A stretch of DNA of 64,000 nucleotides from an uncultured Chloroflexia bacterium (GTDB taxonomy: Bacteria; Chloroflexota; Dehalococcoidia; DSTF01; JALHUB01). Positions 1 to 64,000 of this stretch are shown in pieces; positions within the stretch are counted from its first letter, which is position 1; every line of letters begins with the position of its first letter. Below the pieces are notes generated by a model. That model was given only the letters and a program-made list of their open reading frames with translations. It ran no database searches and was not told the origin of the DNA. The position numbers and the translations under genes were made by a program. The stretch is taken from the NCBI GenBank assembly GCA_963719465.1, contig OY970386.1, forward strand, positions 1,369,471 to 1,433,470, written 5' to 3'.

Positions 1-559
1 TCGCGACGAGGCGGTCTTCGAGAATTGCGCCGAAATAGATGCCCTCGCCGATCTGAGAGCGGCGGTAGCTGATGCCCTCGGCCTCGCTGCGGTTGAGCTG
101 GTTGACGGCGCGGGTGTCTCTCGCCGTGAGGCGTCGGAGCTCCGCCTTCGGAACGTCCGCGGCGGATGGCTCCACGAAGCTGCGGCTGTCGACGACCATG
201 CGTTGCATCGGCTGCTTCTGGCCGAGCGAAAAGAACTGGCGCAGGACGCCGGCATGCCCGAGCTCGGCCGTCGCGAAGGAATAGACGGGGCCGGGATGAA
301 TGCTGAGGAGCGCGTAGAGAGCGATTTCGTCGCCGAGCGCCAGTAGAGCCTGGCCCAGGCCGCCATGCGAATGCATCAGGAGCGCCTTCTCGGGGCCATC
401 TTCCGCCAGCCACCACTGCGACTGCTCGAACAACGGCGGCTCCAACTGCGCCAGGCCGTAGGCGGCGTAGCGGCGATGGGGCCGTAGCAGCGCGCGGATC
501 CGCTCCGGCTCCCGCAGGCTCCGGATGAGGAACGCATCGCGAACGCGCTCGCTCTTCAT
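1..559 (-). CDS. hypothetical protein, 5' portion only; the gene continues beyond the window start
   Basis: Manual minus-strand translation from ATG 557-559 (7 nt after the mtnP stop) reads MKSERVRDAFLIRSLREPERIRALL... with no stops through position 1. It is absent from the ORF track only because no stop codon falls inside the window. Confidence 0.45.
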   Translation of the reverse strand, partial: MKSERVRDAFLIRSLREPERIRALLRPHRRYAAYGLAQLEPPLFEQSQWWLAEDGPEKALLMHSHGGLGQALLALGDEIALYALLSIHPGPVYSFATAELGHAGVLRQFFSLGQKQPMQRMVVDSRSFVEPSAADVPKAELRRLTARDTRAVNQLNRSEAEGISYRRSQIGEGIYFGAILEDRLVA

Positions 560-566
560 GGTCTTG

Positions 567-1454
567 CTAGCCGCCATCGCTGTTCTTCCTGGCTTCAACG
601 CGGTCGCCGAGGATCGGGGCGAGCTTGCGGAGCGTCGCCGGTGGCACGAGGTCGGGCCGTGTGACGAGGGCGTTGTCTAGCGAATGGGCGCAAGCGCAGT
701 TCCTGGCGTCCGGCAGCTGTTCGATAGCGAGCGCGACGACGCGGCGGGCGGTCTCAACGGTCGCAAGCAAGTTATCGAGGATCATTTGCGCCGTGACGTC
801 GGCGTAGGACTCGCGCCAGACGTCGTAGTCGGTCACGCAGGCGAGGGCAGCGTAGCAGATGCCGGCCTCGCGCGCGAGCTTCGCTTCGGGGAGCATCGTC
901 ATGCTGACCAGGTGGGCGCCCCAGGAGCGGTGAAGCAGCGATTCGGCGCGGGTGGAGAAAGACGGGCCTTCGATGACGACCGCGACGGCGCCATCGTGCG
1001 TTGGCGAGTCGCTGCGGCGGCCACCTTCGATAAGGACGCGTCGCAGCTCCGGGCAGAAAGGGTCGGCGAGGGCGACGTGGGCGACGAGGCCGTCGCCGAA
1101 GAAGGTGTCGGTCCGCCCCACCGTTCGATTTATCAGCTGGTCGGGCACGGCCAGATGCCGCGGCTCGATCTGGGCTCGCAGGCTGCCGACGGCGTTGACG
1201 GAGATGATGCGTTCGACGCCGAGGGTCTTCAGGGCGTAGATGTTGGCGCGCGCCGGCACCTCGGACGGGAGCAGGCGATGGCCGCGGCCGTGGCGGGGGA
1301 GGAAGGCGACGCCGGCGCCGGCCAGCGAGCCAAGGAGGATTTCATCGCTGGGATTGCCGAAAGGGGTGTCGACGCGCACGCTGCGGCGGTCCTGGAGGCC
1401 GGGCATCTCGTAGAAGCCGCTGCCGCCGATGACCGCGATCCGCGCTTCGCTCAC
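567..1454 (-). CDS. mtnP: S-methyl-5'-thioadenosine phosphorylase (MTAP, purine nucleoside phosphorylase family)
   Basis: 295 aa with an MTAP-like sequence: IAVIGGSGFY, RHGRGH and the C-terminal CxC region. Confidence 0.85.
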   Translation of the reverse strand: MSEARIAVIGGSGFYEMPGLQDRRSVRVDTPFGNPSDEILLGSLAGAGVAFLPRHGRGHRLLPSEVPARANIYALKTLGVERIISVNAVGSLRAQIEPRHLAVPDQLINRTVGRTDTFFGDGLVAHVALADPFCPELRRVLIEGGRRSDSPTHDGAVAVVIEGPSFSTRAESLLHRSWGAHLVSMTMLPEAKLAREAGICYAALACVTDYDVWRESYADVTAQMILDNLLATVETARRVVALAIEQLPDARNCACAHSLDNALVTRPDLVPPATLRKLAPILGDRVEARKNSDGG

Positions 1455-1455
1455 G

Positions 1456-2415
1456 TCAGTTGCCTCCGAAGATGTGCTTCAGCGTCTGCAGGGCCTGGAG
1501 TGTCACCCACTTGCTCGGCTTGCCCTTCTGCTCGATATCCACCCACATCTTGCCATTGAGGCTCGTCTCCATCAGCCAGCGGCCCTGAGCGTCCTGCTTC
1601 CAGATGACGTGCCTTATGGCGTCGCGCAGCTGCGGCTCGGAGCCGCGGCCGAGGCGGGCCAGCGCGTACAGCGCTTCGAGGATGTTGCTGGTGTAGCTCA
1701 GGGGGAAGCCGAACTTCCGCCAGTTGGAGCTGACGGACTTGCTGCAGGGGTAGTCGGCGACGGCGAGATTGCGGCTCAAGAGGAAGGAGACGGTCTCGTC
1801 CATCGCGTCTTTCACCGCGCCGACGCGCTGGTCCGGCGGGACGGCTGAGAACGCCTGCAGCGCTTTGACGGCGCCCCAGGCGCAGGGTAGCTTCGCGTTC
1901 GCACCGCACTCGAAGTGCCTTCGGCCGACGGCGCCGGCCAGCTGCTGCACGGCCTCTCCGACGCGCGGGTCCGCCCCCCAGCCGAGCTGATAGAAGGCCT
2001 GGATGAGGTTGCCGTTGAGACAGTCGACGGCGGCGTTGGTCTGGCCGTTCAGCGAGAACGAGCCGTGCTTCGTCCGGCTGTGCCCCAGGACGTACTCGCA
2101 GCCTGTGGCTACGCGCTCGTCGCTGCCGTCGGCTGCCAGGTGCCCGAGGAAGATGATCTGCCAGACCGTGCTACGGTACTTCGGCGAGTAGCCGGGGCCG
2201 GGCTTGAACCAGTAGCCTTCGGGATCCTGAGCGGCGAGGATTGCCGGCACGGGGCCCTCGGCCATGATCGCCTTTCTTGCGGACGCGACCTGACTGTGGT
2301 CTTCGTCGAGCTCGACTAGCGAGCGCAGCGCGTGGTAGCGGACGGATGGGTTGTCCTCTTCGAGGAGCCAGTCTGTGGGGTCGTCGCGGAGGAAGTCCGG
2401 CCAGCCTGCTACCAT
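1456..2415 (-). CDS. hypothetical protein, possibly a prenyltransferase/terpene-cyclase-like alpha/alpha-toroid repeat protein
   Basis: 319-aa ORF with coding-like composition; recall-based weak resemblance to squalene-cyclase/prenyltransferase repeat proteins. The function call is tentative. Confidence 0.5.
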   Translation of the reverse strand: MVAGWPDFLRDDPTDWLLEEDNPSVRYHALRSLVELDEDHSQVASARKAIMAEGPVPAILAAQDPEGYWFKPGPGYSPKYRSTVWQIIFLGHLAADGSDERVATGCEYVLGHSRTKHGSFSLNGQTNAAVDCLNGNLIQAFYQLGWGADPRVGEAVQQLAGAVGRRHFECGANAKLPCAWGAVKALQAFSAVPPDQRVGAVKDAMDETVSFLLSRNLAVADYPCSKSVSSNWRKFGFPLSYTSNILEALYALARLGRGSEPQLRDAIRHVIWKQDAQGRWLMETSLNGKMWVDIEQKGKPSKWVTLQALQTLKHIFGGN

Positions 2416-2736
2416 TTCTCGTCAATCCTGTGCTTGCGTCGGGACGCGTGCTTATCGATTCACTGATGGGGGGCAACAAAAAACTTCTCGTGGTGTGAGA
2501 AGTTCTTCCTACTCTCATCTCTCCCGCTGCGGCAGGGTCGGACTTGGCACCATGTTGGGGGCTGATGACCTCCCAAACTGGTTGCCGGGCTTCGTAGGGC
2601 CGGTCCCTCCACCACTCTGGATAAGAGCGTTTACCGTATTCGGTTGTTACTTTATTCTAGGCTCGACGCCCAACGCCGTCAACCCGTGGCAGCGGAGCGT
2701 TTTGTGTCCTAAACGAAGAGTGGAGGGTGACGAGAC

Positions 2737-3906
2737 TTGGATTTCGAGCTGAGCGAAGAGCATGAGCTAATCCGCAACGCGGCCAGGCGGATCGCGCGCG
2801 AGCAGGTGCAGCCGCGAGCCGCCGAGATCGACGCGACGGCGAGCTTCCCGGTCGAGCTGTTCAACGTCTTTCGCGACGCCGGCCTTCTCGGCCTGACGAT
2901 TCCGGCGGAGTACGGAGGCAGCGGCGCGGGCTTCCTGGCGCTGGCGCTGGCGGTGGAGGAGGTCGCGAAGTACTGCTGCGCGTCGGGGCTGACGCTTCTC
3001 CTGACGGCGCTGCCGACGCAGCCAATCGTTCTCGGCGGGACGGAGGAGCAGAAGAAGCGGTATCTGCCGCCGATTGCGCGGGGGGAAATGCGGGCCGCTT
3101 TCGGGCTGACGGAGCCAAACGCCGGCTCGGACGCGGCGGCCATTCAGGCGCGGGCGGTGCGGAAGGACGGCGGTTACGTGGTGAACGGCGAGAAGGCGTT
3201 CATCTCCGGCGGCGCCGTCGCCGACTACGTGACGATGTTCGCCAAGACGAAGCCGGAAGCGAAATCGCACGGCATTTCGGGGTTCATCGTGCCGAAGACG
3301 ACGCCCGGCTATTCGGTCGCGCGGCTGGACGAGAAGATGGGCGTGCGCGGCGTCGCGACGGCGCTTCTCGCCTTCCAGGACTGCTTCGTGCCGGAAGAGA
3401 ACCTTCTCGGCGGGAAGGAGAACGAGGTGTTCACCACCGCCGTCCTGGGAACGCTCAACAGCGTGCGGCCGATCGTCGCGGCGCGCGGCCTGGGGCTGGC
3501 GGAAGGCGCGCTGGCCTACGCGCTGAACTTCGCGCGGCAGCGGGAGGCGTTCGGCGGGCCGATTGCGAATCTGGAGGCGATCCAGTTCATGTTCGCCGAC
3601 ATGGCGATCCAGATTGAGGCGGCGCGGGTGCTCACGTATCAGGCCGCGTGGATGGTGGACAAGGGCCGCTTCGGGGTGGCCTATTCGCACATGCTGTCGG
3701 TCGCCAAGGCCTTCGCGACGGAGACGGCGGTGAAGGTCTCGTCGGACGCGTTGCAGGTGCTTGGGGCGCAGGGCTACATGCGCGATCACCCGCTGGAGCG
3801 GCACTATCGCGACGCCCGCCAGCTCATGATCGTGGAAGGGACGAGCCAGATTCACCGCGTTATCATCTCGCGGGCGCTGCTGGACGGGCACCTGGCGTAC
3901 CCGTAG
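2737..3906 (+). CDS. acyl-CoA dehydrogenase
   Basis: 389 aa, TTG start preceded by GGAGGG; ACAD N-terminal, middle and C-terminal motifs (GLTEPNAGSD, YMRDHPLERHYRDARQLMIVEGTSQI). Confidence 0.9.
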   Translation: MDFELSEEHELIRNAARRIAREQVQPRAAEIDATASFPVELFNVFRDAGLLGLTIPAEYGGSGAGFLALALAVEEVAKYCCASGLTLLLTALPTQPIVLGGTEEQKKRYLPPIARGEMRAAFGLTEPNAGSDAAAIQARAVRKDGGYVVNGEKAFISGGAVADYVTMFAKTKPEAKSHGISGFIVPKTTPGYSVARLDEKMGVRGVATALLAFQDCFVPEENLLGGKENEVFTTAVLGTLNSVRPIVAARGLGLAEGALAYALNFARQREAFGGPIANLEAIQFMFADMAIQIEAARVLTYQAAWMVDKGRFGVAYSHMLSVAKAFATETAVKVSSDALQVLGAQGYMRDHPLERHYRDARQLMIVEGTSQIHRVIISRALLDGHLAYP

Positions 3907-3939
3907 ACCGATTTACCGCCGTTTGCGCTGTTTTCGCAC

Positions 3940-3968
3940 TTGAGCGAAGGTTTCGATGGTGCTACAAT
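3940..3968 (+). promoter_or_regulatory. sigma70-like promoter (TTGAGC-17 nt-TACAAT) upstream of the 4002 gene
   Basis: Hexamers read directly at 3940-3945 and 3963-3968. Confidence 0.35.
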
Positions 3969-4001
3969 CAACGAGGCTCCTAGGCGGGGTACGTCGGTGA
4001 G

Positions 4002-4472
4002 ATGAGGTCCATGGACAACGACTACGAGCTGAACGTTGCGGAGATCATCCAGACCGTCGAAACGGCGGAAGTGCTGACCCTCCGATTCGTGGTTCTCAGC
4101 CAGCGCCTCCTTATAGACACCCGCTACACTCCCATCGACGGCCCGATGCTCAAGCTCGTCACGCCGGTCAAGACGGCTGAAGAGCGTTTCCGCAGCCTGA
4201 AGCAGCTTCGCCCCCGCTTCCGCATTCCCGACAAGATCTGCTCCGTATGGTGGCCGAAGCACGTGGATAGCCTGGTGTCGTCCGGCATCTGGCCGGCGAT
4301 TGCCCGCCGCATCATCGATTCCGGCAGCCCGGGCGCGGCGCAGCTGTGCGAAGAGACGTTTCGCGAGCTGCTGGAGCTGGAGCGGGAAGAGATAAGAAAC
4401 GCCATCCTCGGCAAAGGGTATCAGGCGCTCTGGGAATGCTTCAGCCCGGACCAGCCTCGCAAGCAGCTCTGA
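4002..4472 (+). CDS. hypothetical protein
   Basis: 156-aa ORF in a slightly lower-GC patch, 4 nt upstream of the metallopeptidase gene. Confidence 0.5.
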   Translation: MRSMDNDYELNVAEIIQTVETAEVLTLRFVVLSQRLLIDTRYTPIDGPMLKLVTPVKTAEERFRSLKQLRPRFRIPDKICSVWWPKHVDSLVSSGIWPAIARRIIDSGSPGAAQLCEETFRELLELEREEIRNAILGKGYQALWECFSPDQPRKQL

Positions 4473-4476
4473 ACCT

Positions 4477-4863
4477 TTGTCCCCACGTCCTCGAATGAGC
4501 CCGCGTCGCTTTGACCGCCTCGTTGTTGCTGCTCTGGCGGAGATTCCGCCGCCCTTCGACGAGAAGCTGGCGAACGTCGATATCGTCGTGAAGCGACGGC
4601 CGAGCCCGGGCGATTACCGACGGGCGCACGCGAAGCCAGGCGAGAGGCTGTACGGGCTCTACGAAGGGGTTCCGCTGAGCGAGAGGGCGGGGAGCTTCGG
4701 TTTCGAGACGCCGGACAAGATCACGCTGTTCCGCGGGCCGCTGGAGCGCGACTTTCCGCAGGACGCGGACCTGAAGCGGGAGGTGCGGATCACGGTCCTG
4801 CACGAGATAGCACACTTCTTCGGGCTGTCGGACGAGTCGCTGGCGGAGATGGGCTTGGACTGA
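4477..4863 (+). CDS. metallopeptidase family protein (Zn-dependent, HExxH; zincin-like, DUF1025-type)
   Basis: 128 aa with a C-terminal HEIAHFFG motif typical of this small metallopeptidase family. Confidence 0.7.
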   Translation: MSPRPRMSPRRFDRLVVAALAEIPPPFDEKLANVDIVVKRRPSPGDYRRAHAKPGERLYGLYEGVPLSERAGSFGFETPDKITLFRGPLERDFPQDADLKREVRITVLHEIAHFFGLSDESLAEMGLD

Positions 4864-4908
4864 GGCGGCGGCAGCAGGCAAGGACAGGGCGCGAGCGGCT
4901 GTGCTAGA

Positions 4909-5433
4909 ATGCGCCTGAGCCAGGAGGGCGCTTTGGACGAGGAAGAGGGATCTCTGTCCGAGTACCGCGAGAGACTGGTCCCCACGGGGTCGCTCCGTAT
5001 TCTTCTGCTGGTACTGGCGGTCTGGGACTTCCTCGGCGGCGGCATCCAGCTTGCTCTGCACAGCTTCCTCGTGTCGATGAAGGACGGCGCGCCAAACGGG
5101 ATCATGGCGGGCAGGGCCTTCAGCGGCGCGCTCTTCATAACGGGCCTTCTCTACCTTTTCGCGGCGTTTCAACCGACGCGGTATCGCTTCATCCTCTGGC
5201 TGGCGGTCGCCGAGCAGCTGGTCGCCATCTGCACCGGCGTCTTTCATGGCGCGCGCGGCAACGTCTCCTGGGGCGGCGTGATCCTGCCGGTCGCCGTCGC
5301 GATTGCGCTGCTGATCCTGCTGCTGCTGAACTTCCCGCGCGGCCTGCCGGAGCCGGAAGAAGAGGAAGTCGGGGAAGAGGCGCTGCCGCCGGGAACAACT
5401 TCAGCGCCCGAGCCGCCGCCCGTCAAGCAATAG
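4909..5433 (+). CDS. hypothetical integral membrane protein with an acidic/Pro-rich tail
   Basis: 174 aa with 4 predicted TM helices; the 3' end overlaps the convergent glycerate kinase gene by about 30 nt, so the true start may be internal. Confidence 0.5.
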   Translation: MRLSQEGALDEEEGSLSEYRERLVPTGSLRILLLVLAVWDFLGGGIQLALHSFLVSMKDGAPNGIMAGRAFSGALFITGLLYLFAAFQPTRYRFILWLAVAEQLVAICTGVFHGARGNVSWGGVILPVAVAIALLILLLLNFPRGLPEPEEEEVGEEALPPGTTSAPEPPPVKQ

Positions 5434-6540
5434 CCGGGTCGCGCGCTCCGCCGTCGCCGAAAGCAGCTCGGCCGCCTTCGCTATGGCCTCCTCTTTCGTC
5501 ATCGGGCCGATCGCTATGGGAATCGCGGCGTCGAGGCCGAGCGCGGTCGGGTCCGCGTCGTCGGCAACGCTGCCGGCAAAGGCGATGACGGGTCGCTTGC
5601 GCTCCCGGGCCATTCGCGCGACGACGGCGACCGCTTTGCCGTAGGCGGTCTGGGAATCGAGGCGCCCCTCGCCGGTGAAGACGACGTCCGCTCGCTCGAT
5701 TCGATTCGCCAGAGATATCGCCTCCCCGACGTACTCCCCGCCGGAGATGATGCGCGCCCCCAGGAAAGCGACGAGGCCCGCGCCCAGGCCGCCCGCCGCG
5801 CCCGCCCCGTCGACTTGGGCGACGTCGATGCCCAAGTCGCGGCGAATGACGGCGGCGTAGTTCTCCAGCGCCGCTTCCAGCCCCGCGACGGCTTCGGGCG
5901 TGCCGCCTTTCTGCGGTCCGTAGACGAGACTGGCGCCGGCGGGGCCGAGAAGCGGGTTGATGGCGTCAGCGGCAACCGTCACTTGGCACGAACGGAGACG
6001 CGGATCCAGGCCGGAAACGTCGATTCGACGGAGCACGGCCAGGGCCGCGCCGCCGGGCTCGAGGTCGCGGCCATCGGCGTCGAGCAAACGAGCGCCCAAC
6101 GCCTGGGCTATGCCGGCGCCGCCGTCGTTCGTCGCGCTGCCGCCGATGGCGAGGACGAGGCGTCGGCTGTCCCGGTCGAGAGCGGCGCGAACGAGCTCGC
6201 CGACGCCTCGGGTCGTCGTCAGGCGCGGATCGCGCTCTTCGGGGCGCAGCAACGCCAGACCGTTCGCCTCCGCCGCCTCGATAAGCGCGGTGCTGTCACC
6301 GAGCAACGCCCAGACAGCCTCGCGGGGGCGTCCCAGCGGGTCGGATACGGCGGCCTTCATTCGCTCGCCCGTTATCGACGAGAGGACGGCGTCGATTGTG
6401 CCCGGACCGCCGTCGGCCATCGGCGCGAGGTCGACTTCGGCGGTCGGGTCGGCGCGTCGGGCGCCGCGGGCGATGGCGTCGGCGGCCTGGCGAGCGGTGA
6501 GGCTCTCCTTGAACTCCTGGGGACAGACAAGAATGCGCAT
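5401..6540 (-). CDS. glycerate kinase
   Basis: 379 aa, GlxK/GarK family (MRILVCPQEFKESLTA..., GGSATNDGGAG, GAGAAGGLG). Confidence 0.85.
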   Translation of the reverse strand: MRILVCPQEFKESLTARQAADAIARGARRADPTAEVDLAPMADGGPGTIDAVLSSITGERMKAAVSDPLGRPREAVWALLGDSTALIEAAEANGLALLRPEERDPRLTTTRGVGELVRAALDRDSRRLVLAIGGSATNDGGAGIAQALGARLLDADGRDLEPGGAALAVLRRIDVSGLDPRLRSCQVTVAADAINPLLGPAGASLVYGPQKGGTPEAVAGLEAALENYAAVIRRDLGIDVAQVDGAGAAGGLGAGLVAFLGARIISGGEYVGEAISLANRIERADVVFTGEGRLDSQTAYGKAVAVVARMARERKRPVIAFAGSVADDADPTALGLDAAIPIAIGPMTKEEAIAKAAELLSATAERATRLLLDGRRLGR

Positions 6541-6589
6541 GCTTGGCGTGAACTGATGATATTCCTCTTCACTTTTCAGGCGGAAGGGC

Positions 6590-6637
6590 TTGACAATAGA
6601 ACAGATATTCTATACTCTTTTGAGAGAACAAGTGTTC
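6590..6637 (+). promoter_or_regulatory. promoter-like TTGACA(6590-6595)/TATACT(6611-6616) with an overlapping GAAC-N4-GTTC (LexA/Cheo-type) box at 6626-6637
   Basis: Read directly from the sequence. The box aGAACaagtGTTCt sits just downstream of the -10; a second half-site-like GAACagatATTC lies in the spacer. Confidence 0.35.
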
Positions 6638-6656
6638 TGGAGAAGGAGACGGGGAG

Positions 6657-6776
6657 ATGAAGAAGGACAAGAGCCGATCGCGTGATTCGCGCTGCCCGGA
6701 GTGCGGTGGCCCGCTCGTCTACGGCGAGGGATGCGTCCGCTGCCCGATTTGCGGCTTCACGCGCTGCGGCTGCTGA
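6657..6776 (+). CDS. small Cys-rich zinc-ribbon protein (39 aa: MKKDKSRSRDSRCPECGGPLVYGEGCVRCPICGFTRCGC)
   Basis: Hand-translated ORF below the track's 60-aa cutoff, with a GGAGA RBS 6 nt upstream and CxxC...CxxC...CxC spacing. Confidence 0.4.
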   Translation: MKKDKSRSRDSRCPECGGPLVYGEGCVRCPICGFTRCGC

Positions 6777-6852
6777 GCTAACGTCTCGTCGCCTGGGTCT
6801 GGCCGGACGCGTCTTGCGTTGACACACCTCTGTCATCGGGTATCATGAAGGC

Positions 6853-8172
6853 GTGATTGCCGGAACCGCCGCAGAGAAGAGCGTCGAAAGCCGTTCGCCC
6901 GTGTCGCCGCTAACCGTGGCCGTGCTGACGGTGGGCTGCAAGCTCAACCAGGCCGAGTCGGAGGCGATAGCCGGAGAGCTGGGGAAGGCGGGCTGGCGCG
7001 TCGTTGACCGGGCGACGCAGGCCGACGCGTTCATAATCAACACCTGCGCGGTTACGCACGTGGCGGAGCGCAAGTCGCGGCATCTGGTCCGGCTGGCGCG
7101 ACGGCTCTCGCCCGGCGCTCGGATAGTCGTTACCGGTTGTCTGGCTGACAGGGCCGGGACTGACGCGTTGTCGGCGCTGGGAGCGGACGTGATCCTTGAG
7201 AATAGCGAGAAGGAACGTGCCGCCCACCTTTTGCTGAGGGTCCCGGCGGTGGACGGCGCTTCGGGCGGCGCCGGGCGGCTCCGGACACGGTCCTTCATCA
7301 AGATTCAGGAGGGCTGCGACGACGTCTGCGCGTTCTGCGTCGTGCCCCAGACGCGGGGCCGCGAGCGAAGCGTTCCCGTCGCCGACGTTCTGAGGGCTGT
7401 CAGGTCGGCGGAGGCGGATGGCGTGAAGGAAGTCGTGCTGACGGGCACGCAACTGGGCGCGTACGGCCGCGACGGCGGCAAGAGCGACCTGGCGGAGCTC
7501 ATCCGGCTGGTGCTCTCGGACAGCGACGTCCCGCGCGTTCACGTTTCCTCGCTGCAACCGCAAGACATTACGCCTTCCTTGCTCGACCTGTGGGGCGACC
7601 CGCGCCTGTGCCGCCATTTCCACGTCCCGCTGCAGAGCGGCAGCGACGGGGTGCTGGCGCGAATGCGGCGTCGCTACACGACGCGGCAGTTCGCTGAGGC
7701 GCTCGCAGAGATACGGCACCGCGTGCCTGACGCAGCCATCACCACCGACGTGCTGGTTGGCTTTCCGGGCGAATCGGACGAGGACTTCGAGGCGACACGC
7801 CGGCTCTGCCGCGAGGTCGGGTTCGCGGCGCTGCACGTCTTCCCGTTCTCGTCGCGGCCGGGGACGCTGGCCGCCGGGATGCCGGCTCAGGTGAGCGCGC
7901 AGGTCAAACGGGAGCGCGTGCGGCAGATGCTGGCGCTGGGCGAGGAGCTGCGAGCAGCGTTTCTTGCTCGGTTTCAGAGCGCGACCGCAGAAGTGCTTTT
8001 CGAGAAGAGGGTTCGCGGAGAAGCCGGCCAAATGCTGTGGGAAGGGCTGACCGACAACTACATCCGGGTGCTGGTGCCATCGGAGCAATCGCTGGTGAAT
8101 TGCATCGTGGCCGTGAAGCTGGGCGAGCGTCGCGGCGACAGCCTGCTCGGGGAGTGCAGGAGGGCAGGATGA
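6853..8172 (+). CDS. mtaB: MiaB-like tRNA methylthiotransferase (MtaB-type radical SAM)
   Basis: MTTase N-terminal domain plus a radical-SAM CxxxCxxC (CDDVCAFC); the first ~15 codons may be an N-terminal over-extension. Confidence 0.8.
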   Translation: MIAGTAAEKSVESRSPVSPLTVAVLTVGCKLNQAESEAIAGELGKAGWRVVDRATQADAFIINTCAVTHVAERKSRHLVRLARRLSPGARIVVTGCLADRAGTDALSALGADVILENSEKERAAHLLLRVPAVDGASGGAGRLRTRSFIKIQEGCDDVCAFCVVPQTRGRERSVPVADVLRAVRSAEADGVKEVVLTGTQLGAYGRDGGKSDLAELIRLVLSDSDVPRVHVSSLQPQDITPSLLDLWGDPRLCRHFHVPLQSGSDGVLARMRRRYTTRQFAEALAEIRHRVPDAAITTDVLVGFPGESDEDFEATRRLCREVGFAALHVFPFSSRPGTLAAGMPAQVSAQVKRERVRQMLALGEELRAAFLARFQSATAEVLFEKRVRGEAGQMLWEGLTDNYIRVLVPSEQSLVNCIVAVKLGERRGDSLLGECRRAG

Positions 8173-8888
8173 ACATACTGAATCGGGTCATTGTCGTCCT
8201 CGGCATCGTCGTGCTGATCCTGTTTGCGGTAATGCTCATCGTGCTGGCCTGGGCGTACAGCGGCGAGAGCATCCACCGGCTGAGCCTGTTCGTTCAGTAC
8301 CTGACCGACCACGACACGACGCTGCCGAAAGTGATAATCACGCTCGGCAGCGCTTTCGTCATCCTGATCGCCTTTGCCGCCCTGCTGATCGAAATCGTCC
8401 CGCGGGCCGACAAGACCGTGCTCGTGCGCGACGTGGGAGCGGGCACCGCCGTCCTTTCGACTGCGGCCGTGGCGCGGCGGCTGGAACAGCTCGTCGGGAC
8501 GCTGCCGGAAGTGGAGGCGGTGCGGGCGTCGGTAAGCCGGCGGAAGGACGCGGTCGAGGTGAACTTGCAGGTGATGGTGCACCCGGAAAGCGACCTGGCG
8601 ATGGTGGCGACCGAGGTGTCGCAGACGACGCAGGAGGGCGTCACAGAGCAGATGAGCGTTGCGCTGGCCAGGCCGCCGAAGCTTCGCCTCTACTATTCGT
8701 CCCGGCCGACGGCGTCGCGCGAGCACCCTTCGACAGCGGAAGAGCCACAGCAGGCGCGCCCCCGGCGGGCTGGAGCCGCGGCGCATCGTGAAGCGGGGAA
8801 GCCGCCCGCCGAACCGGCCAGCGAGGCCTCGCAGGCTGAACCCCCGCCACCTTCCGACGAAAGCGCCCCGCACGACGAGAAGCCATGA
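8169..8888 (+). CDS. hypothetical membrane protein with a Pro/Glu/Ala-rich C-terminal tail
   Basis: ATG at 8169 overlaps the mtaB stop (ATGA); two N-terminal TM helices, then a VxV-rich region. The track ORF 8037-8888 is an upstream over-extension. Confidence 0.55.
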   Translation: MNILNRVIVVLGIVVLILFAVMLIVLAWAYSGESIHRLSLFVQYLTDHDTTLPKVIITLGSAFVILIAFAALLIEIVPRADKTVLVRDVGAGTAVLSTAAVARRLEQLVGTLPEVEAVRASVSRRKDAVEVNLQVMVHPESDLAMVATEVSQTTQEGVTEQMSVALARPPKLRLYYSSRPTASREHPSTAEEPQQARPRRAGAAAHREAGKPPAEPASEASQAEPPPPSDESAPHDEKP

Positions 8889-9445
8889 CACGAATGCGCC
8901 GTCCCTCTTCGGACAAAGTGAAGCTGGCGGTCGAAAGCCTCCTCTTCGTCGCGCAGGAGGCGGTCGACGTGGAGATCATCGCCCGCAGCCTGCACGTGAA
9001 GGAGGAAGAGGTGACGGCGGCGATCGAGTCGCTGGCTGAAGACTGCCGCCAGCGAGGGGTCCGGATCCTGCAGAGCGGCAATCTCGTGCAGATGGCGACG
9101 GCGCCCGAGGCGGCCCGCTACGTCGAGAACTTCCTCAACATGGACCACCAGCAGCGCTTGTCGAACGCGGGCCTGGAGACGCTGGCGATCATTGCCTACC
9201 GGCAGCCGATCACGCGGGCGGGAATCGAAGCGATCCGCGGCGTCAACTCCGACGGGGCGGTTGCGACGCTGCTCGCCCGCGACCTGATCGAGGAGACAGG
9301 ACGCGCCCGCACTCCCGGCCGGCCGGCGCTCCTGGGAACTACGGTGCGCTTCCTGGAGCACTTCGGGCTGGAGAAGCCGTCGGACCTGCCACCGCTGCCC
9401 GCCGAGGACGACGACGAGGAGCCGGACGAGGTGCTGCCGCGATGA
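8885..9445 (+). CDS. scpB: segregation and condensation protein B
   Basis: 186-aa ScpB winged-helix pattern; ATGA start overlap with the upstream gene. Confidence 0.85.
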   Translation: MTRMRRPSSDKVKLAVESLLFVAQEAVDVEIIARSLHVKEEEVTAAIESLAEDCRQRGVRILQSGNLVQMATAPEAARYVENFLNMDHQQRLSNAGLETLAIIAYRQPITRAGIEAIRGVNSDGAVATLLARDLIEETGRARTPGRPALLGTTVRFLEHFGLEKPSDLPPLPAEDDDEEPDEVLPR

Positions 9446-9732
9446 TGGTCGGCGTCTGCCACCTGACGCTGCGTCTGCCGGAGAACGCGTCGCTGAAAGG
9501 AAAACGGCAGGTCGTAAAGTCGCTCACGGCGCGCATTCGGAACCGCTACAACGTCTCCATCGCCGAGGTCGATAGCCAGGATAGCTGGCAGATCGCGTCC
9601 CTGGGCATAAGCTGCGTGTCGAACAGCCACAGCCACGCGCAGGAGGTGCTGACAAAGGTGGTCGGCTTCGTACAGAGCAGCCGGCTCGACGCCGAGGTCA
9701 TCGACTGGCAGATAGAGATGGTGCAGGCCTAG
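9442..9732 (+). CDS. DUF503 family protein
   Basis: 96 aa with the typical DUF503 pattern (LxLPxxxSLKxKRxVVKSL...NVSIAEVDxQDxWQ); translationally coupled to scpB. Confidence 0.7.
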   Translation: MMVGVCHLTLRLPENASLKGKRQVVKSLTARIRNRYNVSIAEVDSQDSWQIASLGISCVSNSHSHAQEVLTKVVGFVQSSRLDAEVIDWQIEMVQA

Positions 9733-9744
9733 CGGCGAAGTCGC

Positions 9745-11019
9745 TTATTTCATCAGCTCGCCGATCAGGTCGTAGGCCAGCGCTTCAACGATGCGGACAC
9801 GCTTCAGGTCGCCGGGAAGCGCCTCGCCCGGGCAGAGGACGAGCCCGTCGACCTCCGGGGCGTCGCGGAAGGAGCGTCCGGCGAATAGCTTCCGTTCGGC
9901 GTCATCGCGGCCGCCTTTCGACTCCACCAGCACCGTCACCTCCTTTCCAAGCCAGCGCCTGTTGACCGACAGGGCCGTTTCCTGGGCCACGCGCATCAGC
10001 TCGCGGTAGCGACGGCGCTTGACGCGCTCCGGCACCTGGTCGGGCATGCGCGCCGCGGCGGTGCCCTCCTGCGGCGAGAACATGAACGCGCCGACGTGGT
10101 CGAACTGCGTCTCGCGGACGAAGGCCAGCAGGCCGGCGAAGTCCTGGTCCGTCTCGCCGGGGAAGCCGACCATGAGCGTCGTGCGCAGGGCGACGTCGGG
10201 CATGGCCGAGCGGAGCCGTTCGAGAGTGCGAACGGTCTGCGCGAGGTCGTGGGGGCGTCGCATGCGGCGGAGGACGGCGGGACTGCTATGCTGGAGCGGG
10301 ATGTCGAGATAGTGGCAGACCTGCGGCGACTCGGCCAGCGTGTGGATTAGGCGGGGCGAGACGTGGCCGGGATAGGCGTACATGACGCGCAGCCAGACGG
10401 ACGGCAGGTCAGCGCTCAAGCGGTCGAGAAGGCGGGCGAGGCCGTCTTTCATCCCGAGGTCCTGACCGTAGGCGGTGCTGTCCTGGGCGACGAGCACGAG
10501 CTCCTTCGTTCCGGCGCCGGCCAGGCGCTGCGCCTCCTCGACGACGCAGTCGAGCGGCTCGCTGTGGAGACGCCCCTTGATCCTCGGAATCAGGCAGAAG
10601 GCGCAGCGGGCGTTGCAGCCATCGGCGATCTTGAGGTAGGCGCTGGGAGCGGCGGCGATTTCCGCTGCGACGAGGGACGGCGTGGATTTGTCGACAAGCT
10701 TCGCCACGTCTGACCAGGCTTCGACGCCGAAGATGCGGTCGATCTCCAGCACCTCGGCGAGGAGCTCTTTGTGGTACAGCTCCGGCAGGCAGCCGATGAC
10801 GACGAGCTTCTGGCCGCGCCGCTTCTTCGTCGCGAGCTTCAGGACGGTGTTGACGGACTCTTCTTTCGCCTGGTCGATGAAGCCGCAGGTGTTGACGATC
10901 AGCAGGTCAGCCCTGGCCGCGGTCTCCGGCGCCGCGCCCGCCTCCCGGAGCGTCCGCTCGAGCTTCCTGGAGTCGGCGACGTTCTTCGGGCAGCCGAGGG
11001 TGACGAGGAAGTAGGACAT
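9745..11019 (-). CDS. rimO: ribosomal protein S12 methylthiotransferase RimO
   Basis: 424 aa; MTTase N-terminal domain, radical-SAM CNARCAFC, C-terminal TRAM. Confidence 0.85.
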   Translation of the reverse strand: MSYFLVTLGCPKNVADSRKLERTLREAGAAPETAARADLLIVNTCGFIDQAKEESVNTVLKLATKKRRGQKLVVIGCLPELYHKELLAEVLEIDRIFGVEAWSDVAKLVDKSTPSLVAAEIAAAPSAYLKIADGCNARCAFCLIPRIKGRLHSEPLDCVVEEAQRLAGAGTKELVLVAQDSTAYGQDLGMKDGLARLLDRLSADLPSVWLRVMYAYPGHVSPRLIHTLAESPQVCHYLDIPLQHSSPAVLRRMRRPHDLAQTVRTLERLRSAMPDVALRTTLMVGFPGETDQDFAGLLAFVRETQFDHVGAFMFSPQEGTAAARMPDQVPERVKRRRYRELMRVAQETALSVNRRWLGKEVTVLVESKGGRDDAERKLFAGRSFRDAPEVDGLVLCPGEALPGDLKRVRIVEALAYDLIGELMK

Positions 11020-11045
11020 GCTTAGGCTCTGAGACGAGATGGCCG

Positions 11046-11792
11046 CTACCGAGGACCCTCGCTAAGGAGGAGGGTTATGGAGTCGCCCGCGTGAACGACG
11101 CTGTTCGGCGGCGGGTCCTGGTTGATGACCAGCCCGGCGGCGACCTTGTCGTCGTTGATGGAGACGATGACGAACTTCAGCCCCTGGCCGAGGATGGTGG
11201 AAAGGGCCTGCATTCCGGCGGTTCCGCGGAAGTCGGCGAGGGTCGTCGATTCGGTCGTGGCGGTCGTGGCGGTCGCATTCGCCTCGGCCTCGGCTGTGGG
11301 AGTGTCGTTGAGCGGCTCCGCGCCTTCGTTCTTCGCCTGCGTTGACTCAGCGACGACGCCCTGGGCGGTCGGTGAAGGCGTTCCGTTGCCGCCCGAGCCA
11401 ATCTTGTAGAGGAGGAAGCCGGCGAGGAGGAAAACGAGGATGACTCCGCCAGCGATGACCCAGTTTCGCGACACGGCCGGCGGCGGGGCCTTCGTCACCT
11501 GCGGCAAGGGCGCGAGATCGGCCGCCTGACGTCCGAGTTCGGGCTGGCGGCCAAGGACTTCGGAGGAATCGACGCCCAGGAACTGGGCGTAGGTCCTCAG
11601 GAAGGCGCGGCAGTAGACGGGGGCTGGAAGGGCGTCGAAATCGTCGTGCTCTAGGGCGTCGAGGTAGCGACGGGCAATCCGGGTCTCGCGTTCAACGTCA
11701 TCGAGGGTCAGGCCCCTGGCGATCCGCGCTTCTGAGAGGATCCTTCCAAGAGCTGCCAAGCGGGGGTCAGGTACCTGTTGCATAGTGGACAA
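11046..11792 (-). CDS. RodZ-like cytoskeletal protein (XRE-type HTH, one TM segment, C-terminal domain)
   Basis: N-terminal HTH (LTLDDVERETRIARRYLDALE), a TM segment, a Thr/Ala-rich linker and a DUF4115-like C-terminus. Confidence 0.65.
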   Translation of the reverse strand: MSTMQQVPDPRLAALGRILSEARIARGLTLDDVERETRIARRYLDALEHDDFDALPAPVYCRAFLRTYAQFLGVDSSEVLGRQPELGRQAADLAPLPQVTKAPPPAVSRNWVIAGGVILVFLLAGFLLYKIGSGGNGTPSPTAQGVVAESTQAKNEGAEPLNDTPTAEAEANATATTATTESTTLADFRGTAGMQALSTILGQGLKFVIVSINDDKVAAGLVINQDPPPNSVVHAGDSITLLLSEGPR

Positions 11793-12211
11793 TCGCGAGT
11801 CTAACCGCTCCTGATGTTAGGCTCAACCCGTGGGCTCTATCCATAATACCACGGAGGGCGCCGGTTGCGGGGAGCTCCGCCACTTCTCGTCGAAAACCCG
11901 GTGGCGAAGGGCTGGAGATGAGCTTGGCGGACGTGGCGAAGGCGCTGGATGACTGAAGAATCGACAAGAATAGCAGAAGACGGCCGGGGGAGCCTGGCCG
12001 CCTTCCGCCAATCCAGACCGCCTCTGGCACCCTCAAACCACAGACGGCTTTCAAATATTGGGTAGGAGGTTCGCCTGTATTGTCTCTCTCAGATGTTGTG
12101 CGCCTATAGCTGCCAAGTTAACAATCGGTAAAACGTGCAAAATCTGAACGACTTTCTTGACCCTCCTTTCCGGCCGCCCCTTGTGATTCAGCCGGCTCGG
12201 TTGATCGCCCT

Positions 12212-13238
12212 TGTAGGGTTTCAGGAGATGTGAGACAGAAGGGAGGTGAATAACGTCGGGCCTGGGCTGTAGGCTAACGGAAAACGAAGCCCAATAACCT
12301 ACAGGAGGCCCGACATGCACAAAGCTCGCACACCCTGGCCCATCCAGACAAGAGCCGCCTACATCGCTGCGTTCGAGGAGGCGCGTCGGCAGTATCCCAG
12401 GCTCAGCGCCCGCATCTTTTGCCAGGCGGGAGAGGTGCCCCATTCGACCTTCTCTCGCTGGTGGGCGGCCTGGCGACGCCACGACAGGAGAGCGCTATCA
12501 GACCGCTCCCGCAGGCCTCACCGCTCGCCTACGGCCCTTTCAGGGCATGTTCTAGACATCATCCGCGGCGCCCATCGTAAATTCGGCTTCGGAGTAAAGA
12601 GGCTCCACGCGTATCTGACAAAGGCCGGGCTGATTACCTGCAGCGTTTCCAGTGTCTACAGAGTTCTCCGTCGCGCCGGCGCCCTCCTTGCCTGTCCCCG
12701 TAAACCTAAGCGTCTCTGGCTGCACTACGCCAAAGCTTCCCCCGGTGATCGGGCTCAGATGGACCTGCTCTATCTGCCGGAGGGTCGCTACCAACTGACC
12801 CTGGTCGACGATTGCAGCCGCGTTCTTGCCGCAACGGTTCTTTCCAGGCGCACCTGCGCCGCTGTCTGCAAAGCCCTGCCGTGCCTCCTGGAGACCATCC
12901 CGTTCGCAATTCGCTGCCTCCAGACTGATAACGGCCCTGAATTCTCAGGCGACCTCACTGCCCTTCTGAGGCGAAGAGGCATTCGCCACGTCCGGATCAG
13001 ACCCAGGACGCCTCATCTCAATGGCAAGGTGGAGAGAGTGCAGAGGACGATGCGAGAGGAGTTCTGGGATGGCGTTCTGGCGGGAACGGTCTTGGAGTGG
13101 GAGAAGGGGTTGCAGGCGTATGTGCGCTTCTACAACAAGAAACGGCTGCACAGTGCTCTTGGCTACAGCGCGCCGCTCGTGTACGCTCAGGAGCGTCTAC
13201 CTCAGGCCCGGATCTACCACATCTCCTGAAACCCTACA
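12212..13238 (+). mobile_element. IS481-family insertion sequence, copy 1 (1027 bp)
   Basis: 21-bp terminal inverted repeats TGTAGGGTTTCAGGAGATGTG (12212-12232; reverse complement at 13218-13238), flanked by a 15-16 bp direct repeat TCGGTTGATCGCCCT(T) at 12197-12211 and 13239-13254. Confidence 0.9.
12315..13229 (+). CDS. IS481-family transposase (DDE integrase core)
   Basis: 304 aa; identical to the 41.3-kb copy through residue ~300 (the last residues differ after a 1-nt difference); N-terminal HTH plus an rve-like core. Confidence 0.9.
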   Translation: MHKARTPWPIQTRAAYIAAFEEARRQYPRLSARIFCQAGEVPHSTFSRWWAAWRRHDRRALSDRSRRPHRSPTALSGHVLDIIRGAHRKFGFGVKRLHAYLTKAGLITCSVSSVYRVLRRAGALLACPRKPKRLWLHYAKASPGDRAQMDLLYLPEGRYQLTLVDDCSRVLAATVLSRRTCAAVCKALPCLLETIPFAIRCLQTDNGPEFSGDLTALLRRRGIRHVRIRPRTPHLNGKVERVQRTMREEFWDGVLAGTVLEWEKGLQAYVRFYNKKRLHSALGYSAPLVYAQERLPQARIYHIS

Positions 13239-13374
13239 TCGGTTGATCGCCCTTATGACGCATGGTAAACTGCCAGCAAGCGGCAGAGGCTGTCTGCCGT
13301 TTTGCTCTCATTGAGCAGGTGGACTCAGCAATTGTTGGAAGGGACGCCGCAGCATCAGGAGCGACGAATCTGCG

Positions 13375-13452
13375 GTGGGCGTAGCCGAGCGGTTTAAGGC
13401 GCCAGGTTGTGGCCCTGGAGATCGAGGGTTCGAATCCCTCCGTCCACCCCAG
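13375..13452 (+). tRNA. tRNA-His (anticodon GTG)
   Basis: Hand-folded cloverleaf: extra G-1 pairs with discriminator C73 (a His hallmark), anticodon loop TTGTGGC, T-loop TTCGAAT, CCA encoded. Confidence 0.85.
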
Positions 13453-13484
13453 TCTAACTGGCCGCGCGGCCCTTCAGGAGCCTT

Positions 13485-14429
13485 ATGATATTCAAGGCAG
13501 ATTCTCCACCGAAGCGCCTTCGACTCATTCTATCGACCGCGTTCCTGGGCCTCGCGATTGCCGGGGCGCTCGTCTGCGTGGCTTGCGGAGGCGGCGGCGG
13601 CTCGAACAGCAAGGCCCAGGCCATCATTCAGAAGTTCATCGAAGCCAGCCAGAGCCCGGACACGCAGAGCCAGGTGGTGCTGGGCAAGGTCCCGGATGAT
13701 TTCCCGGCCAACGTGCCTGTCTATCCCGGCTCTAGCCTTCTCGGGTCCGTCGTCACCACCGGCAGCGGCGGCAGCTTGAAGGCGGACAGTGTGCTGCGTG
13801 AGACGAGTGATGCGGTCGGCGACGTGTACGCGTTCTACGAGCAGGCGTTCGATACGTCGCCGTGGCAGATTCAGGCGTCGACGTCGCCGGGCAAGGTCGC
13901 GGCAATCCAGTACGGGAACACCGATGATCCTAACCTGGCCGGCACGCTGGTGATACAACCGGAAAGCAGCGGCGGGTCGGTCATTTATGTGTCGATTCAG
14001 ATGGCTGCCACCGAGACGCCGACAGCCGAACCCTTCACGCCGGCCCCGAGCAAGCCGCTGCCGCACGGCTGGCCGTCGCAGATTCCCATCTATCCGAACG
14101 CCACCATCGCCGATACGGCCTGGTCGCGCTCGAGCGGCAGCATGCAGTGGCAGATCTCGCTTCTCGCTGTCACAACGTCAAAGGACATGATCCAGTACTA
14201 TCGAACGCAACTATCGAACGTAGGCTTCACGGTGACGAGCCAGCCGGACCAGAACGGCGTATCGACTGCCTCGTTCCAGAATACGCTGGTGTCACCGCCC
14301 TGGAGCGGGACGGTAACGACGCAGACGTTCGCTCAAGACCCAACGTACGCGCAGGCGGTGATTCAGTTGCAGATCGGCTCCGGGACGCCTCAGCCAACGT
14401 CGCAGCCGTCAGGTACGGCGACTCCGTAG
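13485..14429 (+). CDS. hypothetical lipoprotein with two tandem homologous ~110-aa domains
   Basis: Signal peptide with lipobox LVCVAC; the two halves share P..P.YP..., D.Y.FY/YY and GT.V.Q motifs; Thr/Ser/Gln-rich. Confidence 0.6.
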   Translation: MIFKADSPPKRLRLILSTAFLGLAIAGALVCVACGGGGGSNSKAQAIIQKFIEASQSPDTQSQVVLGKVPDDFPANVPVYPGSSLLGSVVTTGSGGSLKADSVLRETSDAVGDVYAFYEQAFDTSPWQIQASTSPGKVAAIQYGNTDDPNLAGTLVIQPESSGGSVIYVSIQMAATETPTAEPFTPAPSKPLPHGWPSQIPIYPNATIADTAWSRSSGSMQWQISLLAVTTSKDMIQYYRTQLSNVGFTVTSQPDQNGVSTASFQNTLVSPPWSGTVTTQTFAQDPTYAQAVIQLQIGSGTPQPTSQPSGTATP

Positions 14430-14534
14430 GTGTCGCGAGAAGTGGACCTTTGCCTCGGCGCGATTGCTGTGTCAACTCGGTTGTTGGTGAGGTCGCGCTG
14501 TGATAGACTGGCGGAGCCGTCAGGGATTGGGCTC

Positions 14535-14610
14535 GCGCCTGTAGCTCAGCGGAAAGAGCATCGGTCTTCGGAACCGAGGGTCGGGGGTTCGAATCCCTCC
14601 AGGCGCGCCA
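14535..14610 (+). tRNA. tRNA-Arg (anticodon TCG)
   Basis: Hand-folded: acceptor GCGCCTG/CAGGCGC, D-arm TAGCTCAGCGG, anticodon loop CTTCGGA, T-loop TTCGAAT, discriminator G, CCA encoded. Confidence 0.8.
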
Positions 14611-14712
14611 GCAGCGCCGACGGGATGCGGGGCGTTTCGCCTCGCCGATTCATGTTAAGAGCGCGCAACTCTATACTCTTAGGGTCTTCAGCCGTAGAAT
14701 TGGGCTAGTCAG

Positions 14713-15477
14713 ATGTCTCAACTGGAAATCAACGACCTGTCAATCCGTTTCGGCGGCGTAGTGGCGCTGGACGGCGTATCCTTCCACGTGGAGGAAGGCG
14801 AGATCATGGGGCTTATCGGGCCGAACGGTGCCGGCAAGACGACGCTCTTCAATTGCATCACGCGCGTGTACGACGCTGACGGGGGTTCCATTCGCTTCGA
14901 GGGGCAGGAACTGCTCAAGATGCCGGCTTACAAGATCATCCGCACCGGCATTTCCAGGACTTTCCAGAACCTGGCGCTCTTCCCGTCGATGACCGTGCTC
15001 GAGAACTTGCTGGTTGGCCAGCACGTTCTGATGAAGAGCACAGTGGTCGATTGTCTGTTCCGGCTGCCCCAGGTGATGCGGGAAGAGAAGTTCGCCTTCA
15101 AGAGAGCGGAAGACGTGCTGAAGGTGCTGGGGTTCGAGGGGCTGCGCGACGTGCCGGTTGCCGGCCTTCCCTTCGCGGTGCGGAAAAGGGTCGAGCTGGC
15201 ACGCGCGCTGGTCTCGCGTCCGCGCTTCGTTTTGCTGGACGAGCCGGCGAGCGGCCTGAGCCACGAGGAGATGCAGGCGCTGGGCCGGCTGATTCGTTCG
15301 ATTCGCAGCGACCTCGGCGTCACGATCTTGCTGGTTGAGCACCACATGCAGCTCGTGATGGACGTTTCCGACAGGGTCTGCGTGCTCGACTTCGGCAGGA
15401 AGATTGCTGAGGCAACGCCCGCGGAGGTCCAAAAGGACCCGGCCGTAATCCGAGCTTATCTAGGGGAAGAGCACTAG
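14713..15477 (+). CDS. livG: branched-chain amino acid ABC transporter ATP-binding protein (LivG-like)
   Basis: Walker A GPNGAGKTT, ABC signature, LivG-specific insert. Confidence 0.85.
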   Translation: MSQLEINDLSIRFGGVVALDGVSFHVEEGEIMGLIGPNGAGKTTLFNCITRVYDADGGSIRFEGQELLKMPAYKIIRTGISRTFQNLALFPSMTVLENLLVGQHVLMKSTVVDCLFRLPQVMREEKFAFKRAEDVLKVLGFEGLRDVPVAGLPFAVRKRVELARALVSRPRFVLLDEPASGLSHEEMQALGRLIRSIRSDLGVTILLVEHHMQLVMDVSDRVCVLDFGRKIAEATPAEVQKDPAVIRAYLGEEH

Positions 15478-16184
15478 TGCTTGTAATTCGCGATATCTAC
15501 ACGGCGTACGGACCAATCATGGCCCTGCGGGGCGTCTCGCTGGAGGTGCCGGAAGGGGCGATAATCACGATTCTGGGCGGCAACGGCGCTGGCAAGAGCA
15601 CGACTCTGCGGACGATCTCGGGGCTGGTGCACCCGGTCAAGGGGCAGATCGAGTTTCTGGGGAAGCGCATCGAGAAGCTTTCGCCGGAGAAGATCGTCCA
15701 GATCGGCATATCGCAGGTGCCGGAAGGCAGGCAGATCTTTCCCGAGCTCACAGTCATGGAGAACCTGCGTCTCGGTGCTTACATTCGTCGAGATGGTCGC
15801 GCGGTTCGACGCGATATCGACCGGGTCTTCGAGTATTTTCCAGTGCTCAAGGAGCGCCAGAAGCAGGAGGCCGGCACGCTTAGCGGCGGCGAGCAGCAGA
15901 TGGTGGCGATCGGTCGAGCGCTGATGGCCAAACCGCGCATATTGCTTCTCGACGAGCCATCGCTTGGCCTTGCGCCGCTGGTGGTGCAGCAGATCTTCGG
16001 CATTATCAAGACGCTCAACGAGAACGAGGGCATCACGATCCTCCTGGTCGAGCAGAACGCGGGTTCGGCGCTGAAGATCGCGAAGCACGGGTACGTGCTG
16101 GAGATCGGCAGGGTGGTTCTGGAAGACACGGGCGAGAATCTGCGTAAGGACGAGGCCGTCCGCCGCTCCTACTTGGGGTATTAG
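15477..16184 (+). CDS. livF: branched-chain amino acid ABC transporter ATP-binding protein (LivF-like)
   Basis: Walker A GGNGAGKST, LSGGEQQM signature; start overlaps the livG stop. Confidence 0.85.
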   Translation: MLVIRDIYTAYGPIMALRGVSLEVPEGAIITILGGNGAGKSTTLRTISGLVHPVKGQIEFLGKRIEKLSPEKIVQIGISQVPEGRQIFPELTVMENLRLGAYIRRDGRAVRRDIDRVFEYFPVLKERQKQEAGTLSGGEQQMVAIGRALMAKPRILLLDEPSLGLAPLVVQQIFGIIKTLNENEGITILLVEQNAGSALKIAKHGYVLEIGRVVLEDTGENLRKDEAVRRSYLGY

Positions 16185-16202
16185 CGGCTCAGCGGCCGCT
16201 CG

Positions 16203-16229
16203 ACGCCCGTTCGGGCGCTCCCTTTTTCC
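16203..16229 (+). terminator. intrinsic terminator candidate after livF (GC hairpin CGCCCG-tt-CGGGCG followed by a T5 run)
   Basis: Seen directly in the sequence; preceded by the palindrome AGCGGCCGCT. Confidence 0.45.
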
Positions 16230-16254
16230 TCGAAGTTGCTTGATGGGATGAAGC

Positions 16255-16836
16255 ATGCGAATTGCCGTCCAAGAGCCGTCTCTTGCTTTCGCGCCGACTC
16301 GCCGACGGCTGTTGGCGCAGGCGCTGCTCATCCTCACCGGCGTGGTGCTGCTTTCGCTCTCGGCGCAGATCCGCATCCCGCTTCCGTTCACGCCGGTACC
16401 GGTGACCGGCCAGACCTTCGCGGCGCTGCTTGCCGGCGGATTGCTGGGCAGTCGTGCCGGCTTCACAAGCGTCGCCTGCTACTGGCTGGTGGGCGCCTGC
16501 GGGCTGCCTGTCTTCAACGGCTGGAGCGGCGGCTGGACGGTGGTCAGCGGACCGACCGGCGGCTACATTCTCGGCTTTGCCGGAGCGGCGCTGCTGGTGG
16601 GCTGGTTCCGCGATCGCGGCTGGCGAAGCGGCAGGCGGCTCATCGTATCGCTGCTTCTCGGCGAGGCGGCCATCTACGCCTTCGGACTGACGTGGCTCGC
16701 CTTCTTCGTCGGGCCGCGGGCAGTGGTGGCGATGGGGCTGCTTCCCTTCATCCCGGGCGACTGCATGAAGATTGCCGCGGCGGGGTTCGTTCTGCCGGCC
16801 GCATCGTCGCTCCTGGAGCGCGCGCATCTCTATTGA
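16255..16836 (+). CDS. bioY: biotin transporter BioY
   Basis: 193 aa, 5-6 TM segments, conserved BioY motif IPLPFTPVPVTGQTFAALL. Confidence 0.8.
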   Translation: MRIAVQEPSLAFAPTRRRLLAQALLILTGVVLLSLSAQIRIPLPFTPVPVTGQTFAALLAGGLLGSRAGFTSVACYWLVGACGLPVFNGWSGGWTVVSGPTGGYILGFAGAALLVGWFRDRGWRSGRRLIVSLLLGEAAIYAFGLTWLAFFVGPRAVVAMGLLPFIPGDCMKIAAAGFVLPAASSLLERAHLY

Positions 16837-16921
16837 CCCGGGTGTTGGGCGGAATCGTGCACGTCCTCTGGCAGTTCAGCGGGCGGATGTGAGACGATAG
16901 CTTGAAGGAGCAGGCAGGGAT

Positions 16922-17629
16922 ATGTTTGCTTTGGTTCTGGCGGGAGGGAAAGGCGAACGACTCCGTCCCCTGACCGCGGACCGCCCCAAGCCGATGGTCC
17001 TCCTCAACGAGAAGCCTATCCTGCAGCATCACCTGGAGTGGCTTGCCGGAAACGGCGTCACGGATGCTATCCTGCTTTGCGGCTACAAGCACGAGGCTAT
17101 CCAGCGCCACTTCGGCGACGGGAGCGCCCTCGGACTGCGCATCTCTTACTCGATTGAGGACTCGCCGCTGGGTCGCGGCGGCGCCTTTCGACGTGGCTTC
17201 GAGCAGGTACCGGTGAGTGAGAAGACGGTGATCGGCACGAACGGCGACAATATCGTCGAGCAGCCGCTGGCGCCGCTTCTGCGACGACACCGCCGGACAG
17301 GCGCCGTCGCCACGGTCATGCTCGCGCCGTTGCGCAGCCCCTACGGAATCGTCAGGCTAACGCGCGGCAGCCGCATCGCGGGCTTCGATGAGAAGCCGCT
17401 GCTGCCGCACTGGGTGAACGCCGGCGTCTACGCGTTGGAGCGGGAGTTCTTCGCGATGCTGCCGCAGATCGGCGACCACGAGACGACGGTCTTTCCCCAG
17501 CTCGCGGCGCAGAAGAAGCTGTTCGGCTTCAAGAGCAGGGCTTACTGGAAGCCGATCGACAACGTGAAGGACGTGAACGAGGCCGCCTCACATCTTGCCG
17601 GGAAGGACGGGGACGAGAATGGCCAGTGA
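16922..17629 (+). CDS. sugar-phosphate nucleotidyltransferase (mannose-1-P guanylyltransferase/NTP-transferase family)
   Basis: N-terminal LAGGKGERLRPLT motif with an NTP_transferase fold pattern. Confidence 0.75.
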   Translation: MFALVLAGGKGERLRPLTADRPKPMVLLNEKPILQHHLEWLAGNGVTDAILLCGYKHEAIQRHFGDGSALGLRISYSIEDSPLGRGGAFRRGFEQVPVSEKTVIGTNGDNIVEQPLAPLLRRHRRTGAVATVMLAPLRSPYGIVRLTRGSRIAGFDEKPLLPHWVNAGVYALEREFFAMLPQIGDHETTVFPQLAAQKKLFGFKSRAYWKPIDNVKDVNEAASHLAGKDGDENGQ

Positions 17630-19079
17630 GATCAAGTTCGGAACGGATGGCTGGCGGGCGATCATCGGCGACGACTTCACTTTCGAGAACGTGCGCGTCT
17701 GCGCCCAGAGCGTAGCGCGCTTTCTCAAGCAGAGCGGCATGGCGTCGCGCGGGCTGATCGTCGGCTACGACACGCGATTCGCTTCGGAGGACTTCGCGGC
17801 TGCGGTCGCGGAGGTTATCGCCGGCAATGGGATCAAGGCGTTCCTCTGCGACCGCGCGACGCCAACGCCAACGGTTAGCTGGGCGGTGCTGGATAAGCAG
17901 GCGGGCGGCGCGGCGATGATCACCTCCAGCCACAATCCCTGGCGCTACAACGGCTTCAAGTACAAGCCCGAATACGCCGGCAGCGCTTCGCCGGAGGTGG
18001 TGGCGCAGCTCGAGGCGCCGCTGGCGGAGATACAGAGATCGGGCGACGTCAAGCGGATGCCGCTGGCGGAAGCGCAGGCGCAGGGGCTGGTCGAGCTGTT
18101 CGATCCGCGGCCGGCCTACATAGCGCAGCTGAAGAAGCTCATCGACCTGGAGCCGCTGCGGTCGGCCAACTTCACCGTCTGCGTCGACGCGATGTACGGC
18201 AGCGGCCAGGGGTATTTGCCGGAGCTGCTTTCCGGCGGCCGCCTGCGGGTGATCGAGCTGCACGGCGTACACAACCCGCTCTTCCCGGGGATCGGCGCGC
18301 CGGAGCCGATCGGACGCAACCTGACCGGGCTGATGGAAGCGGTGCGGCAGGAGAAGGCCGACGTGGGGCTGGCGGTCGACGGTGACGCCGACCGCTTCGG
18401 GCTGGTGGACGAGAACGGCGTCTACGTTGACCAGCTACAGGTCTTTGGGCTGCTGACCTACTACCTGCTGGAGGCGCGCGGCGAGCGCGGGCCGATCATC
18501 AAGTCGCTGACAACGACGCGAATGGTCATGCGCCTCGGTGAGCTGTACAACGTGCCGGTCTACGAGACGGCGGTCGGCTTCAAGTACCTGGGGCCGAAGA
18601 TGATCGAGACGAACGGGCTGATCGGCGGCGAGGAGAGCGGCGGCTACGCGTTCCGCGGCCACCTGCCTGAGCGCGACGGCGTCCTGGCGGCGCTGGCGAT
18701 GCTCGACTTCATGGTGCGCACCGGCAAGCGCCCGTCGGAGCTGCTAGCGGAGCTTTACCGGCGCGTCGGGCCGCACTATTACGACCGAGTTGACATAAGG
18801 ATGCCGGCCACGGAAAAGCAGTCGGTGCAGACGCGGGTTGCAGCCGCCCGTCCGGAGGCGATCGCCGGGGTGAAGGTGACCGGCCAGGACGACACCGACG
18901 GCTATCGCTTCAACCTGGATAACGGCGGCTGGCTGCTGCTGCGCTTCTCCGGCACGGAGCCGCTGCTGCGCATCTACACCGAGGTGCCGGACAAGGGGCT
19001 CGTTCGAGGCCTGCTGAAGGCGGGTCGGGAGCTGGCCGGCCTGCCGGAGCAGGAGGTCGGGTTGGATGCACTGTCTTGA
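17619..19079 (+). CDS. phosphomannomutase/phosphoglucomutase (alpha-D-phosphohexomutase)
   Basis: Active-site serine loop TSSHNP, GTDGWR N-terminus, DGDADR Mg-binding loop; likely start MASEIKFGTDGWR at 17619 (the track ORF begins earlier at 17595). Confidence 0.85.
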   Translation: MASEIKFGTDGWRAIIGDDFTFENVRVCAQSVARFLKQSGMASRGLIVGYDTRFASEDFAAAVAEVIAGNGIKAFLCDRATPTPTVSWAVLDKQAGGAAMITSSHNPWRYNGFKYKPEYAGSASPEVVAQLEAPLAEIQRSGDVKRMPLAEAQAQGLVELFDPRPAYIAQLKKLIDLEPLRSANFTVCVDAMYGSGQGYLPELLSGGRLRVIELHGVHNPLFPGIGAPEPIGRNLTGLMEAVRQEKADVGLAVDGDADRFGLVDENGVYVDQLQVFGLLTYYLLEARGERGPIIKSLTTTRMVMRLGELYNVPVYETAVGFKYLGPKMIETNGLIGGEESGGYAFRGHLPERDGVLAALAMLDFMVRTGKRPSELLAELYRRVGPHYYDRVDIRMPATEKQSVQTRVAAARPEAIAGVKVTGQDDTDGYRFNLDNGGWLLLRFSGTEPLLRIYTEVPDKGLVRGLLKAGRELAGLPEQEVGLDALS

Positions 19080-20130
19080 CGACCCGCTAACCTTCGAGCG
19101 GCTCGATCCCGAAGGCATCCGCGAGCGGATCCGGGCGCTCCCCGAGCAGTGCCGGGACGCCTGGCGGCAGGCGGAAAGCTTCCCTTTCCCATCGGAATTC
19201 TCTGAAATCGACTCGCTGGCCGTGCTGGGCATGGGCGGCTCGGCGATTGCCGGCGACATCGTGCGCGCGCTGGCGCTGCGCGACGGCGCGAGGGCGGTCC
19301 TGGTGCATCGCGGCTATGACCTGCCGGCCTTCGTCGGCGAGCGGACGCTTGTCGTGGCCTGCAGCTTCAGCGGTCAGACTGAGGAAACGCTTTCGGCGTT
19401 CGAGAAGGCGCTCGCGACCGGCGCGAAGAAGCTGGCGATCACGACGGGCGGCCGGCTGCTGGAGCTGGCGAAAGCGCAGCGGCTGCCGGCGTACGTGTTC
19501 CAATACGAAGGCGAGCCGCGTTCGGCGCTGGGCTGCAGCCTCATGCCGCTGCTGGTGTGCGCGTCGGCGGCCGGCGTCTTGCCCGACGAGTCGCTCGGAG
19601 TCGAAGAGGCGATCCGGTTGATGGAAGAGCTGCGGGCCGAGATCGGCGATTCCACGCCGCTGGAGAGGAACGCCGGCAAACAGCTGGCAACGCGTCTGCA
19701 GGGGAAGCTGCCGGTCATCTTCGCGGCGGAGGCGCTAACGGAAGCGGCACATCGCTGGAAGACGCAGCTCAACGAGAACAGCAAGGTGTGGGCCTTCTAC
19801 GAGGAGGTCCCGGAGCTGAACCACAACGCCGTCGAAGGGTTCGGCCTGCCGCGGGCGGTTGCTGAGAATGCGCACGTCGTGTTCCTCAGCCATCCGAAGC
19901 TGAACGCGCGAAACGTGCTGCGCTACGAGGGAACGCGGGAGCTGCTGGCCGCGGCGGGCGTTTCGAGCGAGGTCGTCGAAGCGCGGGGCCAAAGCGAGCT
20001 GGCGCGGGTGCTGACGGCGGTCTACTTTGGGGACTGGGTCAGCTTCTATCTGGCGATGCTGAACGGCGTGCATCCGGCGCCGATGCCGGCGATCGACAGG
20101 ATGAAGCGGGCGCTGGCGGAAGCGAACTAG
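19066..20130 (+). CDS. bifunctional phosphoglucose/phosphomannose isomerase (SIS domain, archaeal-type PGI/PMI)
   Basis: 354 aa with double SIS-domain architecture; recall-based family assignment. Confidence 0.65.
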   Translation: MHCLDDPLTFERLDPEGIRERIRALPEQCRDAWRQAESFPFPSEFSEIDSLAVLGMGGSAIAGDIVRALALRDGARAVLVHRGYDLPAFVGERTLVVACSFSGQTEETLSAFEKALATGAKKLAITTGGRLLELAKAQRLPAYVFQYEGEPRSALGCSLMPLLVCASAAGVLPDESLGVEEAIRLMEELRAEIGDSTPLERNAGKQLATRLQGKLPVIFAAEALTEAAHRWKTQLNENSKVWAFYEEVPELNHNAVEGFGLPRAVAENAHVVFLSHPKLNARNVLRYEGTRELLAAAGVSSEVVEARGQSELARVLTAVYFGDWVSFYLAMLNGVHPAPMPAIDRMKRALAEAN

Positions 20131-20177
20131 GGCGAGCTTCGAAGACCAGCGCGGGCGCAAGCGGCTTTGAAGGGAGA

Positions 20178-20198
20178 GGGCGGGCAAGATGCCCGCCC
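20178..20198. terminator. GC-rich hairpin (GGGCGGGC-aagat-GCCCGCCC) between the convergent PGI/PMI and rpsI genes; bidirectional terminator candidate
   Basis: Perfect 8-bp stem seen in the sequence; no strong U-run follows. Confidence 0.35.
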
Positions 20199-20221
20199 TA
20201 CGCGTTCGAATCGTCGGATGA

Positions 20222-20614
20222 TTAGCGCTTGGTGTACTGAGGCGCTTTGCGGGCCCGCTTGAGGCCGTACTTCTTGCGCTCTTTGACGCGGGCGTCGCGA
20301 GTGAGCAAGCCGTTATCTCGCAGCGGCTTCTTCAGCTTCTCGTCCATCGCGACCAGGGCGCGGGCAATGCCGTGAGCCACCGCGCCAGCCCAGGCGCTGA
20401 TGCCGCCGCCTTCGACCTTCACCTGCGCGTTGAACTTGTCCGTTTGCGCGCTCACCAGCAGCGGTCTCAGGACGAGGCTCTGATGGGCGGGCCGGTTGAA
20501 GACCTCTTCCATCGGCTTGCCGTTGATTATGATGGCGCCGCCTCCAGGGTAGAGGCGCACGCGCGCGACGGCTGTCTTCCTGCGACCGGTCCCGGCATAG
20601 TATTGCTGGTTCAA
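20222..20614 (-). CDS. rpsI: 30S ribosomal protein S9
   Basis: 130 aa with a canonical S9 sequence. Confidence 0.95.
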   Translation of the reverse strand: MNQQYYAGTGRRKTAVARVRLYPGGGAIIINGKPMEEVFNRPAHQSLVLRPLLVSAQTDKFNAQVKVEGGGISAWAGAVAHGIARALVAMDEKLKKPLRDNGLLTRDARVKERKKYGLKRARKAPQYTKR

Positions 20615-21333
20615 CTCGAACTCTCCTCCTGCGGGGCGTCGCCGGCGTCTAACGTCTCGGCCTCCGGCGCTGCCTCAGGCTCTTCGGCGGTCGTTGCTTC
20701 TGCCGCCTCCTCGACCGCGGCCTCCGGTGAGGCTTCGGCCGGCTCTTCCGCGACGGCTTCGGGCGCCGCTTCGGCTACGGCTTCCTGGGGGGCCTCTGCC
20801 GGCTCTTCGACGACCGGCGGCGTCTCCTCGACGGGCGCTTCTACGACGGCCGCTGCCGCTTTCGCCTTCTTCTCCGGCGGGGCTACGGCCGCGGCCTCGC
20901 GCGGCTTCTTCGGCGCGCCGCCCGTCTGCGCGGTATGCGGATGCTCCGGTCCCACGTAGACGTGCAGATGGCCGCGCAGCTTGGCGCCCAGGCGGTTGTG
21001 CGGAAGCATGCCTCGCACGGCGTGCTCGATGACCCGCGTCGGGTGCTTCGCCATCATCTTCTCGAGCGTTATCTCTCGCAGTCCGCCCGGGTACTGGGTG
21101 TGATGGCGATAAAGCTTCTGACGCATCTTGTTGTTGCCGCTGATGTGCACCTTCTCCGCGTTGACGACGACCACGAAGTCACGCATGTCCATGTGCGGTG
21201 TGAACTGCGGGCGGTGCTTGCCGCGGAGCAATGACGCGACGCGCGCCGCCAGCCGGCCAAGCGGCTGCTCGGCGGCGTCAACGACGTGCCACTGCGGTGT
21301 TATTTCCTTTGCTTTTGCGCTATACGTTTTCAT
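20611..21333 (-). CDS. rplM: 50S ribosomal protein L13 with a ~95-aa acidic Ala/Glu/Pro-rich C-terminal extension
   Basis: The first ~145 aa are canonical L13, followed by a low-complexity EAPxEE-type tail. Confidence 0.9.
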   Translation of the reverse strand: MKTYSAKAKEITPQWHVVDAAEQPLGRLAARVASLLRGKHRPQFTPHMDMRDFVVVVNAEKVHISGNNKMRQKLYRHHTQYPGGLREITLEKMMAKHPTRVIEHAVRGMLPHNRLGAKLRGHLHVYVGPEHPHTAQTGGAPKKPREAAAVAPPEKKAKAAAAVVEAPVEETPPVVEEPAEAPQEAVAEAAPEAVAEEPAEASPEAAVEEAAEATTAEEPEAAPEAETLDAGDAPQEESSS

Positions 21334-22132
21334 CTATATCCATCTCTTCGCCGAAATCCAGGTCCCGGTAGCTCACGCGCATCAGGCAAAGCCCCTGCGG
21401 CGGCGCCGCGGGCCCGGCCGTCGAAGGCTTCGCCTCTTGGAGCTGTCGCAGCAGGCCCTCCGGCGACTGTCTGCCCTGTCCGACCTCCACGAGCGCTCCG
21501 ACCGTCCTTCGCACCTGATGCGGCAGAAAGGCGTCCGCCTCGGCGTCAAACACGAGCAGGCGTCCTTCGCGCCGAACCTCCAGCCGGCGGAGCGCCCGAA
21601 CGCTGGTCGAGCGCGCGTTCTCCAGCTTGCCGGCGAAGGCGGCGAAATCGTGTCTGCCGGTGAGCGCTGCCGCCGCCTCACGCATCGCCGTCTCGTCCAG
21701 CGGCTCCTTCACGTGCCAGGAGCGCCGTCGCCACAATGGCGAGCGGGCGCGGCCGCGGTAGACCAAGTAGCGATACCAGCGATTCCAGGCGCGTCGTCGA
21801 ACGTCGTAGTCGCCGGTGACGATGCGGGCCGCGCGAACGGCGATATCGTCCGGCAGCCAGTAATTCAGGCCGTCGACGAACACCGCTTCGTCAAAGCGAC
21901 GCTCGGTCAGGAACGACGCCACCTGGCCGCGGGCGTGAACGCCGGCATCGGTGCGTCCGGCGAAGGCGACGCGGGCAGCATTGCCGGTGAGCCTCTTTAT
22001 TGCCCCTTCCAGGTTGCCCTGGATGGTTGGGGCGTTCTTTTGAATCTGCGATCCGCCGTAGCGGCTGCCGTCGTACTCGAGGAGGAGGGCGATTCGCCTT
22101 GTCTCACCTCCGGCCGGCTGCTGCAACGTCAT
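21320..22132 (-). CDS. truA: tRNA pseudouridine(38-40) synthase TruA
   Basis: 270 aa with TruA motifs (RTDAGVHARGQV). Confidence 0.85.
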   Translation of the reverse strand: MTLQQPAGGETRRIALLLEYDGSRYGGSQIQKNAPTIQGNLEGAIKRLTGNAARVAFAGRTDAGVHARGQVASFLTERRFDEAVFVDGLNYWLPDDIAVRAARIVTGDYDVRRRAWNRWYRYLVYRGRARSPLWRRRSWHVKEPLDETAMREAAAALTGRHDFAAFAGKLENARSTSVRALRRLEVRREGRLLVFDAEADAFLPHQVRRTVGALVEVGQGRQSPEGLLRQLQEAKPSTAGPAAPPQGLCLMRVSYRDLDFGEEMDIDENV

Positions 22133-22156
22133 TTCATCTGATAAGTTCGTTGCCCC

Positions 22157-22507
22157 TTAGACCAGCTCCAGTTGGGCGACCTCGGCGCCGTCGCCGACGC
22201 GTCGTCCGAGCTTCACGACGCGCGTATAGCCACCGGGTCGGGTCGCGTACCGCGGCGCGATGTCGTCGAAGACCTTCTTCACGATGTCGGCGTCCGTGAC
22301 GACGCGCAAGGCCTGGCGTCGGGCGTGGACGGTGCCGTCCTTGCCGAGGGTGATTACCTTCTCGGCGATGCCACGCACTTCCTTGGCCTTGGCCTCGGTT
22401 GTGCGGATCCTTTCATAGCGAAAGAGGTCCGTGACCAGGCCACGGAACAGCGCCTGGCGTTGTGGCGTCGACCGCCGCAGCTTCCGACCGGCGACTTTGT
22501 GTCTCAT
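22157..22507 (-). CDS. rplQ: 50S ribosomal protein L17
   Basis: 116-aa canonical L17 ([22 protein letters not shown]...), found as the C-terminal part of the chimeric 508-aa track ORF. Confidence 0.9.
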
Positions 22508-23683
22508 GACTGCTCTTCTTCGTCTTCCCCGGGCTCCGTCTTTTCGCTCTCTTCCAGTTCGGCCGCAGGGAGGTCTTCGCCCACTTTGTGAAATGCCTGA
22601 AGGAGCGCGGCGCCAAGGGCGCTGACCGGCTCGCCTTCCTCCTGCGCGACGGTCGCTGCCCCTTCCTGCTCGATCTCCTCGTAGGCCAGAGGCGCTTCCT
22701 CCTCGGGTTCCGGCTGCAGGAAGCCCATCTCGATCAACTTCGCGCGGAGCTCGTCGTACGACTTGCGTCCGAAGTTGCGGAGCGCCAGGAGGTCGTCTTC
22801 GCTCTTTTCGAGAACCTGGCCGACAGTCATGAGGCCGCTGCGCTTGAGGCAGTTGTAGGCGCGGACGGAGAGGCTGAGCTGTTCGATTGGCGTGTTGTAG
22901 CGGTCGGGCGAGAGGGCAGCGCCGACGCCCAGGCCGCGCTCGACGATTGCCGGCTGCGGCTTGCCGATCTGGTTGTAGAGCGTGAGCTGGTCGATAAGAA
23001 GGCCGGCGGCGCGGCTGATCGCCTCGGAGCCGGTCACGGTGCCGTCGGTCCAGACTTCGAGGACCAGGCGGTCGTAGTCGGTGACCTGGCCGACGCGGGT
23101 TCTCTCGACCTGGTAGTTGACCTTGCGGATTGGCGTGAAGATGGCGTCGACCGGGATGACGCCGATGGGCGCAGGCTCGCGCTCCGTTGCCGGCCAGTAG
23201 CCGTGCCCCTGCTCGACCGTGAACTCGACGGTCAGGTGCGCATCGGGCGAGTCGAGGGTCGCCAGGTGGAGTTCGGTGTTGACGATCTCGTAGTCGGCGG
23301 TGGCCGCGATGTCGCCAGCGGTCACTTTGCCTTCGCCCGAGGCCTCCAGGTACAGCTTGCCCGGCCTGTCGGCGAGGCCGCGGAGGCGTATCTCCTTCAC
23401 CGCCAGGAGGAACTCCATCGGTATCTTCCTTGATGCCGGGGATAGTAGAGAACTCGTGCTCCACCTCTTCGAGGCGCACGGCGGTAATCGCCGCTCCGGG
23501 CAGTGAGCTGAGGAGAACGCGCCTGAGGGCGTTGCCTATGGTCGTGCCGAAGCCGGATTCGAGCGGCTCGGCGACGACGCGGGCGTACGTCTCATTCGCC
23601 TCTTCGATTTCGATTTGCGGCACCGCCAGCTGCGTGGTCGGAACGCCTTCTGTCTCGCCGTCTAAGGGTTGAGGAGATATCAA
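22504..23683 (-). CDS. rpoA: DNA-directed RNA polymerase subunit alpha, with an apparent +1 frameshift near 23414-23421
   Basis: N-terminal domain (IEIEE...[18 protein letters not shown]...[13 protein letters not shown]) reads in one frame (23683 down to ~23419). The rest ([12 protein letters not shown]...C-terminal domain [10 protein letters not shown]) reads in the frame of track ORF 22504-23418. Alignment to E. coli/B. subtilis RpoA places the junction exactly at EDT|(D/M)EFLL. Confidence 0.85.
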
Positions 23684-23702
23684 TTCTCCAGCCTCCCGCT
23701 CT

Positions 23703-24329
23703 CGCTAACGCGAGTAGTACTCAACTATGACAAGGGGATTCGAACGGCGCGCCGGCGTCTGCCGCCTCGGGAGCGCGCAGGACGCGGCCGGTCATGGTGG
23801 CGTCGTCGCGAACCAGCCAGCTTGGCACTTCCTTGCTCTTCGCCGTCTCCTCGACCACCTTGTAGTATTCGCTCTTTTTTCCTCTGGGGCTCCAGCCGAT
23901 GATGTCGTTCACCTTGACGTGGGCCGAAGGGATGCCGGTCTTGCGTCCGTTGATGACGACGTGGCCGTGGCGGACGAGCTGTCGGGCCTGGGAACGCGAG
24001 TCGGCGAGCCCAAGCCGATAGATGACGTTGTCGAGCCGCATTTCCAGCAGGCGGAGCAGGTTGTCGCCGGTCACGCCGGGCCTACGCACGGCCTCGGCGT
24101 AGTAGCGGCGGAACTGTCGCTCCAGGATGCCGTAGGTGAAGCGCGCCTTCTGCTTCTCGCGGAGTTGGACGGCGCGGTCGGAGATGCGGCGCCGTCGGGC
24201 CGTGCGGAAGCCTGGCGGCTGCGTACGGCGCTCCACGCCGCATTTCCTGTAGCACCGTTCGCCTTTCAGCATCAGCTTGTCGCCGAAGCGACGGCAGAGG
24301 CGGCACACCGGTCCTCTATATCGAGCCAT
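23703..24329 (-). CDS. rpsD: 30S ribosomal protein S4, with an apparent +1 frameshift at the GGGG run 23734-23737
   Basis: As sequenced the ORF ends ...APFESPCHS* at 23721. Removing one C from the minus-strand CCCC restores the canonical S4 C-terminus ...[14 protein letters not shown] ending at 23703. Confidence 0.85.
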
Positions 24330-24351
24330 TTACGTTAGTCTCCTTTGCCGC

Positions 24352-24747
24352 CTAGATCCGCCTTCGTTTGGGCGGACGGCAGCCGTTGTGCGGTATCGGC
24401 GTCACGTCGCGGATGCTGAGGACGGCGAGGCCGGCGCTCTGAAGGGCGCGAATGGCCGCCTCGCGACCGCTGCCGGGTCCTTTGACGAAGACGTCCACCT
24501 GTCGCATGCCCTGGTCCATCGCCTTGCGGGCGGCCTGCTGGGCGGCCATCTGGGCGGCGTAGGGCGTGCTCTTCCGCGAGCCCTTGAAGCCGGACGTGCC
24601 GGCGCTGCTCCAGGCAACGGCGTTGCCCATGGGGTCGGTGAGCGTTATGAGGGTATTGTTGAAGGTGGACTGGATGTAGGCTTTGCCCTTCGGGATTGAT
24701 TTTCGTTCCCGACGTCTGACCCGACTCTTTGCTTTCTTTTCGGCCAC
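24352..24747 (-). CDS. rpsK: 30S ribosomal protein S11
   Basis: 131 aa, canonical. Confidence 0.95.
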
Positions 24748-24762
24748 GAGCGCTATCCTCTC

Positions 24763-25146
24763 TTACTTCTTGGCGACGGAGCGTCGCTTGCCGGCCACGG
24801 TGCGTCGCGCGCCCCGTTTGGTGCGGGCGTTGGTGCGCGTCCGCTGGCCGTGCACGGGCAGGCCGCGACGGTGCCGGATGCCGCGATAGCAGTTTATCTC
24901 GATCAGGTGCTGGACGTTCTGGCGGACCTCGCGCCGCAGGTCGCCTTCGACTACGTATTCGCGGTCGATGACCTCGCGGATGCGGTTGATCTCATCGTCG
25001 GTCAGGTCGCGGACGCGCACCTTGCCGTCGATCTGCGTCTGCCCCAGGATCTTCTGGGAGCGCGTTCGGCCGATGCCGTAGATGTAGCCGAGGGCCACGC
25101 CGACCTGTTTGTCGTTGGGTATGTCGACTCCGGCGATACGTGCCAT
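24763..25146 (-). CDS. rpsM: 30S ribosomal protein S13
   Basis: 127 aa, canonical ([10 protein letters not shown]). Confidence 0.95.
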
Positions 25147-25159
25147 AATTCCTCCCGGG

Positions 25160-25273
25160 TTAGCCCTGCCGCTGCTTGTGCTTGGGGTTGGGGCAGATCA
25201 CCATAACGACGCCGTGGCGCCGGACGATCCGGCACTTTTCGCAGCGTACTTTTACTGATGCTCGAACTTTCAT
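25160..25273 (-). CDS. rpmJ: 50S ribosomal protein L36
   Basis: 37 aa [37 protein letters not shown], found inside the 65-aa track ORF. Confidence 0.9.
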
Positions 25274-25301
25274 TATATCCTCTTTTGCCGCCTGATTCGA
25301 C

Positions 25302-25520
25302 TCACTTGAATCGGTAGGTGATGCGGCCGCGCGACAGATCGTAGGGAGAGAGCTCAACGAGGACGCGGTCTCCCGGCAGAATTCGGATGAAGTGCAGCCT
25401 TATCTTTCCGGAGACGTGGGCGAGGACCTTGTGTCCATTCGCCAGGTCTACGCGGAACATCGCATTCGGCAAGGCTTCCCTCACCACCCCTTCTACTTCG
25501 ATCGTCTCTTTCTTGGGCAT
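25302..25520 (-). CDS. infA: translation initiation factor IF-1
   Basis: 72 aa, canonical S1-like IF-1. Confidence 0.95.
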
Positions 25521-25548
25521 AACCTCCTCAGACTTATTGCTTACCGTT

Positions 25549-26299
25549 CTAAGGCAGCGTCAGTATCTCCGCCTTGCCGTCGGTTACGGCGATTGTGTGC
25601 TCGAAATGGGCGGAGAGGCTGTGGTCGAGCGTGCTGACCGTCCAGCCGTCCTCGTGCCTTTTCGTGCGCCAGCCGCCGGCGTTGACCATCGGCTCGATGG
25701 CGAGCACCATGCCCTTTCTCAGGATGGGCCCCCGGTCCGCCGGCCCGAAGTTCGGGATTCTGCGGGTCTTCGTGCATCGCGCGGCCCACGCCGTGTCCGA
25801 CGTACTCGCGCACCACTGAGAACCCGGCCGCTTCGACTTCCGTCTGAACGGCATGCGAGACGGCGCCGAGCGGGCTCCCGGCCCTGGCTGCCTCTATTCC
25901 CTTGTAAAGCGCCCTCTCCGTCGTGCGGAGGAGGCGTTCGGTCTCCGCGCTTATGCGGCCGACGCCGACGGTTATCGCCGCGTCGCCGACGAACCCGTTA
26001 TAGGTCGCGCCGAGGTCTATGCTCAGCACGTCGCCGTCCTTTAGCGCCCGGTCGCCCGGAATGCCGTGGACGACTTCGTCGTTTGCCGAAAGGCAGACGC
26101 TGGCCGGATAGCCCATGTAGCCGAGGAAAGTCGGCTTTACGCCCCGGCCGGCGAACTCCTTTCGTACTATCGCATCCAGTTGTTTGCCCGTGACCCCCGG
26201 TTTCGCCTCCCCGGCCAGTACCTGCAGCACCTGGCCGACGGTGCGACCGGCTTCACGGATGGTCGCTATCTCTTCTTCCGATTTTATTATAATGGGCAT
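25549..26299 (-). CDS. map: type I methionine aminopeptidase, with an apparent +1 frameshift near 25757-25760
   Basis: The N-terminal ~175 aa (through [14 protein letters not shown]) read in the frame of track ORF 25541-26299. The conserved C-terminus ([30 protein letters not shown]...[11 protein letters not shown]) reads in the frame of ORF 25549-25854. Deleting one A from minus-strand CAGAATCCC rejoins them as ...EDPQIPNFGP... Confidence 0.85.
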
Positions 26300-26330
26300 C
26301 TAGCCCCGGCACCTCAAGGCGCCCGGCGGT

Positions 26331-26978
26331 TCAAGAAAGTCCCGCCGCCTTGAGCAGATCCCTGCCTACCGCGTCGGTGTCCTGCTCACCGTCAACCTCG
26401 AGCAGCTTGTTTTGCCCGCGGTAGTAGTCGATGAGAGGAGCCGTCTGCTGGCTGTAAACGCCGAGGCGGTTCCGAACCGTCTCCGGCTTGTCGTCGTCGC
26501 GCTGGTAGAGCTCGCCGCCGCAGCGGTCGCACTTGCCCGCCTGTTTCGGTGGGCTGAACGCCTCGTGATAGACGGCGCCGCACTGGCGGCAGGTCCAGCG
26601 GCCAGCCAGCCGCCGAACGACCTCTTCTTCGCCGACGTTGATGTAGAGCACTTTGTCGACGGTCTGGCCGCGCTTGGTGAGCGCCTCGTCGAGCGCTCGC
26701 GCCTGTTCGACTGTGCGCGGGAAGCCGTCTAGCAGGACGCCCTTCCGGGTGTCCGGGCGGTCAATCCGGTCGAGCAGCATGCCGACCGTTATCTCATCCG
26801 GCACCAGCGCGCCCTTGTCGACGAAGACCTTGGCCTTTTGCCCGAGCTCCGTCTGGTTGCGGATGTTCTCGCGAAAGAGGTCGCCGGTGGCCACGTGGAC
26901 GAGGCCGGCCTGCTTCGCGATGTTGACGGCCTGCGTGCCTTTGCCCGCGCCCGGAGGTCCCAGCAGTATGAGTATCAA
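26331..26978 (-). CDS. adk: adenylate kinase (with a Cys4 zinc lid)
   Basis: 215 aa; GPPGAGKGT P-loop; LID with CRQCG...CDRCG. Confidence 0.95.
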   Translation of the reverse strand: MILILLGPPGAGKGTQAVNIAKQAGLVHVATGDLFRENIRNQTELGQKAKVFVDKGALVPDEITVGMLLDRIDRPDTRKGVLLDGFPRTVEQARALDEALTKRGQTVDKVLYINVGEEEVVRRLAGRWTCRQCGAVYHEAFSPPKQAGKCDRCGGELYQRDDDKPETVRNRLGVYSQQTAPLIDYYRGQNKLLEVDGEQDTDAVGRDLLKAAGLS

Positions 26979-26995
26979 GATTCCTTCCTCAAGTT

Positions 26996-28339
26996 CTAGC
27001 GAATGAATCCGGCGTAGTTCCTCATCAGGAGTTGCGCCTCCAGCTGCTTCATCGTATCGAGCACGACGCCGACCATGATGAGAAGGCCGGTGCTGCTGAT
27101 GGTGAGCGCCGCCGTATTGGCAAACTTCGTCGCGAAGAAAGGCACGACGGCCACGAATCCAAGAAAGATGGCGCCCGCCCAGGTGATGCGCACAAGTACA
27201 CGCATGATATAGTCCTGCGTCGGCCGTCCGGGTCTTATGCCGGGCACAAAGCCGCCCTGTCGTTGCAGGTTCTCTGCCAGGTTCTGCTGCTGGAAGATTA
27301 CAAGCGTATAGAAGAAGGCGAAGGCGACGGTGAGGAAGAAGACCATGACGTAGTAGGGCACGTTGCCCGGGCTGAACGTGCCGGCGACGAACGTGGAGAC
27401 GTCGTGGATCCAGGTCGTGCTCGATGTCTCGAGCGCCTTCGCCATCGTGGCCGGGAAGATGACCACCGCATACGCGAAGATAAGCGGGATCATTCCGGCG
27501 GAGTTGACGCGGAGCGGAATGTGCGTCTGTCCGGACTGGCGGTACATGCGGCCACCGCGGAAGAGGCTGCGGGCGTATTGCACGGGGACCCGGCGCTGCG
27601 CTTCATAGAAGTAAACGATGAGCCCAATGAGGGCGATGATCAGGAGGAACAGGAGCGCGATACCCGCAAAGCCTATGGAAGAGCTGGCGATGCTCGGCAG
27701 GTAGAGGGGCATGCCGGCCACGATGCCGCCGAAAATGATGAGCGAGATACCGTTGCCGATGCCGTTCTCCGTAATTAGCTCACCCAACCAGACGAGGAAC
27801 ATGGTTCCGGCGGTCATAGAGGCAAGGGCCGCGCCGGTCGGCAGCAGGTCAGCGCCGGTGAGGCCGATGTGCTGTATCACAGCCGTTCCACCCGCGGAGT
27901 GCTGCAGGGTCTGGAGCTGCGCGTAGCCCTGGACGATGGCGAGAGGTACCGCCAGCCAGTAGGTGTACAGGGTGATTTTATTCTGCCCGGCCTCGCCTTC
28001 CTTCGACAGAGCTTGGAGCGAGGGGACGATAGGTATGAGGAGCTGCATGATAATAGTGGCGGTTATGTACGGATAGACGCCCATCGATGCGACGCTCAAC
28101 CTCCGGAGGGCGCCGCCGGAGAACAGGTTCAGATAGCTGAGGATCGCATTTCCAGCAAAGGCGTCGCTCAACGCCTGCTGGTTCACGCCGGGTATGGGCA
28201 CGTGCGAGACAAAGCGGAAGACGGTTAATATGAAGAGCGTGAAGAGCAGGCGCTTGCGGATGTCAGGCTGCCGAAACGCCTGCACGAGCGCCTGCGCGAG
28301 TCGTGGTAGGACGGGTTGATTCGCCCGGCTCTGTGTCAT
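26996..28339 (-). CDS. secY: preprotein translocase subunit SecY
   Basis: 447 aa, 10 TM segments, canonical SecY motifs. Confidence 0.95.
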
Positions 28340-28788
28340 TTCGCTGCCACCTCCTCCACCTTGCCGCCGGCCGCCTCGATCTTCTGTCGCGCCGTCGCCG
28401 AGAATTTGTGCGCGCGCACGGTGAGCGCAGCCTTCAGCTCGCCGTCCCCGAGCACCTTAATCGGCGTTTTCGCGTTCTTGATGATGCCCGCGCTTGCGAG
28501 CGTCTCCGCCGTCACCTCGCTGCCCGCCGGGAAGCCGGTCAGCCGAGAGACGTTGATCGGCTCGTATTCGACGCGGAAGACGTTCGTAAAGCCGCGCTTA
28601 CGCGCCATCCTGCGGACGAGCGGAAGCTGGCCTCCTTCGAAGCCGCGCTTGACGCCGCCGCCGGCGCGCGCCTTCTGCCCCTTCAGTCCGCGGCCGGAGT
28701 AGGTCCCGTGGCCGCTGGAGTTGCCTCTTCCCACCCGCTTCGGGGCATGACGAGACCCGGGGGCAGGCCGCAGTTCATTCTGCCGCAC
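28336..28788 (-). CDS. rplO: 50S ribosomal protein L15
   Basis: 150 aa, canonical. Confidence 0.95.
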
Positions 28789-28970
28789 TAGTCGGCCTCC
28801 TCCACGGATACGAGATGATTGACTTTGCGTATCATACCACGCACCGTTGGTGTGTCACCATGGACGACTGTTTGCCCCAGGCGTCGTAGGCCCAGGGCGC
28901 GGATTGTCCGCTTCTGGTCCCCCTGGCGACCGATGGCGCTCCTTACCCAAGTGATCTTAAGCTCGGACAC
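28788..28970 (-). CDS. rpmD: 50S ribosomal protein L30
   Basis: 60 aa, canonical. Confidence 0.9.
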
Positions 28971-29478
28971 CGACGCCCTCCGCTTGCCGAACTCCCGCCC
29001 GCCGCGACGCCCGCACCTGCGCGGGGTCCCGAAGCCGCGTCAGGCCAAGCATCGTCGCCTTGACGACGTTGATGGCGTTGGCGCTGCCCAGTGACTTTGC
29101 CAGGACGTTGTGGACGCCGGCCACCTCCATGATTGCGCGCACGCCTCCGCCGGCGATGACGCCGGTGCCGGGAGAGGCCGGTTTCATCAGCACTTTCGCA
29201 GCGCAGTACTTGCTTTCGATCTGATGAGGGATCGTCGTTCCGGCCAGCGGTATCTGAACCATGTTCTTGCGGGCGATGGTCGAGCCCTTGCGAATTGCCT
29301 CTGCCACCTCGCGCGCCTTGCCGAGGCCAATGCCGACCTTGCCGTGGCCGTCGCCGACGACGACGATGGCGCTGAAATGGAAGCGGCGTCCGCCCTTCAC
29401 GACTTTGGCGACGCGGTTGATGTGGACGACCTTTTCGACAATTTCGATTTCCGGCGGCGCTGTCTGTTCAAATACCAT
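28957..29478 (-). CDS. rpsE: 30S ribosomal protein S5
   Basis: 173 aa, canonical. Confidence 0.95.
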
Positions 29479-29489
29479 CGTTCGTTCCT

Positions 29490-29861
29490 CTAGAATTGCA
29501 GGCCGGCCTTGCGAGCCGCCTCGGCGAGGGCCTTGACGCGCCCGTGGAAGCGGTAGCCGCCGCGGTCGAAGACGACCTGCTCGACGCCTTTCTCCCGTGC
29601 CTTCTTCGCGATCAGGTCGCCGACCAGCGCGGCAACTTCGATCTTCTTCTTGCCGTTGCGGCTGCCGGCGTCTGCCTTCTCCACGTCGGATGCGGCGGCA
29701 AGCGTCTTGCCCGCGTCGTCGTCGATGACCTGCGCGTAGATGTGCGAGAGGCTGCGGAAGACGCAGAGACGGGGCCGGGACGCCGTTCCGCGTATCTTTC
29801 GCCGGACGCGTTCGTGGCGCCTCTTTCTGGCGGCGACCGGTGTCTTGCCTATCGTTGTCAT
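29490..29861 (-). CDS. rplR: 50S ribosomal protein L18
   Basis: 123 aa, canonical. Confidence 0.95.
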
Positions 29862-29865
29862 GTTC

Positions 29866-30414
29866 TTAGCTCTTGGCCGCCTTGCCGGCTTTGCCCGCCT
29901 TGCGGCGGACGTATTCGCCGGCGTAGCGGATACCTTTTCCCTTGTACGGTTCGGGCGGCCGCAGCGCCCTGATGTCCGCGGCTACCTGCCCGACCTGCTC
30001 CTTATCGCGGCCCAGGACGCGGAGCCGGCCCGTCCCCTCCATCTGGAAGGTGATCCCGTCCGGCGGCGCGACTTCGACAGGGTGCGAGTAGCCGAGGCTC
30101 AGCACGAGGTTGGGGCCGCGCATCTCGCCGCGGTAGCCGACGCCGTGCAACTCCAGCATCTTGGCGAAGCCGGTGTCGACGCCGGTGACCATGTTGGCGA
30201 TGAGGGCGCGGGTGAGGCCGTGGAGCGCGCGCTCTCGCGGGGCGTCGCCGGCGCGGCTGACGAGCACCTCGTTGTTCTCCAGCCGCAGCTCCATCTCCGG
30301 CGAGAACTCGCGCGAGAGCTCGCCACCGGGCCCGTGCACGGTGACGCGGTTGCCGTCGATCTCGACGTTCACTTTGGCCGGCACCGGGATGGGCATTCGC
30401 CCTACGCGAGACAT
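29866..30414 (-). CDS. rplF: 50S ribosomal protein L6
   Basis: 182 aa, canonical. Confidence 0.95.
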
Positions 30415-30433
30415 TTCGACTCCTCTGCTTCCC

Positions 30434-30832
30434 CTACCATACGTAGCAAATCACTTCGCCGCCGATGTGGCGATGCCATGCCTGCTGACCGGTCATGACG
30501 CCCTGCGGAGTCGACAGTATCGCGATTCCGAGACCGCCGTAGACGCGTGGTATCTCCCTGTTCTGCACGTATACGCGCAGGCCGGGCTTGCTCACGCGCT
30601 GAAGCCCGGTCAGGACGGGCTCCTTCTTCCCCGTGTAGGCGAGGCGAATGCGAAGGAAGCGCCGCTGCCCGTCTGCGATCTCTTCGAAGTCCTTGACGAA
30701 GCCCTCGTCTTTAAGGACGCGCGCTATAGAGATCTTCATCTTGGAGCTTGGCAGCTTCAACTCGTCGTGCCTGGCCATGATGGCATTGCGAATGCGTGTG
30801 AGCATATCGGCGATGGGATCGGTCATGTTCAT
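30434..30832 (-). CDS. rpsH: 30S ribosomal protein S8
   Basis: Canonical S8 from [17 protein letters not shown]; the track ORF extends 14 codons further upstream. Confidence 0.9.
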
Positions 30833-30892
30833 GCCTTCGCCCCCTCGGGAAAGTAGTTCCGCTGGCCTTTGCACGAAGTCACCTTCTCTCTC

Positions 30893-31078
30893 CTACCAGC
30901 TCGACTTCTTGACGCCGGGCAACTGGCCCTCTAAGGCCAGGTGGCGGAAACAGATGCGGCACATGCCGAACATACGCATATAGGCCCGCGGCCTGCCGCA
31001 GACGCGACAGCGGTTCTTCTGACGCGTCGAGTACTTAGGCGGCCGTCGGGAGGCAACTATCTTCGAAGTTTTAGCCAC
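30893..31078 (-). CDS. rpsN: 30S ribosomal protein S14, type Z (zinc-binding)
   Basis: 61 aa with a CRVCG...CRICFR Cys4 motif. Confidence 0.95.
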
Positions 31079-31101
31079 TACCTGCTCCTCTAACTCGCAT
31101 C

Positions 31102-31650
31102 TCAGTTATGGCTGAAAGGCATTCCCAGCAACTGCAAGAGGCGCTTGCCTTCCTCGTCGCTGCGGGCGGTCGTTACGATGATGATTTGCATGCCGCGAAT
31201 TCGGTCTATCTTGTCGAACTCGATCTCCGGGAAGATCAACTGCTCCTTCAGACCAAGGCTGTAGTTCCCACGCCCGTCGAACGCCTTAGTCGACACGCCG
31301 TGGAAGTCCCGGATACGCGGCAAGGCGGCGTTGACCAGACGGTCATAGAACTCCCACATGCGGTCGCCGCGGACGGTAACGCTGAGGCCGATCGGGTTGC
31401 CCTGGCGCACCTTGAAGTTGGCGATGGAGCGCTTGGCACGATTAGCGATCGGCTTTTGGCCGGTGATCGTGGCGATGTCGGCGCTGGCGGCGTCCATGGC
31501 GCGCGGATTCTGGAGCGCCTCGCCGAGACCGATGTTGACGACGATCTTCTCCAGCCGTGGCACCTCCATGACACCGCTGTAGCTGAACTCCTTGGTCAGT
31601 GCCGGCGTCACTTCGTGGCGGTAGAATTCCTTCAATCTCGGCGGCAACAA
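31102..31650 (-). CDS. rplE: 50S ribosomal protein L5
   Basis: 182 aa, canonical. Confidence 0.95.
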
Positions 31651-31656
31651 TCGCTC

Positions 31657-31971
31657 CTAATCAATGAACTGCCCGCACTTGCGGCAGACGCGTGATTTGT
31701 GACCGTCGGGTCGAATGCCGAATCCGACTCGCGCCGGCTTTCGACAGCTCTTGCAGACGAGCATCACCCTGGAGACGGGAATCGGCGCTTCCTTTTCGAT
31801 GATGCCGGCCTGCGTCCCCTGGGCCTTCGGCTTCTGGTGCTTCTTTACGACGTTGACGCCCTGTACTATTACGCGGCTCTCTCGCGCCAGCACCGTGCGG
31901 ACGGTTCCCTGCTTGCCGCGGTCCCTTCCCCCGATGACCAGCACCTGGTCGTCGCGCTTTATCTTGTTCAT
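31657..31971 (-). CDS. rplX: 50S ribosomal protein L24 with a C-terminal CxxC...CxxC zinc-ribbon extension
   Basis: KOW motif [13 protein letters not shown]; C-terminal CKSCRK...CRKCG. Confidence 0.9.
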
Positions 31972-31974
31972 TGC

Positions 31975-32343
31975 TTACACGACCTCCGGCGCCAGCGAGA
32001 CGATCTTCATGAAGTTCCGCTCGCGCAGCTCGCGGGCGACGGGGCCGAAGATGCGGGTACCCTTGGGGTTCTCCTTATCGCTTAGGATGACGGCAGCGTT
32101 GTCGTCGAAACGAATGTAGGAGCCGTCCTTACGCCCGTAGGTCTTCGCCGTTCGCACGATGACCGCCTTGACGACTTCGCCCTTCTTGACACTGCCGCCC
32201 GGCTGCGCTTGCTTGACGCTGGCCACGATCACGTCGCCGACGCGGGCGTAGCGACGCCCCGTGCCGCCGGAGACGTGAATGCACATTATCTGGCGAGCGC
32301 CGCTGTTATCGGCGACTTTCAAGCGTGAATAGATCTGAATCAT
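31975..32343 (-). CDS. rplN: 50S ribosomal protein L14
   Basis: 122 aa, canonical. Confidence 0.95.
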
Positions 32344-32855
32344 TCCTCTGCCTGTTCTGCCTGTTCCGTCGCTTCCGCTTCAACTTCCGCCGCCGCGACC
32401 TCCGGCTCGGCTTCCGACTGGGCCGCTGGCGCCTCTTCGGCAACTGCCGGCGTTTCCGCCTCCTCGGCGACCGGCGTCTCCACGGTCTCTTCAGTCGCGG
32501 GCGTTTGCGCTGGGGCGGGCGCTTCTTGCGTCATCGCTCTTTCCGTGTGCGGCCGCTCGATTCCGAGCAGAGACGCATCGATCTCACGCGGAGCGATCTC
32601 GGCCACTTCGCGACGGGTGACGATCTCCGCCAGCCGCCAGCGCTTTTCCCGCGAGAGGGGCCGACTTTCGACTATGCGGACGATGTCGCCTGTCTTGGCG
32701 AGCTTGTTGCCGTCGTGGACCTTGTAGCGCGTGGTCAGGCGCACCGTCTTGTTGTAGAGCGGATGCCGTTTGCGTCTCTCCACGGCGACGACGAGCGTCT
32801 TCTGCATCTTGTCACTCACTACAACGCCCAGTCGCGATTTTCGGCGAGTGTACAT
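32340..32855 (-). CDS. rpsQ: 30S ribosomal protein S17 with a ~85-aa acidic Ala/Glu/Thr/Pro-rich C-terminal extension
   Basis: The N-terminal ~85 aa are canonical S17; the tail is low complexity ([25 protein letters not shown]...). Confidence 0.9.
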
Positions 32856-32858
32856 CTC

Positions 32859-33104
32859 TTAGCTCTCTTTTCCCTGCGCCGCTTCCCAGGCGGCCGCCAG
32901 CTCGCGGGCCCGCTGGAAGGTCTTGATGCGGGCGATCTGGTGGCGGGCCTTGGGCAGCTCGCGATGGTTGGCAAGCTGTCGCGTGGAGAGCTTGAGGCGG
33001 AGTGTGAAGAGCTGCCGGTAGGTCTCTTCCAGCCGGCGGGCGAGCTCTTCATCGGAAAGGGCGCGCAACTCTTCGGGAACGGTCTTCTTGCGACGGCGCG
33101 CCAT
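32859..33104 (-). CDS. rpmC: 50S ribosomal protein L29
   Basis: 81 aa, canonical. Confidence 0.9.
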   Translation of the reverse strand: MARRRKKTVPEELRALSDEELARRLEETYRQLFTLRLKLSTRQLANHRELPKARHQIARIKTFQRARELAAAWEAAQGKES

Positions 33105-33105
33105 T

Positions 33106-33525
33106 CTATACTCCCTCGTGCTCTCTCACGACAAAGCGTGTCTCGATTGGCAGCTTGTGCGCGGCCAGCCGCATCGCCTCGTGGGCGATGTCCTGGCGTA
33201 CGCCTGAAAGCTCGAAAAGCATGCGACCCGGCTTGATGACGGCGACCCAGCGGTCCGTGGCACCCTTTCCGCTTCCCATGCGCGTCTCCGCCGGCTTGGC
33301 CGACACCGGCTTGTCCGGGAAGATGCGTATCCAAACCTTGCCGCCGCGGCGGATGTGGTGGGTTATGGCGCGGCGGGCTGCCTCGATCTGGCGGCTGTCC
33401 ACCCAGGCGCACTCAAGGGCCTGCAGGCCGAACTCACCGAAGGTAACTTCGTTCCCTCCGGGCGCGCGACCCCTCATTTTCCCTCGATGCTGCTTGCGAT
33501 GCTTGACTCGCTTCGGTTGAAGCAT
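33106..33525 (-). CDS. rplP: 50S ribosomal protein L16
   Basis: 139 aa, canonical. Confidence 0.95.
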
Positions 33526-33528
33526 CTC

Positions 33529-34290
33529 CTACTCCGATGCCGTTTCTTCCGTTGCCGGCGCCGCGGCCTCTTCGCTCACGCTGGCCGTCGCCTCCGCCAG
33601 AACGGGCGCCTCTTCTTCAGCCGGCGGCGCTGCTTCCGCTACAGGAGCAGGAACGGCCTTTGGCTCGGGAAGAATCTCGCCCTTGTATATCCAGACCTTG
33701 ACGCCGATGCGACCGAATGTTGTGGCCGCCTCGGCTGTTCCGTAGTCGATGTTGGCGCGAAGGGTGTGCAACGGCACGCGCCCCGACTTCTCGGTCTCGC
33801 GACGCGACATCTCCGCGCCGCCGAGCCGGCCGCCGACGATTATCTTTACGCCCTCAGCACCCCGCTGCATGGTGCGCGTCACCGCCTGCTTCATAGCCCG
33901 GCGGTGGGAGACGCGGCGCTCGAGCTGCTCGGCGACGCTGCGGGCGACGAGCGTGGAGTCGAGCTCCGGCTGGCGGATCTCGACGATATTCACTCGCACG
34001 CGCCTGCCGGTCAGCGTCTCCAGGCGCTGGCGCAGCTCGTCGACCTTCTGGCCGCCGCGGCCGATGACGATGCCGGGACGGGCAGTATGGACGGTCACGA
34101 GCACCATGTTGGCGTTGCGGTCGATTTCGACCTTTGAGACGCCGGCGTCGCGCAAGGTTTTCGCGATTGAGGTTCGGATGGAGAGGTCCTCGTGGACGAG
34201 GTCGCTGTAATGGCGGTCGGCATACCACTTGCTCTGCCAGCCGAAGATGACGCCCAGTCGGAACCCCATCGGATGAACCTTGTGACCCAC
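33529..34290 (-). CDS. rpsC: 30S ribosomal protein S3 with an acidic Ala/Pro/Glu-rich C-terminal tail
   Basis: 253 aa; KH/S3-C domains followed by a low-complexity tail. Confidence 0.95.
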
Positions 34291-34291
34291 T

Positions 34292-34627
34292 CTATTCCTC
34301 CTCTTCGACGATCACGGTTATGTGGCTGCCGCGATGCAGGATTCGCGTTCCCCGGCCACGCGCGCGCGGTCGCATTCGCTTGAAGGTCGGCGCCGCGTCG
34401 GCGAAGGCGGCCTTGATTCGCAGGTCGCCGGGCGCGATCTGGAAGTTGTTCTCGGCGTTGGCGGCGGCCGACTTCACGACTTTTTCGACGTGGCGGGCGC
34501 TGGGCATGGGCATATAGCGGAGCATGCTGAGAGCATCATCCACCCGCTTGCCCGGCAGGTGCTCCAGAATCAGGCGCACCTTCCGCGGCGATACGCGAAC
34601 TTGCTTTGCCCTGGCGCTTATTTCCAT
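34292..34627 (-). CDS. rplV: 50S ribosomal protein L22
   Basis: 111 aa, canonical. Confidence 0.95.
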
Positions 34628-34643
34628 TTATCCGTTTCCCGTC

Positions 34644-34937
34644 CTATTTCCGGCGGACGACTTTGCTGGTCTGAGCGGAACGGCCGCCATGGCCGCGGAA
34701 GAGCCGCGTGATGGCGAACTCGCCCAGCTTGTGTCCGACCATGTTCTCGGTGATGAAGATGGGCACGTGGCGGCGGCCGTCGTAAACGCCGATCGTCAGT
34801 CCAACCATCTCGGGCATGATGGTCGAGGCGCGCGACCAGGTGCGGATGACGGTGCGCTGGCCGGAGCGACGGATCATATCCGCCCGCTTCATCAGCTTGG
34901 GCTCTACGTATGGTCCCTTCTTAGTCGAACGTGACAC
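34644..34937 (-). CDS. rpsS: 30S ribosomal protein S19
   Basis: 97 aa, canonical. Confidence 0.95.
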
Positions 34938-34946
34938 GGCTAGCTC

Positions 34947-35774
34947 CTAGGCCTTGTGCCGGCTTCTGACAATGTACTTATCGCTATCGGTCCGACGCCG
35001 CGTCCGCAGGCCGCGGGCTGGCTTGCCCCAGGGCGTCTTCGGGCTGGGCATGCCGATGGGCGCCTTGCCCTCGCCGCCGCCATGGGGGTGGTCGCGTGGC
35101 GTCATGGCCGAGCCGCGGACGGCCGGCCGCCGGCCTTTCCAGCGTGATCGTCCGGCCTTGCCCAGCTTCACCATGCTGTTCTCGACGTTACTGACCTGTC
35201 CAATCGTCGCGATGCAGTCGATTGGGATGCGCCGAAGCTCTCCGGAGGGCAGCCGCACGAGGGCGAACTCGCCCTCTTTCGCCATGAGCTGCGCCGTCGA
35301 GCCGGCGCTGCGGACGATCTGGCCGCCTCTGCCGGGATGGAGCTCGATGTTGTGAATGGACGTGCCGGTCGGCATGTTGCGCATGGGCAGCGCATTTCCG
35401 AGCTTGATCTCGGCGTTGGGGCCGGCTTCGACGACGTTGTCCGGCTTGAGGCCGAACGGCGCCAGGATGTAGCGCTTGTCGCCGTCGCGATAGTGAATGA
35501 GAGCGATCCGGGCGGTCCGGTTCGGATCGTACTCGATGCTGGCGACGCGGCCGGGCACGCCGGTCTTGTCGCGCTTGAAATCGATTATGCGTAGGCGTCG
35601 CTTCGTGCCGCCGCGGTGCCGGACCGTTATGCGGCCCTGGTTGCTGCGGCCGGCCTTGCTCTTGAGCGGCGCGAGCAATGATTTCTCCGGCCGCTTCTTG
35701 GTGACCTCCTCGAAGGTGAAGCCGGTCATGCCGCGGCGCCCCGGCGAGGTGGGCTTGTACTGCTTAACAGGCAT
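34947..35774 (-). CDS. rplB: 50S ribosomal protein L2
   Basis: 275 aa, canonical. Confidence 0.95.
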
Positions 35775-35804
35775 CGAATCTGCCTCGTGTCATGGTTGCT
35801 GTCA

Positions 35805-36101
35805 TCAGACGCCCTCGATGATCTCGATCTTGTGGCCGGGCTTGAGCGTCACGACGGCCTTCTTCCAGTCAGGAGAGGCGCCGACGCCTCTTAGATTGCG
35901 TCTGGCCTTGCCACGGACGTTCATGACGTTTACGGCCTTCACCTCAACATCGAACGCGAGCTCCACCGCCGCCTTGATCTGGTGCTTGTTGGCGGCGCGG
36001 GCGACGCGGAAGGCGTACTGGCCCTGGCCCGCCAGGACAGTGCTCTTCTCGGTGACGAGCGGCCGCAGGATTACGGCATAGGGATGCAGCTCTTTAGGCA
36101 T
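35805..36101 (-). CDS. rplW: 50S ribosomal protein L23
   Basis: 98 aa, canonical. Confidence 0.9.
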   Translation of the reverse strand: MPKELHPYAVILRPLVTEKSTVLAGQGQYAFRVARAANKHQIKAAVELAFDVEVKAVNVMNVRGKARRNLRGVGASPDWKKAVVTLKPGHKIEIIEGV

Positions 36102-36957
36102 CTGTCGCCTCCGATTCGCCTGCGGTCTTTCGACGCCTGCGCGTCGCGGGCCTCTCGGCTGGCGCTTCCGTCGCTGGCTTGCGCCGTCGTCGAGCGGCCG
36201 GCTTTTCGGCTACCGCTGTTTCGACGGGTGCGGCAACTGCGACGCGGCGCCGCGTCCGCCCGGGGGCGGACGGAGCCCGTTCTGCGGCGGGCTCTGGCCC
36301 CGCCGCCAGCGGGGCCCGGCGCCGCACGGCGCGTTCGCCTCCCCACAGGCGCTCCGCCTGGCGCACCGCGCCCACCGTCATCAGCAGGTCCCGGTGCGAC
36401 AGCATGTCTCCCACGTTCAAATACGGCGCCGGCAACACGTCCACCTTTTGAAGGTTGTGGGCGCTCACCTTGACGCCGTTGTCGGAGTTCTCGGTTACGA
36501 CGAGGGTCGAACGGTCCAATCCCAGCGCCTGGAGAACGGCGGCCATGTCCTTCGTGCGCGGCGGCTCGAAGGTCAACGCGTCGAGGACTCGCAGCGATCC
36601 TTCCGCGACCTTGGTCGACAGCACCGACCGGATAGCCAGACGACGCATTCGCTTCGGCAGCCGCTGGTCAAAGCTCCGCGGCTTTGGGCCGAAGACGATA
36701 CCCCCGTGTCGGATGGCGGGTGAGCGCGCGGCCCCGAGACGGGCGCGGCCGATTCCTTTTTGCCGTCGAATCTTCGCTGTGCTGCCAGCGACCTCTCCGC
36801 GCGTCTTCGAGTTCGCCGTGCCGGTGCGTCGGTTCGCGAGCTGGGCCAGGAGCGCCTGATGGATGACGGGCTGGTTTGGCTCGATTCCGAATACGGCGGC
36901 ATCCGCCTCGATTGAGTCGACCTCTTTGCCTTCCCGGTTGACAACTTCCAGCTTCAT
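36094..36957 (-). CDS. rplD: 50S ribosomal protein L4 with a ~80-aa basic Ala/Pro/Arg-rich C-terminal extension
   Basis: Canonical L4 core (~205 aa), then a tail rich in RRRRK/PATEAPAERPATRRRRK repeats. Confidence 0.9.
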   Translation of the reverse strand: MKLEVVNREGKEVDSIEADAAVFGIEPNQPVIHQALLAQLANRRTGTANSKTRGEVAGSTAKIRRQKGIGRARLGAARSPAIRHGGIVFGPKPRSFDQRLPKRMRRLAIRSVLSTKVAEGSLRVLDALTFEPPRTKDMAAVLQALGLDRSTLVVTENSDNGVKVSAHNLQKVDVLPAPYLNVGDMLSHRDLLMTVGAVRQAERLWGGERAVRRRAPLAAGPEPAAERAPSAPGRTRRRVAVAAPVETAVAEKPAARRRRKPATEAPAERPATRRRRKTAGESEATDA

Positions 36958-36981
36958 CGCTCGTTTCTCAAATACTCGCGC

Positions 36982-37641
36982 CTATTGCGCTTTGGCCGCC
37001 GCCTTGGCGCGGGCGCGTTCCGTCTTCGCCGCCAGCCGGATGCGCAGGAGCCCGTTCTTCCCGCCGGGCACCGCGCCTTCGATAAAGAGCAGCCCCTTGG
37101 CCGGATCGCTTTCCACGATACGCAGATTGCGCACCGTGATGCGGGCGTCGCCCAGGTGGCCCGCCATATGCAGTCCCTTGCGCACGTGCCCCGGCGAGTT
37201 TCCCGGCCCGATGGAGCCTGGCGCTCGCGTCCGGTCCGACTGACCGTGGGTGCGCGGTCCGCCGCGGAACCCCCAGCGCCTGACGCCGCCGGCGAAACCG
37301 CGCCCTTTGGAGACGCCGGTCACGTCAACGTGGTCGCCGGTCTGGAAGAGCTCCGCGCCCACCTTTTGTCCCGCCTTCCACTGCGACGGGTCGTCAACCT
37401 TCACCTCGCGCAAGTGGCGGAACTCGCCCAGGCCGCGGAAATGACCTTTCATCGGCTGGTTGACTCGTTTAACGGTGCCCAAGCCCAACTGGACGGCAGC
37501 GTAGCCGTCGCTTTTCGCCGACTTGACCTGGACGACCGTGCAGGGGCCGGCCTCGACGACGGTTACGCCGTGGACTTCGCCCTTCTCGTCGAAGAGCTGA
37601 GTCATGCCGATCTTTCTGCCGATTATTCCTTCGATATCCAT
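36982..37641 (-). CDS. rplC: 50S ribosomal protein L3
   Basis: 219 aa, canonical. Confidence 0.95.
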   Translation of the reverse strand: MDIEGIIGRKIGMTQLFDEKGEVHGVTVVEAGPCTVVQVKSAKSDGYAAVQLGLGTVKRVNQPMKGHFRGLGEFRHLREVKVDDPSQWKAGQKVGAELFQTGDHVDVTGVSKGRGFAGGVRRWGFRGGPRTHGQSDRTRAPGSIGPGNSPGHVRKGLHMAGHLGDARITVRNLRIVESDPAKGLLFIEGAVPGGKNGLLRIRLAAKTERARAKAAAKAQ

Positions 37642-37952
37642 TACAGCTTGATCTCGATGTCCACGCCGGCGGGAAGTTGCAGTCGCATTAGCGTATCCAC
37701 CGTCTTCGCCGTCGGTTCCAGGATGTCTATCAATCGCTTATGAGTCCGAATCTCGAACTGCTCCCGCGAGTCCTTGTCGATGACCGGAGAGCGAATTACC
37801 GTGAACTTCTTGATTTCTGTGGGCAGCGGGATGGGGCCGGCCACGGCGGCGCCCGTCCGCTCTGCTGCCTCCACAATCTGGCTTGCGGACTGATCGAGGA
37901 GCCGGTGGTCGTAGCCCTTCAGCCTGATCCGTATCTTTTGCCTTGAAACCAT
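37641..37952 (-). CDS. rpsJ: 30S ribosomal protein S10
   Basis: 103 aa, canonical. Confidence 0.95.
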
Positions 37953-37997
37953 GTTAAGCTGCCCCGTCCACTAGAACCTGACGATCTTCGGACCCCT

Positions 37998-40086
37998 TTA
38001 AGCCCTCGCCGGCCGCCTGGCGCGAACGCCGAGCTTTTCGACGACCGCGGGCGGCACCTCTTCGTAATGGTCGAACTCCATGTTGTGGCTTGCTCGTCCC
38101 TGCGAAAGCGACCTCAACTCTGTTGCGTAGCCAAATGTCTCTGCTAGCGGCACCAGCGCACGCACAACCTGCAGGCCGCCGCGCGACTCGACGCCAATGA
38201 CGTGACCGCGACGGCCATTGACATCGGCGAGAATATCGCCGAAGAAATCCTCCGGCGTCAGCACTTCGACTTTCATGATCGGTTCCAGGAGAACGGCATC
38301 GCCATGCTCGAGCGCCTTTCGCATGCCCATCGAGCCGGCCATGCGGAACGAAAGCTCCGACGAGTCAACCTCGTGGTAGGCGCCGTCGACCAGCGCTACT
38401 CTGACGTCAATGACGGGGTAGCTGGCGACCGGGCCGTTCTCCAGCGCCTCGTTGACGCCGGCGCGGACCGCAGAAATGAACTCGCGCGGGACTACGCCGC
38501 CGACCGTTTTGTCGACGAACTCGAAGCCGGCGCCGCGCTCTCTCGGCTCGACCTCCAGCCAGACGTCGCCGTACTGACCTCGGCCGCCGGTCTGCCGTAC
38601 GAAACGTCCCTCGGCGCGGGTGGCGGACCGGATCGTCTCCTTGTATGCGACCTCCGGCTTGCCGACATTGGCGTCGACGCGGAACTCGCGAAGCATGCGG
38701 TCGACGATCACCTCCAGGTGCAACTCGCCCATGCCGGAGATGATGGTCTGGCCGGTATCAGCGTCGTAGCGCGTGCGGAAAGTGGGGTCTTCCTCCGCCA
38801 GGCGGTTCAACGTCTCGCCCATCCGGTCCTGGTCGTCCTTCGTCTTCGGTTCGATGGCGACGGACAGAACCGGCTCCGGAAAGCGGATCGACTCCAGCAC
38901 TATTGGGTGAGCGCGGTCGCACAGAGTGTCGCCGGTGAACGTATTCTTCAGGCCAACTGCGGCGACGATGCCGCCGGCGTGCACCTCGTCGACCTCTTCG
39001 CGGCGGTTGGCGTGCATGCGCAGGATGCGGCCGAATCGTTCCCTCTCGTTGCGGGCGGCGTTCAGAATAGTTGCGCCGACCTTTACCTGGCCGCTGTAGA
39101 CGCGGAAGTAGGCAAGCCGCCCAACATACGGGTCGGCGACGATCTTGAAGGCCAGAGCCGTGAACGGCTCGTTGTCGTCTGCTTTTCGTTGGACTGTCTG
39201 ATTGTTCTTGGGGTTGATTCCGGTCACCGGGGGGACGTTCTACGGGAGCCGGGAGGTAGTCGACGACTGCGTTCAGGAGAGGCTGGACGCCCTTGTTTCG
39301 CAGGGCGGAGCCGCACATTACCGGCGTAATTGCGCCAGCCAGCGTGGCGCGCCTGACCGCCTTCTTCAACTCCAGCGTCGTCAGCCGGTGTCCCTCGACG
39401 TAGCTGATCATCGCCTGGTCGTCCACTTCCGCGAGGGTCTCGGTGAGGCGCTCACGGTAGGGGGCGCACTTCTCGGCCAACTCGTCGCTAAGGGGCAGCA
39501 CGTCGGGGTTCTCGTGGCTTTCCGGCGGGAAGTACCAGGCCTTCTCCTCGACCAGGTCCACCACACCCTCGAAGCCTGCCTCGACGCCTATCGGCACCTG
39601 TATGGCTACCGGCCGCGCGCCCAGGCGCTGCTTCACCATCTCGATGGTGTTCCAGAAGTCCGCGCCGATGCGGTCCATCTTGTTAACGAAGCAGATCCGC
39701 GGCACGCTGTAGCGGTCCGCCTGCCGCCAGACCGTCTCCGACTGGGGCTCGACGCCGGCGACGGCGTCGAAGACGACCACGCCGCCGTCGAGGACGCGCA
39801 GGCTGCGCTCCACCTCGACGGTGAAGTCCACGTGGCCCGGCGTGTCGATGATGTTGATCTGATGGTCGAGCCATTCGCAGGTGGTAGCGGCGGCGGTTAT
39901 GGTGATGCCGCGCTCGCGCTCCTGGGCCATCCAGTCCATTACCGCCGTGCCCTCGTGCACCTCGCCCATCTTGTAGGTGCGGCCGGTGTAAAAGAGGATG
40001 CGCTCAGTGACCGTAGTCTTGCCGGCGTCAATATGGGCAATGATGCCTATGTTGCGTAAGCGCTCGATAGGAAACTGCCTGGCCAT
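37998..40086 (-). CDS. fusA: elongation factor G, with an apparent +1 frameshift at the G6 run 39229-39234
   Basis: The G domain ([25 protein letters not shown]...DYLPAPVE) reads in the frame of track ORF 38758-40128. Domains II-V ([10 protein letters not shown]...[12 protein letters not shown]...) read in the frame of ORF 37998-39227. Removing one G/C from the 6-mer rejoins them as ...[17 protein letters not shown]...; total ~695 aa. Confidence 0.85.
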
Positions 40087-40177
40087 GATTTCTATCCCCC
40101 GCGAACGGGGCTTTGTCGATACGATCAATGTTCTACGTATTGCCTTCGGTTAGAGCGGCGACGCGCGCCGCTCGCGA

Positions 40178-40648
40178 TTACCAGCGATAGTGGACGAAGG
40201 CGCGGTTGGCCTCCGCCATCCTGTGCGTGTCTTCACGCTTCTTGACAGTTGCGCCCTGACCAGAGGCGGCGTCGGCAAGCTCAGCGGCCAGTTTCTCCGC
40301 CATCGAATGCCCCTTGCGGGCGCGGGCGGAAGCGATGAGCCAGCGCATTGCCAGCGTGGCGCGCCTTTCGGGGCGGATGTCCACCGGCACCTGATACGTC
40401 GCGCCGCCTACGCGCCGCGGCTTCACCTCAACGACCGGCGTCACGTTTCGCAGCGCCTGTTGGAACGTGTCGATGGGGTTTCGGCGGTTCTGCGCCTCTA
40501 GCAGCTCCAGCGACTTGTAGACGACGCGTTCCGCCGTGCTCTTTTTGCCGCTATACATGATGCGGTTGATGAAGCGCGAGAGGTCTTCGCTCTGGTACTT
40601 GGCGTCCGGCGCTATGATGCGTTTGACAACTTTGGCCCGCCTTGGCAT
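40178..40648 (-). CDS. rpsG: 30S ribosomal protein S7
   Basis: Canonical S7 from MPRRAKVVKRIIAPD (156 aa); the track ORF is over-extended upstream. Confidence 0.9.
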   Translation of the reverse strand: MPRRAKVVKRIIAPDAKYQSEDLSRFINRIMYSGKKSTAERVVYKSLELLEAQNRRNPIDTFQQALRNVTPVVEVKPRRVGGATYQVPVDIRPERRATLAMRWLIASARARKGHSMAEKLAAELADAASGQGATVKKREDTHRMAEANRAFVHYRW

Positions 40649-40667
40649 GTTCCGCTCTCTCCGCTGT

Positions 40668-41093
40668 CTACTTCGACTTGGCGCCGGCTTTGCGCGTCCC
40701 GTACTTGCTGCGACCACGATTGCGGCCGTCGACGCCCTGCGCGTCAAGGGCGCCGCGAATGACGTGATAGCGCACACCCGGCAGGTCTTTGACGCGTCCG
40801 CCGCGGATGAGCACGACCGAGTGCTCCTGGAGGCTGTGCCCTTCGCCGGGAATGTACGCCGTCACCTCGATGCCGTTCGTGAGCCGCACGCGGGCAATCT
40901 TCCGCAGAGCGGAATTCGGCTTCTTCGGCGTCATGGTGCGTACCTGAGTGCAGACGCCGCGCTTTTGCGGCGAGCCTTCGCCGCGCTCGGTCCGGTTCTT
41001 AAGGGCGTTGTAGGTAAAACGCAGAGCGGGCGCCTTCGTCTTCTTGACGAGCTTCTTGCGTCCTTTGCGCACTAATTGGCTTATGGTGGGCAC
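40668..41093 (-). CDS. rpsL: 30S ribosomal protein S12 (GTG start)
   Basis: Canonical S12 from (V)[14 protein letters not shown]; the upstream part of track ORF 40668-41198 is leader, not coding. Confidence 0.9.
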
Positions 41094-41261
41094 GCGCTTA
41101 CCTCTCTCAGGAATCTTGGACTGGCCTGCTCTCAGACAACAAAAAGGCCGAAAACCTGATTCTGAGCCAGTACAGCGTGAAGCGCCGTGGCGCTTCACTA
41201 TCGCTGACCGTAGTCAATTCGAGGTCTTTCGACCTTGCTTTGCTCTGTCGCTCAGCGCCAA

Positions 41262-41298
41262 ACACATACTTTACGTGATATGGCGCAAGAGTGTCAAG
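41262..41298 (-). promoter_or_regulatory. str-operon promoter candidate: consensus -35 TTGACA (plus 41292-41297) - 18 nt - TAAAGT (-10, plus 41268-41273), ~170-nt leader to rpsL
   Basis: Hexamers read on the minus strand; the -35 lies inside the IS copy-2 target duplication. Confidence 0.4.
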
Positions 41299-42224
41299 CA
41301 GTGTAGGGTTTCAGGAGATGTGGTAATCCGGGCCTGAGGTAGACGCTCCTGAGCGTACACGAGCGGCGCGCTGTAGCCAAGAGCACTGTGCAGCCGTTTC
41401 TTGTTGTAGAAGCGCACATACGCCTGCAACCCCTTCTCCCACTCCAAGACCGTTCCCGCCAGAACGCCATCCCAGAACTCCTCTCGCATCGTCCTCTGCA
41501 CTCTCTCCACCTTGCCATTGAGATGAGGCGTCCTGGGTCTGATCCGGACGTGGCGAATGCCTCTTCGCCTCAGAAGGGCAGTGAGGTCGCCTGAGAATTC
41601 AGGGCCGTTATCAGTCTGGAGGCAGCGAATTGCGAACGGGATGGTCTCCAGGAGGCACGGCAGGGCTTTGCAGACAGCGGCGCAGGTGCGCCTGGAAAGA
41701 ACCGTTGCGGCAAGAACGCGGCTGCAATCGTCGACCAGGGTCAGTTGGTAGCGACCCTCCGGCAGATAGAGCAGGTCCATCTGAGCCCGATCACCGGGGG
41801 AAGCTTTGGCGTAGTGCAGCCAGAGACGCTTAGGTTTACGGGGACAGGCAAGGAGGGCGCCGGCGCGACGGAGAACTCTGTAGACACTGGAAACGCTGCA
41901 GGTAATCAGCCCGGCCTTTGTCAGATACGCGTGGAGCCTCTTTACTCCGAAGCCGAATTTACGATGGGCGCCGCGGATGATGTCTAGAACATGCCCTGAA
42001 AGGGCCGTAGGCGAGCGGTGAGGCCTGCGGGAGCGGTCTGATAGCGCTCTCCTGTCGTGGCGTCGCCAGGCCGCCCACCAGCGAGAGAAGGTCGAATGGG
42101 GCACCTCTCCCGCCTGGCAAAAGATGCGGGCGCTGAGCCTGGGATACTGCCGACGCGCCTCCTCGAACGCAGCGATGTAGGCGGCTCTTGTCTGGATGGG
42201 CCAGGGTGTGCGAGCTTTGTGCAT
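41271..42224 (-). CDS. IS481-family transposase, copy 2; a 1-nt difference near the 3' end lets the ORF read through the right IR into flanking DNA
   Basis: 317 aa, identical to copy 1 through ...ERLPQARI, then diverges. Copy 2 has GGATTACC where copy 1 has GGATCTACC. Confidence 0.85.
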   Translation of the reverse strand: MHKARTPWPIQTRAAYIAAFEEARRQYPRLSARIFCQAGEVPHSTFSRWWAAWRRHDRRALSDRSRRPHRSPTALSGHVLDIIRGAHRKFGFGVKRLHAYLTKAGLITCSVSSVYRVLRRAGALLACPRKPKRLWLHYAKASPGDRAQMDLLYLPEGRYQLTLVDDCSRVLAATVLSRRTCAAVCKALPCLLETIPFAIRCLQTDNGPEFSGDLTALLRRRGIRHVRIRPRTPHLNGKVERVQRTMREEFWDGVLAGTVLEWEKGLQAYVRFYNKKRLHSALGYSAPLVYAQERLPQARITTSPETLHCLTLLRHIT

Positions 42225-42327
42225 GTCGGGCCTCCTGTAGGTTATTGGGCTTCGTTTTCCGTTAGCCTACAGCCCAGGCCCGACGTTATTCACCTCCCTT
42301 CTGTCTCACATCTCCTGAAACCCTACA
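41302..42327 (-). mobile_element. IS481-family insertion sequence, copy 2 (1026 bp), inverted relative to copy 1
   Basis: Same 21-bp terminal IRs (41302-41322 and 42307-42327), flanked by a 16-bp direct repeat CAAGAGTGTCAAGCAG at 41286-41301 and 42328-42343. Confidence 0.9.
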
Positions 42328-42358
42328 CAAGAGTGTCAAGCAGATGGCGAAATGGCCG

Positions 42359-42808
42359 CTACATTCGGCCGAGGAGGTCGCGAACGACTTCGCTTACCTC
42401 TTTGCCGTCGGCGCGGCCGCGAAGCTGGGCGGTCAGCGGGCCCATGACCTTTCCCATGTCGCGCGGGCCCTGGGCGCCGACCTCGTCGATGATCTTTCGT
42501 GCTGCGGTTTCGATGTCTTCTCGCGACATCGCCGGCGGCAGGTAGGCCTGCAGGATCGCTGCTTCGGCCTCCTCTTTGTCGACGAGGTCCTGGCGGTTGC
42601 CGCGCCGGAACTCTTCGGCGCTCTCTTTGCGCTGCTTGACCTGCTTGGCGATCACCGCGAGGACGCCGCCGTCATCCAGCGGCTCGCCCTTCTCGATCTC
42701 GGCGTTGTGGACGACGGAGAGGAGAAGGCGGAGGGTGGTTTTGCGGGTTTCGTCGCCCGCCCGCAGGGCCTGCGTCAGGTCGGCGTTAATCTGGTCTTTG
42801 ATGGGCAT
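42359..42808 (-). CDS. GatB/YqeY domain-containing protein
   Basis: 149 aa with the YqeY family pattern (LRLLLSVVHNAEIEKG...). Confidence 0.75.
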   Translation of the reverse strand: MPIKDQINADLTQALRAGDETRKTTLRLLLSVVHNAEIEKGEPLDDGGVLAVIAKQVKQRKESAEEFRRGNRQDLVDKEEAEAAILQAYLPPAMSREDIETAARKIIDEVGAQGPRDMGKVMGPLTAQLRGRADGKEVSEVVRDLLGRM

Positions 42809-42850
42809 GGTGATGCTGCGCTCCGCTTTCTTGCTGCGATGTCGGACGGG

Positions 42851-43030
42851 CTAGCGCCGCTCGCTCTTGCGACGCTTGGCGGCGGCCTTCCGCTTTCGTC
42901 TGACGCTCGGCTTCTCGAAGCGCTCACGACGCTTTGCTTCGGAAAGGATGCCATACTGTTGCACCTTCCGCGTAAAGCGTCGCAGCGCCGCCTCGAAGCT
43001 CTCGTTTTCGCGGACGATTACTTCCGTCAA
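42851..43030 (-). CDS. rpsU: 30S ribosomal protein S21 (TTG start)
   Basis: Hand-translated 59 aa (L/M)[58 protein letters not shown]; below the ORF-track size cutoff. Confidence 0.75.
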
Positions 43031-43140
43031 CTCGTGAACCCCATCGAGATGGGCTCATAACCTGATGGCTGCAGAATTATATTGAGGTGTGCATGTTCTG
43101 TCAACGAGCGCGACAGAGTGAGACGGGCCAGATTGGCGCT

Positions 43141-43866
43141 CTATTGTCGGGCGGGTTTCTTGGGGATCTTCTTGAAGCGCATGCGGGTCAGGCCGCGAAT
43201 ATCCTCCGTCGCCGTCTTGCGAATGTTGACGCGCGTGTCGGGGTCTTCCCGCCAGCGGACCGGTATCTCCTTTATCCGGTAGCCGCCTTTGTCGGCGAGG
43301 ATGAGGAGCTCGGTGTCGAAGAACCACTCTTCGTTCTTGATCAGCGGGACGAGCGTGCGGGCGGTCTCACGGCTGACGGCCTTGAAGCCGCACTGCGCGT
43401 CGACGAAGCTGGGCCAGAACGAGAGCTTAATCATGAGGTTGTAGACGCGCGAGGTGAACTCGCGGCGGGGCGAGCGCGTGGTCTGGGCGCCCTTCTTCAG
43501 ACGGGAGCCGATGGCAACGTCGTAACCCTCGTCGGCGATGGCGGCGACGAGCGCGGGGAAGAAGGCGATGTCGGTGGAGAGGTCAACGTCCATGTAGGTG
43601 AGGACGTCGGCTTCGCTGCCCAGCCAGGTCGCCCGCAGCGCGCGGCCGCGTCCCTTCTGCGGGATGTGGAAGGGGACGACGTCGACGTGCTCCTCCGCCA
43701 GCTTCTGGGCGACGGCGAGCGTCCCGTCGGTGGAGGCGTTGTCGGCGATGACGATGCGCCAGATGTGCGGCAGGTTGTCGCGCAGGAAATCGCGCAGCGT
43801 CGCGACGCTCTGCGCGAGCACGTGCTCTTCGTTGTAGACGGGTATCACGACATCGACGTTCGCCAT
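43141..43866 (-). CDS. family 2 glycosyltransferase (polyprenyl-phosphate sugar transferase-like)
   Basis: 241 aa with GT2 motifs (VIPVYNEE, DADL-type). Confidence 0.8.
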   Translation of the reverse strand: MANVDVVIPVYNEEHVLAQSVATLRDFLRDNLPHIWRIVIADNASTDGTLAVAQKLAEEHVDVVPFHIPQKGRGRALRATWLGSEADVLTYMDVDLSTDIAFFPALVAAIADEGYDVAIGSRLKKGAQTTRSPRREFTSRVYNLMIKLSFWPSFVDAQCGFKAVSRETARTLVPLIKNEEWFFDTELLILADKGGYRIKEIPVRWREDPDTRVNIRKTATEDIRGLTRMRFKKIPKKPARQ

Positions 43867-43884
43867 GGCCTACTCCTCCTGCGT

Positions 43885-44980
43885 TTATGCGCCAAGAGTA
43901 TCCTTCAGCAGGCGGGCCAGCCGCAAGGGGTCGCCGGCGATGACGCTTGCCGCGTAGAGCTCCATTGCGCCGAAATCGCTGGTGCGGTCCATGAGGTCGC
44001 CGCGGTCGACGATATGAGCGATGGCCGGGAAGCAGCGCCAGTCCTCGTCGGCGGGCGCGATGGGCGGCAGGTAGAGCGCCAGGTTGAACGAGACGACGCC
44101 GAGTCGGTCGCGCAGGCAGGCCAGCACCTCGTAGGCGCGGTCCTTCAGCGAGGCATCGAGCGCCGGCGCGATGAGCAACACCTCGTTCTCTTTGAGCGGC
44201 GCCAGGTTAGCGATGACCCGCACGCCTTGCTTCTCGAAGGCGCAGCCGACGGCGGCGTGGGCGTGGAACAGGTCGTCGAAGTAGTCGCTGTTATTGCGGG
44301 AGCGATAGACGAGGGCGGCGCGGCGAAGTGATTCGACGGCGGGGTAGTGCGCCTCGCGCCCGAGCAGCACCTGGGCGTGGCCGTGAACGAGCGAGGAGCC
44401 GGCCCGCCAGAGGCAGTTCCACACGAAGAGGAAGTACCTGGCGCTCGCGTCGACCTTGTGGGCGGCGCGGGCCCAGCGAAGGCCGGTGTCGACGTAATCG
44501 TGCAGCATCTCGCGGTTGAAGCGCAGTGGGTCGCGCTCCTTGAAGATGACGAGCGAGTGGAAGCCGTCGAACTTGGCGACGTTGGCGCCGGTGACGCAGT
44601 GCTTGCCGTCGATCCGGCCGAACGTCGGCGGGGGTGCTTTCCAGCGCGTCGGCGAGGGGGTCGGAGTCGCGGTCCGTGTCGAGAGATGACTGGAGGTCTG
44701 CCCGGCCGGCCGGCGAGTGGGGGCGGCGCGAGCGCAGCGGGTTGAAGAGGGCGCCGCGACCGGTGACGACGTTGGTTACGCGGATGATTCGCTGGGCAAG
44801 GGTCGGTTCGACGGCGCCGAACTGCTTCTCGATCCAGGGACGCATGGAGTCGGGCGGGACGATGCGCCCTTCGACGGCGTCGACGCGGAGGATGCGGCGA
44901 AAAACGGCGCGTTCGGTCGCTGGAAGCGCCTCGACAAGGTCAGGCAGGTTGGCGATGCCGGGAACGCCGTCGTCAGCCAT
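43885..44980 (-). CDS. GalT-like HIT-superfamily nucleotidyltransferase/phosphorylase (galactose-1-P uridylyltransferase family), with an apparent +1 frameshift at the G5 run 44630-44634
   Basis: The N-terminal ~110 aa read in the frame of track ORF 44291-44980. The C-terminus with the HxHxQ-like motif (FVWNCLWRAGSSLVHGHAQVL) reads in the frame of ORF 43885-44508. Removing one C from minus-strand CCCCC rejoins them as ...DALESTPPTFGRIDGKHCVTGANV... Confidence 0.7.
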
Positions 44981-44995
44981 CTTCGGTTGCGAGCT

Positions 44996-46537
44996 CTAGT
45001 GCCGGAAGTGGCGCTGGCCGGTAAAGACCATCGCCATGCCGTGCGCGTCAGCGGCGGCTATAGACTCCTGGTCCCGAATGGAGCCGCCGGGCTGGATAAC
45101 CGCCTTTATTCCCGCCTCCGCCGCCGTCTCGATGCCATCCGGGAACGGGAAGAAGGCGTCGGAGGCCATGACTGCGCCCTTCGCCCGTTCCCCTGCCGCG
45201 CGGGCCGCCAGCATGACGCTGGTAACGCGGTTCGGCTGGCCGGCGCCCATGCCCAGTAACGTCGCGTCCTTCACGAAGACGATGGCGTTCGACTTGATGT
45301 GCTTGACGGCGCGGTTGGCGAACAGGAGGTCGCGCTTTTCGGCTTCGGTGGGCGAGCGCTTGGTCACGACCTTGAGCTCGATGCGGTTGTCGGGTATGTT
45401 GTCGCGCTCCTGAACGAGCAGGCCGCCGACAACGCGACGGTAATCGAGGCCGGCCAGCGAGGGCGGCGCGGCGCGAAGGATGCGCAGGTCGCGCTTCTTG
45501 CGCAGCAGGGCAAGCGCCTCCTCCTCGAAGTCGGTCGCGATGATGATCTCGTAGAACGTTCTGCCGATCTCCTGGGCGATGGCAAGGGTGAAGGGCCGGT
45601 TGACGGCGACGATGCCTCCGTAGGCGGAGACGGGGTCGCCGGCGAAGGCGCGACGGTAGGCCTCGGCGAGGTCCTTGTGGCTGGCAAGGCCGCAGGGATT
45701 CGTGTGCTTGATGATGGCGACGGTCGGGCCGGGGAAGTCGCAGGCGGCGTTCCAGGCGGCGTCGGCGTCCATGACGTTGTTGTAGGAAAGCTCTTTGCCG
45801 TGGAGCTGCTCCGCGGAAACGACTCCGCCCGGCCGCGGCTCGATGACGCTTTCTTCCTGGTAGAAGGCGGCGCGCTGATGCGGGTTCTCGCCGTAGCGCG
45901 TGTCGAACAGCTTGCTCAGGGCGATGGTGAACGACTCCGGCAGGATGTCCCGCGGATCACGGAGGTACTGGGAGATGGCGGTGTCGTAGGAGGCAACGTG
46001 CTGGAACGCCTTCTGCGCCAGGCGGCGGCGTTCCTTGAGGGGAACCTCGCCTTCGCGCAGCATCTCCAGCAGCGGCTCGTAGTCTTGGGGATCGACGAGG
46101 ACGACGACGTTGGGGAAGTTCTTCGCGGCCGCGCGCATCATCGTCGGACCGCCGATGTCGATGTTCTCCAGCGCGTCCTCCAGGGAAACGCCGGCTTTGC
46201 TGACCGTCTCCACGAACGGGTAGAGGTTGACAACGACGAGGTCGATGGGGCTGATTCCGTGCCGCTCCAGCTCCTCGCGATGGGCCGGCAGCTCGCGGCG
46301 GGCGAGGATGCCAGCGTGGACGGCGGGATGGAGGGTCTTGACGCGGCCGTCGAGGATCTCCGGGAAGCCGGTGAGATCGGAGATGGACTTAGCGGCGACC
46401 CTTGCGTTGGTGAGCGCGCGATGGGTGCCGCCGGTGGAGTAAAGCTCGACGCCGAGGGCCGTGAGGCCGCGCGCGAACTCGACGAGGCCGGCTTTGTCGT
46501 GGACGCTGATGATTCCCTTCATCAGTTTCTCTGCCAA
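44996..46537 (-). CDS. purH: bifunctional AICAR transformylase/IMP cyclohydrolase
   Basis: 513 aa, canonical PurH. Confidence 0.95.
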   Translation of the reverse strand: MAEKLMKGIISVHDKAGLVEFARGLTALGVELYSTGGTHRALTNARVAAKSISDLTGFPEILDGRVKTLHPAVHAGILARRELPAHREELERHGISPIDLVVVNLYPFVETVSKAGVSLEDALENIDIGGPTMMRAAAKNFPNVVVLVDPQDYEPLLEMLREGEVPLKERRRLAQKAFQHVASYDTAISQYLRDPRDILPESFTIALSKLFDTRYGENPHQRAAFYQEESVIEPRPGGVVSAEQLHGKELSYNNVMDADAAWNAACDFPGPTVAIIKHTNPCGLASHKDLAEAYRRAFAGDPVSAYGGIVAVNRPFTLAIAQEIGRTFYEIIIATDFEEEALALLRKKRDLRILRAAPPSLAGLDYRRVVGGLLVQERDNIPDNRIELKVVTKRSPTEAEKRDLLFANRAVKHIKSNAIVFVKDATLLGMGAGQPNRVTSVMLAARAAGERAKGAVMASDAFFPFPDGIETAAEAGIKAVIQPGGSIRDQESIAAADAHGMAMVFTGQRHFRH

Positions 46538-46544
46538 TCTAGGT

Positions 46545-47591
46545 CTAGGTCAGGATGACGCGACCGTTCACCTGCGCAACGATCTGGCCGACGGGCAACG
46601 CCTCCGGCACGAGCGACCGCACCTTCTCGACGTCGCCCCGCGCGCAGACCAGCACCATGCCGAGGCCCATGTTGAAGACGTGGAACATCTCGTCGTCGCT
46701 CACGTTACCTTCTCGCTGGATGAGGGTAAAGATGGGCGGGACCTTCCAGGTCGACCGCTCGAAGCGGGCGGCGAGGCCTCCCGGCAGGACGCGCGGCACG
46801 TTGTCGACGAGGCCGCCGCCGGTTATGTGGGCGATGCCCTTCAGATCCGCGAGCGCCGGCTTCACGTCTCGATAATAGCAGCGATGCGGCGCCAGCAGCG
46901 CCTCGCCGAGGGTGACGCCAAGCTCGGGATAGGTGCGATAGAGCGCCGCCTTCTCCGCTTCCGGGTCGCCGCCGAGGCCCACGTTGAACATGCGCCTGGC
47001 GAGCGAGTAGCCGTTGGTGTGGAGGCCGTTCGAAGGGAGGCCGAGCAATGCGTCGCCCTCGCGGATGGACGAGCCGTCGAGTATTGCGTCGCGCTCCACG
47101 ACGCCGACGATAAAGCCGGCGAGGTCGAAGGCGCGCGGGAGGTAGACGTCCGGCATGTCCGCCGTCTCGCCGCCGGTGAGCGCGCAGCCGACGTCCCGGC
47201 AGGCGGAGGCCATGCCTCGCACGATCGCCACTTTGGCGTCTTCATGAAGGTTGGCGCTGGCGATGTAGTCGAGGAAGAAGAGCGGCTCGGCGCCGGTGGT
47301 GAGGATGTCGTTGACGGAGTGGTTGACGAGGTCGATGCCGACGGTATCGAAGCGACCCATGGCGACGGCGAGGTTCAGCTTGGTGCCGACGCCGTCGGCG
47401 CTGGCGACGAGCACGGGCTCGCGATAGCCGGCGAGGCGAAAGAGTGAGGCGAACGGGCCGACGCCGGCGAGCACCTCCGGCCGGCGCGTCGAGGCGACGA
47501 TCTCCTTGATGCGCGCCGCAAGCCGGCTCCCGGCATCGATGTCTACGCCGGCGGCGATGTACGTTTGGCGACTGTCGTTGGCTGCGCTCAC
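46545..47591 (-). CDS. purM: phosphoribosylformylglycinamidine cyclo-ligase (AIR synthetase)
   Basis: 348 aa, canonical PurM. Confidence 0.95.
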   Translation of the reverse strand: MSAANDSRQTYIAAGVDIDAGSRLAARIKEIVASTRRPEVLAGVGPFASLFRLAGYREPVLVASADGVGTKLNLAVAMGRFDTVGIDLVNHSVNDILTTGAEPLFFLDYIASANLHEDAKVAIVRGMASACRDVGCALTGGETADMPDVYLPRAFDLAGFIVGVVERDAILDGSSIREGDALLGLPSNGLHTNGYSLARRMFNVGLGGDPEAEKAALYRTYPELGVTLGEALLAPHRCYYRDVKPALADLKGIAHITGGGLVDNVPRVLPGGLAARFERSTWKVPPIFTLIQREGNVSDDEMFHVFNMGLGMVLVCARGDVEKVRSLVPEALPVGQIVAQVNGRVILT

Positions 47592-47641
47592 GGGGTCCTT
47601 CGGAGCTGGGCAACTGGCCTTCGGCGGAACAGGCCCGAACG

Positions 47642-49099
47642 TCAGCTAGAGAACGGGATGGGCGCGCTCTCCACCCACTCGAAGTCGTGGCGGTCGCGAG
47701 CGGAGGGCGGCGCTTCCAGGGCGAGCTTGTCCATCTGCAGCGGCACCGGCAGCGGGTAGTCGCCGCTGAAGCAGGCCAGGCAGAACGTATCCTGCGGCAA
47801 CCCGATCGATTCCACGAGACCCTCGAGGCTGAGATAGCCGAGGCTGTCGGCGTCGATGTGCTCGCGAATCTCCGGCACGGTCTTCTGAGCGGCGATGAGC
47901 TCCCAGCGGGCCGCCATGTCGACGCCGAGGAAGCAGGGGTAGGTGATGGGCGGCGCGGTGATGCGCATGTGCACCTCGCGGGCACCGGCCCGGCGTATCA
48001 TGTCGACCACGCGCGGGGTCGTCGTGCCACGGACGATGCTGTCATCGACGACGACGACGCGCTTTCCGCCGAGGATCTCCGGCAGCGGGTTGAACTTGAG
48101 CTGCACGCCGACCTCGCGGATGCGCTGGTCGGGCATAATGAACGTCCGGCCGACGTAGCGGTTCTTGACAAGCCCTTCGACGAAGGGGATGCCCGACGCC
48201 TGCGAGTAGCCGATGGCGGCGGCGATGGCGGAGTCCGGCACGCCCATCACAACGTCGGCATCGACCGGGTATTCGCGCGCCAGGCGGGCGCCCATCGCCA
48301 TGCGGACCGGGTAGAGCAGTTTGCCACGGATGACACTGTCCGGGCGGGCGAAGTAGATGTACTCGAAGACGCAGAAGGCGCAGCGATTGCTCTCCAGCGG
48401 GCGGAAGCTGCGGACGCCGCGGCTGCCTATCTGGACGACCTCGCCGGGTTCGACTTCGCGGAGGAAGGTTGCGCCGAGGTGGTCGAAGGCGCAGCTTTCG
48501 GAGGCGACGACCCAGCCGCCGTTCAGCCGCCCCAGGCAAAGCGGCCGCACGCCCAGCGGGTCCCGCACGGCGAAGAGCGTGTCGGGCGTGAGGACGACGA
48601 GGCAGTAGGCGCCCTGGACGCGTCGCATCATGTGGGCGAAGCGCTGCGGCCAGGAGTCGCCGGGAGCGAAGGCGAGGATGCGGGCCATGACCTCAGAGTC
48701 GGTGGCGGTGCGGAACTCGTGGCCTTCCTGCTCGAGGTCGACGCGGAGCATCTCGGCGTTGACCAGGTTGCCGTTGTGGCCGAGAGCTATTTCGCCGTTG
48801 GGACCGGCGACACGGAATGGCTGGGCGTTCTTGTACTGGCTGGAGCCGGTAGTGGAGTAGCGGTTGTGGCCGATGGCCATGTTGCCGCGGAGGTGAGCGA
48901 GATCCTCTTCGTCGAAGACCTGGGAGACGAGGCCCATGCCGACGCGGCTGTGGAGCTCATGGCCGTCGGCTGTGGCAATCCCCGCGCTCTCCTGGCCTCG
49001 GTGTTGGAGCGCGTACAGGCCGTAGAAGGCCAGTCTTGCGGCATCTTCACCACTAGCGCTGACCCCGAAGACGCCGCAGTATTCGCGGGGACTGGACAC
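47642..49099 (-). CDS. purF: amidophosphoribosyltransferase
   Basis: 485 aa; N-terminal nucleophile Cys in CGVFGV, PRTase motif, C-terminal Cys cluster. Confidence 0.95.
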   Translation of the reverse strand: MSSPREYCGVFGVSASGEDAARLAFYGLYALQHRGQESAGIATADGHELHSRVGMGLVSQVFDEEDLAHLRGNMAIGHNRYSTTGSSQYKNAQPFRVAGPNGEIALGHNGNLVNAEMLRVDLEQEGHEFRTATDSEVMARILAFAPGDSWPQRFAHMMRRVQGAYCLVVLTPDTLFAVRDPLGVRPLCLGRLNGGWVVASESCAFDHLGATFLREVEPGEVVQIGSRGVRSFRPLESNRCAFCVFEYIYFARPDSVIRGKLLYPVRMAMGARLAREYPVDADVVMGVPDSAIAAAIGYSQASGIPFVEGLVKNRYVGRTFIMPDQRIREVGVQLKFNPLPEILGGKRVVVVDDSIVRGTTTPRVVDMIRRAGAREVHMRITAPPITYPCFLGVDMAARWELIAAQKTVPEIREHIDADSLGYLSLEGLVESIGLPQDTFCLACFSGDYPLPVPLQMDKLALEAPPSARDRHDFEWVESAPIPFSS

Positions 49100-49301
49100 G
49101 CATACCTCCTGCCGTTGGACGCGGTTGTCCGCCTCAGTTAGGTCCCCGTGAAGCCGACAACAGAATGATAGTACACTGGGAACGCGAACGCAAGCTCGCG
49201 GGATTGCCCACTTTCGCTTGGGATGACGCTCCTGTTATACTCGCTGCGGCTCGGAACCCTGAGCGGAAGGAGGTATGCCCCGATCACGTCGGGGTAAATT
49301 C

Positions 49302-50591
49302 ATGCCGGTAATAGTAGTCATCGGCGGCCAGTGGGGCGACGAAGGCAAGGGCAGGACTATCGACCTGCTGGCGCAGAACGCGAGCATCGTCGCCCGCTAT
49401 TCGGCCGGGAACAACGCCGGGCACACCGTGGTCAACGACAAGGGCAAGTTCAGCCTGCACATCGTGCCAGCGGGCATCTTCTACGGCGACAAGACCTGCA
49501 TCATCGGCAACGGCGTCGTCGTCGACCCAGCGGTGCTGCTGGAGGAGATCGAAGGGTTGCAGGCGAAGGGGGTCGGCGTCAAGAACCTGTACGTGAGCGA
49601 CCGCTGCCACATCGTCATGCCCTACCACATTCTCATCGATAAGGCGGACGAGGAGCTGCGCGGGCCGGCGGCCATCGGCACCACCTTCCGCGGCGTAGGG
49701 CCGGCGTTCGTCGACAAGGTGGGACGCATCGGCGTGCGGATGGTCGACCTCATCGACGCCGACACCTTCCGCGAGCGGCTTTCGCTGGTGCTGCCGTACA
49801 AGAACGCCGTCCTGCAGAAGCTGTACGGCCTCCAGCCGCTGACCTTTGACGAGGTATACGAGCCGTACTGCGGCTTCGGCCGGCGGCTGGCGCCGTTCGT
49901 GGCGGACACGGCCGACATGGTGCAGGAGGCGCTGGCACGCGGCGAGTCGATCCTTCTGGAGGGCGCGCAGGGCTCGCTGCTGGACCTGGACTCGGGGACG
50001 TACGAGTACGTGACGTCGTCGGTGCCATCGTCCACGGCGGCGGGGGCGGGGCTGGGCATCGGGCTGGGGCCGACGCAGATAACGCGGGTGGTCGCGGTGT
50101 ACAAGGCGTACCAGACGCGCGTCGGGAACGGGCCGATGCCGACGGAGCTGAAGGGCGAGCTCGGCGACGAGCTGCGGGAGAAGGGGCAGGAGTACGGCGC
50201 AACCACCGGCCGGCCACGTCGCTGCGGCTGGTTCGACGCGGTGGCGGCGCGCTACACGGCGCGGCTGAACGGGCTATCCGGCGCGGTGATCACTCGCCTA
50301 GACGTGCTGGACACGTTCGCCAGTGTGAAGGTGTGCACGGCGTACCAGGCCGACGGGGTGCCGGTGGACCGCTTCCCGGCAAGCCTGGGCCGGCTGGCCT
50401 GCTGTGAGCCGATCTTCGAGGAGCTGCCGGGCTGGCAGGAGCCGACGACGCACGTCCGGCGCTTCGAGGACTTGCCGAGGCATGCGCGGGAGTACGTGAA
50501 GCGGCTGGAGCAGCTAATCGGGGTGCCGGTGGCGCTGGTGTCGGTGGGGCCGGAGCGGGACCAGGCGATCATCGTGAAGCCGATCCTATAG
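49302..50591 (+). CDS. purA: adenylosuccinate synthetase
   Basis: Canonical PurA from MPVIVVIGGQWGDEGKGR; the track ORF starts 9 codons earlier. Confidence 0.95.
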   Translation: MPVIVVIGGQWGDEGKGRTIDLLAQNASIVARYSAGNNAGHTVVNDKGKFSLHIVPAGIFYGDKTCIIGNGVVVDPAVLLEEIEGLQAKGVGVKNLYVSDRCHIVMPYHILIDKADEELRGPAAIGTTFRGVGPAFVDKVGRIGVRMVDLIDADTFRERLSLVLPYKNAVLQKLYGLQPLTFDEVYEPYCGFGRRLAPFVADTADMVQEALARGESILLEGAQGSLLDLDSGTYEYVTSSVPSSTAAGAGLGIGLGPTQITRVVAVYKAYQTRVGNGPMPTELKGELGDELREKGQEYGATTGRPRRCGWFDAVAARYTARLNGLSGAVITRLDVLDTFASVKVCTAYQADGVPVDRFPASLGRLACCEPIFEELPGWQEPTTHVRRFEDLPRHAREYVKRLEQLIGVPVALVSVGPERDQAIIVKPIL

Positions 50592-50849
50592 GGCGCGGCT
50601 CTGATTGTGTTTGTTTTAAAAAAGATCGCGTCTTTCGAATGTGTTAGCGGCGCGTTTCTTCAGTTGTTTTTCGAAAGGCGTCTTTCCGGCGGGTCGCCCG
50701 TGGGGTGGGTCCGCTCCGCACGGTAGATGTTCCCCTAAGCGGCGGCGGATTGCAAGGGGAAGGTGGCACTTCGGTTGGGGGGAAAGCGGCCGTTCATTCA
50801 TCGGCAGGTCAGCGCTGGGACGAGTTCGATGTCTGGCTTAGGCGTTCGC

Positions 50850-51296
50850 TTATTCCTGTTGGGGAAGAGGCCTCCTCATGAAACGGACGGCCCGTCCGTA
50901 GCCGTCGCACTCGACGTCAGCAAGCGTTGAGTGCTCAATGTCCTCCCAGTCGCCGAGTTTGCTTGTCCATCGACCCGTATTCAGTTGCCGAGCGACATGC
51001 GTTGGGCCATCGTCATTGGCAAAGATAGCGAGCTTTTCGTAGCCGGTCTCAAGTTCGGGACTTGGGCAAAGGACAAAACCCAGAGATTCGAACCCCTCAA
51101 CGACCGCGTCGAGGCTGCCATCTCGCCGAGGCGTGGGCCAGTAGTATTCAGCGAGGCGAGAGTCGGGCCACCACCGAACCTGATCGTCACGAGCCGCCCA
51201 CGCAGCGCAGTTGTAATCAGAGCTCTCTAAGCTCGTGACCGTGTGGTTAGTGGCGTTCAGATTACGGAATGTAGCGCGATGTCGCCACGGCAACAC
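50850..51296 (-). CDS. hypothetical protein (low-GC islet, gene 3 of a 3-gene operon)
   Basis: 148-aa ORF; Trp/Tyr-rich (NCAAWAARDDQVRWWPDSRLAEYYWP); no family recognised. Confidence 0.5.
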   Translation of the reverse strand: MLPWRHRATFRNLNATNHTVTSLESSDYNCAAWAARDDQVRWWPDSRLAEYYWPTPRRDGSLDAVVEGFESLGFVLCPSPELETGYEKLAIFANDDGPTHVARQLNTGRWTSKLGDWEDIEHSTLADVECDGYGRAVRFMRRPLPQQE

Positions 51297-51780
51297 GAGG
51301 GTTCACTCCCGTCGTCAAAGCGTAGCGGTCGGCGTCGACGTAACCATGGTCGCGCCCCCATTTTAGCCAAATGTCCCTTGTCTCACGGGAAGTATGCCGC
51401 ACACCTGGTGGGACCGGAGACTCTCCCGTTATTGCGTGTAGCGCCCAATACCACTGTGCGCCGGTCTGCCGCAGGTCTTCTAGGATAAACGGAACAACGC
51501 TTGGCCCCATGCCGATGATTCGCTGGTATGCCGGATGCATTGCTATCTGCGATGGAGAGGAGAGGTGACCCGTCGCTTCGCGCCACTCTTTCGCGAGTTC
51601 CACGAACCGCTGCCTTGCATCGGCGCGACCGACCGATGAGACAGGCGAAGTAATACGGGACAGCCTCTCAAATAGCGACGTTGGCGCCGATGTTCCCGTG
51701 AGCGGCGGGACATAACAGGGCCGGGGGACTGTTACTGTACCAGCAAACGGCGTTGCAGGTAGGCGATAATCAGTAACCAT
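51262..51780 (-). CDS. hypothetical protein (low-GC islet, gene 2)
   Basis: 172-aa ORF; ATG preceded by GAGGAGAG, 11 nt after the upstream stop; no family recognised. Confidence 0.55.
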   Translation of the reverse strand: MVTDYRLPATPFAGTVTVPRPCYVPPLTGTSAPTSLFERLSRITSPVSSVGRADARQRFVELAKEWREATGHLSSPSQIAMHPAYQRIIGMGPSVVPFILEDLRQTGAQWYWALHAITGESPVPPGVRHTSRETRDIWLKWGRDHGYVDADRYALTTGVNPRVAVATSRYIP

Positions 51781-51791
51781 CGTTCTCTCCT

Positions 51792-52148
51792 CTACGTCTG
51801 TGGTCGTGCCTGCGCTTGCATCTGTGCAATCACGGTTTGTAGTTCGTTAATCCTGTCGGTAAGCCAATCTCTGAGAACGACCGCTGCTCCTGGATTAAGA
51901 ATAACGTCAGCTTCAATCTCTCTGATTATGAATCCAGGATCATCCGTCTGAGTCTCCTGAGGCACGCCCTGCTTGTCCACTGAGATGGTCGTCCCGTCCG
52001 GCAAAGCCCTATGTTCACTGAAAAGTGCCATGTGAATGTTTCCCTGGAACGTCAAGCTACCCCATGCACCGTCAACATGGATAACCCGACAGAGTTTACT
52101 GCGCTTAAATCGGGTCTTTAGTTCTGGTACGTTTTGCGGCTCATTCAT
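51792..52148 (-). CDS. hypothetical protein (low-GC islet, gene 1); tentatively DUF3467-like
   Basis: 118 aa from MNEPQ, with a strong AAGGAG RBS 8 nt upstream; the track start at 52223 is an over-extension. The DUF3467 call is from memory and tentative. Confidence 0.5.
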   Translation of the reverse strand: MNEPQNVPELKTRFKRSKLCRVIHVDGAWGSLTFQGNIHMALFSEHRALPDGTTISVDKQGVPQETQTDDPGFIIREIEADVILNPGAAVVLRDWLTDRINELQTVIAQMQAQARPQT

Positions 52149-52191
52149 ACTTAGTTCTCCTTCAACGGCGACCACGCGTGCGGCGTGGCAG

Positions 52192-52430
52192 TCAAGGCGC
52201 AGCCTCCACCCCGATGAGTTCATTATAGGTTATGCAACGACCAACTACCGACTCTACCACCTTCGACATTCTGTCGCCATCGGAATCCTGCCGAGTGTTA
52301 TATCGGGAAACCTGCTCATCGACATAGCGGATCAAGTGGAAGGGTTCGACGCTGACGTAGGTTCCCTTGAGTGTCCGCTTCATTAGACTCCAGAAGTTCT
52401 CCAGCCCGTTAGTGTGAACCTTGCCGCGAG
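52192..52430 (-). pseudogene. 3'-terminal remnant of an IS1595-family (ISXO2-like) transposase gene
   Basis: Reads ...GKVHTNGLENFWSLMKRTLKGTYVSVEPFHLIRYVDEQVSRYNTRQ..., the conserved C-terminal signature of IS1595 transposases. No DDE core is present upstream, where the methyltransferase gene ends at 52443. Confidence 0.6.
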
Positions 52431-52442
52431 GGAGCCGGGGGG

Positions 52443-53264
52443 TCAGGATTTGACGGCGACGACCTGGAGCCAGTTGCGGGGGACGGTCGATAGTTTCAGG
52501 TCGCGGAAGGCTTCGGCGGCGGCGCGTCGCAGGCAGTCGACGGCGACAGAGAGCGGGACGCCGGGCAGGGCGCCGCGGGCAAACAGCTCATACTCGCTGA
52601 TCGCTTGAAAGCCCTCCAGCGGCATCTCCACGGGGCATAGCTCGAGCGTCCGCACGGCAAAGCCACCGTCGGCAAGCAGGCTGCGGTATTCGTCGACGCT
52701 GAGCTGGATGCGCGCCTGCGCCCTCTCCTCTTTCTCGCGTCGCACGTCGGGGTGCTCGTCACGAAAGATGCGCATGGCGCGCCGCACCCACAGGATGTAG
52801 AAGGGCATGGTGTCCGCCGGCTGCGCGCCCTCGAAGAAGGTGCTGTTGAAGGCGAAGAGGCCGCGCTCCCGCAGGGCCTCCGATACTTCGTGCAGCATGC
52901 GCTTCTTGTCCTCGACGAGGTGGATGGCGTTGCAGAAGACGACGGCGTCGGCGGTGCGCTGGACGAAGCGCGACAGGTTTTCCGCCTTGCCGGAGCAAAA
53001 CCGAACGACGGCGCCCCAGCGCTCCTGAAGGTCCTTTCGGGCGAGCTCCAGCGCCGAGTCGGACGGCTCGACGGCGACGACTTCGCCCCTGTCGGGGCGC
53101 ATCGACTCCAGGATGAGCGTGGTGACCGCGCCGGTGCCGGCGCCGAGGTCGACGACGCGCTGCGAGGGCTTGAAGGCGCACATCTCGACCAGCCGGCGGT
53201 TGATTGCCGTGTAGAACGGCTGGCTGGCGAACTTCCGGAAGGAGTTTCCCTCTAGCTCCGTCAT
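52443..53264 (-). CDS. class I SAM-dependent methyltransferase
   Basis: 273 aa with SAM-binding motif VVDLGAGTGAV. Confidence 0.8.
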   Translation of the reverse strand: MTELEGNSFRKFASQPFYTAINRRLVEMCAFKPSQRVVDLGAGTGAVTTLILESMRPDRGEVVAVEPSDSALELARKDLQERWGAVVRFCSGKAENLSRFVQRTADAVVFCNAIHLVEDKKRMLHEVSEALRERGLFAFNSTFFEGAQPADTMPFYILWVRRAMRIFRDEHPDVRREKEERAQARIQLSVDEYRSLLADGGFAVRTLELCPVEMPLEGFQAISEYELFARGALPGVPLSVAVDCLRRAAAEAFRDLKLSTVPRNWLQVVAVKS

Positions 53265-53283
53265 CGTTGAGCCTCCTCTCGTG

Positions 53284-54183
53284 CTAAGCGGGAACCACGA
53301 GGTCGATTTGCTGGCGACGGACCTCGGCCATTATCTTCGCGGCGCCGGCGTCGTCGGGCTCGACGAGGGGGAGCCGCAGGCCGCCGACTTTGCAGCCGAG
53401 CTGTCGCAGGGCGTACTTGATCGGTATCGGGTTGCTGGCGACGGTCATGAGCGTCGTCATGAGCGGCAGAAGGCGTCGGTGGATGGTCGCCGCCTCTTCG
53501 ACCCTGCCGGCGAGGTAGCTGTCGATGATCTGGCGCATCTGCAGGCCGACGAGGTGGGAGACGACGCAAATGACGCCGTAGCCGCCGATCGACAGGATGG
53601 GCAGCGTATCGGAGTCGTTGCCGCTCCAGATGCGGTAGTCGGGCCGGGAGCCGGCGATTATCTGGCCGATCTGCTCGAGGTTGCCGCTGGCTTCCTTCAG
53701 GCCGGCGATATTGGCGATGGCGGACAGGCGGATGCTGGTCTCGGCCGTCATGTTGACGCCGGTGCGGCCCGGGATGTTGTAGAGGATGCAGGGCAGGCTG
53801 GTCTCGCCGGCCAGGGTCTGGAAGTGGCGGAACATGCCCTCCTGGGTCGGCTTGTTGTAGTAGGGAACGGTGAGCAGGAGGGCGTCGACGCCGGCGGCTT
53901 CGGCCTCGCGGCCGAGCTTGGCGCTCTCGGCGGTGTTGTAGTTGCCGCTGCCGGCCACGACGACGCCCGCGTTGCCGACGGCTTCCTTGACCGCCTTGAA
54001 GAGGCCGAGCTTCTCGTCGCGGCTGAGCGTCGGGACTTCGCCGGTGGTGCCGGAGACGACGACGCCATCGCTGCCGGAGCGCAGGAGCGCGAGCGCCAGT
54101 TGCTGCGCCTGCCGGTAATCGACGGCGCCCTGGTCGTCGAAGGGGGTGATCATTGCCGTAAGCAGACGGCCTATCTCTGTCAT
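53284..54183 (-). CDS. dapA: 4-hydroxy-tetrahydrodipicolinate synthase
   Basis: Canonical DapA from MTEIGRLLTAMITPF, including the active-site Lys region. Confidence 0.9.
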   Translation of the reverse strand: MTEIGRLLTAMITPFDDQGAVDYRQAQQLALALLRSGSDGVVVSGTTGEVPTLSRDEKLGLFKAVKEAVGNAGVVVAGSGNYNTAESAKLGREAEAAGVDALLLTVPYYNKPTQEGMFRHFQTLAGETSLPCILYNIPGRTGVNMTAETSIRLSAIANIAGLKEASGNLEQIGQIIAGSRPDYRIWSGNDSDTLPILSIGGYGVICVVSHLVGLQMRQIIDSYLAGRVEEAATIHRRLLPLMTTLMTVASNPIPIKYALRQLGCKVGGLRLPLVEPDDAGAAKIMAEVRRQQIDLVVPA

Positions 54184-54202
54184 GTCAGCCTCCTTTGTGG
54201 GG

Positions 54203-55222
54203 CTAGACAAGGTCTCGCTTCACCAGCTCTTCCGCTATCTGGATGGCGTTGAGGGCGGCGCCCTTGCGGAGGTTATCGGAAGAGATCCACATGGCGATGG
54301 AGTTCGGGCGGGAGTCGTCCTGACGGATGCGGCCCACGAACACGTCGTCCTCGCCGGCGGCCAGCCAGGGCAGCGGGTAGAGGCTGATGCTGGGGTCGTC
54401 CTGGACGGTCACGCCCGGGGACTCGGACAGGATGTCGCGCACGTCGTCCGGGCTCATGGGATGGGTGAGCTCGACGTGGACGGCGCAGCTATGGGAGATC
54501 ATGACGGGCACGCGGACGCAGGTCGCCGACATGGCGATGGATTCGTCGTGCATGATCTTGCGCGTCTCGTGGATCATCTTCCACTCTTCTTTTGTGTAGC
54601 CGCTGTCCATGAAGACGTCGATTTGCGGCAGGAGGTTGAAGGCGATCTGGTGCGGGTAGACGTGCGAAGACGTCTCCTTGCCTTCGAGCACCTGCTTCGA
54701 CTGGGTGACGAGCTCGTCGACGGCGGCCTTACCGGTGCCGGAGACGGACTGGTAGGTGTCGGCGATGACGCGCTTGACGGGGTTGACCCTGTGGATGGGC
54801 CAGAGGCACATGACCACCGGCGTCGTCGAGCAGTTGGGGATGGAGATGATGCCCTTGTGCTTCTCCACGTCGTCGGCGTTGACCTCGGGGACGACGAGCG
54901 GGACTTTGGGGTCCATGCGCCAGGCGGAGCTGTCGTCGATAGCGATGGCGCCGACCTGAGCGGCGATAGGGCAATAGTCGCGGGAGGCCTGGCCGCTGGC
55001 GGATATGAAGACGAAGTCGGCGCCGGCGAAGGAGTCGTTGTTCGTTTCTTCGACGGTGATCTCCTCGTCGCCGACGACGATCTTCCTGCCGGCAGAGCGC
55101 GAGGTGGCGAGCAGGCGCAGGCCCTTTACAGGGAACTTGCGCTGCTGGAGGATGCCCAGGAACTCGCGGCCGACCATGCCGGTGGCCCCAACGACGGCGA
55201 TGTTGTATGTCTTGTCGGACAT
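54203..55222 (-). CDS. asd: aspartate-semialdehyde dehydrogenase
   Basis: 339 aa; GATGMVG NAD motif; active-site Cys in IPNCST. Confidence 0.95.
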   Translation of the reverse strand: MSDKTYNIAVVGATGMVGREFLGILQQRKFPVKGLRLLATSRSAGRKIVVGDEEITVEETNNDSFAGADFVFISASGQASRDYCPIAAQVGAIAIDDSSAWRMDPKVPLVVPEVNADDVEKHKGIISIPNCSTTPVVMCLWPIHRVNPVKRVIADTYQSVSGTGKAAVDELVTQSKQVLEGKETSSHVYPHQIAFNLLPQIDVFMDSGYTKEEWKMIHETRKIMHDESIAMSATCVRVPVMISHSCAVHVELTHPMSPDDVRDILSESPGVTVQDDPSISLYPLPWLAAGEDDVFVGRIRQDDSRPNSIAMWISSDNLRKGAALNAIQIAEELVKRDLV

Positions 55223-55493
55223 GAGCGTTTCAGCTTCCCTCTAGATTCCGGCGTACCGGTACAGGCAGCGGGCGGCGCATCGATTCGCGGGTACAAGGTA
55301 ACAGACCGTCCGCGTAATTGCACGGTGAGTCATCATAATAACGGCTGAAGGGGGGATCGGGCAACAGCGGCGAGGTCGAGCGAAGCGGCCGGAACCTGAT
55401 GGGACCTGGCTGATTGGGCCTGACGCAACGCGTTGGCAATGCGACAGCAATACGATAGGATTATGCTGGGACGCTGACGCTGCGGGCGAAGGA

Positions 55494-56408
55494 ATGCAAT
55501 CCGCGATTATCGTCAAGGGTCTGAGGAAGAGCTACGGCCCGGTTGAGGCCGTGCGCGGCATCGATCTCGATGTCCACGTCGGCGAGATATTCGCCCTGCT
55601 CGGGCCGAACGGCGCCGGCAAGACGACGACGGTGGAGATTCTGGAAGGGTATCGCCGGCGCGATGGCGGCGAGGTGAGCGTGCTGGGCCAGGACCCCGCC
55701 TCGAACGCGCTGGACCTGAAGCGCAGAATCGGGATAGTGCTGCAAAGCACGGGCGTGCAGCCGTACCTGACGGTCGAAGAGAGCATCGAGCTCTTCCGTG
55801 GCTATTACCCGAATCCTCTTCCGCTCGATGACATCATCGAGGCCGTGGGACTGAAGGAGAAACGTAAGTCGCTCGTTCGGCGGATGTCGGGAGGCGAGCA
55901 ACGACGCCTGGATGTCGCGATCGGGCTGGCGGGCAACCCCGAGCTGCTGTTCCTCGACGAGCCGACGACTGGGTTCGATCCGTCCGCCCGACGACACGCC
56001 TGGGAGATGGTGAAGAACCTGGAGTCGCTGGGCAAGACCGTGGTGCTGACGACGCACTATATGGACGAGGCGCAGTTCCTGGCGGAGCGGGTCGCGATCA
56101 TGGTGGACGGGCGAATCGCCGCCGAGGGCGCGCCGGACGCTTTGAGGCGGATGGACGCGACAACGAAGATCAGCTTCCGCCTGCCCGCCGGCGTCGAGCT
56201 GCCGGATGCCATGCGCGCAGAGGCGAAAGTCGAAGCGGGGCTGGTGTCGCTGGAGGCGCTGGAGCCGACGCGGACTCTTCATGCGCTGACCTCGTGGGCG
56301 GTGGAGCAGGGCGTCGAGCTGGAGCAGCTGGCGGTCTCGCGGGCGTCGCTCGAGGACATCTACCTGGAGCTGGCGAAGGGCTCGGAGCAGGAGGGGGCAA
56401 CGGCGTGA
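55494..56408 (+). CDS. ABC transporter ATP-binding protein (ABC-2/DrrA-like exporter ATPase)
   Basis: Walker A GPNGAGKTT, MSGGEQRRL signature. Confidence 0.85.
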   Translation: MQSAIIVKGLRKSYGPVEAVRGIDLDVHVGEIFALLGPNGAGKTTTVEILEGYRRRDGGEVSVLGQDPASNALDLKRRIGIVLQSTGVQPYLTVEESIELFRGYYPNPLPLDDIIEAVGLKEKRKSLVRRMSGGEQRRLDVAIGLAGNPELLFLDEPTTGFDPSARRHAWEMVKNLESLGKTVVLTTHYMDEAQFLAERVAIMVDGRIAAEGAPDALRRMDATTKISFRLPAGVELPDAMRAEAKVEAGLVSLEALEPTRTLHALTSWAVEQGVELEQLAVSRASLEDIYLELAKGSEQEGATA

Positions 56409-57175
56409 ACGCTCTGAGACTGACGCTGCGACAGGTCTACTACGAGAACCGCGCCTTCTGGCGCAATCCGCAGTCGGCGTTTTTCACCTTCGCCTTCCCG
56501 CTGCTGTTCCTGGTCGTGTTCAACTCGATCTTCGGGAGCCACAACGTCGACGAGAGCGGCGGGACGATTAATGGGTCGACGTTCTACGTGCCGGCGATCG
56601 TCGCGGTGGCGGTGATCTTCGGCTGCTACAGCAATCTGGCGATCAGCATCTCGCTGGCGAGGGACCAGGGAGTTCTCAAGCGCGTTCGGGGCACGCCTCT
56701 GCCGGCGGCGGCGTACATCGGCGGGCGGATCGTGCACTCGACGCTGGTGGCGGTGGTGGTGGTTCTGATTGTGCTCGTCGTTGGGCGGGTCGTCTACAAC
56801 GTGCCGATACCAGGCCACACGCTGCCGGCGTTTCTGCTGGCGCTGGTGGTCGGCGCCGCGTGCTTCTGCAGCCTGGGTCTGGCGATCACGACCGTCATCG
56901 GGAACGCGGACGCGGCGAATCCGATTGTCAACGCCTCGGTGCTGCCGCTTCTGTTCATTTCGAACGTGTTTATCCCTCTATCGCCGCCGAAGTGGCTGGA
57001 CGTGATCGCGGAAGTGTTTCCGGTGAAGCACTTCGCGGACGCGTTGCACACGTCGTTCAGTCCGTTCGTGACGGGGTCCGCCTTCCAGTGGGGCGACATG
57101 GCGGTGATGGCCGTGTGGGGAGTAATCGCGGCGCGGATAGCGGTCAGGTTCTTCTCGTGGGAGCCGCGCCGCTAG
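56405..57175 (+). CDS. ABC-2 family transporter permease
   Basis: GTG start overlapping the ATPase stop; 6 TM segments. The track ORF 56294-57175 is over-extended upstream. Confidence 0.75.
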   Translation: MNALRLTLRQVYYENRAFWRNPQSAFFTFAFPLLFLVVFNSIFGSHNVDESGGTINGSTFYVPAIVAVAVIFGCYSNLAISISLARDQGVLKRVRGTPLPAAAYIGGRIVHSTLVAVVVVLIVLVVGRVVYNVPIPGHTLPAFLLALVVGAACFCSLGLAITTVIGNADAANPIVNASVLPLLFISNVFIPLSPPKWLDVIAEVFPVKHFADALHTSFSPFVTGSAFQWGDMAVMAVWGVIAARIAVRFFSWEPRR

Positions 57176-57213
57176 CGGGGGGTCGCGATCCTCCGCTCGG
57201 GGCTCCTGTCATC

Positions 57214-57311
57214 TGGCGGGAGTGGGTGGGAGTCGAACCCACCCGGGACGGCGCAGGCCGCCCCGCAACGATTTTGAAGACCGCGAGACCCACCGGGACC
57301 CATCCACTCCC
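57214..57311 (-). tRNA. selC: tRNA-Sec (selenocysteine, anticodon TCA) candidate
   Basis: Hand-folded 98-nt tRNA: 8-bp acceptor GGGAGTGG/CCACTCCC, 5-bp T-stem with loop TTCGACT, anticodon loop CTTCAAA, long variable arm with a 7-8 bp stem, discriminator G, CCA encoded. The D-stem is G-U rich. Aligns nearly column-for-column with E. coli selC (D-loop CGGT, CTTCAAA and ...GTCCCGG-GTGGG-TTCGACTCC... shared). Confidence 0.65.
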
Positions 57312-57672
57312 GCAGACCAGTATATGAATGCCCTGGGGAGGGGTCAAAAAGAGGCTGACGGCGGGAGTTCGGAGGTGTGAGAGTATGGGTTGACGGCCGG
57401 CGTTTGTCCGCTACAATTGCAGATGGTAGTGGGGACGGCTGAGGCCAAGCTCATCCCCAAGATATGCGCTGCTCGTATCAATACCTGACTGATGGTCCCT
57501 CAGCCGTCTCTGAGAAATCGTAGAGCCGTGAGCAGCGAGCCGGTCAAGTAGAGTACTTTGCAACTCTACATAATCTAACAAGCGGTTGAGCCCCAGCGGC
57601 CGGCTAGGCTTGCGCTTAGGGTCGGGGCAAACGGTTCGGTCTCCGGAAGGTCAAGCTCAGGTTCAAGTCTGA

Positions 57673-57716
57673 AGACCGCGAGAGCCACCGGGACCCATCC
57701 ACTCCCGCAGATTGTT
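57673..57716 (-). repeat. 44-bp direct repeat (1 mismatch) of the selC 5' half plus 4 upstream nt; second copy of 57277-57320
   Basis: TGAAGACCGCGAGA(C/G)CCACCGGGACCCATCCACTCCCGCAGA occurs at both sites; copy B abuts the trxB stop codon. Confidence 0.8.
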
Positions 57717-58656
57717 ACGAAGGCGGCGTCCAGGCGCCGAACTTCTCGCCGATGTACTTGTCGGCGCGAATGGCCGCCGTCGCGCCGTCACCGGCCGAGC
57801 TGACGACCTGACGCGCCGCGCCGCTGCGGACGTCGCCGGCGGCGAAGATGCCGGGGACGCTGGTTTCCATCCACTCGTTGACGATAACGTAGCCGGCCTC
57901 GTCCATGGCGACGACGCCCCGCAGGTAGTCGATATTCGGCTGCTGCCCGATGAAAACGAAGAGGCCTGTGAGCTCGAGAGACGATTCCTCATCGCTTTCG
58001 AAGTTGCGCAGCCTGACGCCGCTTACCATACCATCACCCTGCACTTCAGTGACAACGGTGTTCCAAAGGAAGTCGATCTTGGGCTCGGCGAAGGCGCGCT
58101 CCTGCAGTATGGGCGCGGCGCGCAGCCGGTCGCGACGGTGGATGACGTGGACTTTCGAGGCGTAGCGGCTGAGGAAGACGGCTTCGTCCAGGGCCGCGTC
58201 GCCGCCACCGACGACCGCGACCTCCTGTCCACGGAAGAAGGCGGCGTCGCAGGTCGCGCAGTAGGAGACGCCGCGTCCGATGAGGCGCTCTTCGCCCGCG
58301 ACGCCGAGGCGCTTGTAGCCGGCGCCGCCGGCGGCGATGACGGTTTTCGTGTAGAACTCGCCCTCGCTGGTCTTGACGAGGAAATGGTTGTCCTCGGCGG
58401 GCTCGACGGAATCGGCCATGGCGTAGGTGGCGAGGAGGCCGTATTTTTCGCCTTGCTTGAGCATGGCCTGGGAGAGGTCGTAGCCGTTGATGCCGTCAGG
58501 GAAGCCAGGGTAGTTTTCGACGACGGCGGTGAGGGCGATCTGACCGCCAACGACGCCTTTTTCGAGTAATACAGTGCAGCGGCGGGCGCGGGATGCGTAG
58601 AGGCCTGCCGTCAGGCCGGCGGGCCCGGCGCCTATTATCACAACGTCGCAATCCAT
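57715..58656 (-). CDS. trxB: thioredoxin-disulfide reductase
   Basis: Canonical TrxB from MDCDVVIIGAGPAGL with the redox-active CATC; the track ORF starts 9 codons upstream. Confidence 0.9.
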   Translation of the reverse strand: MDCDVVIIGAGPAGLTAGLYASRARRCTVLLEKGVVGGQIALTAVVENYPGFPDGINGYDLSQAMLKQGEKYGLLATYAMADSVEPAEDNHFLVKTSEGEFYTKTVIAAGGAGYKRLGVAGEERLIGRGVSYCATCDAAFFRGQEVAVVGGGDAALDEAVFLSRYASKVHVIHRRDRLRAAPILQERAFAEPKIDFLWNTVVTEVQGDGMVSGVRLRNFESDEESSLELTGLFVFIGQQPNIDYLRGVVAMDEAGYVIVNEWMETSVPGIFAAGDVRSGAARQVVSSAGDGATAAIRADKYIGEKFGAWTPPS

Positions 58657-58692
58657 GCGCTTGTGTGGTTCCAAGGGCTGCAATCGAGTTCT

Positions 58693-59019
58693 CTAGCTGA
58701 TGGCGCTCTCGATATTCTTCTTGAGCTCCGTCTTGGGACGAAAGCCGATGACCTGGCTGACTGGCTTGCCGGCCTTGAAGATGATGAGCGTCGGGATGCT
58801 GCGGATGCCGTAGTTCATGGCCGTCGAGGGGCTCTCGTCGGTGTTGAGCTTGACGAAGTCCATCTTGCCGGCGAAGTCGCCTGCCAGCTCTTCGACCAGC
58901 GGCGATACCATTCGGCAGGGGCCGCACCAGGGCGCCCAGAAATCCACGAGCACGGGCAGGGTGGAGTTCAGCACCTCTTTGCTGAAGGTCGCGTCCGTGA
59001 CATCTCTTACGCTTGCCAT
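58693..59019 (-). CDS. trxA: thioredoxin
   Basis: 108 aa with the WCGPC active site. Confidence 0.95.
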   Translation of the reverse strand: MASVRDVTDATFSKEVLNSTLPVLVDFWAPWCGPCRMVSPLVEELAGDFAGKMDFVKLNTDESPSTAMNYGIRSIPTLIIFKAGKPVSQVIGFRPKTELKKNIESAIS

Positions 59020-59044
59020 CTTCTCCTCCTCAATCTCAAGAAGC

Positions 59045-59099
59045 TTGACAATCTCGCTTGTCTTCGCGATAATTGTGACATACCCCCACGGGGTATGTC
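59045..59099 (+). promoter_or_regulatory. csoR promoter (TTGACA 59045-59050, 17-nt spacer, GATAAT 59068-59073) with a CsoR-type operator palindrome GACATACCCC-cac-GGGGTATGTC (59077-59099) at +1
   Basis: Perfect 10-bp inverted repeat with the ATACCC...GGGTAT core characteristic of CsoR operators; on the opposite strand it embeds a TTGACA facing trxA. Confidence 0.5.
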
Positions 59100-59147
59100 A
59101 AGGTAGCAAGTGCCAACGAGTTCAGTATAAGGCCTGGGAAACACAAT

Positions 59148-59468
59148 ATGAACACGAAGCTTCATCCGCCCGAGACGCTGGTGCGGTTGCGACGTCTTGA
59201 AGGGCAAATCAGGGGCATTCAGCGGATGCTGGAGGAAGACCGAGGCTGCGAGCAGCTTCTGACGCAGTTGATGGCGGTCCGCGCCGGCATTGACCAGGTC
59301 GGCCTGATCCTGCTGGAGACGCACATCGAGAAGTGCCTGCTGACGGACCTGGAGGCAACGGACCCGGAACGCGTGCGGGAGCTGCGCGAGACGCTGAAGA
59401 TGTGGGCGCGCTTTGGGCTGGTTCCGGGCGCGGCGCTCCCCTGGCTGGAAGAGACGTCGGAGCAGTAG
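59148..59468 (+). CDS. csoR: CsoR/RcnR-family metal-sensing transcriptional repressor
   Basis: 106 aa; conserved RGCEQL...H...C ligand pattern of the CsoR (DUF156) family. Confidence 0.8.
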   Translation: MNTKLHPPETLVRLRRLEGQIRGIQRMLEEDRGCEQLLTQLMAVRAGIDQVGLILLETHIEKCLLTDLEATDPERVRELRETLKMWARFGLVPGAALPWLEETSEQ

Positions 59469-59479
59469 GGGCGGGGGCG

Positions 59480-61549
59480 CTAGGAACGCACGCGCTTCTG
59501 CTTGTGCGTCACGTAGTCGATGAGGACGTATTCGCCCAGGCCTTCGGGCGTCGTGTAGAAGATTCGCCCCTTGTTGATCTTCGCGAGCTTGTCGACGAAA
59601 TCGTTGAGCTGGTAGTTGCGGTCGAGCATGAAGACGTTGATGACAATGCCGGCGTCAGTGCAGCGCTTGACCTCCCGCAAGGTCGCGGCGATGGTCGCGG
59701 CGCTGGGCGGGTAGGCGAAGCGGGCGTGGCCGCGCTCGAGATGGGCGGTCGGCTCGCCGTCGGAGATCATGATGATCTGGCGCGTTCCCACCTTGTGCTT
59801 CGCCAGCAGCTTCTGGGCGATGATGAGCGCGTGGTGCATGTTGGTGCCGAGGACCGACTCGTCCCAGTTCAGGTAGGGCAGATCCTGAGCGTCGACCTGA
59901 TGGGCGTAGGCTGAGAAGCCGACGATGTAGAGCGCGTCGCGGGAGAACTTGCCGGCGATGAGGCTATTCAGGGCGAGCGCGACCTTCTTCGCGGCCTGGA
60001 AGCTGCCGCGCAGGGCCATCGACCAGGAGAGGTCGACGAGGACGACGGTTGAGGTCTGGGAGAGCAGCTCGCTGCGGTAGACCTCGAAGTCGCCTTCCTC
60101 CAGGTGAACGGGCGGCCCGGGCGAGGGCTCCCGCTGGAGCGAGTTCATGATCGTCTGCTGGAGGTGGAAGTGCATCGGGTCGCCGAACTCGTAGCGCTTC
60201 GTCTCGTCCGCCGGGTCGCCGACGAGGCCGGCGCTGCGGGTGAGGTGGCTGCCGGCGCGGCCGGACCGGATGCGCGAGTAGACTTCCTCGAGCGCCCTCT
60301 CGCCGATCTTGCGGATTGCGCGCGGCGTTAGCTCCCAGCCGCGGCCTTTGCGGCGGACGTACCCCTCGCGCTCAAGCACTTCCAGGAAGCGCCGCAGCTG
60401 CTCGAACGATTCCTTCGCCTCGTCGCCGAGCAGGCGGGCGATGCGCTCCGGGTCGATCTCCTCGATGTCGCCGCCTTGCTCGACGCGCTGGAGCTGGCTC
60501 TCCAGGCCATCGAGGTCCTGCATGTGGTCCATGAGGCGCATCGCTTCGCTGATGTCGAGCCCCTCCTCGCCGCGGAAGGAATAGCGGCTGCGCAGGAGGT
60601 TCATGGGGTAGAGGAGGTCGAGGGCGGCGGCGAGCTCATTCAGCTCTTCATTCAGCTCGGGGTCGGCAATCTTTTCGCCCAGGAGGTCGTGGAGCTGGTC
60701 GCGCAGGTCAGGGGGCAGGCTGTCGAGGACGGCGGTCATCTGGCCGATCTGCTGCTGCATCTGCGCGACGAGGTCGTCGAGGCTCTGCGGCGGCTCCGGG
60801 CCGAAGAGGTCGCCATGTTTGGCCATGAACTCGTCGAAGTTGGGCTCTTCGCCGGCGATCTTTTCGGAGATCATGCGGTTGAGGTCTTTGACCATGTCCT
60901 TGAGGCGCGCCATCTGCGCTGGCGACATGTCGGAGATGCGGCGATGTAGCTCTTTGAAGAAGGAGTCGAGCATGGCCTTGCGGAGCATCTCCAGGAGCTC
61001 CTGGAACTTGTGCTGGGCCTCGGGGTCGATGAACTCGTAGTCCTGCAGGCCTTTCACCTGGCCGCCGATGTCGCCGGGTAAGCGCTTCAGGTAGTCCTGC
61101 TTGCGCTCGATGATGTTCTTCAGCATCCCGGCGAACTGGCGCTCCGGCTCCTCTTCCGGCTCTTCGCCCTGGCCGGCGTCGGGCGGCTCGGCGGGCGACG
61201 CGCTCTGCTCGATCTGGGTCTGCGCCTCTTCCAGGCGGCGTCGGAGGGTGTCCTTTTCCATGCGCAAGACCTCGTCGACGCGCTGGCGGATGTCCTCGAT
61301 GACAGACGTGAGGTCGTAGCGCTCGAGGAGCTGGCGGCGCTGCTGGCGAAGGCGGCGGAGCAGCTCGCGGAGGCCGGGGACGCGCTGGCCCTGCTGGTTC
61401 AGAAGGCCGCGCTGCAGGAGTCCGCGGAGGGCGTGCTGAAGGTCGCCGAAAGAGAGGAGGTCGTCGGTGAGGCCGCGGAGGAGGTCGTCCGCGTCGGGAG
61501 TTGGGACGTCGCGACTGCCAGTCCACCGGGAGTAGCGGTAGCGGTGCAT
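59480..61549 (-). CDS. VWA domain-containing protein (ChlD/CoxE-like partner of an AAA+ ATPase), with an acidic Pro/Glu linker
   Basis: 689 aa; C-terminal von Willebrand A domain with a MIDAS-type VDLSWSM...; the N-terminal region is coiled-coil/Arg-Leu rich. Confidence 0.75.
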   Translation of the reverse strand: MHRYRYSRWTGSRDVPTPDADDLLRGLTDDLLSFGDLQHALRGLLQRGLLNQQGQRVPGLRELLRRLRQQRRQLLERYDLTSVIEDIRQRVDEVLRMEKDTLRRRLEEAQTQIEQSASPAEPPDAGQGEEPEEEPERQFAGMLKNIIERKQDYLKRLPGDIGGQVKGLQDYEFIDPEAQHKFQELLEMLRKAMLDSFFKELHRRISDMSPAQMARLKDMVKDLNRMISEKIAGEEPNFDEFMAKHGDLFGPEPPQSLDDLVAQMQQQIGQMTAVLDSLPPDLRDQLHDLLGEKIADPELNEELNELAAALDLLYPMNLLRSRYSFRGEEGLDISEAMRLMDHMQDLDGLESQLQRVEQGGDIEEIDPERIARLLGDEAKESFEQLRRFLEVLEREGYVRRKGRGWELTPRAIRKIGERALEEVYSRIRSGRAGSHLTRSAGLVGDPADETKRYEFGDPMHFHLQQTIMNSLQREPSPGPPVHLEEGDFEVYRSELLSQTSTVVLVDLSWSMALRGSFQAAKKVALALNSLIAGKFSRDALYIVGFSAYAHQVDAQDLPYLNWDESVLGTNMHHALIIAQKLLAKHKVGTRQIIMISDGEPTAHLERGHARFAYPPSAATIAATLREVKRCTDAGIVINVFMLDRNYQLNDFVDKLAKINKGRIFYTTPEGLGEYVLIDYVTHKQKRVRS

Positions 61550-61553
61550 GGCC

Positions 61554-62954
61554 CTAGCCTCGATAGTGCGCGCGGTGGCCGACGATGTCTTTGCTGAGGC
61601 GCTTGTTGAGGTGGAGGCCTTCGAGGACGAATTCGACGGCGGAGGCGACGGCGGCGGGCTTTTCGCCGACCTTCAGGTGGGCGACGGCGCGCTCCAGGCC
61701 CGGTACGCTCTTGAGCAGAGAGACGTAGCTTTTGGCGGGCGTCAGGTCGGAGGTCTCGACGACGAGGCCACCCTTGAAGCCGTCGACGGTCTGCTCGAGG
61801 TCGTCGAGGTTGAAGTAGCGGTTGAAGACGGAAAGAGCGCCGCTGGCGACCAGCTTCTCCAGGATCTGCTCTTCGCGGCTCTCATCCAGCGTCTCGAACT
61901 CGATCTTGCCGCTGAGGGCGGGGAACAGGTAGTAGAGATCGCTGATGCGGGGGACGACCTCTTTTTCGTCGAGCCGGATGGCGCGACGAAGGGCGTTGGC
62001 GAGGAGTGTCTCGTAGTCGGTGATGGAGGCGCGGACGGACACGCCGGAGCGCTGGTTGACATCGGGGCTGCGGCGGGCGAGGCGGGTGATCTCGGCGATG
62101 ATCTCTTTCATATACTGGGGGACGAAGACGTCCTTCACTTCTTGCGGGAGGACTCGTGCTTCCTGCTCCATGACCGCGATCTCGTCGTCGACGGTACGCG
62201 GGTAGTGGGTGCGGATCTGGGCGCCGAAGCGGTCCTTGAGCGGGGTGATGATGCGGCCGCGGTTGGTGTAGTCCTCCGGGTTGGCGCTGGCGACGATGAA
62301 GACGTCGAGGGGCAGGCGGACGCGATAGCCGCGGACCTGGACGTCGCGCTCTTCCATGATGTTGAGGAGACCGACCTGGATGCGCTCGGCGAGATCGGGC
62401 AGCTCGTTTATGGAGAAGATGCCGCGGTTGCTGCGGGGGACGAGGCCGTAGTGGATGGTGAGCTCGTCGGAGAGGTAGCGGCCCTCGGCGACCTTGATCG
62501 GGTCGATCTCGCCGATGAGGTCGGCGATGGTGATGTCCGGCGTGGCGAGCTTCTCGCCGTAGCGCTCTTCGGGCGTGAGCCAGACGATGGGCAGGTTGTC
62601 GCCCTCGTCGGCGGCGCGGTCGCGGCAGGCGCGGCAGATGGGAGCGAAGGGGTCGTCGTTTATCTCGCAGCCGGCGACGGCGGGAACGGCGTCGTCCAGG
62701 AGCTCGACGAGCTGGCGGATGAGGCGGGACTTGGCCTGGCCGCGCTCGCCGAGGAAGATGACATCCTGGCCGGAGAGGATGGCGTTTTCAAGCTGCGGGA
62801 GGACGGTGTCTTCGAAGCCGATGAGGCCGGGGAAGAGCGGCTGGCCGGCCCGCATCTTGCGGATGAGGTTGCCGCGCATCTCCTCGCGGACGGGCTTCGT
62901 GCGATAGCCGGAGGAGCGCAGTTCGCCGAGCGTCTTGGGTCGGTCCTTCGTCAT
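61554..62954 (-). CDS. ChlI/BchI-like AAA+ ATPase (magnesium-chelatase subunit I family)
   Basis: 466 aa; Walker A GERGQAKS, a Cys-containing insertion (CEINDDPFAPICRACRD), Walker B/sensor regions, and a C-terminal helical domain as in ChlI. Lies 4 nt upstream of the VWA gene. Confidence 0.75.
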   Translation of the reverse strand: MTKDRPKTLGELRSSGYRTKPVREEMRGNLIRKMRAGQPLFPGLIGFEDTVLPQLENAILSGQDVIFLGERGQAKSRLIRQLVELLDDAVPAVAGCEINDDPFAPICRACRDRAADEGDNLPIVWLTPEERYGEKLATPDITIADLIGEIDPIKVAEGRYLSDELTIHYGLVPRSNRGIFSINELPDLAERIQVGLLNIMEERDVQVRGYRVRLPLDVFIVASANPEDYTNRGRIITPLKDRFGAQIRTHYPRTVDDEIAVMEQEARVLPQEVKDVFVPQYMKEIIAEITRLARRSPDVNQRSGVSVRASITDYETLLANALRRAIRLDEKEVVPRISDLYYLFPALSGKIEFETLDESREEQILEKLVASGALSVFNRYFNLDDLEQTVDGFKGGLVVETSDLTPAKSYVSLLKSVPGLERAVAHLKVGEKPAAVASAVEFVLEGLHLNKRLSKDIVGHRAHYRG

Positions 62955-62995
62955 TTCAGTCCTTCCGCGATTAGTACCCTATAAATGTTAACCGG

Positions 62996-63766
62996 TTGTC
63001 GGGGAAGAACGCTACTGCCAGCGGCGAGGGAAGAACAGCGGTCGCCGTGCTAAAATCGATGGCGATTTCGGAGGGCGCGTTGCGACTGCTGACGGCGAAA
63101 GAGGTCATCGACCTGCTGGGGGCGCAGTACGGCGAGCTGCCGCGGCGGCCGCGTCGGGAGCCGCTGGACGAGCTGGTGCTGGGCGTTCTGTCGCAGAACA
63201 CGTCGGACAGGAACTCGGAGCGGGCGTTCGCGGAGCTGAGGCGCCGGCTGCCGGACTGGCGGCGGGTGCTGGAAGGGCGGGCGTCGGAGGTGGAGGAGGC
63301 GATACGGCCGGGAGGACTGGCGCCAACGAAGTCGCTTCGCATCAAGGCGATGCTGGCGGAGATCCTGCGGCGACGGGACTCGTTCGACCTGTCGTTTTTG
63401 GGCGAGGGGCCACTCGATGAGGCGCAGGCGTGGCTGCGGTCGTTGCCGGGCGTGGGGCCGAAGACGGCGGCGGTGACGCTGCTGTTCTCGCTGGGACGGC
63501 CGGCGTTCCCGGTCGATACGCATGTGCATCGGGTGCTGCTGCGGCTGGGACTAGCGCCAAAGGGGGCGTCGGCGACGCAGGCGCAGTCGATCTGGCAGGG
63601 GCGACTGGCGCCGGAGGAGGTTTATCCGTTCCATATGTATTTGATCGCGCACGGGCGTCGCACCTGCGTCGCGCGGCGGCCGCGCTGCCCTGGGTGCAGC
63701 CTGCGGCGTCGATGCCCGTCGGCGGCTGAGTTCTACGCCGAGCTCAGCGCGGCCGCCGCGCCCTGA
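62996..63766 (+). CDS. nth: endonuclease III family DNA glycosylase (HhH-GPD with a 4Fe-4S cluster)
   Basis: HhH motif LPGVGPKTA, catalytic region, C-terminal CVARRPRCPGCSLRRRC cluster; the true start may be the internal Met at ~63059. Confidence 0.8.
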   Translation: MSGKNATASGEGRTAVAVLKSMAISEGALRLLTAKEVIDLLGAQYGELPRRPRREPLDELVLGVLSQNTSDRNSERAFAELRRRLPDWRRVLEGRASEVEEAIRPGGLAPTKSLRIKAMLAEILRRRDSFDLSFLGEGPLDEAQAWLRSLPGVGPKTAAVTLLFSLGRPAFPVDTHVHRVLLRLGLAPKGASATQAQSIWQGRLAPEEVYPFHMYLIAHGRRTCVARRPRCPGCSLRRRCPSAAEFYAELSAAAAP

Positions 63767-63906
63767 GGCATCGCCTCAGGGCCGACGCCCCCCAGTTCGT
63801 CGTACACGCAATCCTTTCTTGCCTGCCGTCGCTGCCGTCGCTATACTTTAACCTTCGATTACGGCTCGTCGCACGTTGCAGGCGATGGGTCTCGCTGGAG
63901 GAGAAG

Positions 63907-64000
63907 TTGACTACCGTAGGGATAATGGGCGCGACCGGCTACGCGGGCATCGAGCTCGCGCGGCTGCTCTACAGGCATCCGAACGTTCGGCTGGCGTCGG
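63907..64000 (+). CDS. argC: N-acetyl-gamma-glutamyl-phosphate reductase, N-terminal fragment (continues past the window end)
   Basis: (L)TTVGIMGATGYAGIELARLLYRHPNVRLAS... with a GGAGGA RBS; typical ArgC Rossmann start. Confidence 0.6.
   Translation, partial: MTTVGIMGATGYAGIELARLLYRHPNVRLAS

Follow-up and report, generated by a model that had tools for sequence, protein, structure and literature searches.

The window, that is, the whole 64-kb stretch of DNA analysed here, carries between a glycerate kinase gene and mtaB a small gene for a cysteine-rich peptide, preceded by a promoter that overlaps two predicted LexA operators. The features of this region, in coordinates of the window, are as follows:

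5401–6540, minus strand: glycerate kinase gene, the divergent upstream neighbour (Pfam Gly_kinase, E = 1.7e-134; synteny)
6590–6595, plus strand: -35 hexamer TTGACA of the peptide promoter, read directly in the sequence
6597–6612, plus strand: predicted LexA operator O1, TAGAACAGATATTCTA, within the promoter spacer; core GAACAGATATTC at 6599–6610, one mismatch
6611–6618, plus strand: -10 region, either TATACT at 6611–6616 (15-nt spacer) or TACTCT at 6613–6618 (17-nt spacer)
6625–6638, plus strand: predicted LexA operator O2, the perfect palindrome AGAACAAGTGTTCT, at about the transcription start; GAAC-N4-GTTC core at 6626–6637
6643–6648, plus strand: Shine-Dalgarno sequence AAGGAG, 8 nt before the ATG
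6657–6776, plus strand: gene of the 39-aa zinc-ribbon mini-protein with a basic N-terminus; ATG at 6657, stop codon at 6774–6776 included
6819–6846, plus strand: separate mtaB promoter, TTGACA-16-TATCAT, strongly conserved in relatives
6853–8172, plus strand: mtaB (tRNA t6A37 methylthiotransferase), the conserved downstream neighbour, outside the element (TIGR01579, 386 bits against a cut-off of 357; Pfam UPF0004 and Radical_SAM; synteny)

The ORF at 6657–6776 translates as MKKDKSRSRDSRCPECGGPLVYGEGCVRCPICGFTRCGC. The initial annotation had described it as an unannotated, Cys-rich ORF of 39 aa with eight cysteines; the length is correct, while the translation contains seven (C13, C16, C26, C29, C32, C37 and C39). 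Nor is it unannotated, as gene callers already predict it: the exact peptide is among the NCBI/ENA gene predictions, on a 2.31-Mb contig, and the ORF is called on a 3.2-kb Logan contig, there as an R7Q variant. The complete genomes OY969814.1, CP070630.1, OZ241365.1 and CAVQVC010000001.1 also carry the peptide. Orthologues are present in Dehalococcoidia/Chloroflexota MAGs, 69 of them distinct when counted as different nucleotide versions of the 25-codon core of the peptide, and members of the family stand alone at 35–60 aa. Within the core, entropy at codon positions 1, 2 and 3 is 0.30, 0.26 and 0.95, 63% of the codon differences are synonymous, and the first six cysteines (C13, C16, C26, C29, C32 and C37) are invariant in 69/69 orthologues. 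Conservation of the small ORF, which had been named as a check on its reality, is thus seen as purifying selection across 69 distinct loci and, judged by these comparisons, the ORF is a genuine gene whose amino-acid sequence is under purifying selection. An ORF so tiny and Cys-rich, adjoining a radical-SAM gene, could also be a chance reading frame (spurious ORFs are many in high-GC DNA), a decaying 3'-end fragment of nrdJ, the class II ribonucleotide reductase (RNR) gene discussed below, or a RiPP precursor matured by the product of that gene, yet we regard all of these as extremely improbable. The 69 orthologues share a conserved start, RBS and promoter and differ predominantly at third positions, which effectively refutes the chance-ORF and pseudogene readings. 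Concerning a RiPP precursor (SCIFF/ranthipeptide-like), an adjacent SPASM-type maturase with obligatory co-occurrence is lacking; the gene next to the ORF scores as an MtaB equivalog, over the cut-off of NCBIfam, has the UPF0004 N-domain and no SPASM/RiPP features, and is not always adjacent.

Upstream of the gene, the promoter was initially read as a near-consensus TTGACA...TATACT. Both hexamers are present, but TATACT is the less likely -10 element; homology with relatives makes TACTCT, with its 17-nt spacer, the more likely one, and tcTATGCT stands at the same offset in the relatives L005 and L006. TATACT follows the -35 hexamer by only 15 nt and therefore went unreported by a promoter scan set to 16–18 nt. 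The GAAC-N4-GTTC box previously placed just downstream of the promoter is there (aGAACaagtGTTCt at 6625–6638), as is an RBS before the ORF (AAGGAG at 6643–6648), and GGAG-type sites precede the ATG in relatives too. What had been called a half-site-like element in the spacer is in fact a second, complete box that departs from the motif at one position (GAACAGATATTC at 6599–6610). The centres of O1 and O2 lie 27 bp apart, the range among relatives being 23–38 bp, and the outer half-sites are often perfect where the inner ones are degenerate (GAAC..GTGC / GCAC..GTTC). The complete layout, TTGACA-[box 1]-(-10)...[box 2]-RBS-ATG with each box carrying at most one mismatch, recurs in 60/67 orthologous loci; box 1 lies between -35 and -10 at the same place in these 60 relatives, and TTGACA sits 2–3 nt upstream of it in nearly all orthologous loci. 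A pair of boxes 20–40 bp apart occurs in only 2/5341 background windows of 200 nt, against 60/67 orthologous upstream regions. By itself, a single perfect GAAC-N4-GTTC carries no significance in a sequence of 64 kb, since the window holds two with 0.82 expected and 24/100 shuffles gave two or more. Nevertheless, the pair at 6599 and 6626 represents the window's only box (at most one mismatch) in AT-rich intergenic DNA. A count over 1.12 Mb gave 71 perfect boxes, of which 56 precede the peptide gene, four a longer paralogue and one lexA. Other perfect boxes (L041:1332, L047:18946 and position 16055 of the window) are intragenic or adjoin unrelated ORFs and were taken as chance occurrences.

In Firmicutes and Actinobacteria the LexA motif is documented as GAAC-N4-GTTC, variants of which occur in Chloroflexi, and tandem LexA sites lead to tight repression (PMC4951493). 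The presence of this motif at lexA promoters, which had been suggested as a check, was confirmed at the level of the clade: the box lies upstream of 75/75 lexA genes examined in related Chloroflexota (53 perfect, 22 with one mismatch), against a frequency of 5.4% in background windows. One locus (L032) carries both the peptide gene and lexA (LexA_DNA_bind plus Peptidase_S24), the latter with GAACACAGGTTC after its promoter. The recurring two-box layout and the same box at all 75 lexA genes make SOS control well supported, though only computationally; together with the conserved ORF they also back the earlier proposal of an SOS-inducible small protein. On this conservation of the motif, LexA very probably binds at the promoter and the peptide gene is very probably induced with the SOS response.

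The same operators were also proposed to regulate mtaB. Reading through, they could mainly drive mtaB, ORF8037 and scpB, the small ORF being a leader or passenger. No intrinsic terminator was found between the peptide stop codon and mtaB, the RNA of this intergenic region folds no better than shuffled sequence, no Rfam structured RNA was detected in 6300–7100, and the order peptide, (mtaB), ORF8037, scpB, the last a chromosome-segregation gene, is conserved in most loci. However, mtaB has its own highly conserved promoter, and the DNA between the peptide stop codon and that promoter is unconserved in relatives; the GTG start at 6853 follows its -10 hexamer by 6 nt, so the mRNA is probably leaderless. 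In about 12 loci mtaB is not next to the peptide gene, and L074 has the peptide cassette, boxes included, in the opposite orientation to mtaB. Strong purifying selection on the peptide sequence would moreover be needless for a leader, and the leader-peptide idea was rejected. Regulation of mtaB is thus unlikely to be the main function of the boxes, and read-through as their purpose appears improbable.

Regarding the identity of the peptide, a word-indexed protein search with the sequence padded to 40 aa returned zero candidates. Profile comparison led to NrdJ: the NCBIfam model NF006417 matches the peptide at model positions 724–759 of 759 (E = 7.7e-9) and is matched by 21/21 members of the peptide family, hhalign aligns the family with NrdJ tails end to end (99.3% probability, E = 8.3e-21), and identity to the SAR202 NrdJ tail is 62–67%. 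By these profile matches the peptide is, as a protein of its own, homologous to the final ~30 residues of NrdJ, the B12-dependent class II RNR; encoded by a stand-alone ORF with no nrdJ nearby, it is not an RNR subunit as currently defined. The earlier suggestion of a cell-division or DNA-damage-response peptide is shifted by this homology, which points to ribonucleotide reduction rather than, or besides, cell division. Residues of the peptide subfamily differ systematically from those of true NrdJ tails (HGEGC vs QEGC; CGF[ST]RC vs CGWNKC), so the peptide may have a different partner. Weak matches also exist to UPF0148/Auto_anti-p27 and to RpoP-type zinc ribbons. IMG labels members of the family UPF0148 / COG1645 / PF06677 (Auto_anti-p27), and tested against PF06677 the peptide scored 18.1 bits, under the Pfam gathering cut-off of 24.1. 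A PDB sequence search and a Foldseek fold search with the peptide gave generic zinc ribbons only, none of them significant.

The cysteines are spaced CX2C-X9-CX2CX2C-X4-C, as in the NrdJ tail, whose array was taken as CX2C-X9-CX2CX2C-X4/5-C, and the C-terminus of family members lies 0–2 residues after the last conserved cysteine, also as in NrdJ. In that tail four cysteines bind zinc and two shuttle electrons (PMC5704485; PMC9669993), and the spacing parallels C920/923/933/936/939/945 of S. nassauensis NrdJ (PMC5704485). By analogy with this enzyme, C13, C16, C29 and C32 are the predicted zinc ligands and C26 and C37 the predicted redox pair; zinc binding and a redox pair in the peptide are likely. 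Among 143 classifiable relatives the two non-zinc cysteines are both present in 124, both absent in 17 (about 14 of them genuine, three mis-anchored matches being discounted) and found singly in two; kept or lost together, they would act as a functional pair. An AF2 model gives a three-strand zinc ribbon with pLDDT of ~85 over residues 11–39. The fold is that of a generic zinc ribbon.

Concerning wider relatives, a longer LexA-boxed paralogue of ~100 aa (L071/L079) is without the last cysteine, and no Pfam domain was found in its N-terminal extension. Relatives in other lineages are without the redox pair or without any LexA box; a distant stand-alone homologue (P0009) has no GAAC box. Tails of phage NrdJ turned up in a viral scan, along with a few fingers that stand alone in mixed settings. 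One related finger without the pair lies within a dUTPase-ThyA-dCMP deaminase-PolA module, a suggestive but single case.

NrdJ itself was studied in Chloroflexota, where such proteins are abundant. Its own six-cysteine tail is kept in 112/120 NrdJ proteins of the Chloroflexota type, and nrdJ lies within ftsA-ftsZ-nrdR-nrdJ, with NrdR-type boxes at the nrdR promoter. These are palindromes such as ATACTATATATTGTAT, CACCAAGATATGGTG and CCCCAAGATGTGGTGG, the type tested being 16-bp palindromes acaCwAtATaTwGtgt in tandem at the promoter; GAAC-N4-GTTC was found at none of the nrdR(-nrdJ) promoters examined. Judging from these promoter motifs, Chloroflexota nrdJ is controlled by NrdR and not by LexA. 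No nrdJ was detected within ~10 kb of the ~70 peptide loci or in the 64-kb window, and comparison of the NrdJ matches, plus three NrdJ contigs, with the peptide clusters gave no overlap in the same contig or MAG. As the peptide is related to RNR and as NrdR boxes are also tandem, the palindromes of the peptide promoter might be operators of another regulator, with NrdR the obvious candidate. This idea was rejected and we consider it very improbable: the nrdR-nrdJ promoters carry different, NrdR-type palindromes, whereas the boxes at the peptide promoter are GAAC-N4-GTTC and NrdR-type ones were not found there, and the GAAC box precedes 75/75 lexA genes and matches the published LexA motif (PMC4951493).

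Our main reading, to which we assign a probability of roughly 45%, is that of a LexA-repressed, damage-inducible gene whose mini-protein product, a copy of the NrdJ tail, engages NrdJ or the reductant of its tail. Two LexA dimers, on O1 in the -35/-10 spacer and on O2 at the transcription start, would shut the near-consensus promoter. Upon DNA damage, RecA-stimulated self-cleavage of LexA would free it, and the peptide would be made from its strong RBS. It would then fold round zinc through C13/C16/C29/C32 and present the thiols of C26 and C37 at its extreme C-terminus, like the NrdJ tail, and could engage the active-site entrance of NrdJ and/or the reductant of the tail. In this way dNTP supply might be adjusted while the SOS response is on, a state that nrdRJ, as an operon under NrdR, has no direct means of sensing. 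NrdJ as the target is a tentative assignment. More tentative still is the idea that a diffusible 4-kDa copy of the tail, released by SOS, acts in trans on the class II RNR and couples damage to dNTP supply, either as an additional shuttle for electrons or by competing with NrdJ's own tail for the active site or the reductant. A separately expressed full cysteine-rich domain (CRD) did not restore activity of tail-less NrdJ in vitro, and the physiological electron donor of the tail is still unknown (PMC5704485).

Under the same LexA control, the target could be something other than RNR, the likeness to the NrdJ tail reflecting ancestry only; candidate tasks would be a division or replication block, nucleic-acid binding, or general thiol/zinc redox sensing. 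We hold this to be a plausible alternative, somewhat short of even odds. The tandem operators imply that expression of the product is held down tightly, as that of division inhibitors and toxic products of the SOS response typically is (PMC4951493), nrdJ is linked to none of the ~70 loci, and the residues separating the subfamily from real tails are fixed. The generic fold, with its weak UPF0148/Auto_anti-p27 and RpoP-type matches, the presence of scpB among the conserved downstream neighbours and the existence of relatives without the redox pair point in the same direction. On the other hand, all six cysteines, including the two unneeded for zinc, are invariant throughout the syntenic family, the C-terminus ends as in NrdJ, and no family matches better or more consistently than NrdJ. 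Furthermore, no transmembrane segment or other trait of known SOS division inhibitors was found in the peptide.

With this locus the LexA regulon of Chloroflexota, on which hardly any work exists, gains a universal member under tandem operators, and the analysis confirms GAAC-N4-GTTC as the SOS box of the clade on 75 lexA promoters. To our knowledge, and in the literature searched, it would be the first free-standing, separately regulated NrdJ zinc-finger tail. The joint keeping or loss of the two extra cysteines gives independent support to the proposed division of the tail into a zinc site and a redox pair. At 39 residues, a soluble version is easily synthesised and could serve as bait for the donor of the tail and to probe how the tail docks. 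Should NrdJ be its target, the peptide would represent a new bacterial route from DNA damage to dNTP synthesis that bypasses NrdR, a bacterial counterpart of the small eukaryotic regulators directed at the RNR tail, and a handle on the reductant of CRD-type NrdJ.

Compared with known systems, the closest is the zinc finger of the NrdJ CRD and of the split subunit NrdJb (PMC5704485; PMC9669993), with which the peptide shares the six-cysteine array, its spacing and its place at the very C-terminus. The motif CP[DE]CG...EGCxxCPxCG...C is common to the peptide and the NrdJ tail, the predicted zinc-ribbon fold is the same and the profile similarity is significant. The peptide corresponds to only the last ~30 residues of the CRD with a short basic leader, without the IscU-like/TSCPD part or the catalytic domain. 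It also differs in not lying beside nrdJ, in its predicted control by LexA instead of NrdR, and in the subfamily-specific HGEGC and CGF(S/T)RC, while NrdJb has ~230 aa and is encoded beside nrdJa. Concerning zinc ribbons of similar length, UPF0148 / COG1645 / PF06677 has four cysteines and gives weak profile matches; it is without the extra cysteine pair, and the NrdJ model matches both more strongly and more consistently. With the tandem-operator SOS genes (lexA, recN, colicins and B. subtilis yqjW-yqzH) the locus shares the palindrome and the placing of operators over the core promoter and start, and the tandem sites suggest cooperative, tight repression here as well (PMC4951493). Relative to known LexA regulon genes the product would be a new kind of SOS protein.

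SulA, YneA, SidA/DidA, SosA, DinQ and TisB are short, tightly repressed by LexA, made only upon damage and bind a cellular machine, and most of them are membrane peptides or FtsZ binders. The peptide has no sequence or fold similarity to these proteins and is predicted to be a soluble zinc ribbon with a redox cysteine pair. Small proteins also work on RNR via its tail or the reduction step: Sml1 and Spd1, inhibitors in eukaryotes, which upon damage are removed and not induced, and NrdH, a dedicated redoxin of bacteria with the fold of thioredoxin. The concept is alike, a small diffusible protein, coupled to the response to DNA damage, that competes with the cysteine tail of RNR or delivers electrons to it, but the sequences are unrelated and such a role of the peptide is hypothetical. 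Small SOS-induced effector proteins, as treated in the literature (PMC3567139), form the wider group with which the peptide is compared.

An AT-rich stretch of ~70 bp (local GC 0.40-0.45 vs 65% GC for the window) lies between the glycerate kinase gene and mtaB. The features of this locus, read from the sequence unless otherwise stated, are:

5401-6540, minus strand: glycerate kinase gene, divergent neighbour (gene position)
6590-6595, plus strand: TTGACA (-35)
6597-6612, plus strand: O1 element TAGAACAGATATTCTA
6611-6618, plus strand: -10 region TATACTCT
6625-6638, plus strand: O2, perfect palindrome AGAACAAGTGTTCT
6643-6648, plus strand: Shine-Dalgarno AAGGAG
6657-6776, plus strand: peptide ORF, 39 codons, start ATG 6657 (translation)
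6819-6846, plus strand: mtaB promoter TTGACA-16-TATCAT (promoter scan)
6853-8172, plus strand: mtaB (gene position)

Of the near-consensus promoter claimed in the initial annotation, TTGACA stands, while TATACT, which is 15 nt from the -35 and outside the 16-18 nt scan, is the less likely -10; a 17-nt spacer and TACTCT are favoured, because close relatives carry tcTATGCT at the same offset. The perfect GAAC-N4-GTTC box occurs twice in the 64-kb window vs 0.82 expected, a lone box thus not being unusual; the unusual features at the locus are the box pairing, the promoter position and the conservation.

The peptide, MKKDKSRSRDSRCPECGGPLVYGEGCVRCPICGFTRCGC, has seven cysteines and not the eight first counted. 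It was also described as unannotated, but gene callers predict the ORF on a Logan contig (R7Q) and, as the exact peptide, on a 2.31-Mb NCBI/ENA contig. Databases list it as 'uncharacterized Zn finger protein (UPF0148 family)' or 'hypothetical protein', and in one case as 'ribonucleoside-diphosphate reductase alpha chain'. The peptide-family alignment retrieved 385 relatives from the genome collection; the best 80 were nearly all from Dehalococcoidia/Chloroflexota MAGs and ~70 of these were stand-alone ORFs of 35-60 codons, whereas seven loci from Micrarchaeota and one from SAR202 encode full-length NrdJ. The 25-codon Cys core was met in 69 distinct nucleotide versions, with an entropy of 0.30/0.26/0.95 at codon positions 1/2/3, and a 63% synonymous share of codon differences; the EGC motif, all six Cys and the Pro and Gly positions do not vary. 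Judged by this coding pattern, the ORF is a real gene. The same peptide locus was found on two contigs of MAG JBGQEU01 (L010 6657-6734 and L031 85-174), broken at the gene and with one difference between the copies (CPDC vs CTDC); strain variation or a split in the assembly is a more probable cause than a pair of paralogues.

Of the 67 loci with enough upstream sequence, 60 have two GAAC-N4-GTTC boxes, neither with more than 1 mismatch, and share one layout (TTGACA, 2-3 nt, box 1, -10, 11-26 nt, box 2, RBS, ATG); the remaining seven retain the layout with one box weaker; among background 200-nt windows, only 2/5341 contain such a pair. Box-to-box distances group at 23 bp and 31-34 bp, while that of the window is 27 bp. 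About 20 loci (e.g., L034, L036, L038, L040, L059, L065, L067) carry GAAC-N4-GTGC, 11-13 nt, GCAC-N4-GTTC at 23-25 bp spacing. Such pairs combine perfect outer half-sites with degenerate inner ones, suggesting a design for cooperative binding by two dimers. Over 1.12 Mb of peptide loci we located 71 perfect boxes. The 300 nt preceding the peptide account for 56 of them, while 4 precede a longer paralogue and 1 precedes lexA; most of the other 10 are intragenic. The paralogue (~100 aa; L071 9727-10090 and L079 3593-3969) ends in ...CPDCGGPLVNGEGCVACPVCGFSRRGW with Arg in place of the last Cys, lies outside the glyK-mtaB synteny and has two perfect boxes upstream, 23 bp apart; its N-terminal part yielded no Pfam domain.

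GAAC-N4-GTTC is the established LexA motif in Firmicutes and Actinobacteria, Chloroflexi use variants, and tight, cooperative repression goes with tandem LexA sites (PMC4951493). One relative's locus (L032) bears the peptide with two perfect boxes and, ~6.5 kb apart, a bona fide lexA (LexA_DNA_bind and Peptidase_S24 domains), with GAACACAGGTTC after the lexA promoter. A metagenome scan with this LexA gave 80 loci (66-96% identity), and the box stands upstream of lexA in 75/75 of those with usable upstream sequence (53 perfect, 22 with one mismatch, mostly GTTT), the single-box background rate being 5.4% of windows. Together with the conserved pair at the peptide, this bears out the LexA-type SOS box of the initial annotation: LexA is supported as the regulator, and by every in-silico criterion applied here the peptide gene belongs to the LexA regulon.

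Control of mtaB by the box had been offered as an alternative. The order glyK (divergent), peptide, mtaB, ORF8037 (a membrane protein without Pfam match), scpB is kept down to ~50% MtaB identity and, because no terminator was found after the peptide, some read-through into mtaB is possible. Against such control, mtaB has its own promoter, which along with the start is nearly invariant in seven relatives, the DNA from the peptide stop to the promoter not being conserved; mtaB is missing beside the peptide in about a dozen loci, and in one locus (L074) peptide and boxes are inverted as one. On this comparative evidence, the boxes belong to the peptide. The mRNA of mtaB is probably leaderless because its GTG start is only 6 nt past the -10. 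At 1.6 kb from mtaB there is another radical-SAM methylthiotransferase of the MiaB/RimO family (UPF0004, Radical_SAM, TRAM; 9745-11061, minus strand), which overlaps the start of an HTH_25 and PASTA protein, RodZ-like in appearance (11046-11816, minus strand). Elsewhere in the window, a 321-aa ORF without Pfam match (1456-2421, minus strand) is preceded by a SAM riboswitch (RF00162, 73.8 bits; 2512-2627, minus strand), and a 730-aa ORF of very high GC3, also without Pfam match (59480-61672, minus strand), adjoins a 474-aa AAA_5 (MoxR/dynein-like) ATPase (61554-62978, minus strand). A tRNA-Sec (57214-57311, minus strand) adjoins a thioredoxin-reductase-like pyridine nucleotide-disulphide oxidoreductase (57715-58692, minus strand), and therefore the organism probably uses selenocysteine.

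Concerning the identity of the peptide, Pfam gave zinc-ribbon matches below threshold only. NCBIfam NF006417 (B12-dependent ribonucleotide reductase) matched residues 3-38 with its final 36 positions (724-759 of 759, E=7.7e-9), and likewise matched 21/21 aligned family members. Exhaustive phmmer returned authentic NrdJ C-termini and many short proteins, and the profile of the stand-alone family aligned over its full length with a profile of 22 NrdJ tails (99.3% probability, E=8.3e-21), identity with a SAR202 NrdJ tail being 62-67%. The Cys array, CX2C-X9-CX2CX2C-X4-C, has the spacing of the NrdJ cysteine-rich domain. The proposed Zn site of that domain consists of four Cys, the two others (C933 and C945 in S. 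nassauensis) relay electrons to the active site, and turnover requires all six (PMC5704485; PMC9669993). By analogy, C13/C16/C29/C32 would be the Zn ligands and C26/C37 the redox pair of the peptide. The four ligands are kept in all 143 classifiable relatives, while C26 and C37 are both present in 124, both absent in 17 (~14 after removing three mis-anchored matches) and present singly in only 2; the assignment is independently supported because the pair is kept or lost together. The AF2 model is a three-strand zinc ribbon (pLDDT ~85 over residues 11-39), for which Foldseek found generic ribbons only. This reductase-tail identity is a biologically interesting addition to the confirmed observation.

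A six-Cys tail of their own (CPDCNGPVLMQEGCxxCPxCGWNKCG) closes 112 of the 120 proteins that best match the SAR202 NrdJ, many of which carry the label Chloroflexi, Dehalococcoidia or SAR202. The loci retrieved with context (L162 1-5709, L180 1-5211, L181 1-5211) hold a conserved ftsA-ftsZ-nrdR-(small ORF)-nrdJ cluster with NrdR-type palindromes at the nrdR promoter (ATACTATATATTGTAT; CACCAAGATATGGTG; CCCCAAGATGTGGTGG). Therefore, Chloroflexota NrdJ is normally self-tailed and without LexA control. NrdR was excluded as the regulator of the peptide, as the GAAC box is missing from Chloroflexota nrdR-nrdJ promoters, which have palindromes of the NrdR type instead (ATACTATATATTGTAT, CACCAAGATATGGTG). 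None of the NrdJ homologues examined could be placed in a peptide-bearing genome. Five viral contigs (L171, L175, L176, L177, L179) carry small stand-alone NrdJ-tail-like fingers with no nrdJ within 5 kb and mixed neighbours (protease, glycosyltransferase, unknowns). A related 43-aa zinc ribbon (P0018) has the four Zn Cys without the redox pair. It sits in a phage-like module for nucleotide metabolism and replication (L166 120-7332), between dUTPase and thymidylate synthase on one side and dCMP deaminase, family A DNA polymerase and PD-(D/E)XK nuclease on the other.

In the proposed mechanism, a strong promoter would be held off by LexA dimers, bound in the promoter spacer (O1) and at the transcription start (O2), and DNA damage would lead to LexA cleavage and a burst of the zinc-ribbon mini-protein; such repression and damage-triggered release are well supported computationally. 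Because the operators are tandem, there is a hint that the peptide is unwanted in normal growth. From the kept Zn site, redox pair and C-terminal position we infer that it would most likely meet the partners of the tail, i.e., the NrdJ active-site entrance and/or the reductant of the tail, either supplying reducing capacity or acting as a competitor, and the SOS response would thereby act on dNTP synthesis. The main rival leaves the regulation as proposed and gives the peptide another target, e.g., in cell division, in replication or in some general thiol/Zn role. It draws on the lack of linkage between peptide loci and nrdJ, the residues specific to the peptide subfamily, the relatives that lack the redox pair and the LexA-boxed paralogue, in which the last Cys is missing. 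We put the functional link between peptide and NrdJ, a testable hypothesis, at a probability of about 0.35-0.45. No description of a free-standing, LexA-controlled NrdJ tail was found in the literature searched. The known system to compare is the zinc-finger tail of NrdJ or of the split subunit NrdJb, to which the peptide is homologous and like which it would work; that tail is within the reductase or encoded beside it, whereas the peptide is neither.

What the first reader, a model, noticed from the sequence alone, without database searches (positions are those of the whole stretch)
12197..42343. Two identical IS481-family copies in inverted orientation bracket the entire 28-kb ribosomal-protein/str/S10/spc/alpha region
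IS copy 1 (12212-13238, transposase on +) and copy 2 (41302-42327, transposase on -) share identical 21-bp IRs and transposase sequence through residue ~300, so the transpositions were recent. Each copy is flanked by its own matched target-site duplication (15-16 bp TCGGTTGATCGCCCT(T); 16 bp CAAGAGTGTCAAGCAG). A past inversion between the copies would have left each IS with one half of each duplication; both being matched argues for two independent insertions and no inversion yet. The pair is nonetheless a ready substrate for homologous-recombination inversion of a segment holding ~30 ribosomal-protein genes, fusA, rpoA and secY, which would flip their orientation relative to replication. Formally it also resembles a very large composite transposon.
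Basis: seen in the sequence. Interest (0 to 1): 0.6.

Follow-up and report, generated by a model that had tools for sequence, protein, structure and literature searches.

The report
Promoter-seeking insertion sequences flank ribosomal genes
Two fresh copies of a small jumping gene sit in opposite orientation on either side of the main ribosomal-protein gene cluster, and each landed exactly on a promoter's -35 box, a site this family of jumping genes targets consistently and leaves working by duplicating the box.

Summary
Two 1,027/1,026-bp IS481-like elements (12212-13238 +, 41302-42327 -) differ by one base. Both have perfect 21-bp inverted repeats. Each has its own target duplication, of 15 and 16 bp.

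IS-free Dehalococcoidia relatives carry each target once and are colinear across both junctions. The copies are therefore two independent recent insertions, and the 28-kb segment has not inverted.

One is TTGACA-N18-TAAAGT of the str operon. The other is TTGATC-N17-TAAACT of tRNA-His.

Across 57 unique element ends from the window, one MAG and 61 metagenome contigs, TTG lies exactly 4 nt from the end in 26 (background 1%, P=3e-36). A -10 box is in register in 19 of those 26. Eight paired insertions give 15- or 16-bp duplications.

Distant Clostridia-type relatives make 25-26-bp duplications that end 4 nt upstream of a -35.

So this is an integrase-type transposase lineage that targets sigma-70-type promoters. 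Such targeting is documented for Mutator-like TnGBS/ISLre2/ISKra4 elements. I found no report of it for IS481.

The inverted pair remains a plausible, unused substrate for inversion. The composite-transposon reading is not supported.

The parts
12212..13238 (+). IS copy 1 (1,027 bp, canonical sequence)
   Evidence: Identical to independent Logan unitigs L001-L003, which end at the inverted repeats.
41302..42327 (-). IS copy 2 (1,026 bp; 1-bp deletion at GGAT-TACC near the right end)
12212..12232 (+). IRL of copy 1, TGTAGGGTTTCAGGAGATGTG
   Evidence: The same 21-mer occurs at all ends and in the 81%-identical relative L004/L015.
13218..13238 (-). IRR of copy 1 (perfect inverted copy of IRL)
42307..42327 (-). 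IRL of copy 2
41302..41322 (+). IRR of copy 2
12315..13229 (+). Transposase, 304 aa. It has an N-terminal HTH/leucine-zipper region and an rve-type DDE core (D150, D205, E240).
   Evidence: Pfam rve, rve_3, HTH_32. NCBIfam IS481 199.6 bits. The catalytic residues are invariant in 40 homologues. The AlphaFold model matches IstA and retroviral integrases.
41271..42224 (-). Transposase of copy 2, 317 aa. It reads through the right inverted repeat into the flank because of the 1-bp deletion.
   Evidence: P0001.
12255..12314 (+). Leader hairpin that pairs the Shine-Dalgarno GGAGG just before the transposase ATG. It probably blocks translation of read-in transcripts.
   Evidence: -34.9 kcal/mol, z = -3.45.
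12197..12211 (+). Target duplication 1, upstream copy (TCGGTTGATCGCCCT)
13239..13253 (+). Target duplication 1, promoter-side copy. It contains the -35 TTGATC at 13243-13248.
   Evidence: The sequence is single-copy in relatives L151/L152.
13243..13271 (+). Predicted tRNA-His promoter TTGATC-N17-TAAACT, with TGg (extended -10) before the -10 box
   Evidence: The block is conserved in L151, L152 and L093. At 8 of 12 matches it is below the threshold of the consensus scan.
13375..13451 (+). tRNA-His(GTG), the first gene downstream of copy 1
42328..42343 (-). Target duplication 2, upstream copy (CTGCTTGACACTCTTG), 15 nt after the yqeY stop codon
41286..41301 (-). Target duplication 2, promoter-side copy. 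It contains the -35 TTGACA at 41297-41292.
41268..41297 (-). str-operon promoter TTGACA-N18-TAAAGT
   Evidence: Found by the consensus scan, 10 of 12 matches. It lies in a 45-nt block identical in four IS-free relatives while the flanks diverge.
40668..41096 (-). rpsL (S12), first gene of the str operon, about 170 nt downstream of the promoter
20222..41096 (-). Cluster of 30 ribosomal-protein genes with fusA, rpoA, secY, adk, map, infA and truA (str-S10-spc-alpha, then L13-S9)
   Evidence: Pfam scans. L36, L30 and S14 were read from translations.
13485..20130 (+). Non-ribosomal part of the bracketed segment: AF_1845-like protein, tRNA-Arg, two ABC ATPases, BioY, NTP-transferase, PGM, PGI

Best explanation
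The two elements are recent, independent insertions of one active IS481-like insertion sequence whose integrase-type DDE transposase targets sigma-70-type (sigmaA) promoters.

Shown: the element joins its ends to target DNA 4 nt upstream of the -35 hexamer on one strand and 15-16 nt further downstream on the other. Repair of that stagger duplicates the -35 box. One copy of the box stays joined to its own spacer and -10 box, so the promoter survives next to the element. The other copy is left on the far side.

In this genome the element hit two promoters of genes that are normally among the most highly expressed, tRNA-His and the str operon (rpsL-rpsG-fusA and onward). These promoters face each other across 28 kb. 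In both cases the right end of the element faces the promoter, so the two copies are inverted relative to each other.

Inferred: the transpososome is recruited by, or reads the DNA shape of, promoter DNA bound by RNA polymerase holoenzyme. It does not simply read a sequence word. Also inferred: insertion is nearly neutral, which explains how an IS can sit directly in front of an essential operon.

As a by-product, the two 1-kb identical inverted copies are a substrate for RecA-dependent inversion of the segment. That inversion has not happened here. It would keep each promoter attached to its genes and change only their orientation.
For: Structure and duplications.

Empty sites: four IS-free relatives carry GCTTGACACTCTTGCGCCATATCACGTAAAGT... 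once between yqeY and rpsL. L151 and L152 carry GTTGATC...GTGGTAAACT once upstream of tRNA-His.

Register of the -35 box: of 57 unique element ends, 26 have TTG at outward offset 4-6. No other offset from 0 to 29 has more than 2. Background is 1.05%, P=3e-36.

The -10 box: it is present at 16-18 nt spacing in 19 of those 26 ends, against 3.7% background, P=3e-22. It is also in register in 7 of the 31 ends that lack TTG, against 0.2% background, P=4e-13. This argues that the promoter is recognised as a unit.

The other side of the duplication: 16 further ends show the reverse-complement hexamer at offset 5 or 6, as expected for the second copy of the duplication.

Paired insertions: eight independent pairs give 15 bp (five) or 16 bp (three).

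Recurrent targets: the tRNA-His promoter is hit independently in another organism at the same register (L093). One promoter is hit in both orientations in related strains (L096 and L112).

Wider clade: 7 of 8 left ends of Clostridia-type relatives have a promoter matching at least 9 of 12 consensus positions at offset 30-31. No other offset has one. The 25-26-bp duplications end 4 nt before the -35.

Orientation rule: this element has perfect inverted repeats and uses both orientations (23 left ends and 10 right ends face the promoter). The Clostridia-type relatives have asymmetric repeats and use mostly one. The same rule is published for TnGBS/ISLre2/ISKra4 (PMC3942029).

No inversion: the duplications are matched, both junctions are syntenic with relatives, and GC3 skew is continuous.

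Transposase: DD(35)E residues are invariant and the fold is integrase-like.
Against: No experiment or transcription-start data support the promoter calls; they are consensus matches plus conservation. The tRNA-His promoter matches only 8 of 12 consensus positions and fails the scan threshold.

Most metagenome flanks come from one family of sediment samples, so the insertions are not fully independent phylogenetically, although identical flanks were merged.

Eight of the 57 ends fit neither side of the pattern. One 67%-identical relative sits inside a GmrSD gene with a 5-bp duplication beside a TTGACC that has no -10 box. That case fits direct reading of a -35-like word better than polymerase guidance.

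No domain resembling sigma region 4 or any known polymerase-binding module was found in the transposase.

Selection against insertions inside genes could inflate the share of true promoters among surviving copies.

The source genome has a third copy that I could not retrieve. The short flank I could deduce from its read-through protein does not show the motif.
Confidence: 0.8

Rival explanations
1. The transposase itself reads a -35-like DNA word (TTGAC) or its local shape, with no role for RNA polymerase. Real promoters are over-represented only because insertions at TTGAC words inside genes are removed by selection.
For: TTG is by far the most conserved feature of the target. L153, a 67%-identical relative, lies beside TTGACC inside a gene with no -10 box. 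No polymerase-interaction domain was recognised.
Against: The -10 box is in register in 7 of 31 ends that lack TTG (P=4e-13). Given TTG, it is present in 73% of ends against 3.7% background. The target logo is the sigma-70 consensus with its 16-18 nt spacing, not some other word. Two clades with different end sequences and different duplication lengths share the same anchor point relative to the promoter.
Confidence: 0.3
2. The promoter association is an accident of survivorship. The element inserts more or less at random, and only copies in harmless intergenic spots, often near promoters, persist.
For: IS elements in general survive best in intergenic DNA. The sampled copies are all fixed or abundant enough to have been assembled.
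Against: Selection cannot produce a single-nucleotide register: 26 ends have TTG at offset 4 and no other offset has more than 2. Insertions 5-20 nt further upstream would be at least as harmless, yet they are not seen.
Confidence: 0.03
3. The 30-kb unit (IS - ribosomal cluster - IS) is, or arose as, a composite transposon.
For: Two identical copies with identical terminal repeats bracket the segment.
Against: Each copy has its own duplication, and the sequences outside the two outer ends differ, so nothing duplicates around the whole unit. Both junctions and the interior are in the ancestral order seen in IS-free relatives. The interior is core and essential.
Confidence: 0.02
4. The segment has already inverted, once and back or an even number of times, or it exists as a mixed population of both isomers that the assembly collapsed into one.
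For: 1 kb of perfect inverted homology 28 kb apart is ample for RecA. In another organism one copy of this IS family (L117) has flanks that are halves of two different promoter duplications, the signature of recombination between copies.
Against: The duplications are matched, synteny is ancestral and GC3 skew is continuous. No read-level data are available to me.
Confidence: 0.1

Closest known systems
IS481 family, the ~15-bp-duplication subgroup (e.g. ISMac4, ISA0963-1; eukaryotic IS481EU)
   Same: About 1 kb long. One unframeshifted ORF encodes an HTH plus rve DD(35)E transposase. The ends are TGT...ACA. The duplications are 15-16 bp. Duplication lengths across relatives fall in discrete classes (about 5, 15-16 and 25-26 bp), as described for IS481EU and IS1202 (PMC10045372). 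The IS481 model is the best NCBIfam hit.
   Different: The score is below NCBIfam's curated cut-off (199.6 against 224). The closest sequence in 185,579 species genomes is 81% identical (a Dehalococcoidia MAG), and the rest are at most 38% identical. I found no IS481 member reported to target promoters; classical IS481 prefers NCTAGN and makes 6-bp duplications (the latter point from my own knowledge).
TnGBS conjugative elements, the ISLre2 family and the ISKra4 group (prokaryotic Mutator-like DDE transposases; Brochet 2009, Guerillot 2014, PMC3942029)
   Same: [quoted passage not shown] The promoter is left intact. Elements with perfect terminal repeats insert in both orientations and those with asymmetric repeats in one. 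The published proposal is recruitment by the transcription-initiation complex, by analogy with Ty3.
   Different: The transposase superfamily is unrelated (Mutator-like, not integrase/rve). Those elements insert 13-17 bp upstream of the -35 box. Here the element end is 4 nt from the -35, and the duplication contains the -35 plus 5-6 nt of spacer, so one strand is cut inside the core promoter.
Ty3 and Ty1 LTR retrotransposons of yeast (integrase tethered to the Pol III machinery)
   Same: An rve-type integrase places the element at a precise position relative to a transcription-initiation site, upstream of tRNA genes among others. This avoids coding DNA.
   Different: These are eukaryotic and use an RNA intermediate. 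The tethering factors (TFIIIB, the AC40 subunit) are known experimentally. For the bacterial element the tether is only inferred.
IS1202 family, ISAba32 subgroup (targets dif/pdif sites; PMC10132070)
   Same: Distantly related rve-type transposase with TGT ends. The family shows the same three duplication-length classes, and one subgroup has a precise protein-bound DNA target and a fixed orientation.
   Different: The target is the XerC/D site, not promoters. The transposases are larger (394-507 aa) and the elements are 1.3-2.3 kb.

Membership tests
IS481 family | Single ORF, with no programmed frameshift, encoding an rve-type DDE transposase with DD(35)E spacing | tested here: met
   One 304-aa ORF spans the HTH and catalytic parts. 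Pfam finds rve and rve_3. D150, D205 and E240 are invariant in 40 homologues. The fold matches IstA and retroviral integrases.
IS481 family | Score at or above the curated cut-off of NCBIfam NF033577 (transpos_IS481) | tested here: not met
   The score is 199.6 bits against a cut-off of 224. It is still the top hit by 100 bits over IS3 (99.5). I therefore call the element IS481-like.
IS481 family | N-terminal leucine-zipper/HTH region of the IS481 type (Pfam PF13011) | tested here: inconclusive
   The full protein scores 19.8 bits, below the 22.2 cut-off. The N-terminal 141 aa alone score 23.0 bits, above it.
IS481 family | Terminal inverted repeats beginning 5'-TGT and ending ACA-3'; length 0.95-1.3 kb | tested here: met
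   The ends read TGTAGGG...CCCTACA with 21-bp perfect repeats, and the element is 1,027 bp.
IS481 family | Target duplication in the family's range (mostly 6 bp; a subgroup near 15 bp, per PMC10045372) | tested here: met
   Eight independent paired insertions give 15 bp (five) or 16 bp (three).
Promoter-targeting Mutator-like elements (TnGBS / ISLre2 / ISKra4) | Mutator-like (p-MULT) DDE transposase | tested here: not met
   The transposase is rve/integrase-like. The element works like these elements but is not a member.
Promoter-targeting Mutator-like elements (TnGBS / ISLre2 / ISKra4) | Insertion 13-17 bp upstream of the -35 box of sigmaA promoters | tested here: not met
   The element end is 4 nt upstream of the -35 and the duplication includes the -35. 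In the Clostridia-type relatives the end is 30 nt upstream.
Promoter-targeting Mutator-like elements (TnGBS / ISLre2 / ISKra4) | Orientation set by repeat symmetry: perfect repeats give both orientations, asymmetric repeats give one | tested here: met
   With perfect repeats here, 23 left ends and 10 right ends face the promoter. With asymmetric repeats in the Clostridia-type relatives, 7 of 8 left ends and about 3 of 26 right ends face it.
Composite transposon | A single target duplication flanking the whole IS-cargo-IS unit, or evidence that the unit moved | tested here: not met
   Each IS has its own duplication, the outer flanks differ, and the interior and both junctions are ancestral.
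IS-mediated chromosomal inversion (already occurred) | Each IS carries one half of each duplication; synteny is broken at both junctions | tested here: not met
   The duplications are matched, gene order is colinear with IS-free relatives at both junctions, and GC3 skew is unchanged across the junctions.

The most novel reading that the evidence does not exclude
A widespread, mostly uncultured lineage of IS481-like elements, found in Dehalococcoidia/Chloroflexota and with distant relatives in gut Clostridia, uses a retroviral-integrase-type transposase that is guided to sigmaA promoters by promoter-bound RNA polymerase. One cut is always made 4 nt upstream of the -35 hexamer. The second cut lies about half, one and a half, or two and a half helical turns away, giving 5-, 15-16- or 25-26-bp duplications. 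This would be a second, independent origin of promoter-targeted transposition in bacteria. It would also be the closest prokaryotic counterpart of Ty3/Ty1 integrase tethering, and it appears not to have been described for IS481.
Probability: 0.4. Interest if true: 0.8.

Novelty: new variant of a known kind. Interest (0 to 1): 0.62.

Why it matters

The added result is more useful. It explains why an IS can sit immediately in front of tRNA-His and the essential str operon without harm: the element duplicates the -35 box and leaves a complete promoter behind.

It also shows that precise promoter targeting is not confined to Mutator-like elements (TnGBS, ISLre2, ISKra4), the only bacterial transposons for which I know it to be reported. 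It occurs in the integrase-like IS481/IS3 superfamily too.

That gives a compact bacterial system, a 304-aa protein with 21-bp ends, in which to ask how an integrase is tethered to a transcription-initiation complex. It gives a structural rationale for the puzzling discrete duplication lengths (about 5, 15 and 25 bp) of IS481/IS1202-type elements.

It also offers a practical by-product. Insertion sites of these elements mark real promoters, with their -35 and -10 boxes, in uncultured phyla where no transcription-start data exist.

Finally, copies with mismatched flanks in other genomes (L117) show that recombination between such promoter-anchored copies does happen. Because every copy carries a promoter at its edge, such events reshuffle whole transcription units without silencing them.

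Tried and rejected
(1) Fetching the source genome. Exact-protein look-ups for YqeY, S12, L14 and both long transposase variants returned nothing. The genome is known only as a 2,314,715-bp NCBI/ENA contig. I could not list all copies or see the third one.

(2) A hybrid promoter formed by the duplicated -35 and the IS end. No acceptable -10 box lies 16-18 nt into the inverted repeat (AGGAGA or GGAGAT), so I rejected this.

(3) Target mimicry of the abutted IS ends. In the Clostridia-type relatives the abutted ends do form TTGACA-N17-TACAAT. The ends of the window element contain nothing promoter-like, so this cannot be the general explanation.

(4) A sigma-region-4-like domain in the transposase. 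No Pfam hit appeared even at E=10, and there was no unusual domain in the model.

(5) Recent inversion. GC3 skew and synteny argue against it.

(6) Composite transposon. No outer duplication exists.

(7) Literature. Eight full-text searches found promoter targeting only for TnGBS/ISLre2/ISKra4, and ~15-bp duplications for part of IS481. None links IS481 to promoters. ISfinder and TnPedia notes are not searchable here, so prior mention there cannot be excluded.

(8) The consensus promoter scan did not call the tRNA-His promoter (8 of 12 matches). I rely on its conservation in three relatives instead.

Full report
**1. The observation**

Reading both regions and the repeat scan confirm two copies of one element. 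Copy 1 is 12212-13238 on the + strand and copy 2 is 41302-42327 on the - strand. They are 100% complementary over 1,002 nt.

A global alignment shows a single difference in the whole element. Copy 2 lacks one C in GGATCTACC, 23 nt from the right end. This extends its transposase ORF from 304 to 317 aa through the inverted repeat into the flank. All four ends carry the perfect 21-mer TGTAGGGTTTCAGGAGATGTG.

Copy 1 is flanked by TCGGTTGATCGCCCT (12197-12211 and 13239-13253). That is 15 bp, and the next base T is ambiguous because the element itself begins with T. Copy 2 is flanked by CTGCTTGACACTCTTG, 16 bp read on the - strand (42343-42328 and 41301-41286).

Three short-read unitigs from unrelated public runs carry the identical transposase. 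L001 spans the element exactly from end to end (1,028 bp), and L002 and L003 stop at its right-end repeat. All three have the copy-1 version of the indel site. So the flanks are not part of the element and copy 1 is the canonical sequence.

**2. What lies between the copies**

Pfam scans and translations of three short gaps give the following map.

- + strand, 13.4-20.1 kb: tRNA-His, an AF_1845-like protein, tRNA-Arg, two ABC ATPases, BioY, a nucleotidyl transferase, PGM and PGI.
- - strand, 20.2-41.1 kb: S9, L13, truA, L17, rpoA, S4, S11, S13, L36, IF-1, map, adk, secY, L15, L30, S5, L18, L6, S8, S14, L5, L24, L14, S17, L29, L16, S3, L22, S19, L2, L23, L4, L3, S10, fusA, S7, S12.

However, a quarter of the bracket is not ribosomal, there is no tuf, and rpsU lies just outside.

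**3. The element**

The 304-aa protein hits rve, rve_3 and HTH_32. In NCBIfam its best model is IS481 at 199.6 bits. That is well ahead of IS3 (99.5) but below the curated cut-off of 224.

D150, D205 and E240 are invariant in 40 homologues, giving DD(35)E spacing. An AlphaFold model (mean pLDDT 80) matches the IS21 transposase IstA and retroviral integrases.

The size, the single ORF, the TGT...ACA ends and the duplication length all fit IS481. Kojima (PMC10045372) notes that most IS481 members make 6-bp duplications but 'not a few' make about 15 bp. The same paper reports that IS481EU and IS1202 relatives show discrete classes near 5, 15 and 25 bp. I therefore call the element IS481-like.

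The source organism is a Dehalococcoidia-class bacterium. Its proteins are on record on a 2,314,715-bp contig, and the nearest YqeY homologues are named Dehalococcoidia. Among 185,579 species genomes, the only close relative of the transposase (81% identity) is in a Dehalococcoidia MAG.

**4. Empty sites and absence of inversion**

Relatives with 90%-identical YqeY have yqeY followed directly by rpsL, rpsG and an intact 695-aa fusA. I removed the IS and one copy of the duplication from the window and aligned the result with four such assemblies. The alignment is colinear. A 45-nt block, GCTTGACACTCTTGCGCCATATCACGTAAAGTATGTGTTTGGCGCTG, is identical in all of them while the surrounding sequence diverges.

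For the other site, L151 and L152 carry one copy of GTTGATC...GTGGTAAACTGCC upstream of tRNA-His.

Gene order across both junctions matches these IS-free relatives. On one side it is MiaB-like, PASTA protein, tRNA-His, AF_1845-like, ABC and onward. On the other it is purH, a 371-aa protein, a glycosyltransferase, yqeY, rpsL and onward. Third-codon-position GC skew has the same sign inside and outside the bracket on both coding strands.

Three lines of evidence therefore agree: matched duplications, ancestral synteny and continuous skew. The insertions were independent and the segment has not inverted.

**5. What the duplications are**

In the direction of the downstream genes both duplications read: 4 nt, then a -35-like hexamer, then 5-6 nt.

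- Copy 2: CTGC TTGACA CTCTTG, followed by a spacer and TAAAGT. The consensus scan reports TTGACA-N18-TAAAGT at 41297-41268, 10 of 12 matches, as the only promoter-like site in 2 kb. This lies inside the block conserved in relatives.
- Copy 1: TCGG TTGATC GCCCT, followed by TAAACT 17 nt after the hexamer and preceded by TGg. This matches 8 of 12 and is below the scan threshold. It is conserved in L151, L152 and L093.

**6. Is this a rule?**

I scanned the JGI metagenome collection for the 21-mer and found 61 contigs. With the window and the MAG this gives 57 unique element ends with usable flanks. The results are as follows.

- TTG occupies outward positions 4-6 in 26 of the 57. No other offset from 0 to 29 has more than 2. 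The background frequency is 1.05%, P=3e-36.
- A -10 hexamer matching at least 4 of 6 positions, 16-18 nt downstream, is present in 19 of those 26, against 3.7% after random TTG, P=3e-22.
- Among the 31 ends without TTG, 7 still have a -10 matching at least 5 of 6 in the same register, against 0.2% expected, P=4e-13.
- Sixteen further ends show the reverse-complement hexamer at offset 5 or 6, which is the other copy of the duplication.
- Pairing left and right flanks across contigs recovers eight independent insertions, five with 15-bp and three with 16-bp duplications. The 15/16 difference in the window is therefore a property of the element and not an assembly error.
- The position matrix of promoter-side flanks reads as TTGACA, 17 nt, TAtAAT, and little else.
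- In another organism the tRNA-His promoter carries a 38-bp solo-repeat remnant at the same register.
- One promoter appears with the element in both orientations in related strains (L096 and L112).

**7. The wider clade**

Distant relatives from Clostridia genomes (25-34% identity) have ends TGTAGGTATTACAATGATGTGT ... CATCATTGACAAACCTACA. They have 25-26-bp duplications.

Seven of eight left ends have a promoter matching at least 9 of 12 positions with its -35 at 30-31 nt from the end. No other offset has one. So the duplication ends 4 nt upstream of the -35. Right ends rarely show this.

A 67%-identical relative (L153) has a 5-bp duplication inside a GmrSD gene, next to TTGACC.

Two points follow. 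The cut 4 nt upstream of the -35 is shared by the 15-16-bp and 25-26-bp clades. The duplication classes differ by about one helical turn.

**8. Relation to what is known**

Precise insertion upstream of sigmaA promoters is established for TnGBS conjugative elements, the ISLre2 family and the ISKra4 group. These elements insert 13-17 bp upstream of the -35. Their authors proposed an interaction with the initiation complex by analogy with Ty3. They also showed that perfect terminal repeats allow both orientations, whereas asymmetric repeats fix one (PMC3942029).

The orientation rule holds here too. With perfect repeats, 23 left ends and 10 right ends face the promoter. With the asymmetric repeats of the Clostridia-type relatives, almost only left ends face it.

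Those published transposases are Mutator-like, whereas this one is integrase-like. The geometry also differs, because here one cut falls inside the core promoter and the -35 is duplicated. Eight literature searches found no report of promoter targeting by IS481-type elements. Curated ISfinder and TnPedia notes could not be searched.

**9. Mechanism**

Shown: the register, the duplication content, the conservation of both promoter boxes, the empty sites and the orientation rule.

Inferred: the promoter is recognised as a unit, most simply through promoter-bound RNA polymerase or the bend it induces at the upstream edge of the -35. My recollection, not tested here, is that polymerase-promoter complexes show nuclease hypersensitivity near -25, -38 and -48, which would match the cut positions.

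The main rival is direct reading of a TTGAC word plus selection. The L153 case favours it. The in-register -10 boxes at sites lacking TTG disfavour it.

I found no sigma-like or other extra domain in the protein. I found no hybrid promoter at the IS ends.

A stable leader hairpin pairs the ribosome-binding site just before the transposase start (z = -3.45). This would keep read-in transcription from driving transposase synthesis, which makes sense for an element that lives in promoters.

**10. The inverted pair**

The copies are inverted because the two targeted promoters converge and both happen to face the right end of the element. Homologous recombination could invert the 28 kb. Each promoter would stay with its genes.

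In another genome one copy (L117) has flanks that are halves of two different promoter duplications. That is the expected scar of such recombination.

Whether an inversion here would be harmful depends on replication direction, which 64 kb cannot settle. The + strand is G-rich at third codon positions on both coding strands. Under the usual rule the ribosomal cluster would then already be head-on to replication.

**11. Caveats on sequence quality**

Three genes that are intact in relatives are each split by a single-base frameshift: fusA at 39229-39245, rpoA near 23420, and a 371-aa gene at 44621-44640.

The source genome also holds three transposase variants (304, 317 and 318 aa). They differ only by indels at the same GGATCTACC site.

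These look like residual long-read errors, so the one-base difference between the two copies should not be over-read.

**12. Verdict**

The composite-transposon idea is not supported.

The more interesting result is that this IS481-like lineage targets sigma-70-type promoters. It preserves them by duplicating the -35 box. I rate this a new variant of a known kind.

Noticed in passing
window 39229-39245 (fusA), ~23415-23425 (rpoA), 44621-44640 (371-aa gene): Each gene is split by a single-base frameshift, while relatives have intact versions (695-aa EF-G and the 371-aa protein in L145). The likely cause is residual indel errors of a long-read assembly rather than pseudogenes.
   Followed up: partly
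window 13210-13218 and 41326-41333; protein P0123 from the source genome: The source genome encodes three transposase variants (304, 317 and 318 aa). They differ only by -1 or +1 indels at the same GGATCTACC site, which contains GATC. This could be a systematic base-calling error at a methylated motif or a real hotspot. The third copy lies outside the window and could not be fetched.
   Followed up: partly
window 12255-12314 (and 42284-42225 in copy 2): A stable hairpin in the transposase leader pairs the Shine-Dalgarno GGAGG immediately before the ATG (-34.9 kcal/mol, z = -3.45). It is conserved in the 81% relative. It probably blocks translation from read-in transcripts.
   Followed up: partly
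L117:1025-2049 (also L108:111-992): A complete IS copy whose two flanks do not match. One flank is the upstream half of one promoter duplication (ATCATTGACAGCGGC). The other is the promoter-side half of a different one (GCGCTCGACGCCTCT...GTAGAAT). This is the signature expected after recombination between two copies. L108 is also about 150 bp shorter than the full element.
   Followed up: partly
L093:3637-3674: A 38-bp solo inverted-repeat remnant (TGTAGGGTTTCAGGAGATGTGAGATACCTCCTGAAACC) sits 4 nt from the -35 of the homologous tRNA-His promoter in another organism. It is either an independent hit on the same promoter or a decayed copy.
   Followed up: partly
L025, L028, L029, L030, L038, L065, L068, L072, L074 (Clostridia-type relatives): The right end carries an outward TTGACA 8 nt from the tip and the left end carries TACAAT at nt 10-15. 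Directly abutted ends of a circular intermediate would therefore form TTGACA-N17-TACAAT. These elements make 25-26-bp duplications that end 4 nt upstream of a host -35.
   Followed up: partly
L153:1397-2427: A 67%-identical relative interrupts a GmrSD (type IV restriction) gene. It has only a 5-bp duplication (CCTGG) next to TTGACC and no -10 box. So the duplication length switches between close relatives, and not every insertion is at a promoter.
   Followed up: no
window 57275-57316 and 57670-57711: A 42-nt direct repeat (98% identical). One copy overlaps the 5' part of tRNA-Sec (57214-57311, - strand). This could be the remnant of an element integrated at the tRNA gene.
   Followed up: no
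window 11792-12196 compared with L151:1-1779 and L152:1678-2426: Relatives carry an aldehyde:ferredoxin oxidoreductase gene between the PASTA-domain gene and tRNA-His (full length in L151, fragments in L152). The window has none, so the gene was lost in this lineage next to the IS site.
   Followed up: no
window 1-64000 (GC3 skew by gene): The + strand is G-rich at third codon positions whichever strand is coding, while most genes, including the ribosomal cluster, are on the - strand. Under the usual rule the cluster would be head-on to replication. This cannot be decided without the origin and terminus.
   Followed up: partly
window 32340-32855 (S17), 20611-21333 (L13), 36094-36957 (L4): These ribosomal proteins have long C-terminal extensions beyond the Pfam domain: 171, 240 and 287 aa against the usual ~85, ~145 and ~205 (usual sizes from my own knowledge).
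   Followed up: no
window 2512-2627 (-): A SAM riboswitch (73.8 bits) lies upstream of the - strand genes at 567-2415.
   Followed up: no

Follow-up and report, generated by a model that had tools for sequence, protein, structure and literature searches.

Genomes and metagenome-assembled genomes (MAGs) obtained from Nanopore reads only are documented to retain residual indels which fragment gene calls (PMC9262707; 10.1101/2021.08.23.457338), and the same problem is documented for MAG catalogues in which Medaka was the sole polishing step (PMC12313526). Modification-linked Nanopore errors have also been published, and these are mostly mismatches, not indels (PMC10687267). Here, we analysed a window of 64 kb (the whole stretch of 64,000 nucleotides) from a contig of 2.31 Mb that was assembled from a metagenome and belongs to a Dehalococcoidia bacterium. 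In this window, rpoA, rpsD, map, fusA and a GalT-like gene are each split between two reading frames. We conclude that the five frameshifts are very probably consensus indel errors of a MAG that is likely to derive from long reads, and not a biological phenomenon. In the organism itself, RpoA, S4, MAP, EF-G and a GalT-fold enzyme are almost certainly encoded at full length and in normal form.

Three-frame translation showed a single reading-frame switch in each of the five genes. Codon-usage Viterbi segmentation, employed in place of a plain GC3 frame plot which was too noisy, found the same five switches, with a net +1 shift needed per gene. By using tblastn with approximately 55 orthologues of relatives, we found that between 13.4 and 50.6 kb only these five genes are split. 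The initial annotation, in which one net +1 switch per conserved gene had been proposed, is thus borne out by all three approaches, and the conserved motifs quoted in it, including PPVTGINPK of EF-G, are present. All five split genes lie on the minus strand, and both halves of each match intact orthologues. The lesions were placed by codon-level alignment to relatives, as follows:

22504–23683, minus strand: rpoA (RNA polymerase alpha); extra base in the plus-strand GG at 23420–23421 (mRNA ACG to ACCG).
23705–24329, minus strand: rpsD (ribosomal protein S4); extra base in the plus-strand TT at 23739–23740 (mRNA GAT to GAAT).
25549–26299, minus strand: map (methionine aminopeptidase); extra base in the plus-strand TT at 25758–25759 (mRNA CAG ATC to CAG AATC).
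37998–40086, minus strand: fusA (EF-G); extra base in the plus-strand TT at 39238–39239 (mRNA GAC GTC to GAA CGT C).
43885–44980, minus strand: GalT-fold (HIT superfamily) gene; two bases missing at the junction 44622/44623 (mRNA GAC GTC TTC to GAC G TTC).

The relatives comprised 14 loci (L081–L094) from nine other assemblies or metagenome samples, and every relative recovered has intact genes, at a nucleotide identity of 79–91%. At the rpoA site, relatives L086–L089 read GAC ACG ATG GAG (KEDTMEF) and the window reads GAT ACC G ATG GAG, which truncates the protein at residue ~88 of 392. The rpsD site is TTC GAT CCC CT[CT] GTC in the relatives, and in the window the final 10 codons fall in the other frame. 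Five relatives have CAG ATA CCG AAC (HEDPQIPNFG) at the map site; as deposited, map loses its C-terminal 70 aa. EF-G is truncated at residue ~284 of 695, in a region where the fusA genes of all relatives encode PAPVDVPPVTG. In the GalT-like gene, relative L093 reads GAC GTC TTC GGG where the window reads GAC G TTC GGC. Hence, the lesions are four duplications of a single non-repeated base (1-mer to 2-mer) and one 2-nt deletion, and of the five single-base insertions first proposed, four stand as extra bases while the one in the GalT-like gene does not. No additional frameshift was found in 43 further CDS (27.6 kb) or in the flanks, and a search for hidden compensating indel pairs in the 43 other CDS returned none.

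When one base was taken out at each of the four mapped insertions and 2 nt were added at the GalT-like site, the products were RpoA of 392, S4 of 207, MAP of 249, EF-G of 695 and a GalT-like protein of 365 aa. The first four are of orthologue length (RpoA 383–392, S4 207–209, MAP 249 and EF-G 695 aa), and the fifth lies inside the range of its orthologues (362–380 aa). The repaired ORFs contain neither internal stops nor secondary lesions, and the junction peptides, TPADVFGR of the GalT-like protein among them, agree with those of orthologues. The dN/dS values downstream vs upstream of the lesion were 0.04 vs 0.08 for fusA, 0.07 vs 0.09 for rpoA, 0.04 vs 0.13 for map and 0.15 vs 0.23 for the GalT-like gene. 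The ratios past the lesions are thus not raised, gene decay is absent there, and purifying selection is equally strong on both halves of each gene.

The fifth gene was named from its likeness to GalT, and on the evidence of a predicted structure the name is correct as far as the fold is concerned. An AF2 model (pLDDT 85, pTM 0.88) gave 1z84/2h39 as top Foldseek matches (E 1e-10, TM 0.55–0.66), together with the GalT structures 1gup/1hxq (E 1e-8), while the protein had zero matches to Pfam, NCBIfam and PDB sequences. Residues T116, P117, D119, F121, G122 and R123, as well as the HGHAQ motif (H200-G-H-A-Q204), are invariant among 27 homologues. The modelled two-lobed GalT fold and the HxHxQ nucleotidyl-histidine motif thus place the protein in the GalT branch of the HIT superfamily.

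An insertion sequence present in more than one copy on the contig served as an internal control:

12212–13238, plus strand: IS copy 1, 1027 bp in length; the right inverted repeat contains the stop of its 304-aa transposase; used as the internal standard against which the indel of copy 2 is read.
41302–42327, minus strand: IS copy 2 (rve-type DDE transposase), 1026 bp; 1 nt absent between 41325 and 41326 in comparison to copy 1.

The two copies agree at 1026 of 1027 positions, and their sole difference is one 1-nt gap, at which copy 1 reads GGATCTACC and copy 2 GGAT-TACC. Owing to the missing nucleotide, the transposase ORF of copy 2 (317 aa) reads out through the terminal inverted repeat; the earlier suspicion that IS calls may be affected was therefore justified, as the indel alters the C-terminus of the transposase. 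The contig has a third copy, whose product is a 318-aa variant; this variant appears to be explained by a +1 change at the same spot. The exact 304-aa transposase of copy 1 was also found on independent Logan contigs. The assembly contradicts itself at the IS repeat. At one site, CGGATCTACC, the copies on the contig appear to be in the −1, 0 and +1 states.

Truncated EF-G (409 aa), RpoA (304 aa) and S4 (202 aa), together with a 252-aa MAP, are on record for one NCBI/ENA contig of 2,314,715 bp, and so the lesions sit in the deposited assembly; the recorded 409-aa EF-G (P0126) is identical to the window ORF 37998–39227. Since one 2.3-Mb contig was obtained from a metagenome, the record is a probable long-read-only assembly. 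The closest large relative bears the name 'contig_6311' (ENA ERZ25039477), and such 'contig_N' naming resembles that of Flye-type assemblies. We looked for a second, independent assembly at the level of the same species (>95% ANI) and found none, and contig look-ups by the exact SecY, RpsM and 409-aa EF-G products of the window had no match. An L16 scan of genome contigs gave relatives of at most 78% amino-acid identity among the matches listed, and none of the JGI sequences in protein searches was closer than ~89–96% amino-acid identity, so that same-species DNA is not expected there. A 304-aa RpoA of another assembly (P0374) was considered as an independent instance of the same frameshift and rejected as a contig-edge truncation: the start of its contig, L094, is 14 nt upstream, and the extra base is absent from its sequence, GACACGATGG.

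In our proposed explanation, the contig would carry scattered consensus indel errors of 1–2 nt; in the coding sequence from 13 to 51 kb, these amount to ~1.5 per 10 kb. Of the six errors in the window, four would duplicate a single base, one would delete 2 nt and the last, in the IS copy, would delete 1 nt. Five of them break conserved genes, which is why these genes look frameshifted. The errors may have arisen in basecalling or polishing, and the sequence around them (GATC, GACGTC), a low coverage or a mixture of strains may have promoted them. Counted against this explanation is the distribution of the six indels, all inside 21 kb of the 64-kb window (range test, p ~0.02), which is not predicted by uniformly random errors. 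The value of the result is that of quality control only. Split essential genes on this public 2.31-Mb contig are already in protein databases as fragments, many other contigs of the same pipeline probably carry them too, and tallies of pseudogenes, of recoding events or of IS variants made from this genome would be misleading.

As to sequence context, GATC is struck by three of the six in-window indels and by one inferred indel in the IS copy outside the window, and two other indels touch GACGTC. The three of six at GATC hint at a context-dependent error. The window contains 260 GATC sites (~4.1 per kb, in comparison to 4.2–4.7 per kb in five relatives), of which ~1% are affected; this density led us to reject systematic miscalling of GATC as GAATC. 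Shared 7-mers (GAATCCC twice, GAACGTC/GACGTTC) were also considered as proof of context specificity (simulation p = 0.0016 for two disjoint pairs) and set aside; the GAACGTC/GACGTTC pair lost its meaning once the GalT-like lesion turned out to be a 2-nt deletion. It could be proposed that the indels mark modified bases (m6A in GATC, perhaps GACGTC) which derail basecalling or polishing, and are not random noise. We regard this as unlikely, and because published modification-linked errors are mostly mismatches, the link to GATC lacks an established mechanism. If true, the frameshift map would be an indirect methylome read-out of an uncultured Dehalococcoidia bacterium, and an indel-type, motif-linked error mode would be overlooked by current polishers. 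The biological version of this idea, a real mutational hotspot at GATC, is far less likely.

Genuine recent frameshift mutations, as pseudogenes or as a defective subpopulation caught by the assembly, are very improbable. Single-base duplication and dinucleotide loss are ordinary spontaneous mutations, and direct contradiction from a same-species assembly was not found. However, rpoA, fusA, map and the C-terminus of S4 would have to be inactivated simultaneously, and four of the five split genes are essential in those bacteria where this has been studied; no second copies of rpoA, fusA, map or rpsD are carried by the window. Moreover, secondary lesions are absent and downstream dN/dS is 0.04–0.15, which is not the relaxed selection expected of pseudogenes, and IS copies on the very same contig appear to differ by −1, 0 and +1 at one site. 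The intact genes of relatives, the purifying selection on both halves and the self-contradiction of the assembly agree with the initial annotation in favouring an artefact over pseudogenes or programmed recoding.

The specific cause suggested there, homopolymer-length miscalling with a surplus G/C in each of three runs (G4, G6 and G5) and two 2-mers, is hardly credible. Three lesions do lie 2–8 nt from G/C runs of 4–6 bases, and deletion of a run base, which we performed for fusA, returns an open frame. The placement at the two 2-mers, near 23414–23421 (extra G at 23420/21) and 25757–25760 (extra T at 25758/59), was right. The three placements in GGGG 23734–23737, GGGGGG 39229–39234 and GGGGG 44630–44634 were not, as the alignments give TT 23739–23740, TT 39238–39239 and 44622/44623, respectively: single bases or a TC/CT dinucleotide, 2–8 nt off the runs. 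Run lengths are the same as in relatives that are in frame. The C6 run of fusA is found in L081 (GTG GAC GTC CCC CCG GTA), being broken by substitution in the other relatives, and the C4 run of rpsD is shared with L084, L087, L088 and L089, while L085 has C5. In the GalT-like gene, STPAD is read through the C5 run before the junction, as in homologues. Run-based repair thus restores the frame but not the canonical proteins, giving the non-conserved ER for DV in EF-G (PVERPP for PVDVPP) and ES for DP in S4 (PFESLV for PFDPLV), and dropping the invariant D119 plus one residue from the GalT-like protein. A detectable length error was present in none of the 73 window runs of at least five bases.

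Restoration of the proteins by transcriptional slippage or by programmed +1 frameshifting on the ribosome has a practically negligible probability: although a net +1 shift is what each of the five genes requires and CCC-C strings lie near the fusA and GalT-like sites, the shift sites are missing from every orthologue recovered, including those at 90% nucleotide identity, the junctions ACC-G-ATG, GAA-T-CCC, CAG-A-ATC and GAA-C-GTC offer neither an A-site stop or rare codon nor a re-pairing P-site codon, the A/T runs (maximum run 6) are too short for polymerase slippage, and the GalT-like lesion additionally costs an invariant-spacing residue.

In comparison to known systems, the split genes resemble prfB-type programmed +1 frameshifting in that a single +1 shift is required for a full-length essential protein. 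They differ from it in having no conserved shift site, in-frame stop or slippery codon, and in that their orthologues are unshifted. With modification-linked Nanopore errors (Wick et al. 2019, PMC6591954; Chiou et al. 2023, PMC10687267) they share recurrence at short palindromic motifs; however, those errors are mismatch-dominated, while the lesions here are indels and affect ~1% of 260 GATC sites. The likeness is to the residual indels of long-read-only assemblies (Sereika et al. 2022, PMC9262707; proovframe, 10.1101/2021.08.23.457338), where indels of 1–2 nt split conserved genes into two adjacent ORFs, orthologues are intact and single megabase-scale contigs come out of metagenomes; the known cases are remedied by reference-guided or short-read polishing. 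That literature stresses homopolymer indels, whereas in our window every run of at least three bases keeps its length at the six lesions, four of which turn a 1-mer into a 2-mer. Because the errors lie outside runs, homopolymer-only polishing would miss these sites.

Five genes of the window are split by frameshifts that are an artefact of the deposited assembly, namely consensus indels outside homopolymers, and no biological feature. The window has a G+C content of ~65% and carries, on the minus strand at 20-42 kb, a ribosomal-protein/secY/adk/map/infA/rpoA superoperon. In three-frame translation, the frame changes once in each of the following minus-strand genes, with a net +1 shift needed each time:

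rpoA, TTG start at 23683: N-terminal ~88 residues in one frame, the other 304 residues in ORF 22504-23418
rpsD: final 10 residues in a different frame
map: frame switch at MHEDPQ / IPNFG
fusA: overlapping ORFs 38758-40128 and 37998-39227
GalT-like gene, the fifth: 43885-44980, 365 aa

A Viterbi segmentation by codon usage, run independently over the full window, placed frame switches at 23427/8, ~23738, 25758/9, 39239/40 and 44623/4, and no further switches were found beyond ordinary gene boundaries. Since translation and segmentation agree on one switch per gene, the basic observation of the initial annotation, which had reported these five genes as frameshifted, is real; judged from sequence comparison, its coordinates and mechanism need correction.

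Relatives with 79-91% nucleotide identity to the window (loci L081-L094, drawn from nine further assemblies or metagenome samples) served for comparison. The genes are full length in every relative recovered (EF-G 695, RpoA 383-392, S4 207-209, MAP 249 and GalT-like protein 362-380 aa). When ~55 genes of L082, L087 and L088 were searched against the window by tblastn, only the five reported genes were split in the range 13.4-50.6 kb. Pairwise codon-region alignments of 43 other coding sequences (27.6 kb) contained no gaps of a length not divisible by three, thus these hold no hidden compensating indels. Open frames also run through the flanking genes (1-13 kb, 50-64 kb), whose Pfam matches, where present, span full models. 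Some translation and transcription proteins are unusually long in this clade, a property common to the relatives:

rpsQ, 32340-32855: S17, 156-177 aa in the clade
rplD, 36094-36957: L4, ~275 aa
rpoA, 22504-23683, minus strand: RpoA, 383-392 aa in the clade, acidic C-terminal tail of ~60 aa

The flanks also hold a tRNA-Sec gene (57214-57311, minus strand; ARAGORN; Rfam RF01852, 71.6 bits), adjoining thioredoxin reductase (57715-58692) and thioredoxin (58693-59097) genes. An uncharacterised 321-aa ORF (1456-2421; no Pfam match) has a SAM riboswitch (2512-2627, minus strand; RF00162, 73.8 bits) upstream and a PNP/MTAP-type phosphorylase (567-1478) after it; this arrangement suggests a methionine-salvage operon. 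The 1.9-kb segment 50586-52451, of low coding score and reduced G+C (~61%), holds a DUF7689 protein (50850-51296) and two small ORFs without a family match, and may be a foreign islet or additional damaged sequence.

Alignment to the relatives located each lesion (sequences in mRNA sense, affected bases on the plus strand):

fusA: relatives GT[AG] GAC GT[CT] CC[CT] CCG GT[AG], window GTA GAA CGT CCC CCC GGT; extra T, TT 39238-39239
rpsD: relatives TTC GA[TC] CCC CT[CT] GTC, window TTC GAA TCC CCT TGT; extra T, TT 23739-23740
map: relatives CAG ATA CCG AAC, window CAG AAT CCC GAA C; extra T, TT 25758-25759
rpoA: relatives GAC ACG ATG GAG, window GAT ACC GAT GGA G; extra G, GG 23420-23421
GalT-like gene: L093 GAC GTC TTC GGG, window GAC G TTC GGC; 2 nt missing between 44622 and 44623

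These are four duplications of a single base into a 2-mer and one dinucleotide loss. Repair at the mapped sites yields products of 392 (rpoA), 207 (rpsD), 249 (map), 695 (fusA) and 365 aa (GalT-like) with no internal stops, and the junction peptides agree with orthologues. The initial annotation had placed three of the lesions in G/C runs and read all five as homopolymer-length errors, but none is of this kind, as the alignments place them outside the runs. The fusA run 39229-39234 is not the lesion, because L081 carries the identical C6 run and is in frame. The C4 run of rpsD is the same in L084, L087, L088 and L089 (C5 in L085), and the first frame of the GalT-like gene reads through its C5 run as DALESTPAD, as in homologues. 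Run-based repair yields PVERPP in EF-G and PFESLV in S4, in contrast to PVDVPP and PFDPLV in orthologues; in the GalT-like protein, where 27 homologues all share T116, P117, D119, F121, G122 and R123, it loses the invariant Asp and one residue. No length errors were detectable among the 73 mononucleotide runs of 5-6 nt in the window.

The GalT-like protein has no sequence match in Pfam, NCBIfam or PDB. Its family (members of ~364 aa) is well conserved, with >1,600 matches, mostly in Dehalococcoidia and annotated mostly as hypothetical. The structures matched by an AlphaFold model (27 homologues; pLDDT 85, pTM 0.88) are 1z84 and 2h39, the GalT-like ADP-glucose phosphorylase of Arabidopsis (E 1e-10), and GalT of E. 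coli and human (E 1e-8); the HGHAQ motif is invariant in homologues. The label is thus fair at the level of fold, and we confidently predict a GalT / ADP-glucose-phosphorylase fold for the family. A GT2 glycosyltransferase (43141-43869) lies downstream.

The lesions can be followed into the deposited record. Repaired EF-G has an intact 695-aa orthologue of 97% identity in a Dehalococcoidia MAG, and the 90% cluster of the latter includes a 409-aa fragment (P0126), identical to window ORF 37998-39227 and on record for a 2,314,715-bp NCBI/ENA contig. Exact look-ups found the 304-aa RpoA fragment, a 202-aa S4, a 252-aa MAP and intact SecY on this same contig. The lesions were therefore already present in this megabase-scale metagenome contig as deposited and are not a later addition. 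Among large relatives, contig_6311 (2,283,752 bp, ENA ERZ25039477) is the closest.

An internal control is provided by two copies of one insertion sequence, neither with a counterpart at its position in the relatives:

IS copy 1, 12212-13238, plus strand: 1027 bp, HTH_32 and rve-type DDE transposase, ~22-bp terminal inverted repeats
IS copy 2, 41302-42327, minus strand: the same element with a 1-nt gap

The gap, at 41325|41326, is their sole difference (CGGATCTACC in copy 1 vs CGGAT-TACC in copy 2). The copy 1 transposase has 304 aa and stops within the inverted repeat, a form also found on independent Logan contigs; the copy 2 product (317 aa) runs out beyond the element. The 2.31-Mb contig is also the source of a 318-aa variant in the protein collection, whose tail ARILPHLLKPYT would result from +1 at this position. 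Repeats of one assembly that are otherwise identical thus come in three lengths at a single site, which points to consensus error and not to inheritance. The two copies are inverted to each other, with at least one more elsewhere on the contig, and the direct repeats that border them are unusually long (15 bp, TCGGTTGATCGCCCT, and 16 bp, CTGCTTGACACTCTTG). Insertion took place between an HTH/PASTA gene and tRNA-His in one case and between rpsL and yqeY in the other. Although most of the ribosomal-protein cluster lies between the two copies, gene order remains collinear with the relatives.

If the truncations were real, RpoA would end near residue 88 and EF-G near residue 284, and MAP would lack its C-terminal 70 residues; from what is established about these proteins, this would be lethal. 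There is no sign of gene decay, dN/dS (window vs L082 or L087) being lower downstream than upstream of the lesion in fusA (0.04 vs 0.08), rpoA (0.07 vs 0.09), map (0.04 vs 0.13) and the GalT-like gene (0.15 vs 0.23). So far as can be judged from sequence, programmed +1 frameshifting is excluded: the shift sites recur in none of the orthologues, and the junctions ACC-G, GAA-T, CAG-A and GAA-C offer neither stop nor slippery codon. Transcriptional slippage is ruled out because the longest A/T run in the window is <=6 nt. A 304-aa RpoA from another assembly (P0374), considered as an independent case of the same frameshift, was rejected as a contig-edge truncation: the sequence at its site is GACACGATGG, with the extra base absent, and it shares its first Met with the window fragment only because its short-read contig (L094 1-929; ENA ERZ27250006 k141_407108) begins 14 nt upstream. 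Fragments of equal length within clusters can thus imitate shared frameshifts.

As for the kind of consensus error, a GATC base is affected in three of the six in-window indels (rpsD, map and IS copy 2), and the +1 of the third IS copy would fall at the same GATC as the copy 2 indel. GATC bases make up ~1.6% of the window (260 sites; binomial, uncorrected p ~1e-4, ~0.01 allowing for all 4-mers). The fusA and GalT-like lesions involve GACGTC, and a single 21-kb stretch of the 64-kb window contains all six indels (p ~0.02 in a range test). These patterns exceed random noise and hint at context dependence, perhaps through modified bases, or at a local fall in consensus quality. We regard the GATC pattern as a lead and not a finding, since most of the published errors linked to base modification are mismatches (PMC10687267; PMC6591954) and only ~1% of GATC sites in the window are affected. 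The value of the result is that of a quality-control flag for the contig and for its protein fragments propagated in databases. The density of five frame-breaking indels in ~33 kb of compared coding sequence, on a single 2.3-Mb metagenome piece, would agree with indels left behind in a long-read-only assembly; such indels are well described (PMC9262707; 10.1101/2021.08.23.457338), and large Nanopore MAG catalogues with Medaka-only polishing exist (PMC12313526).
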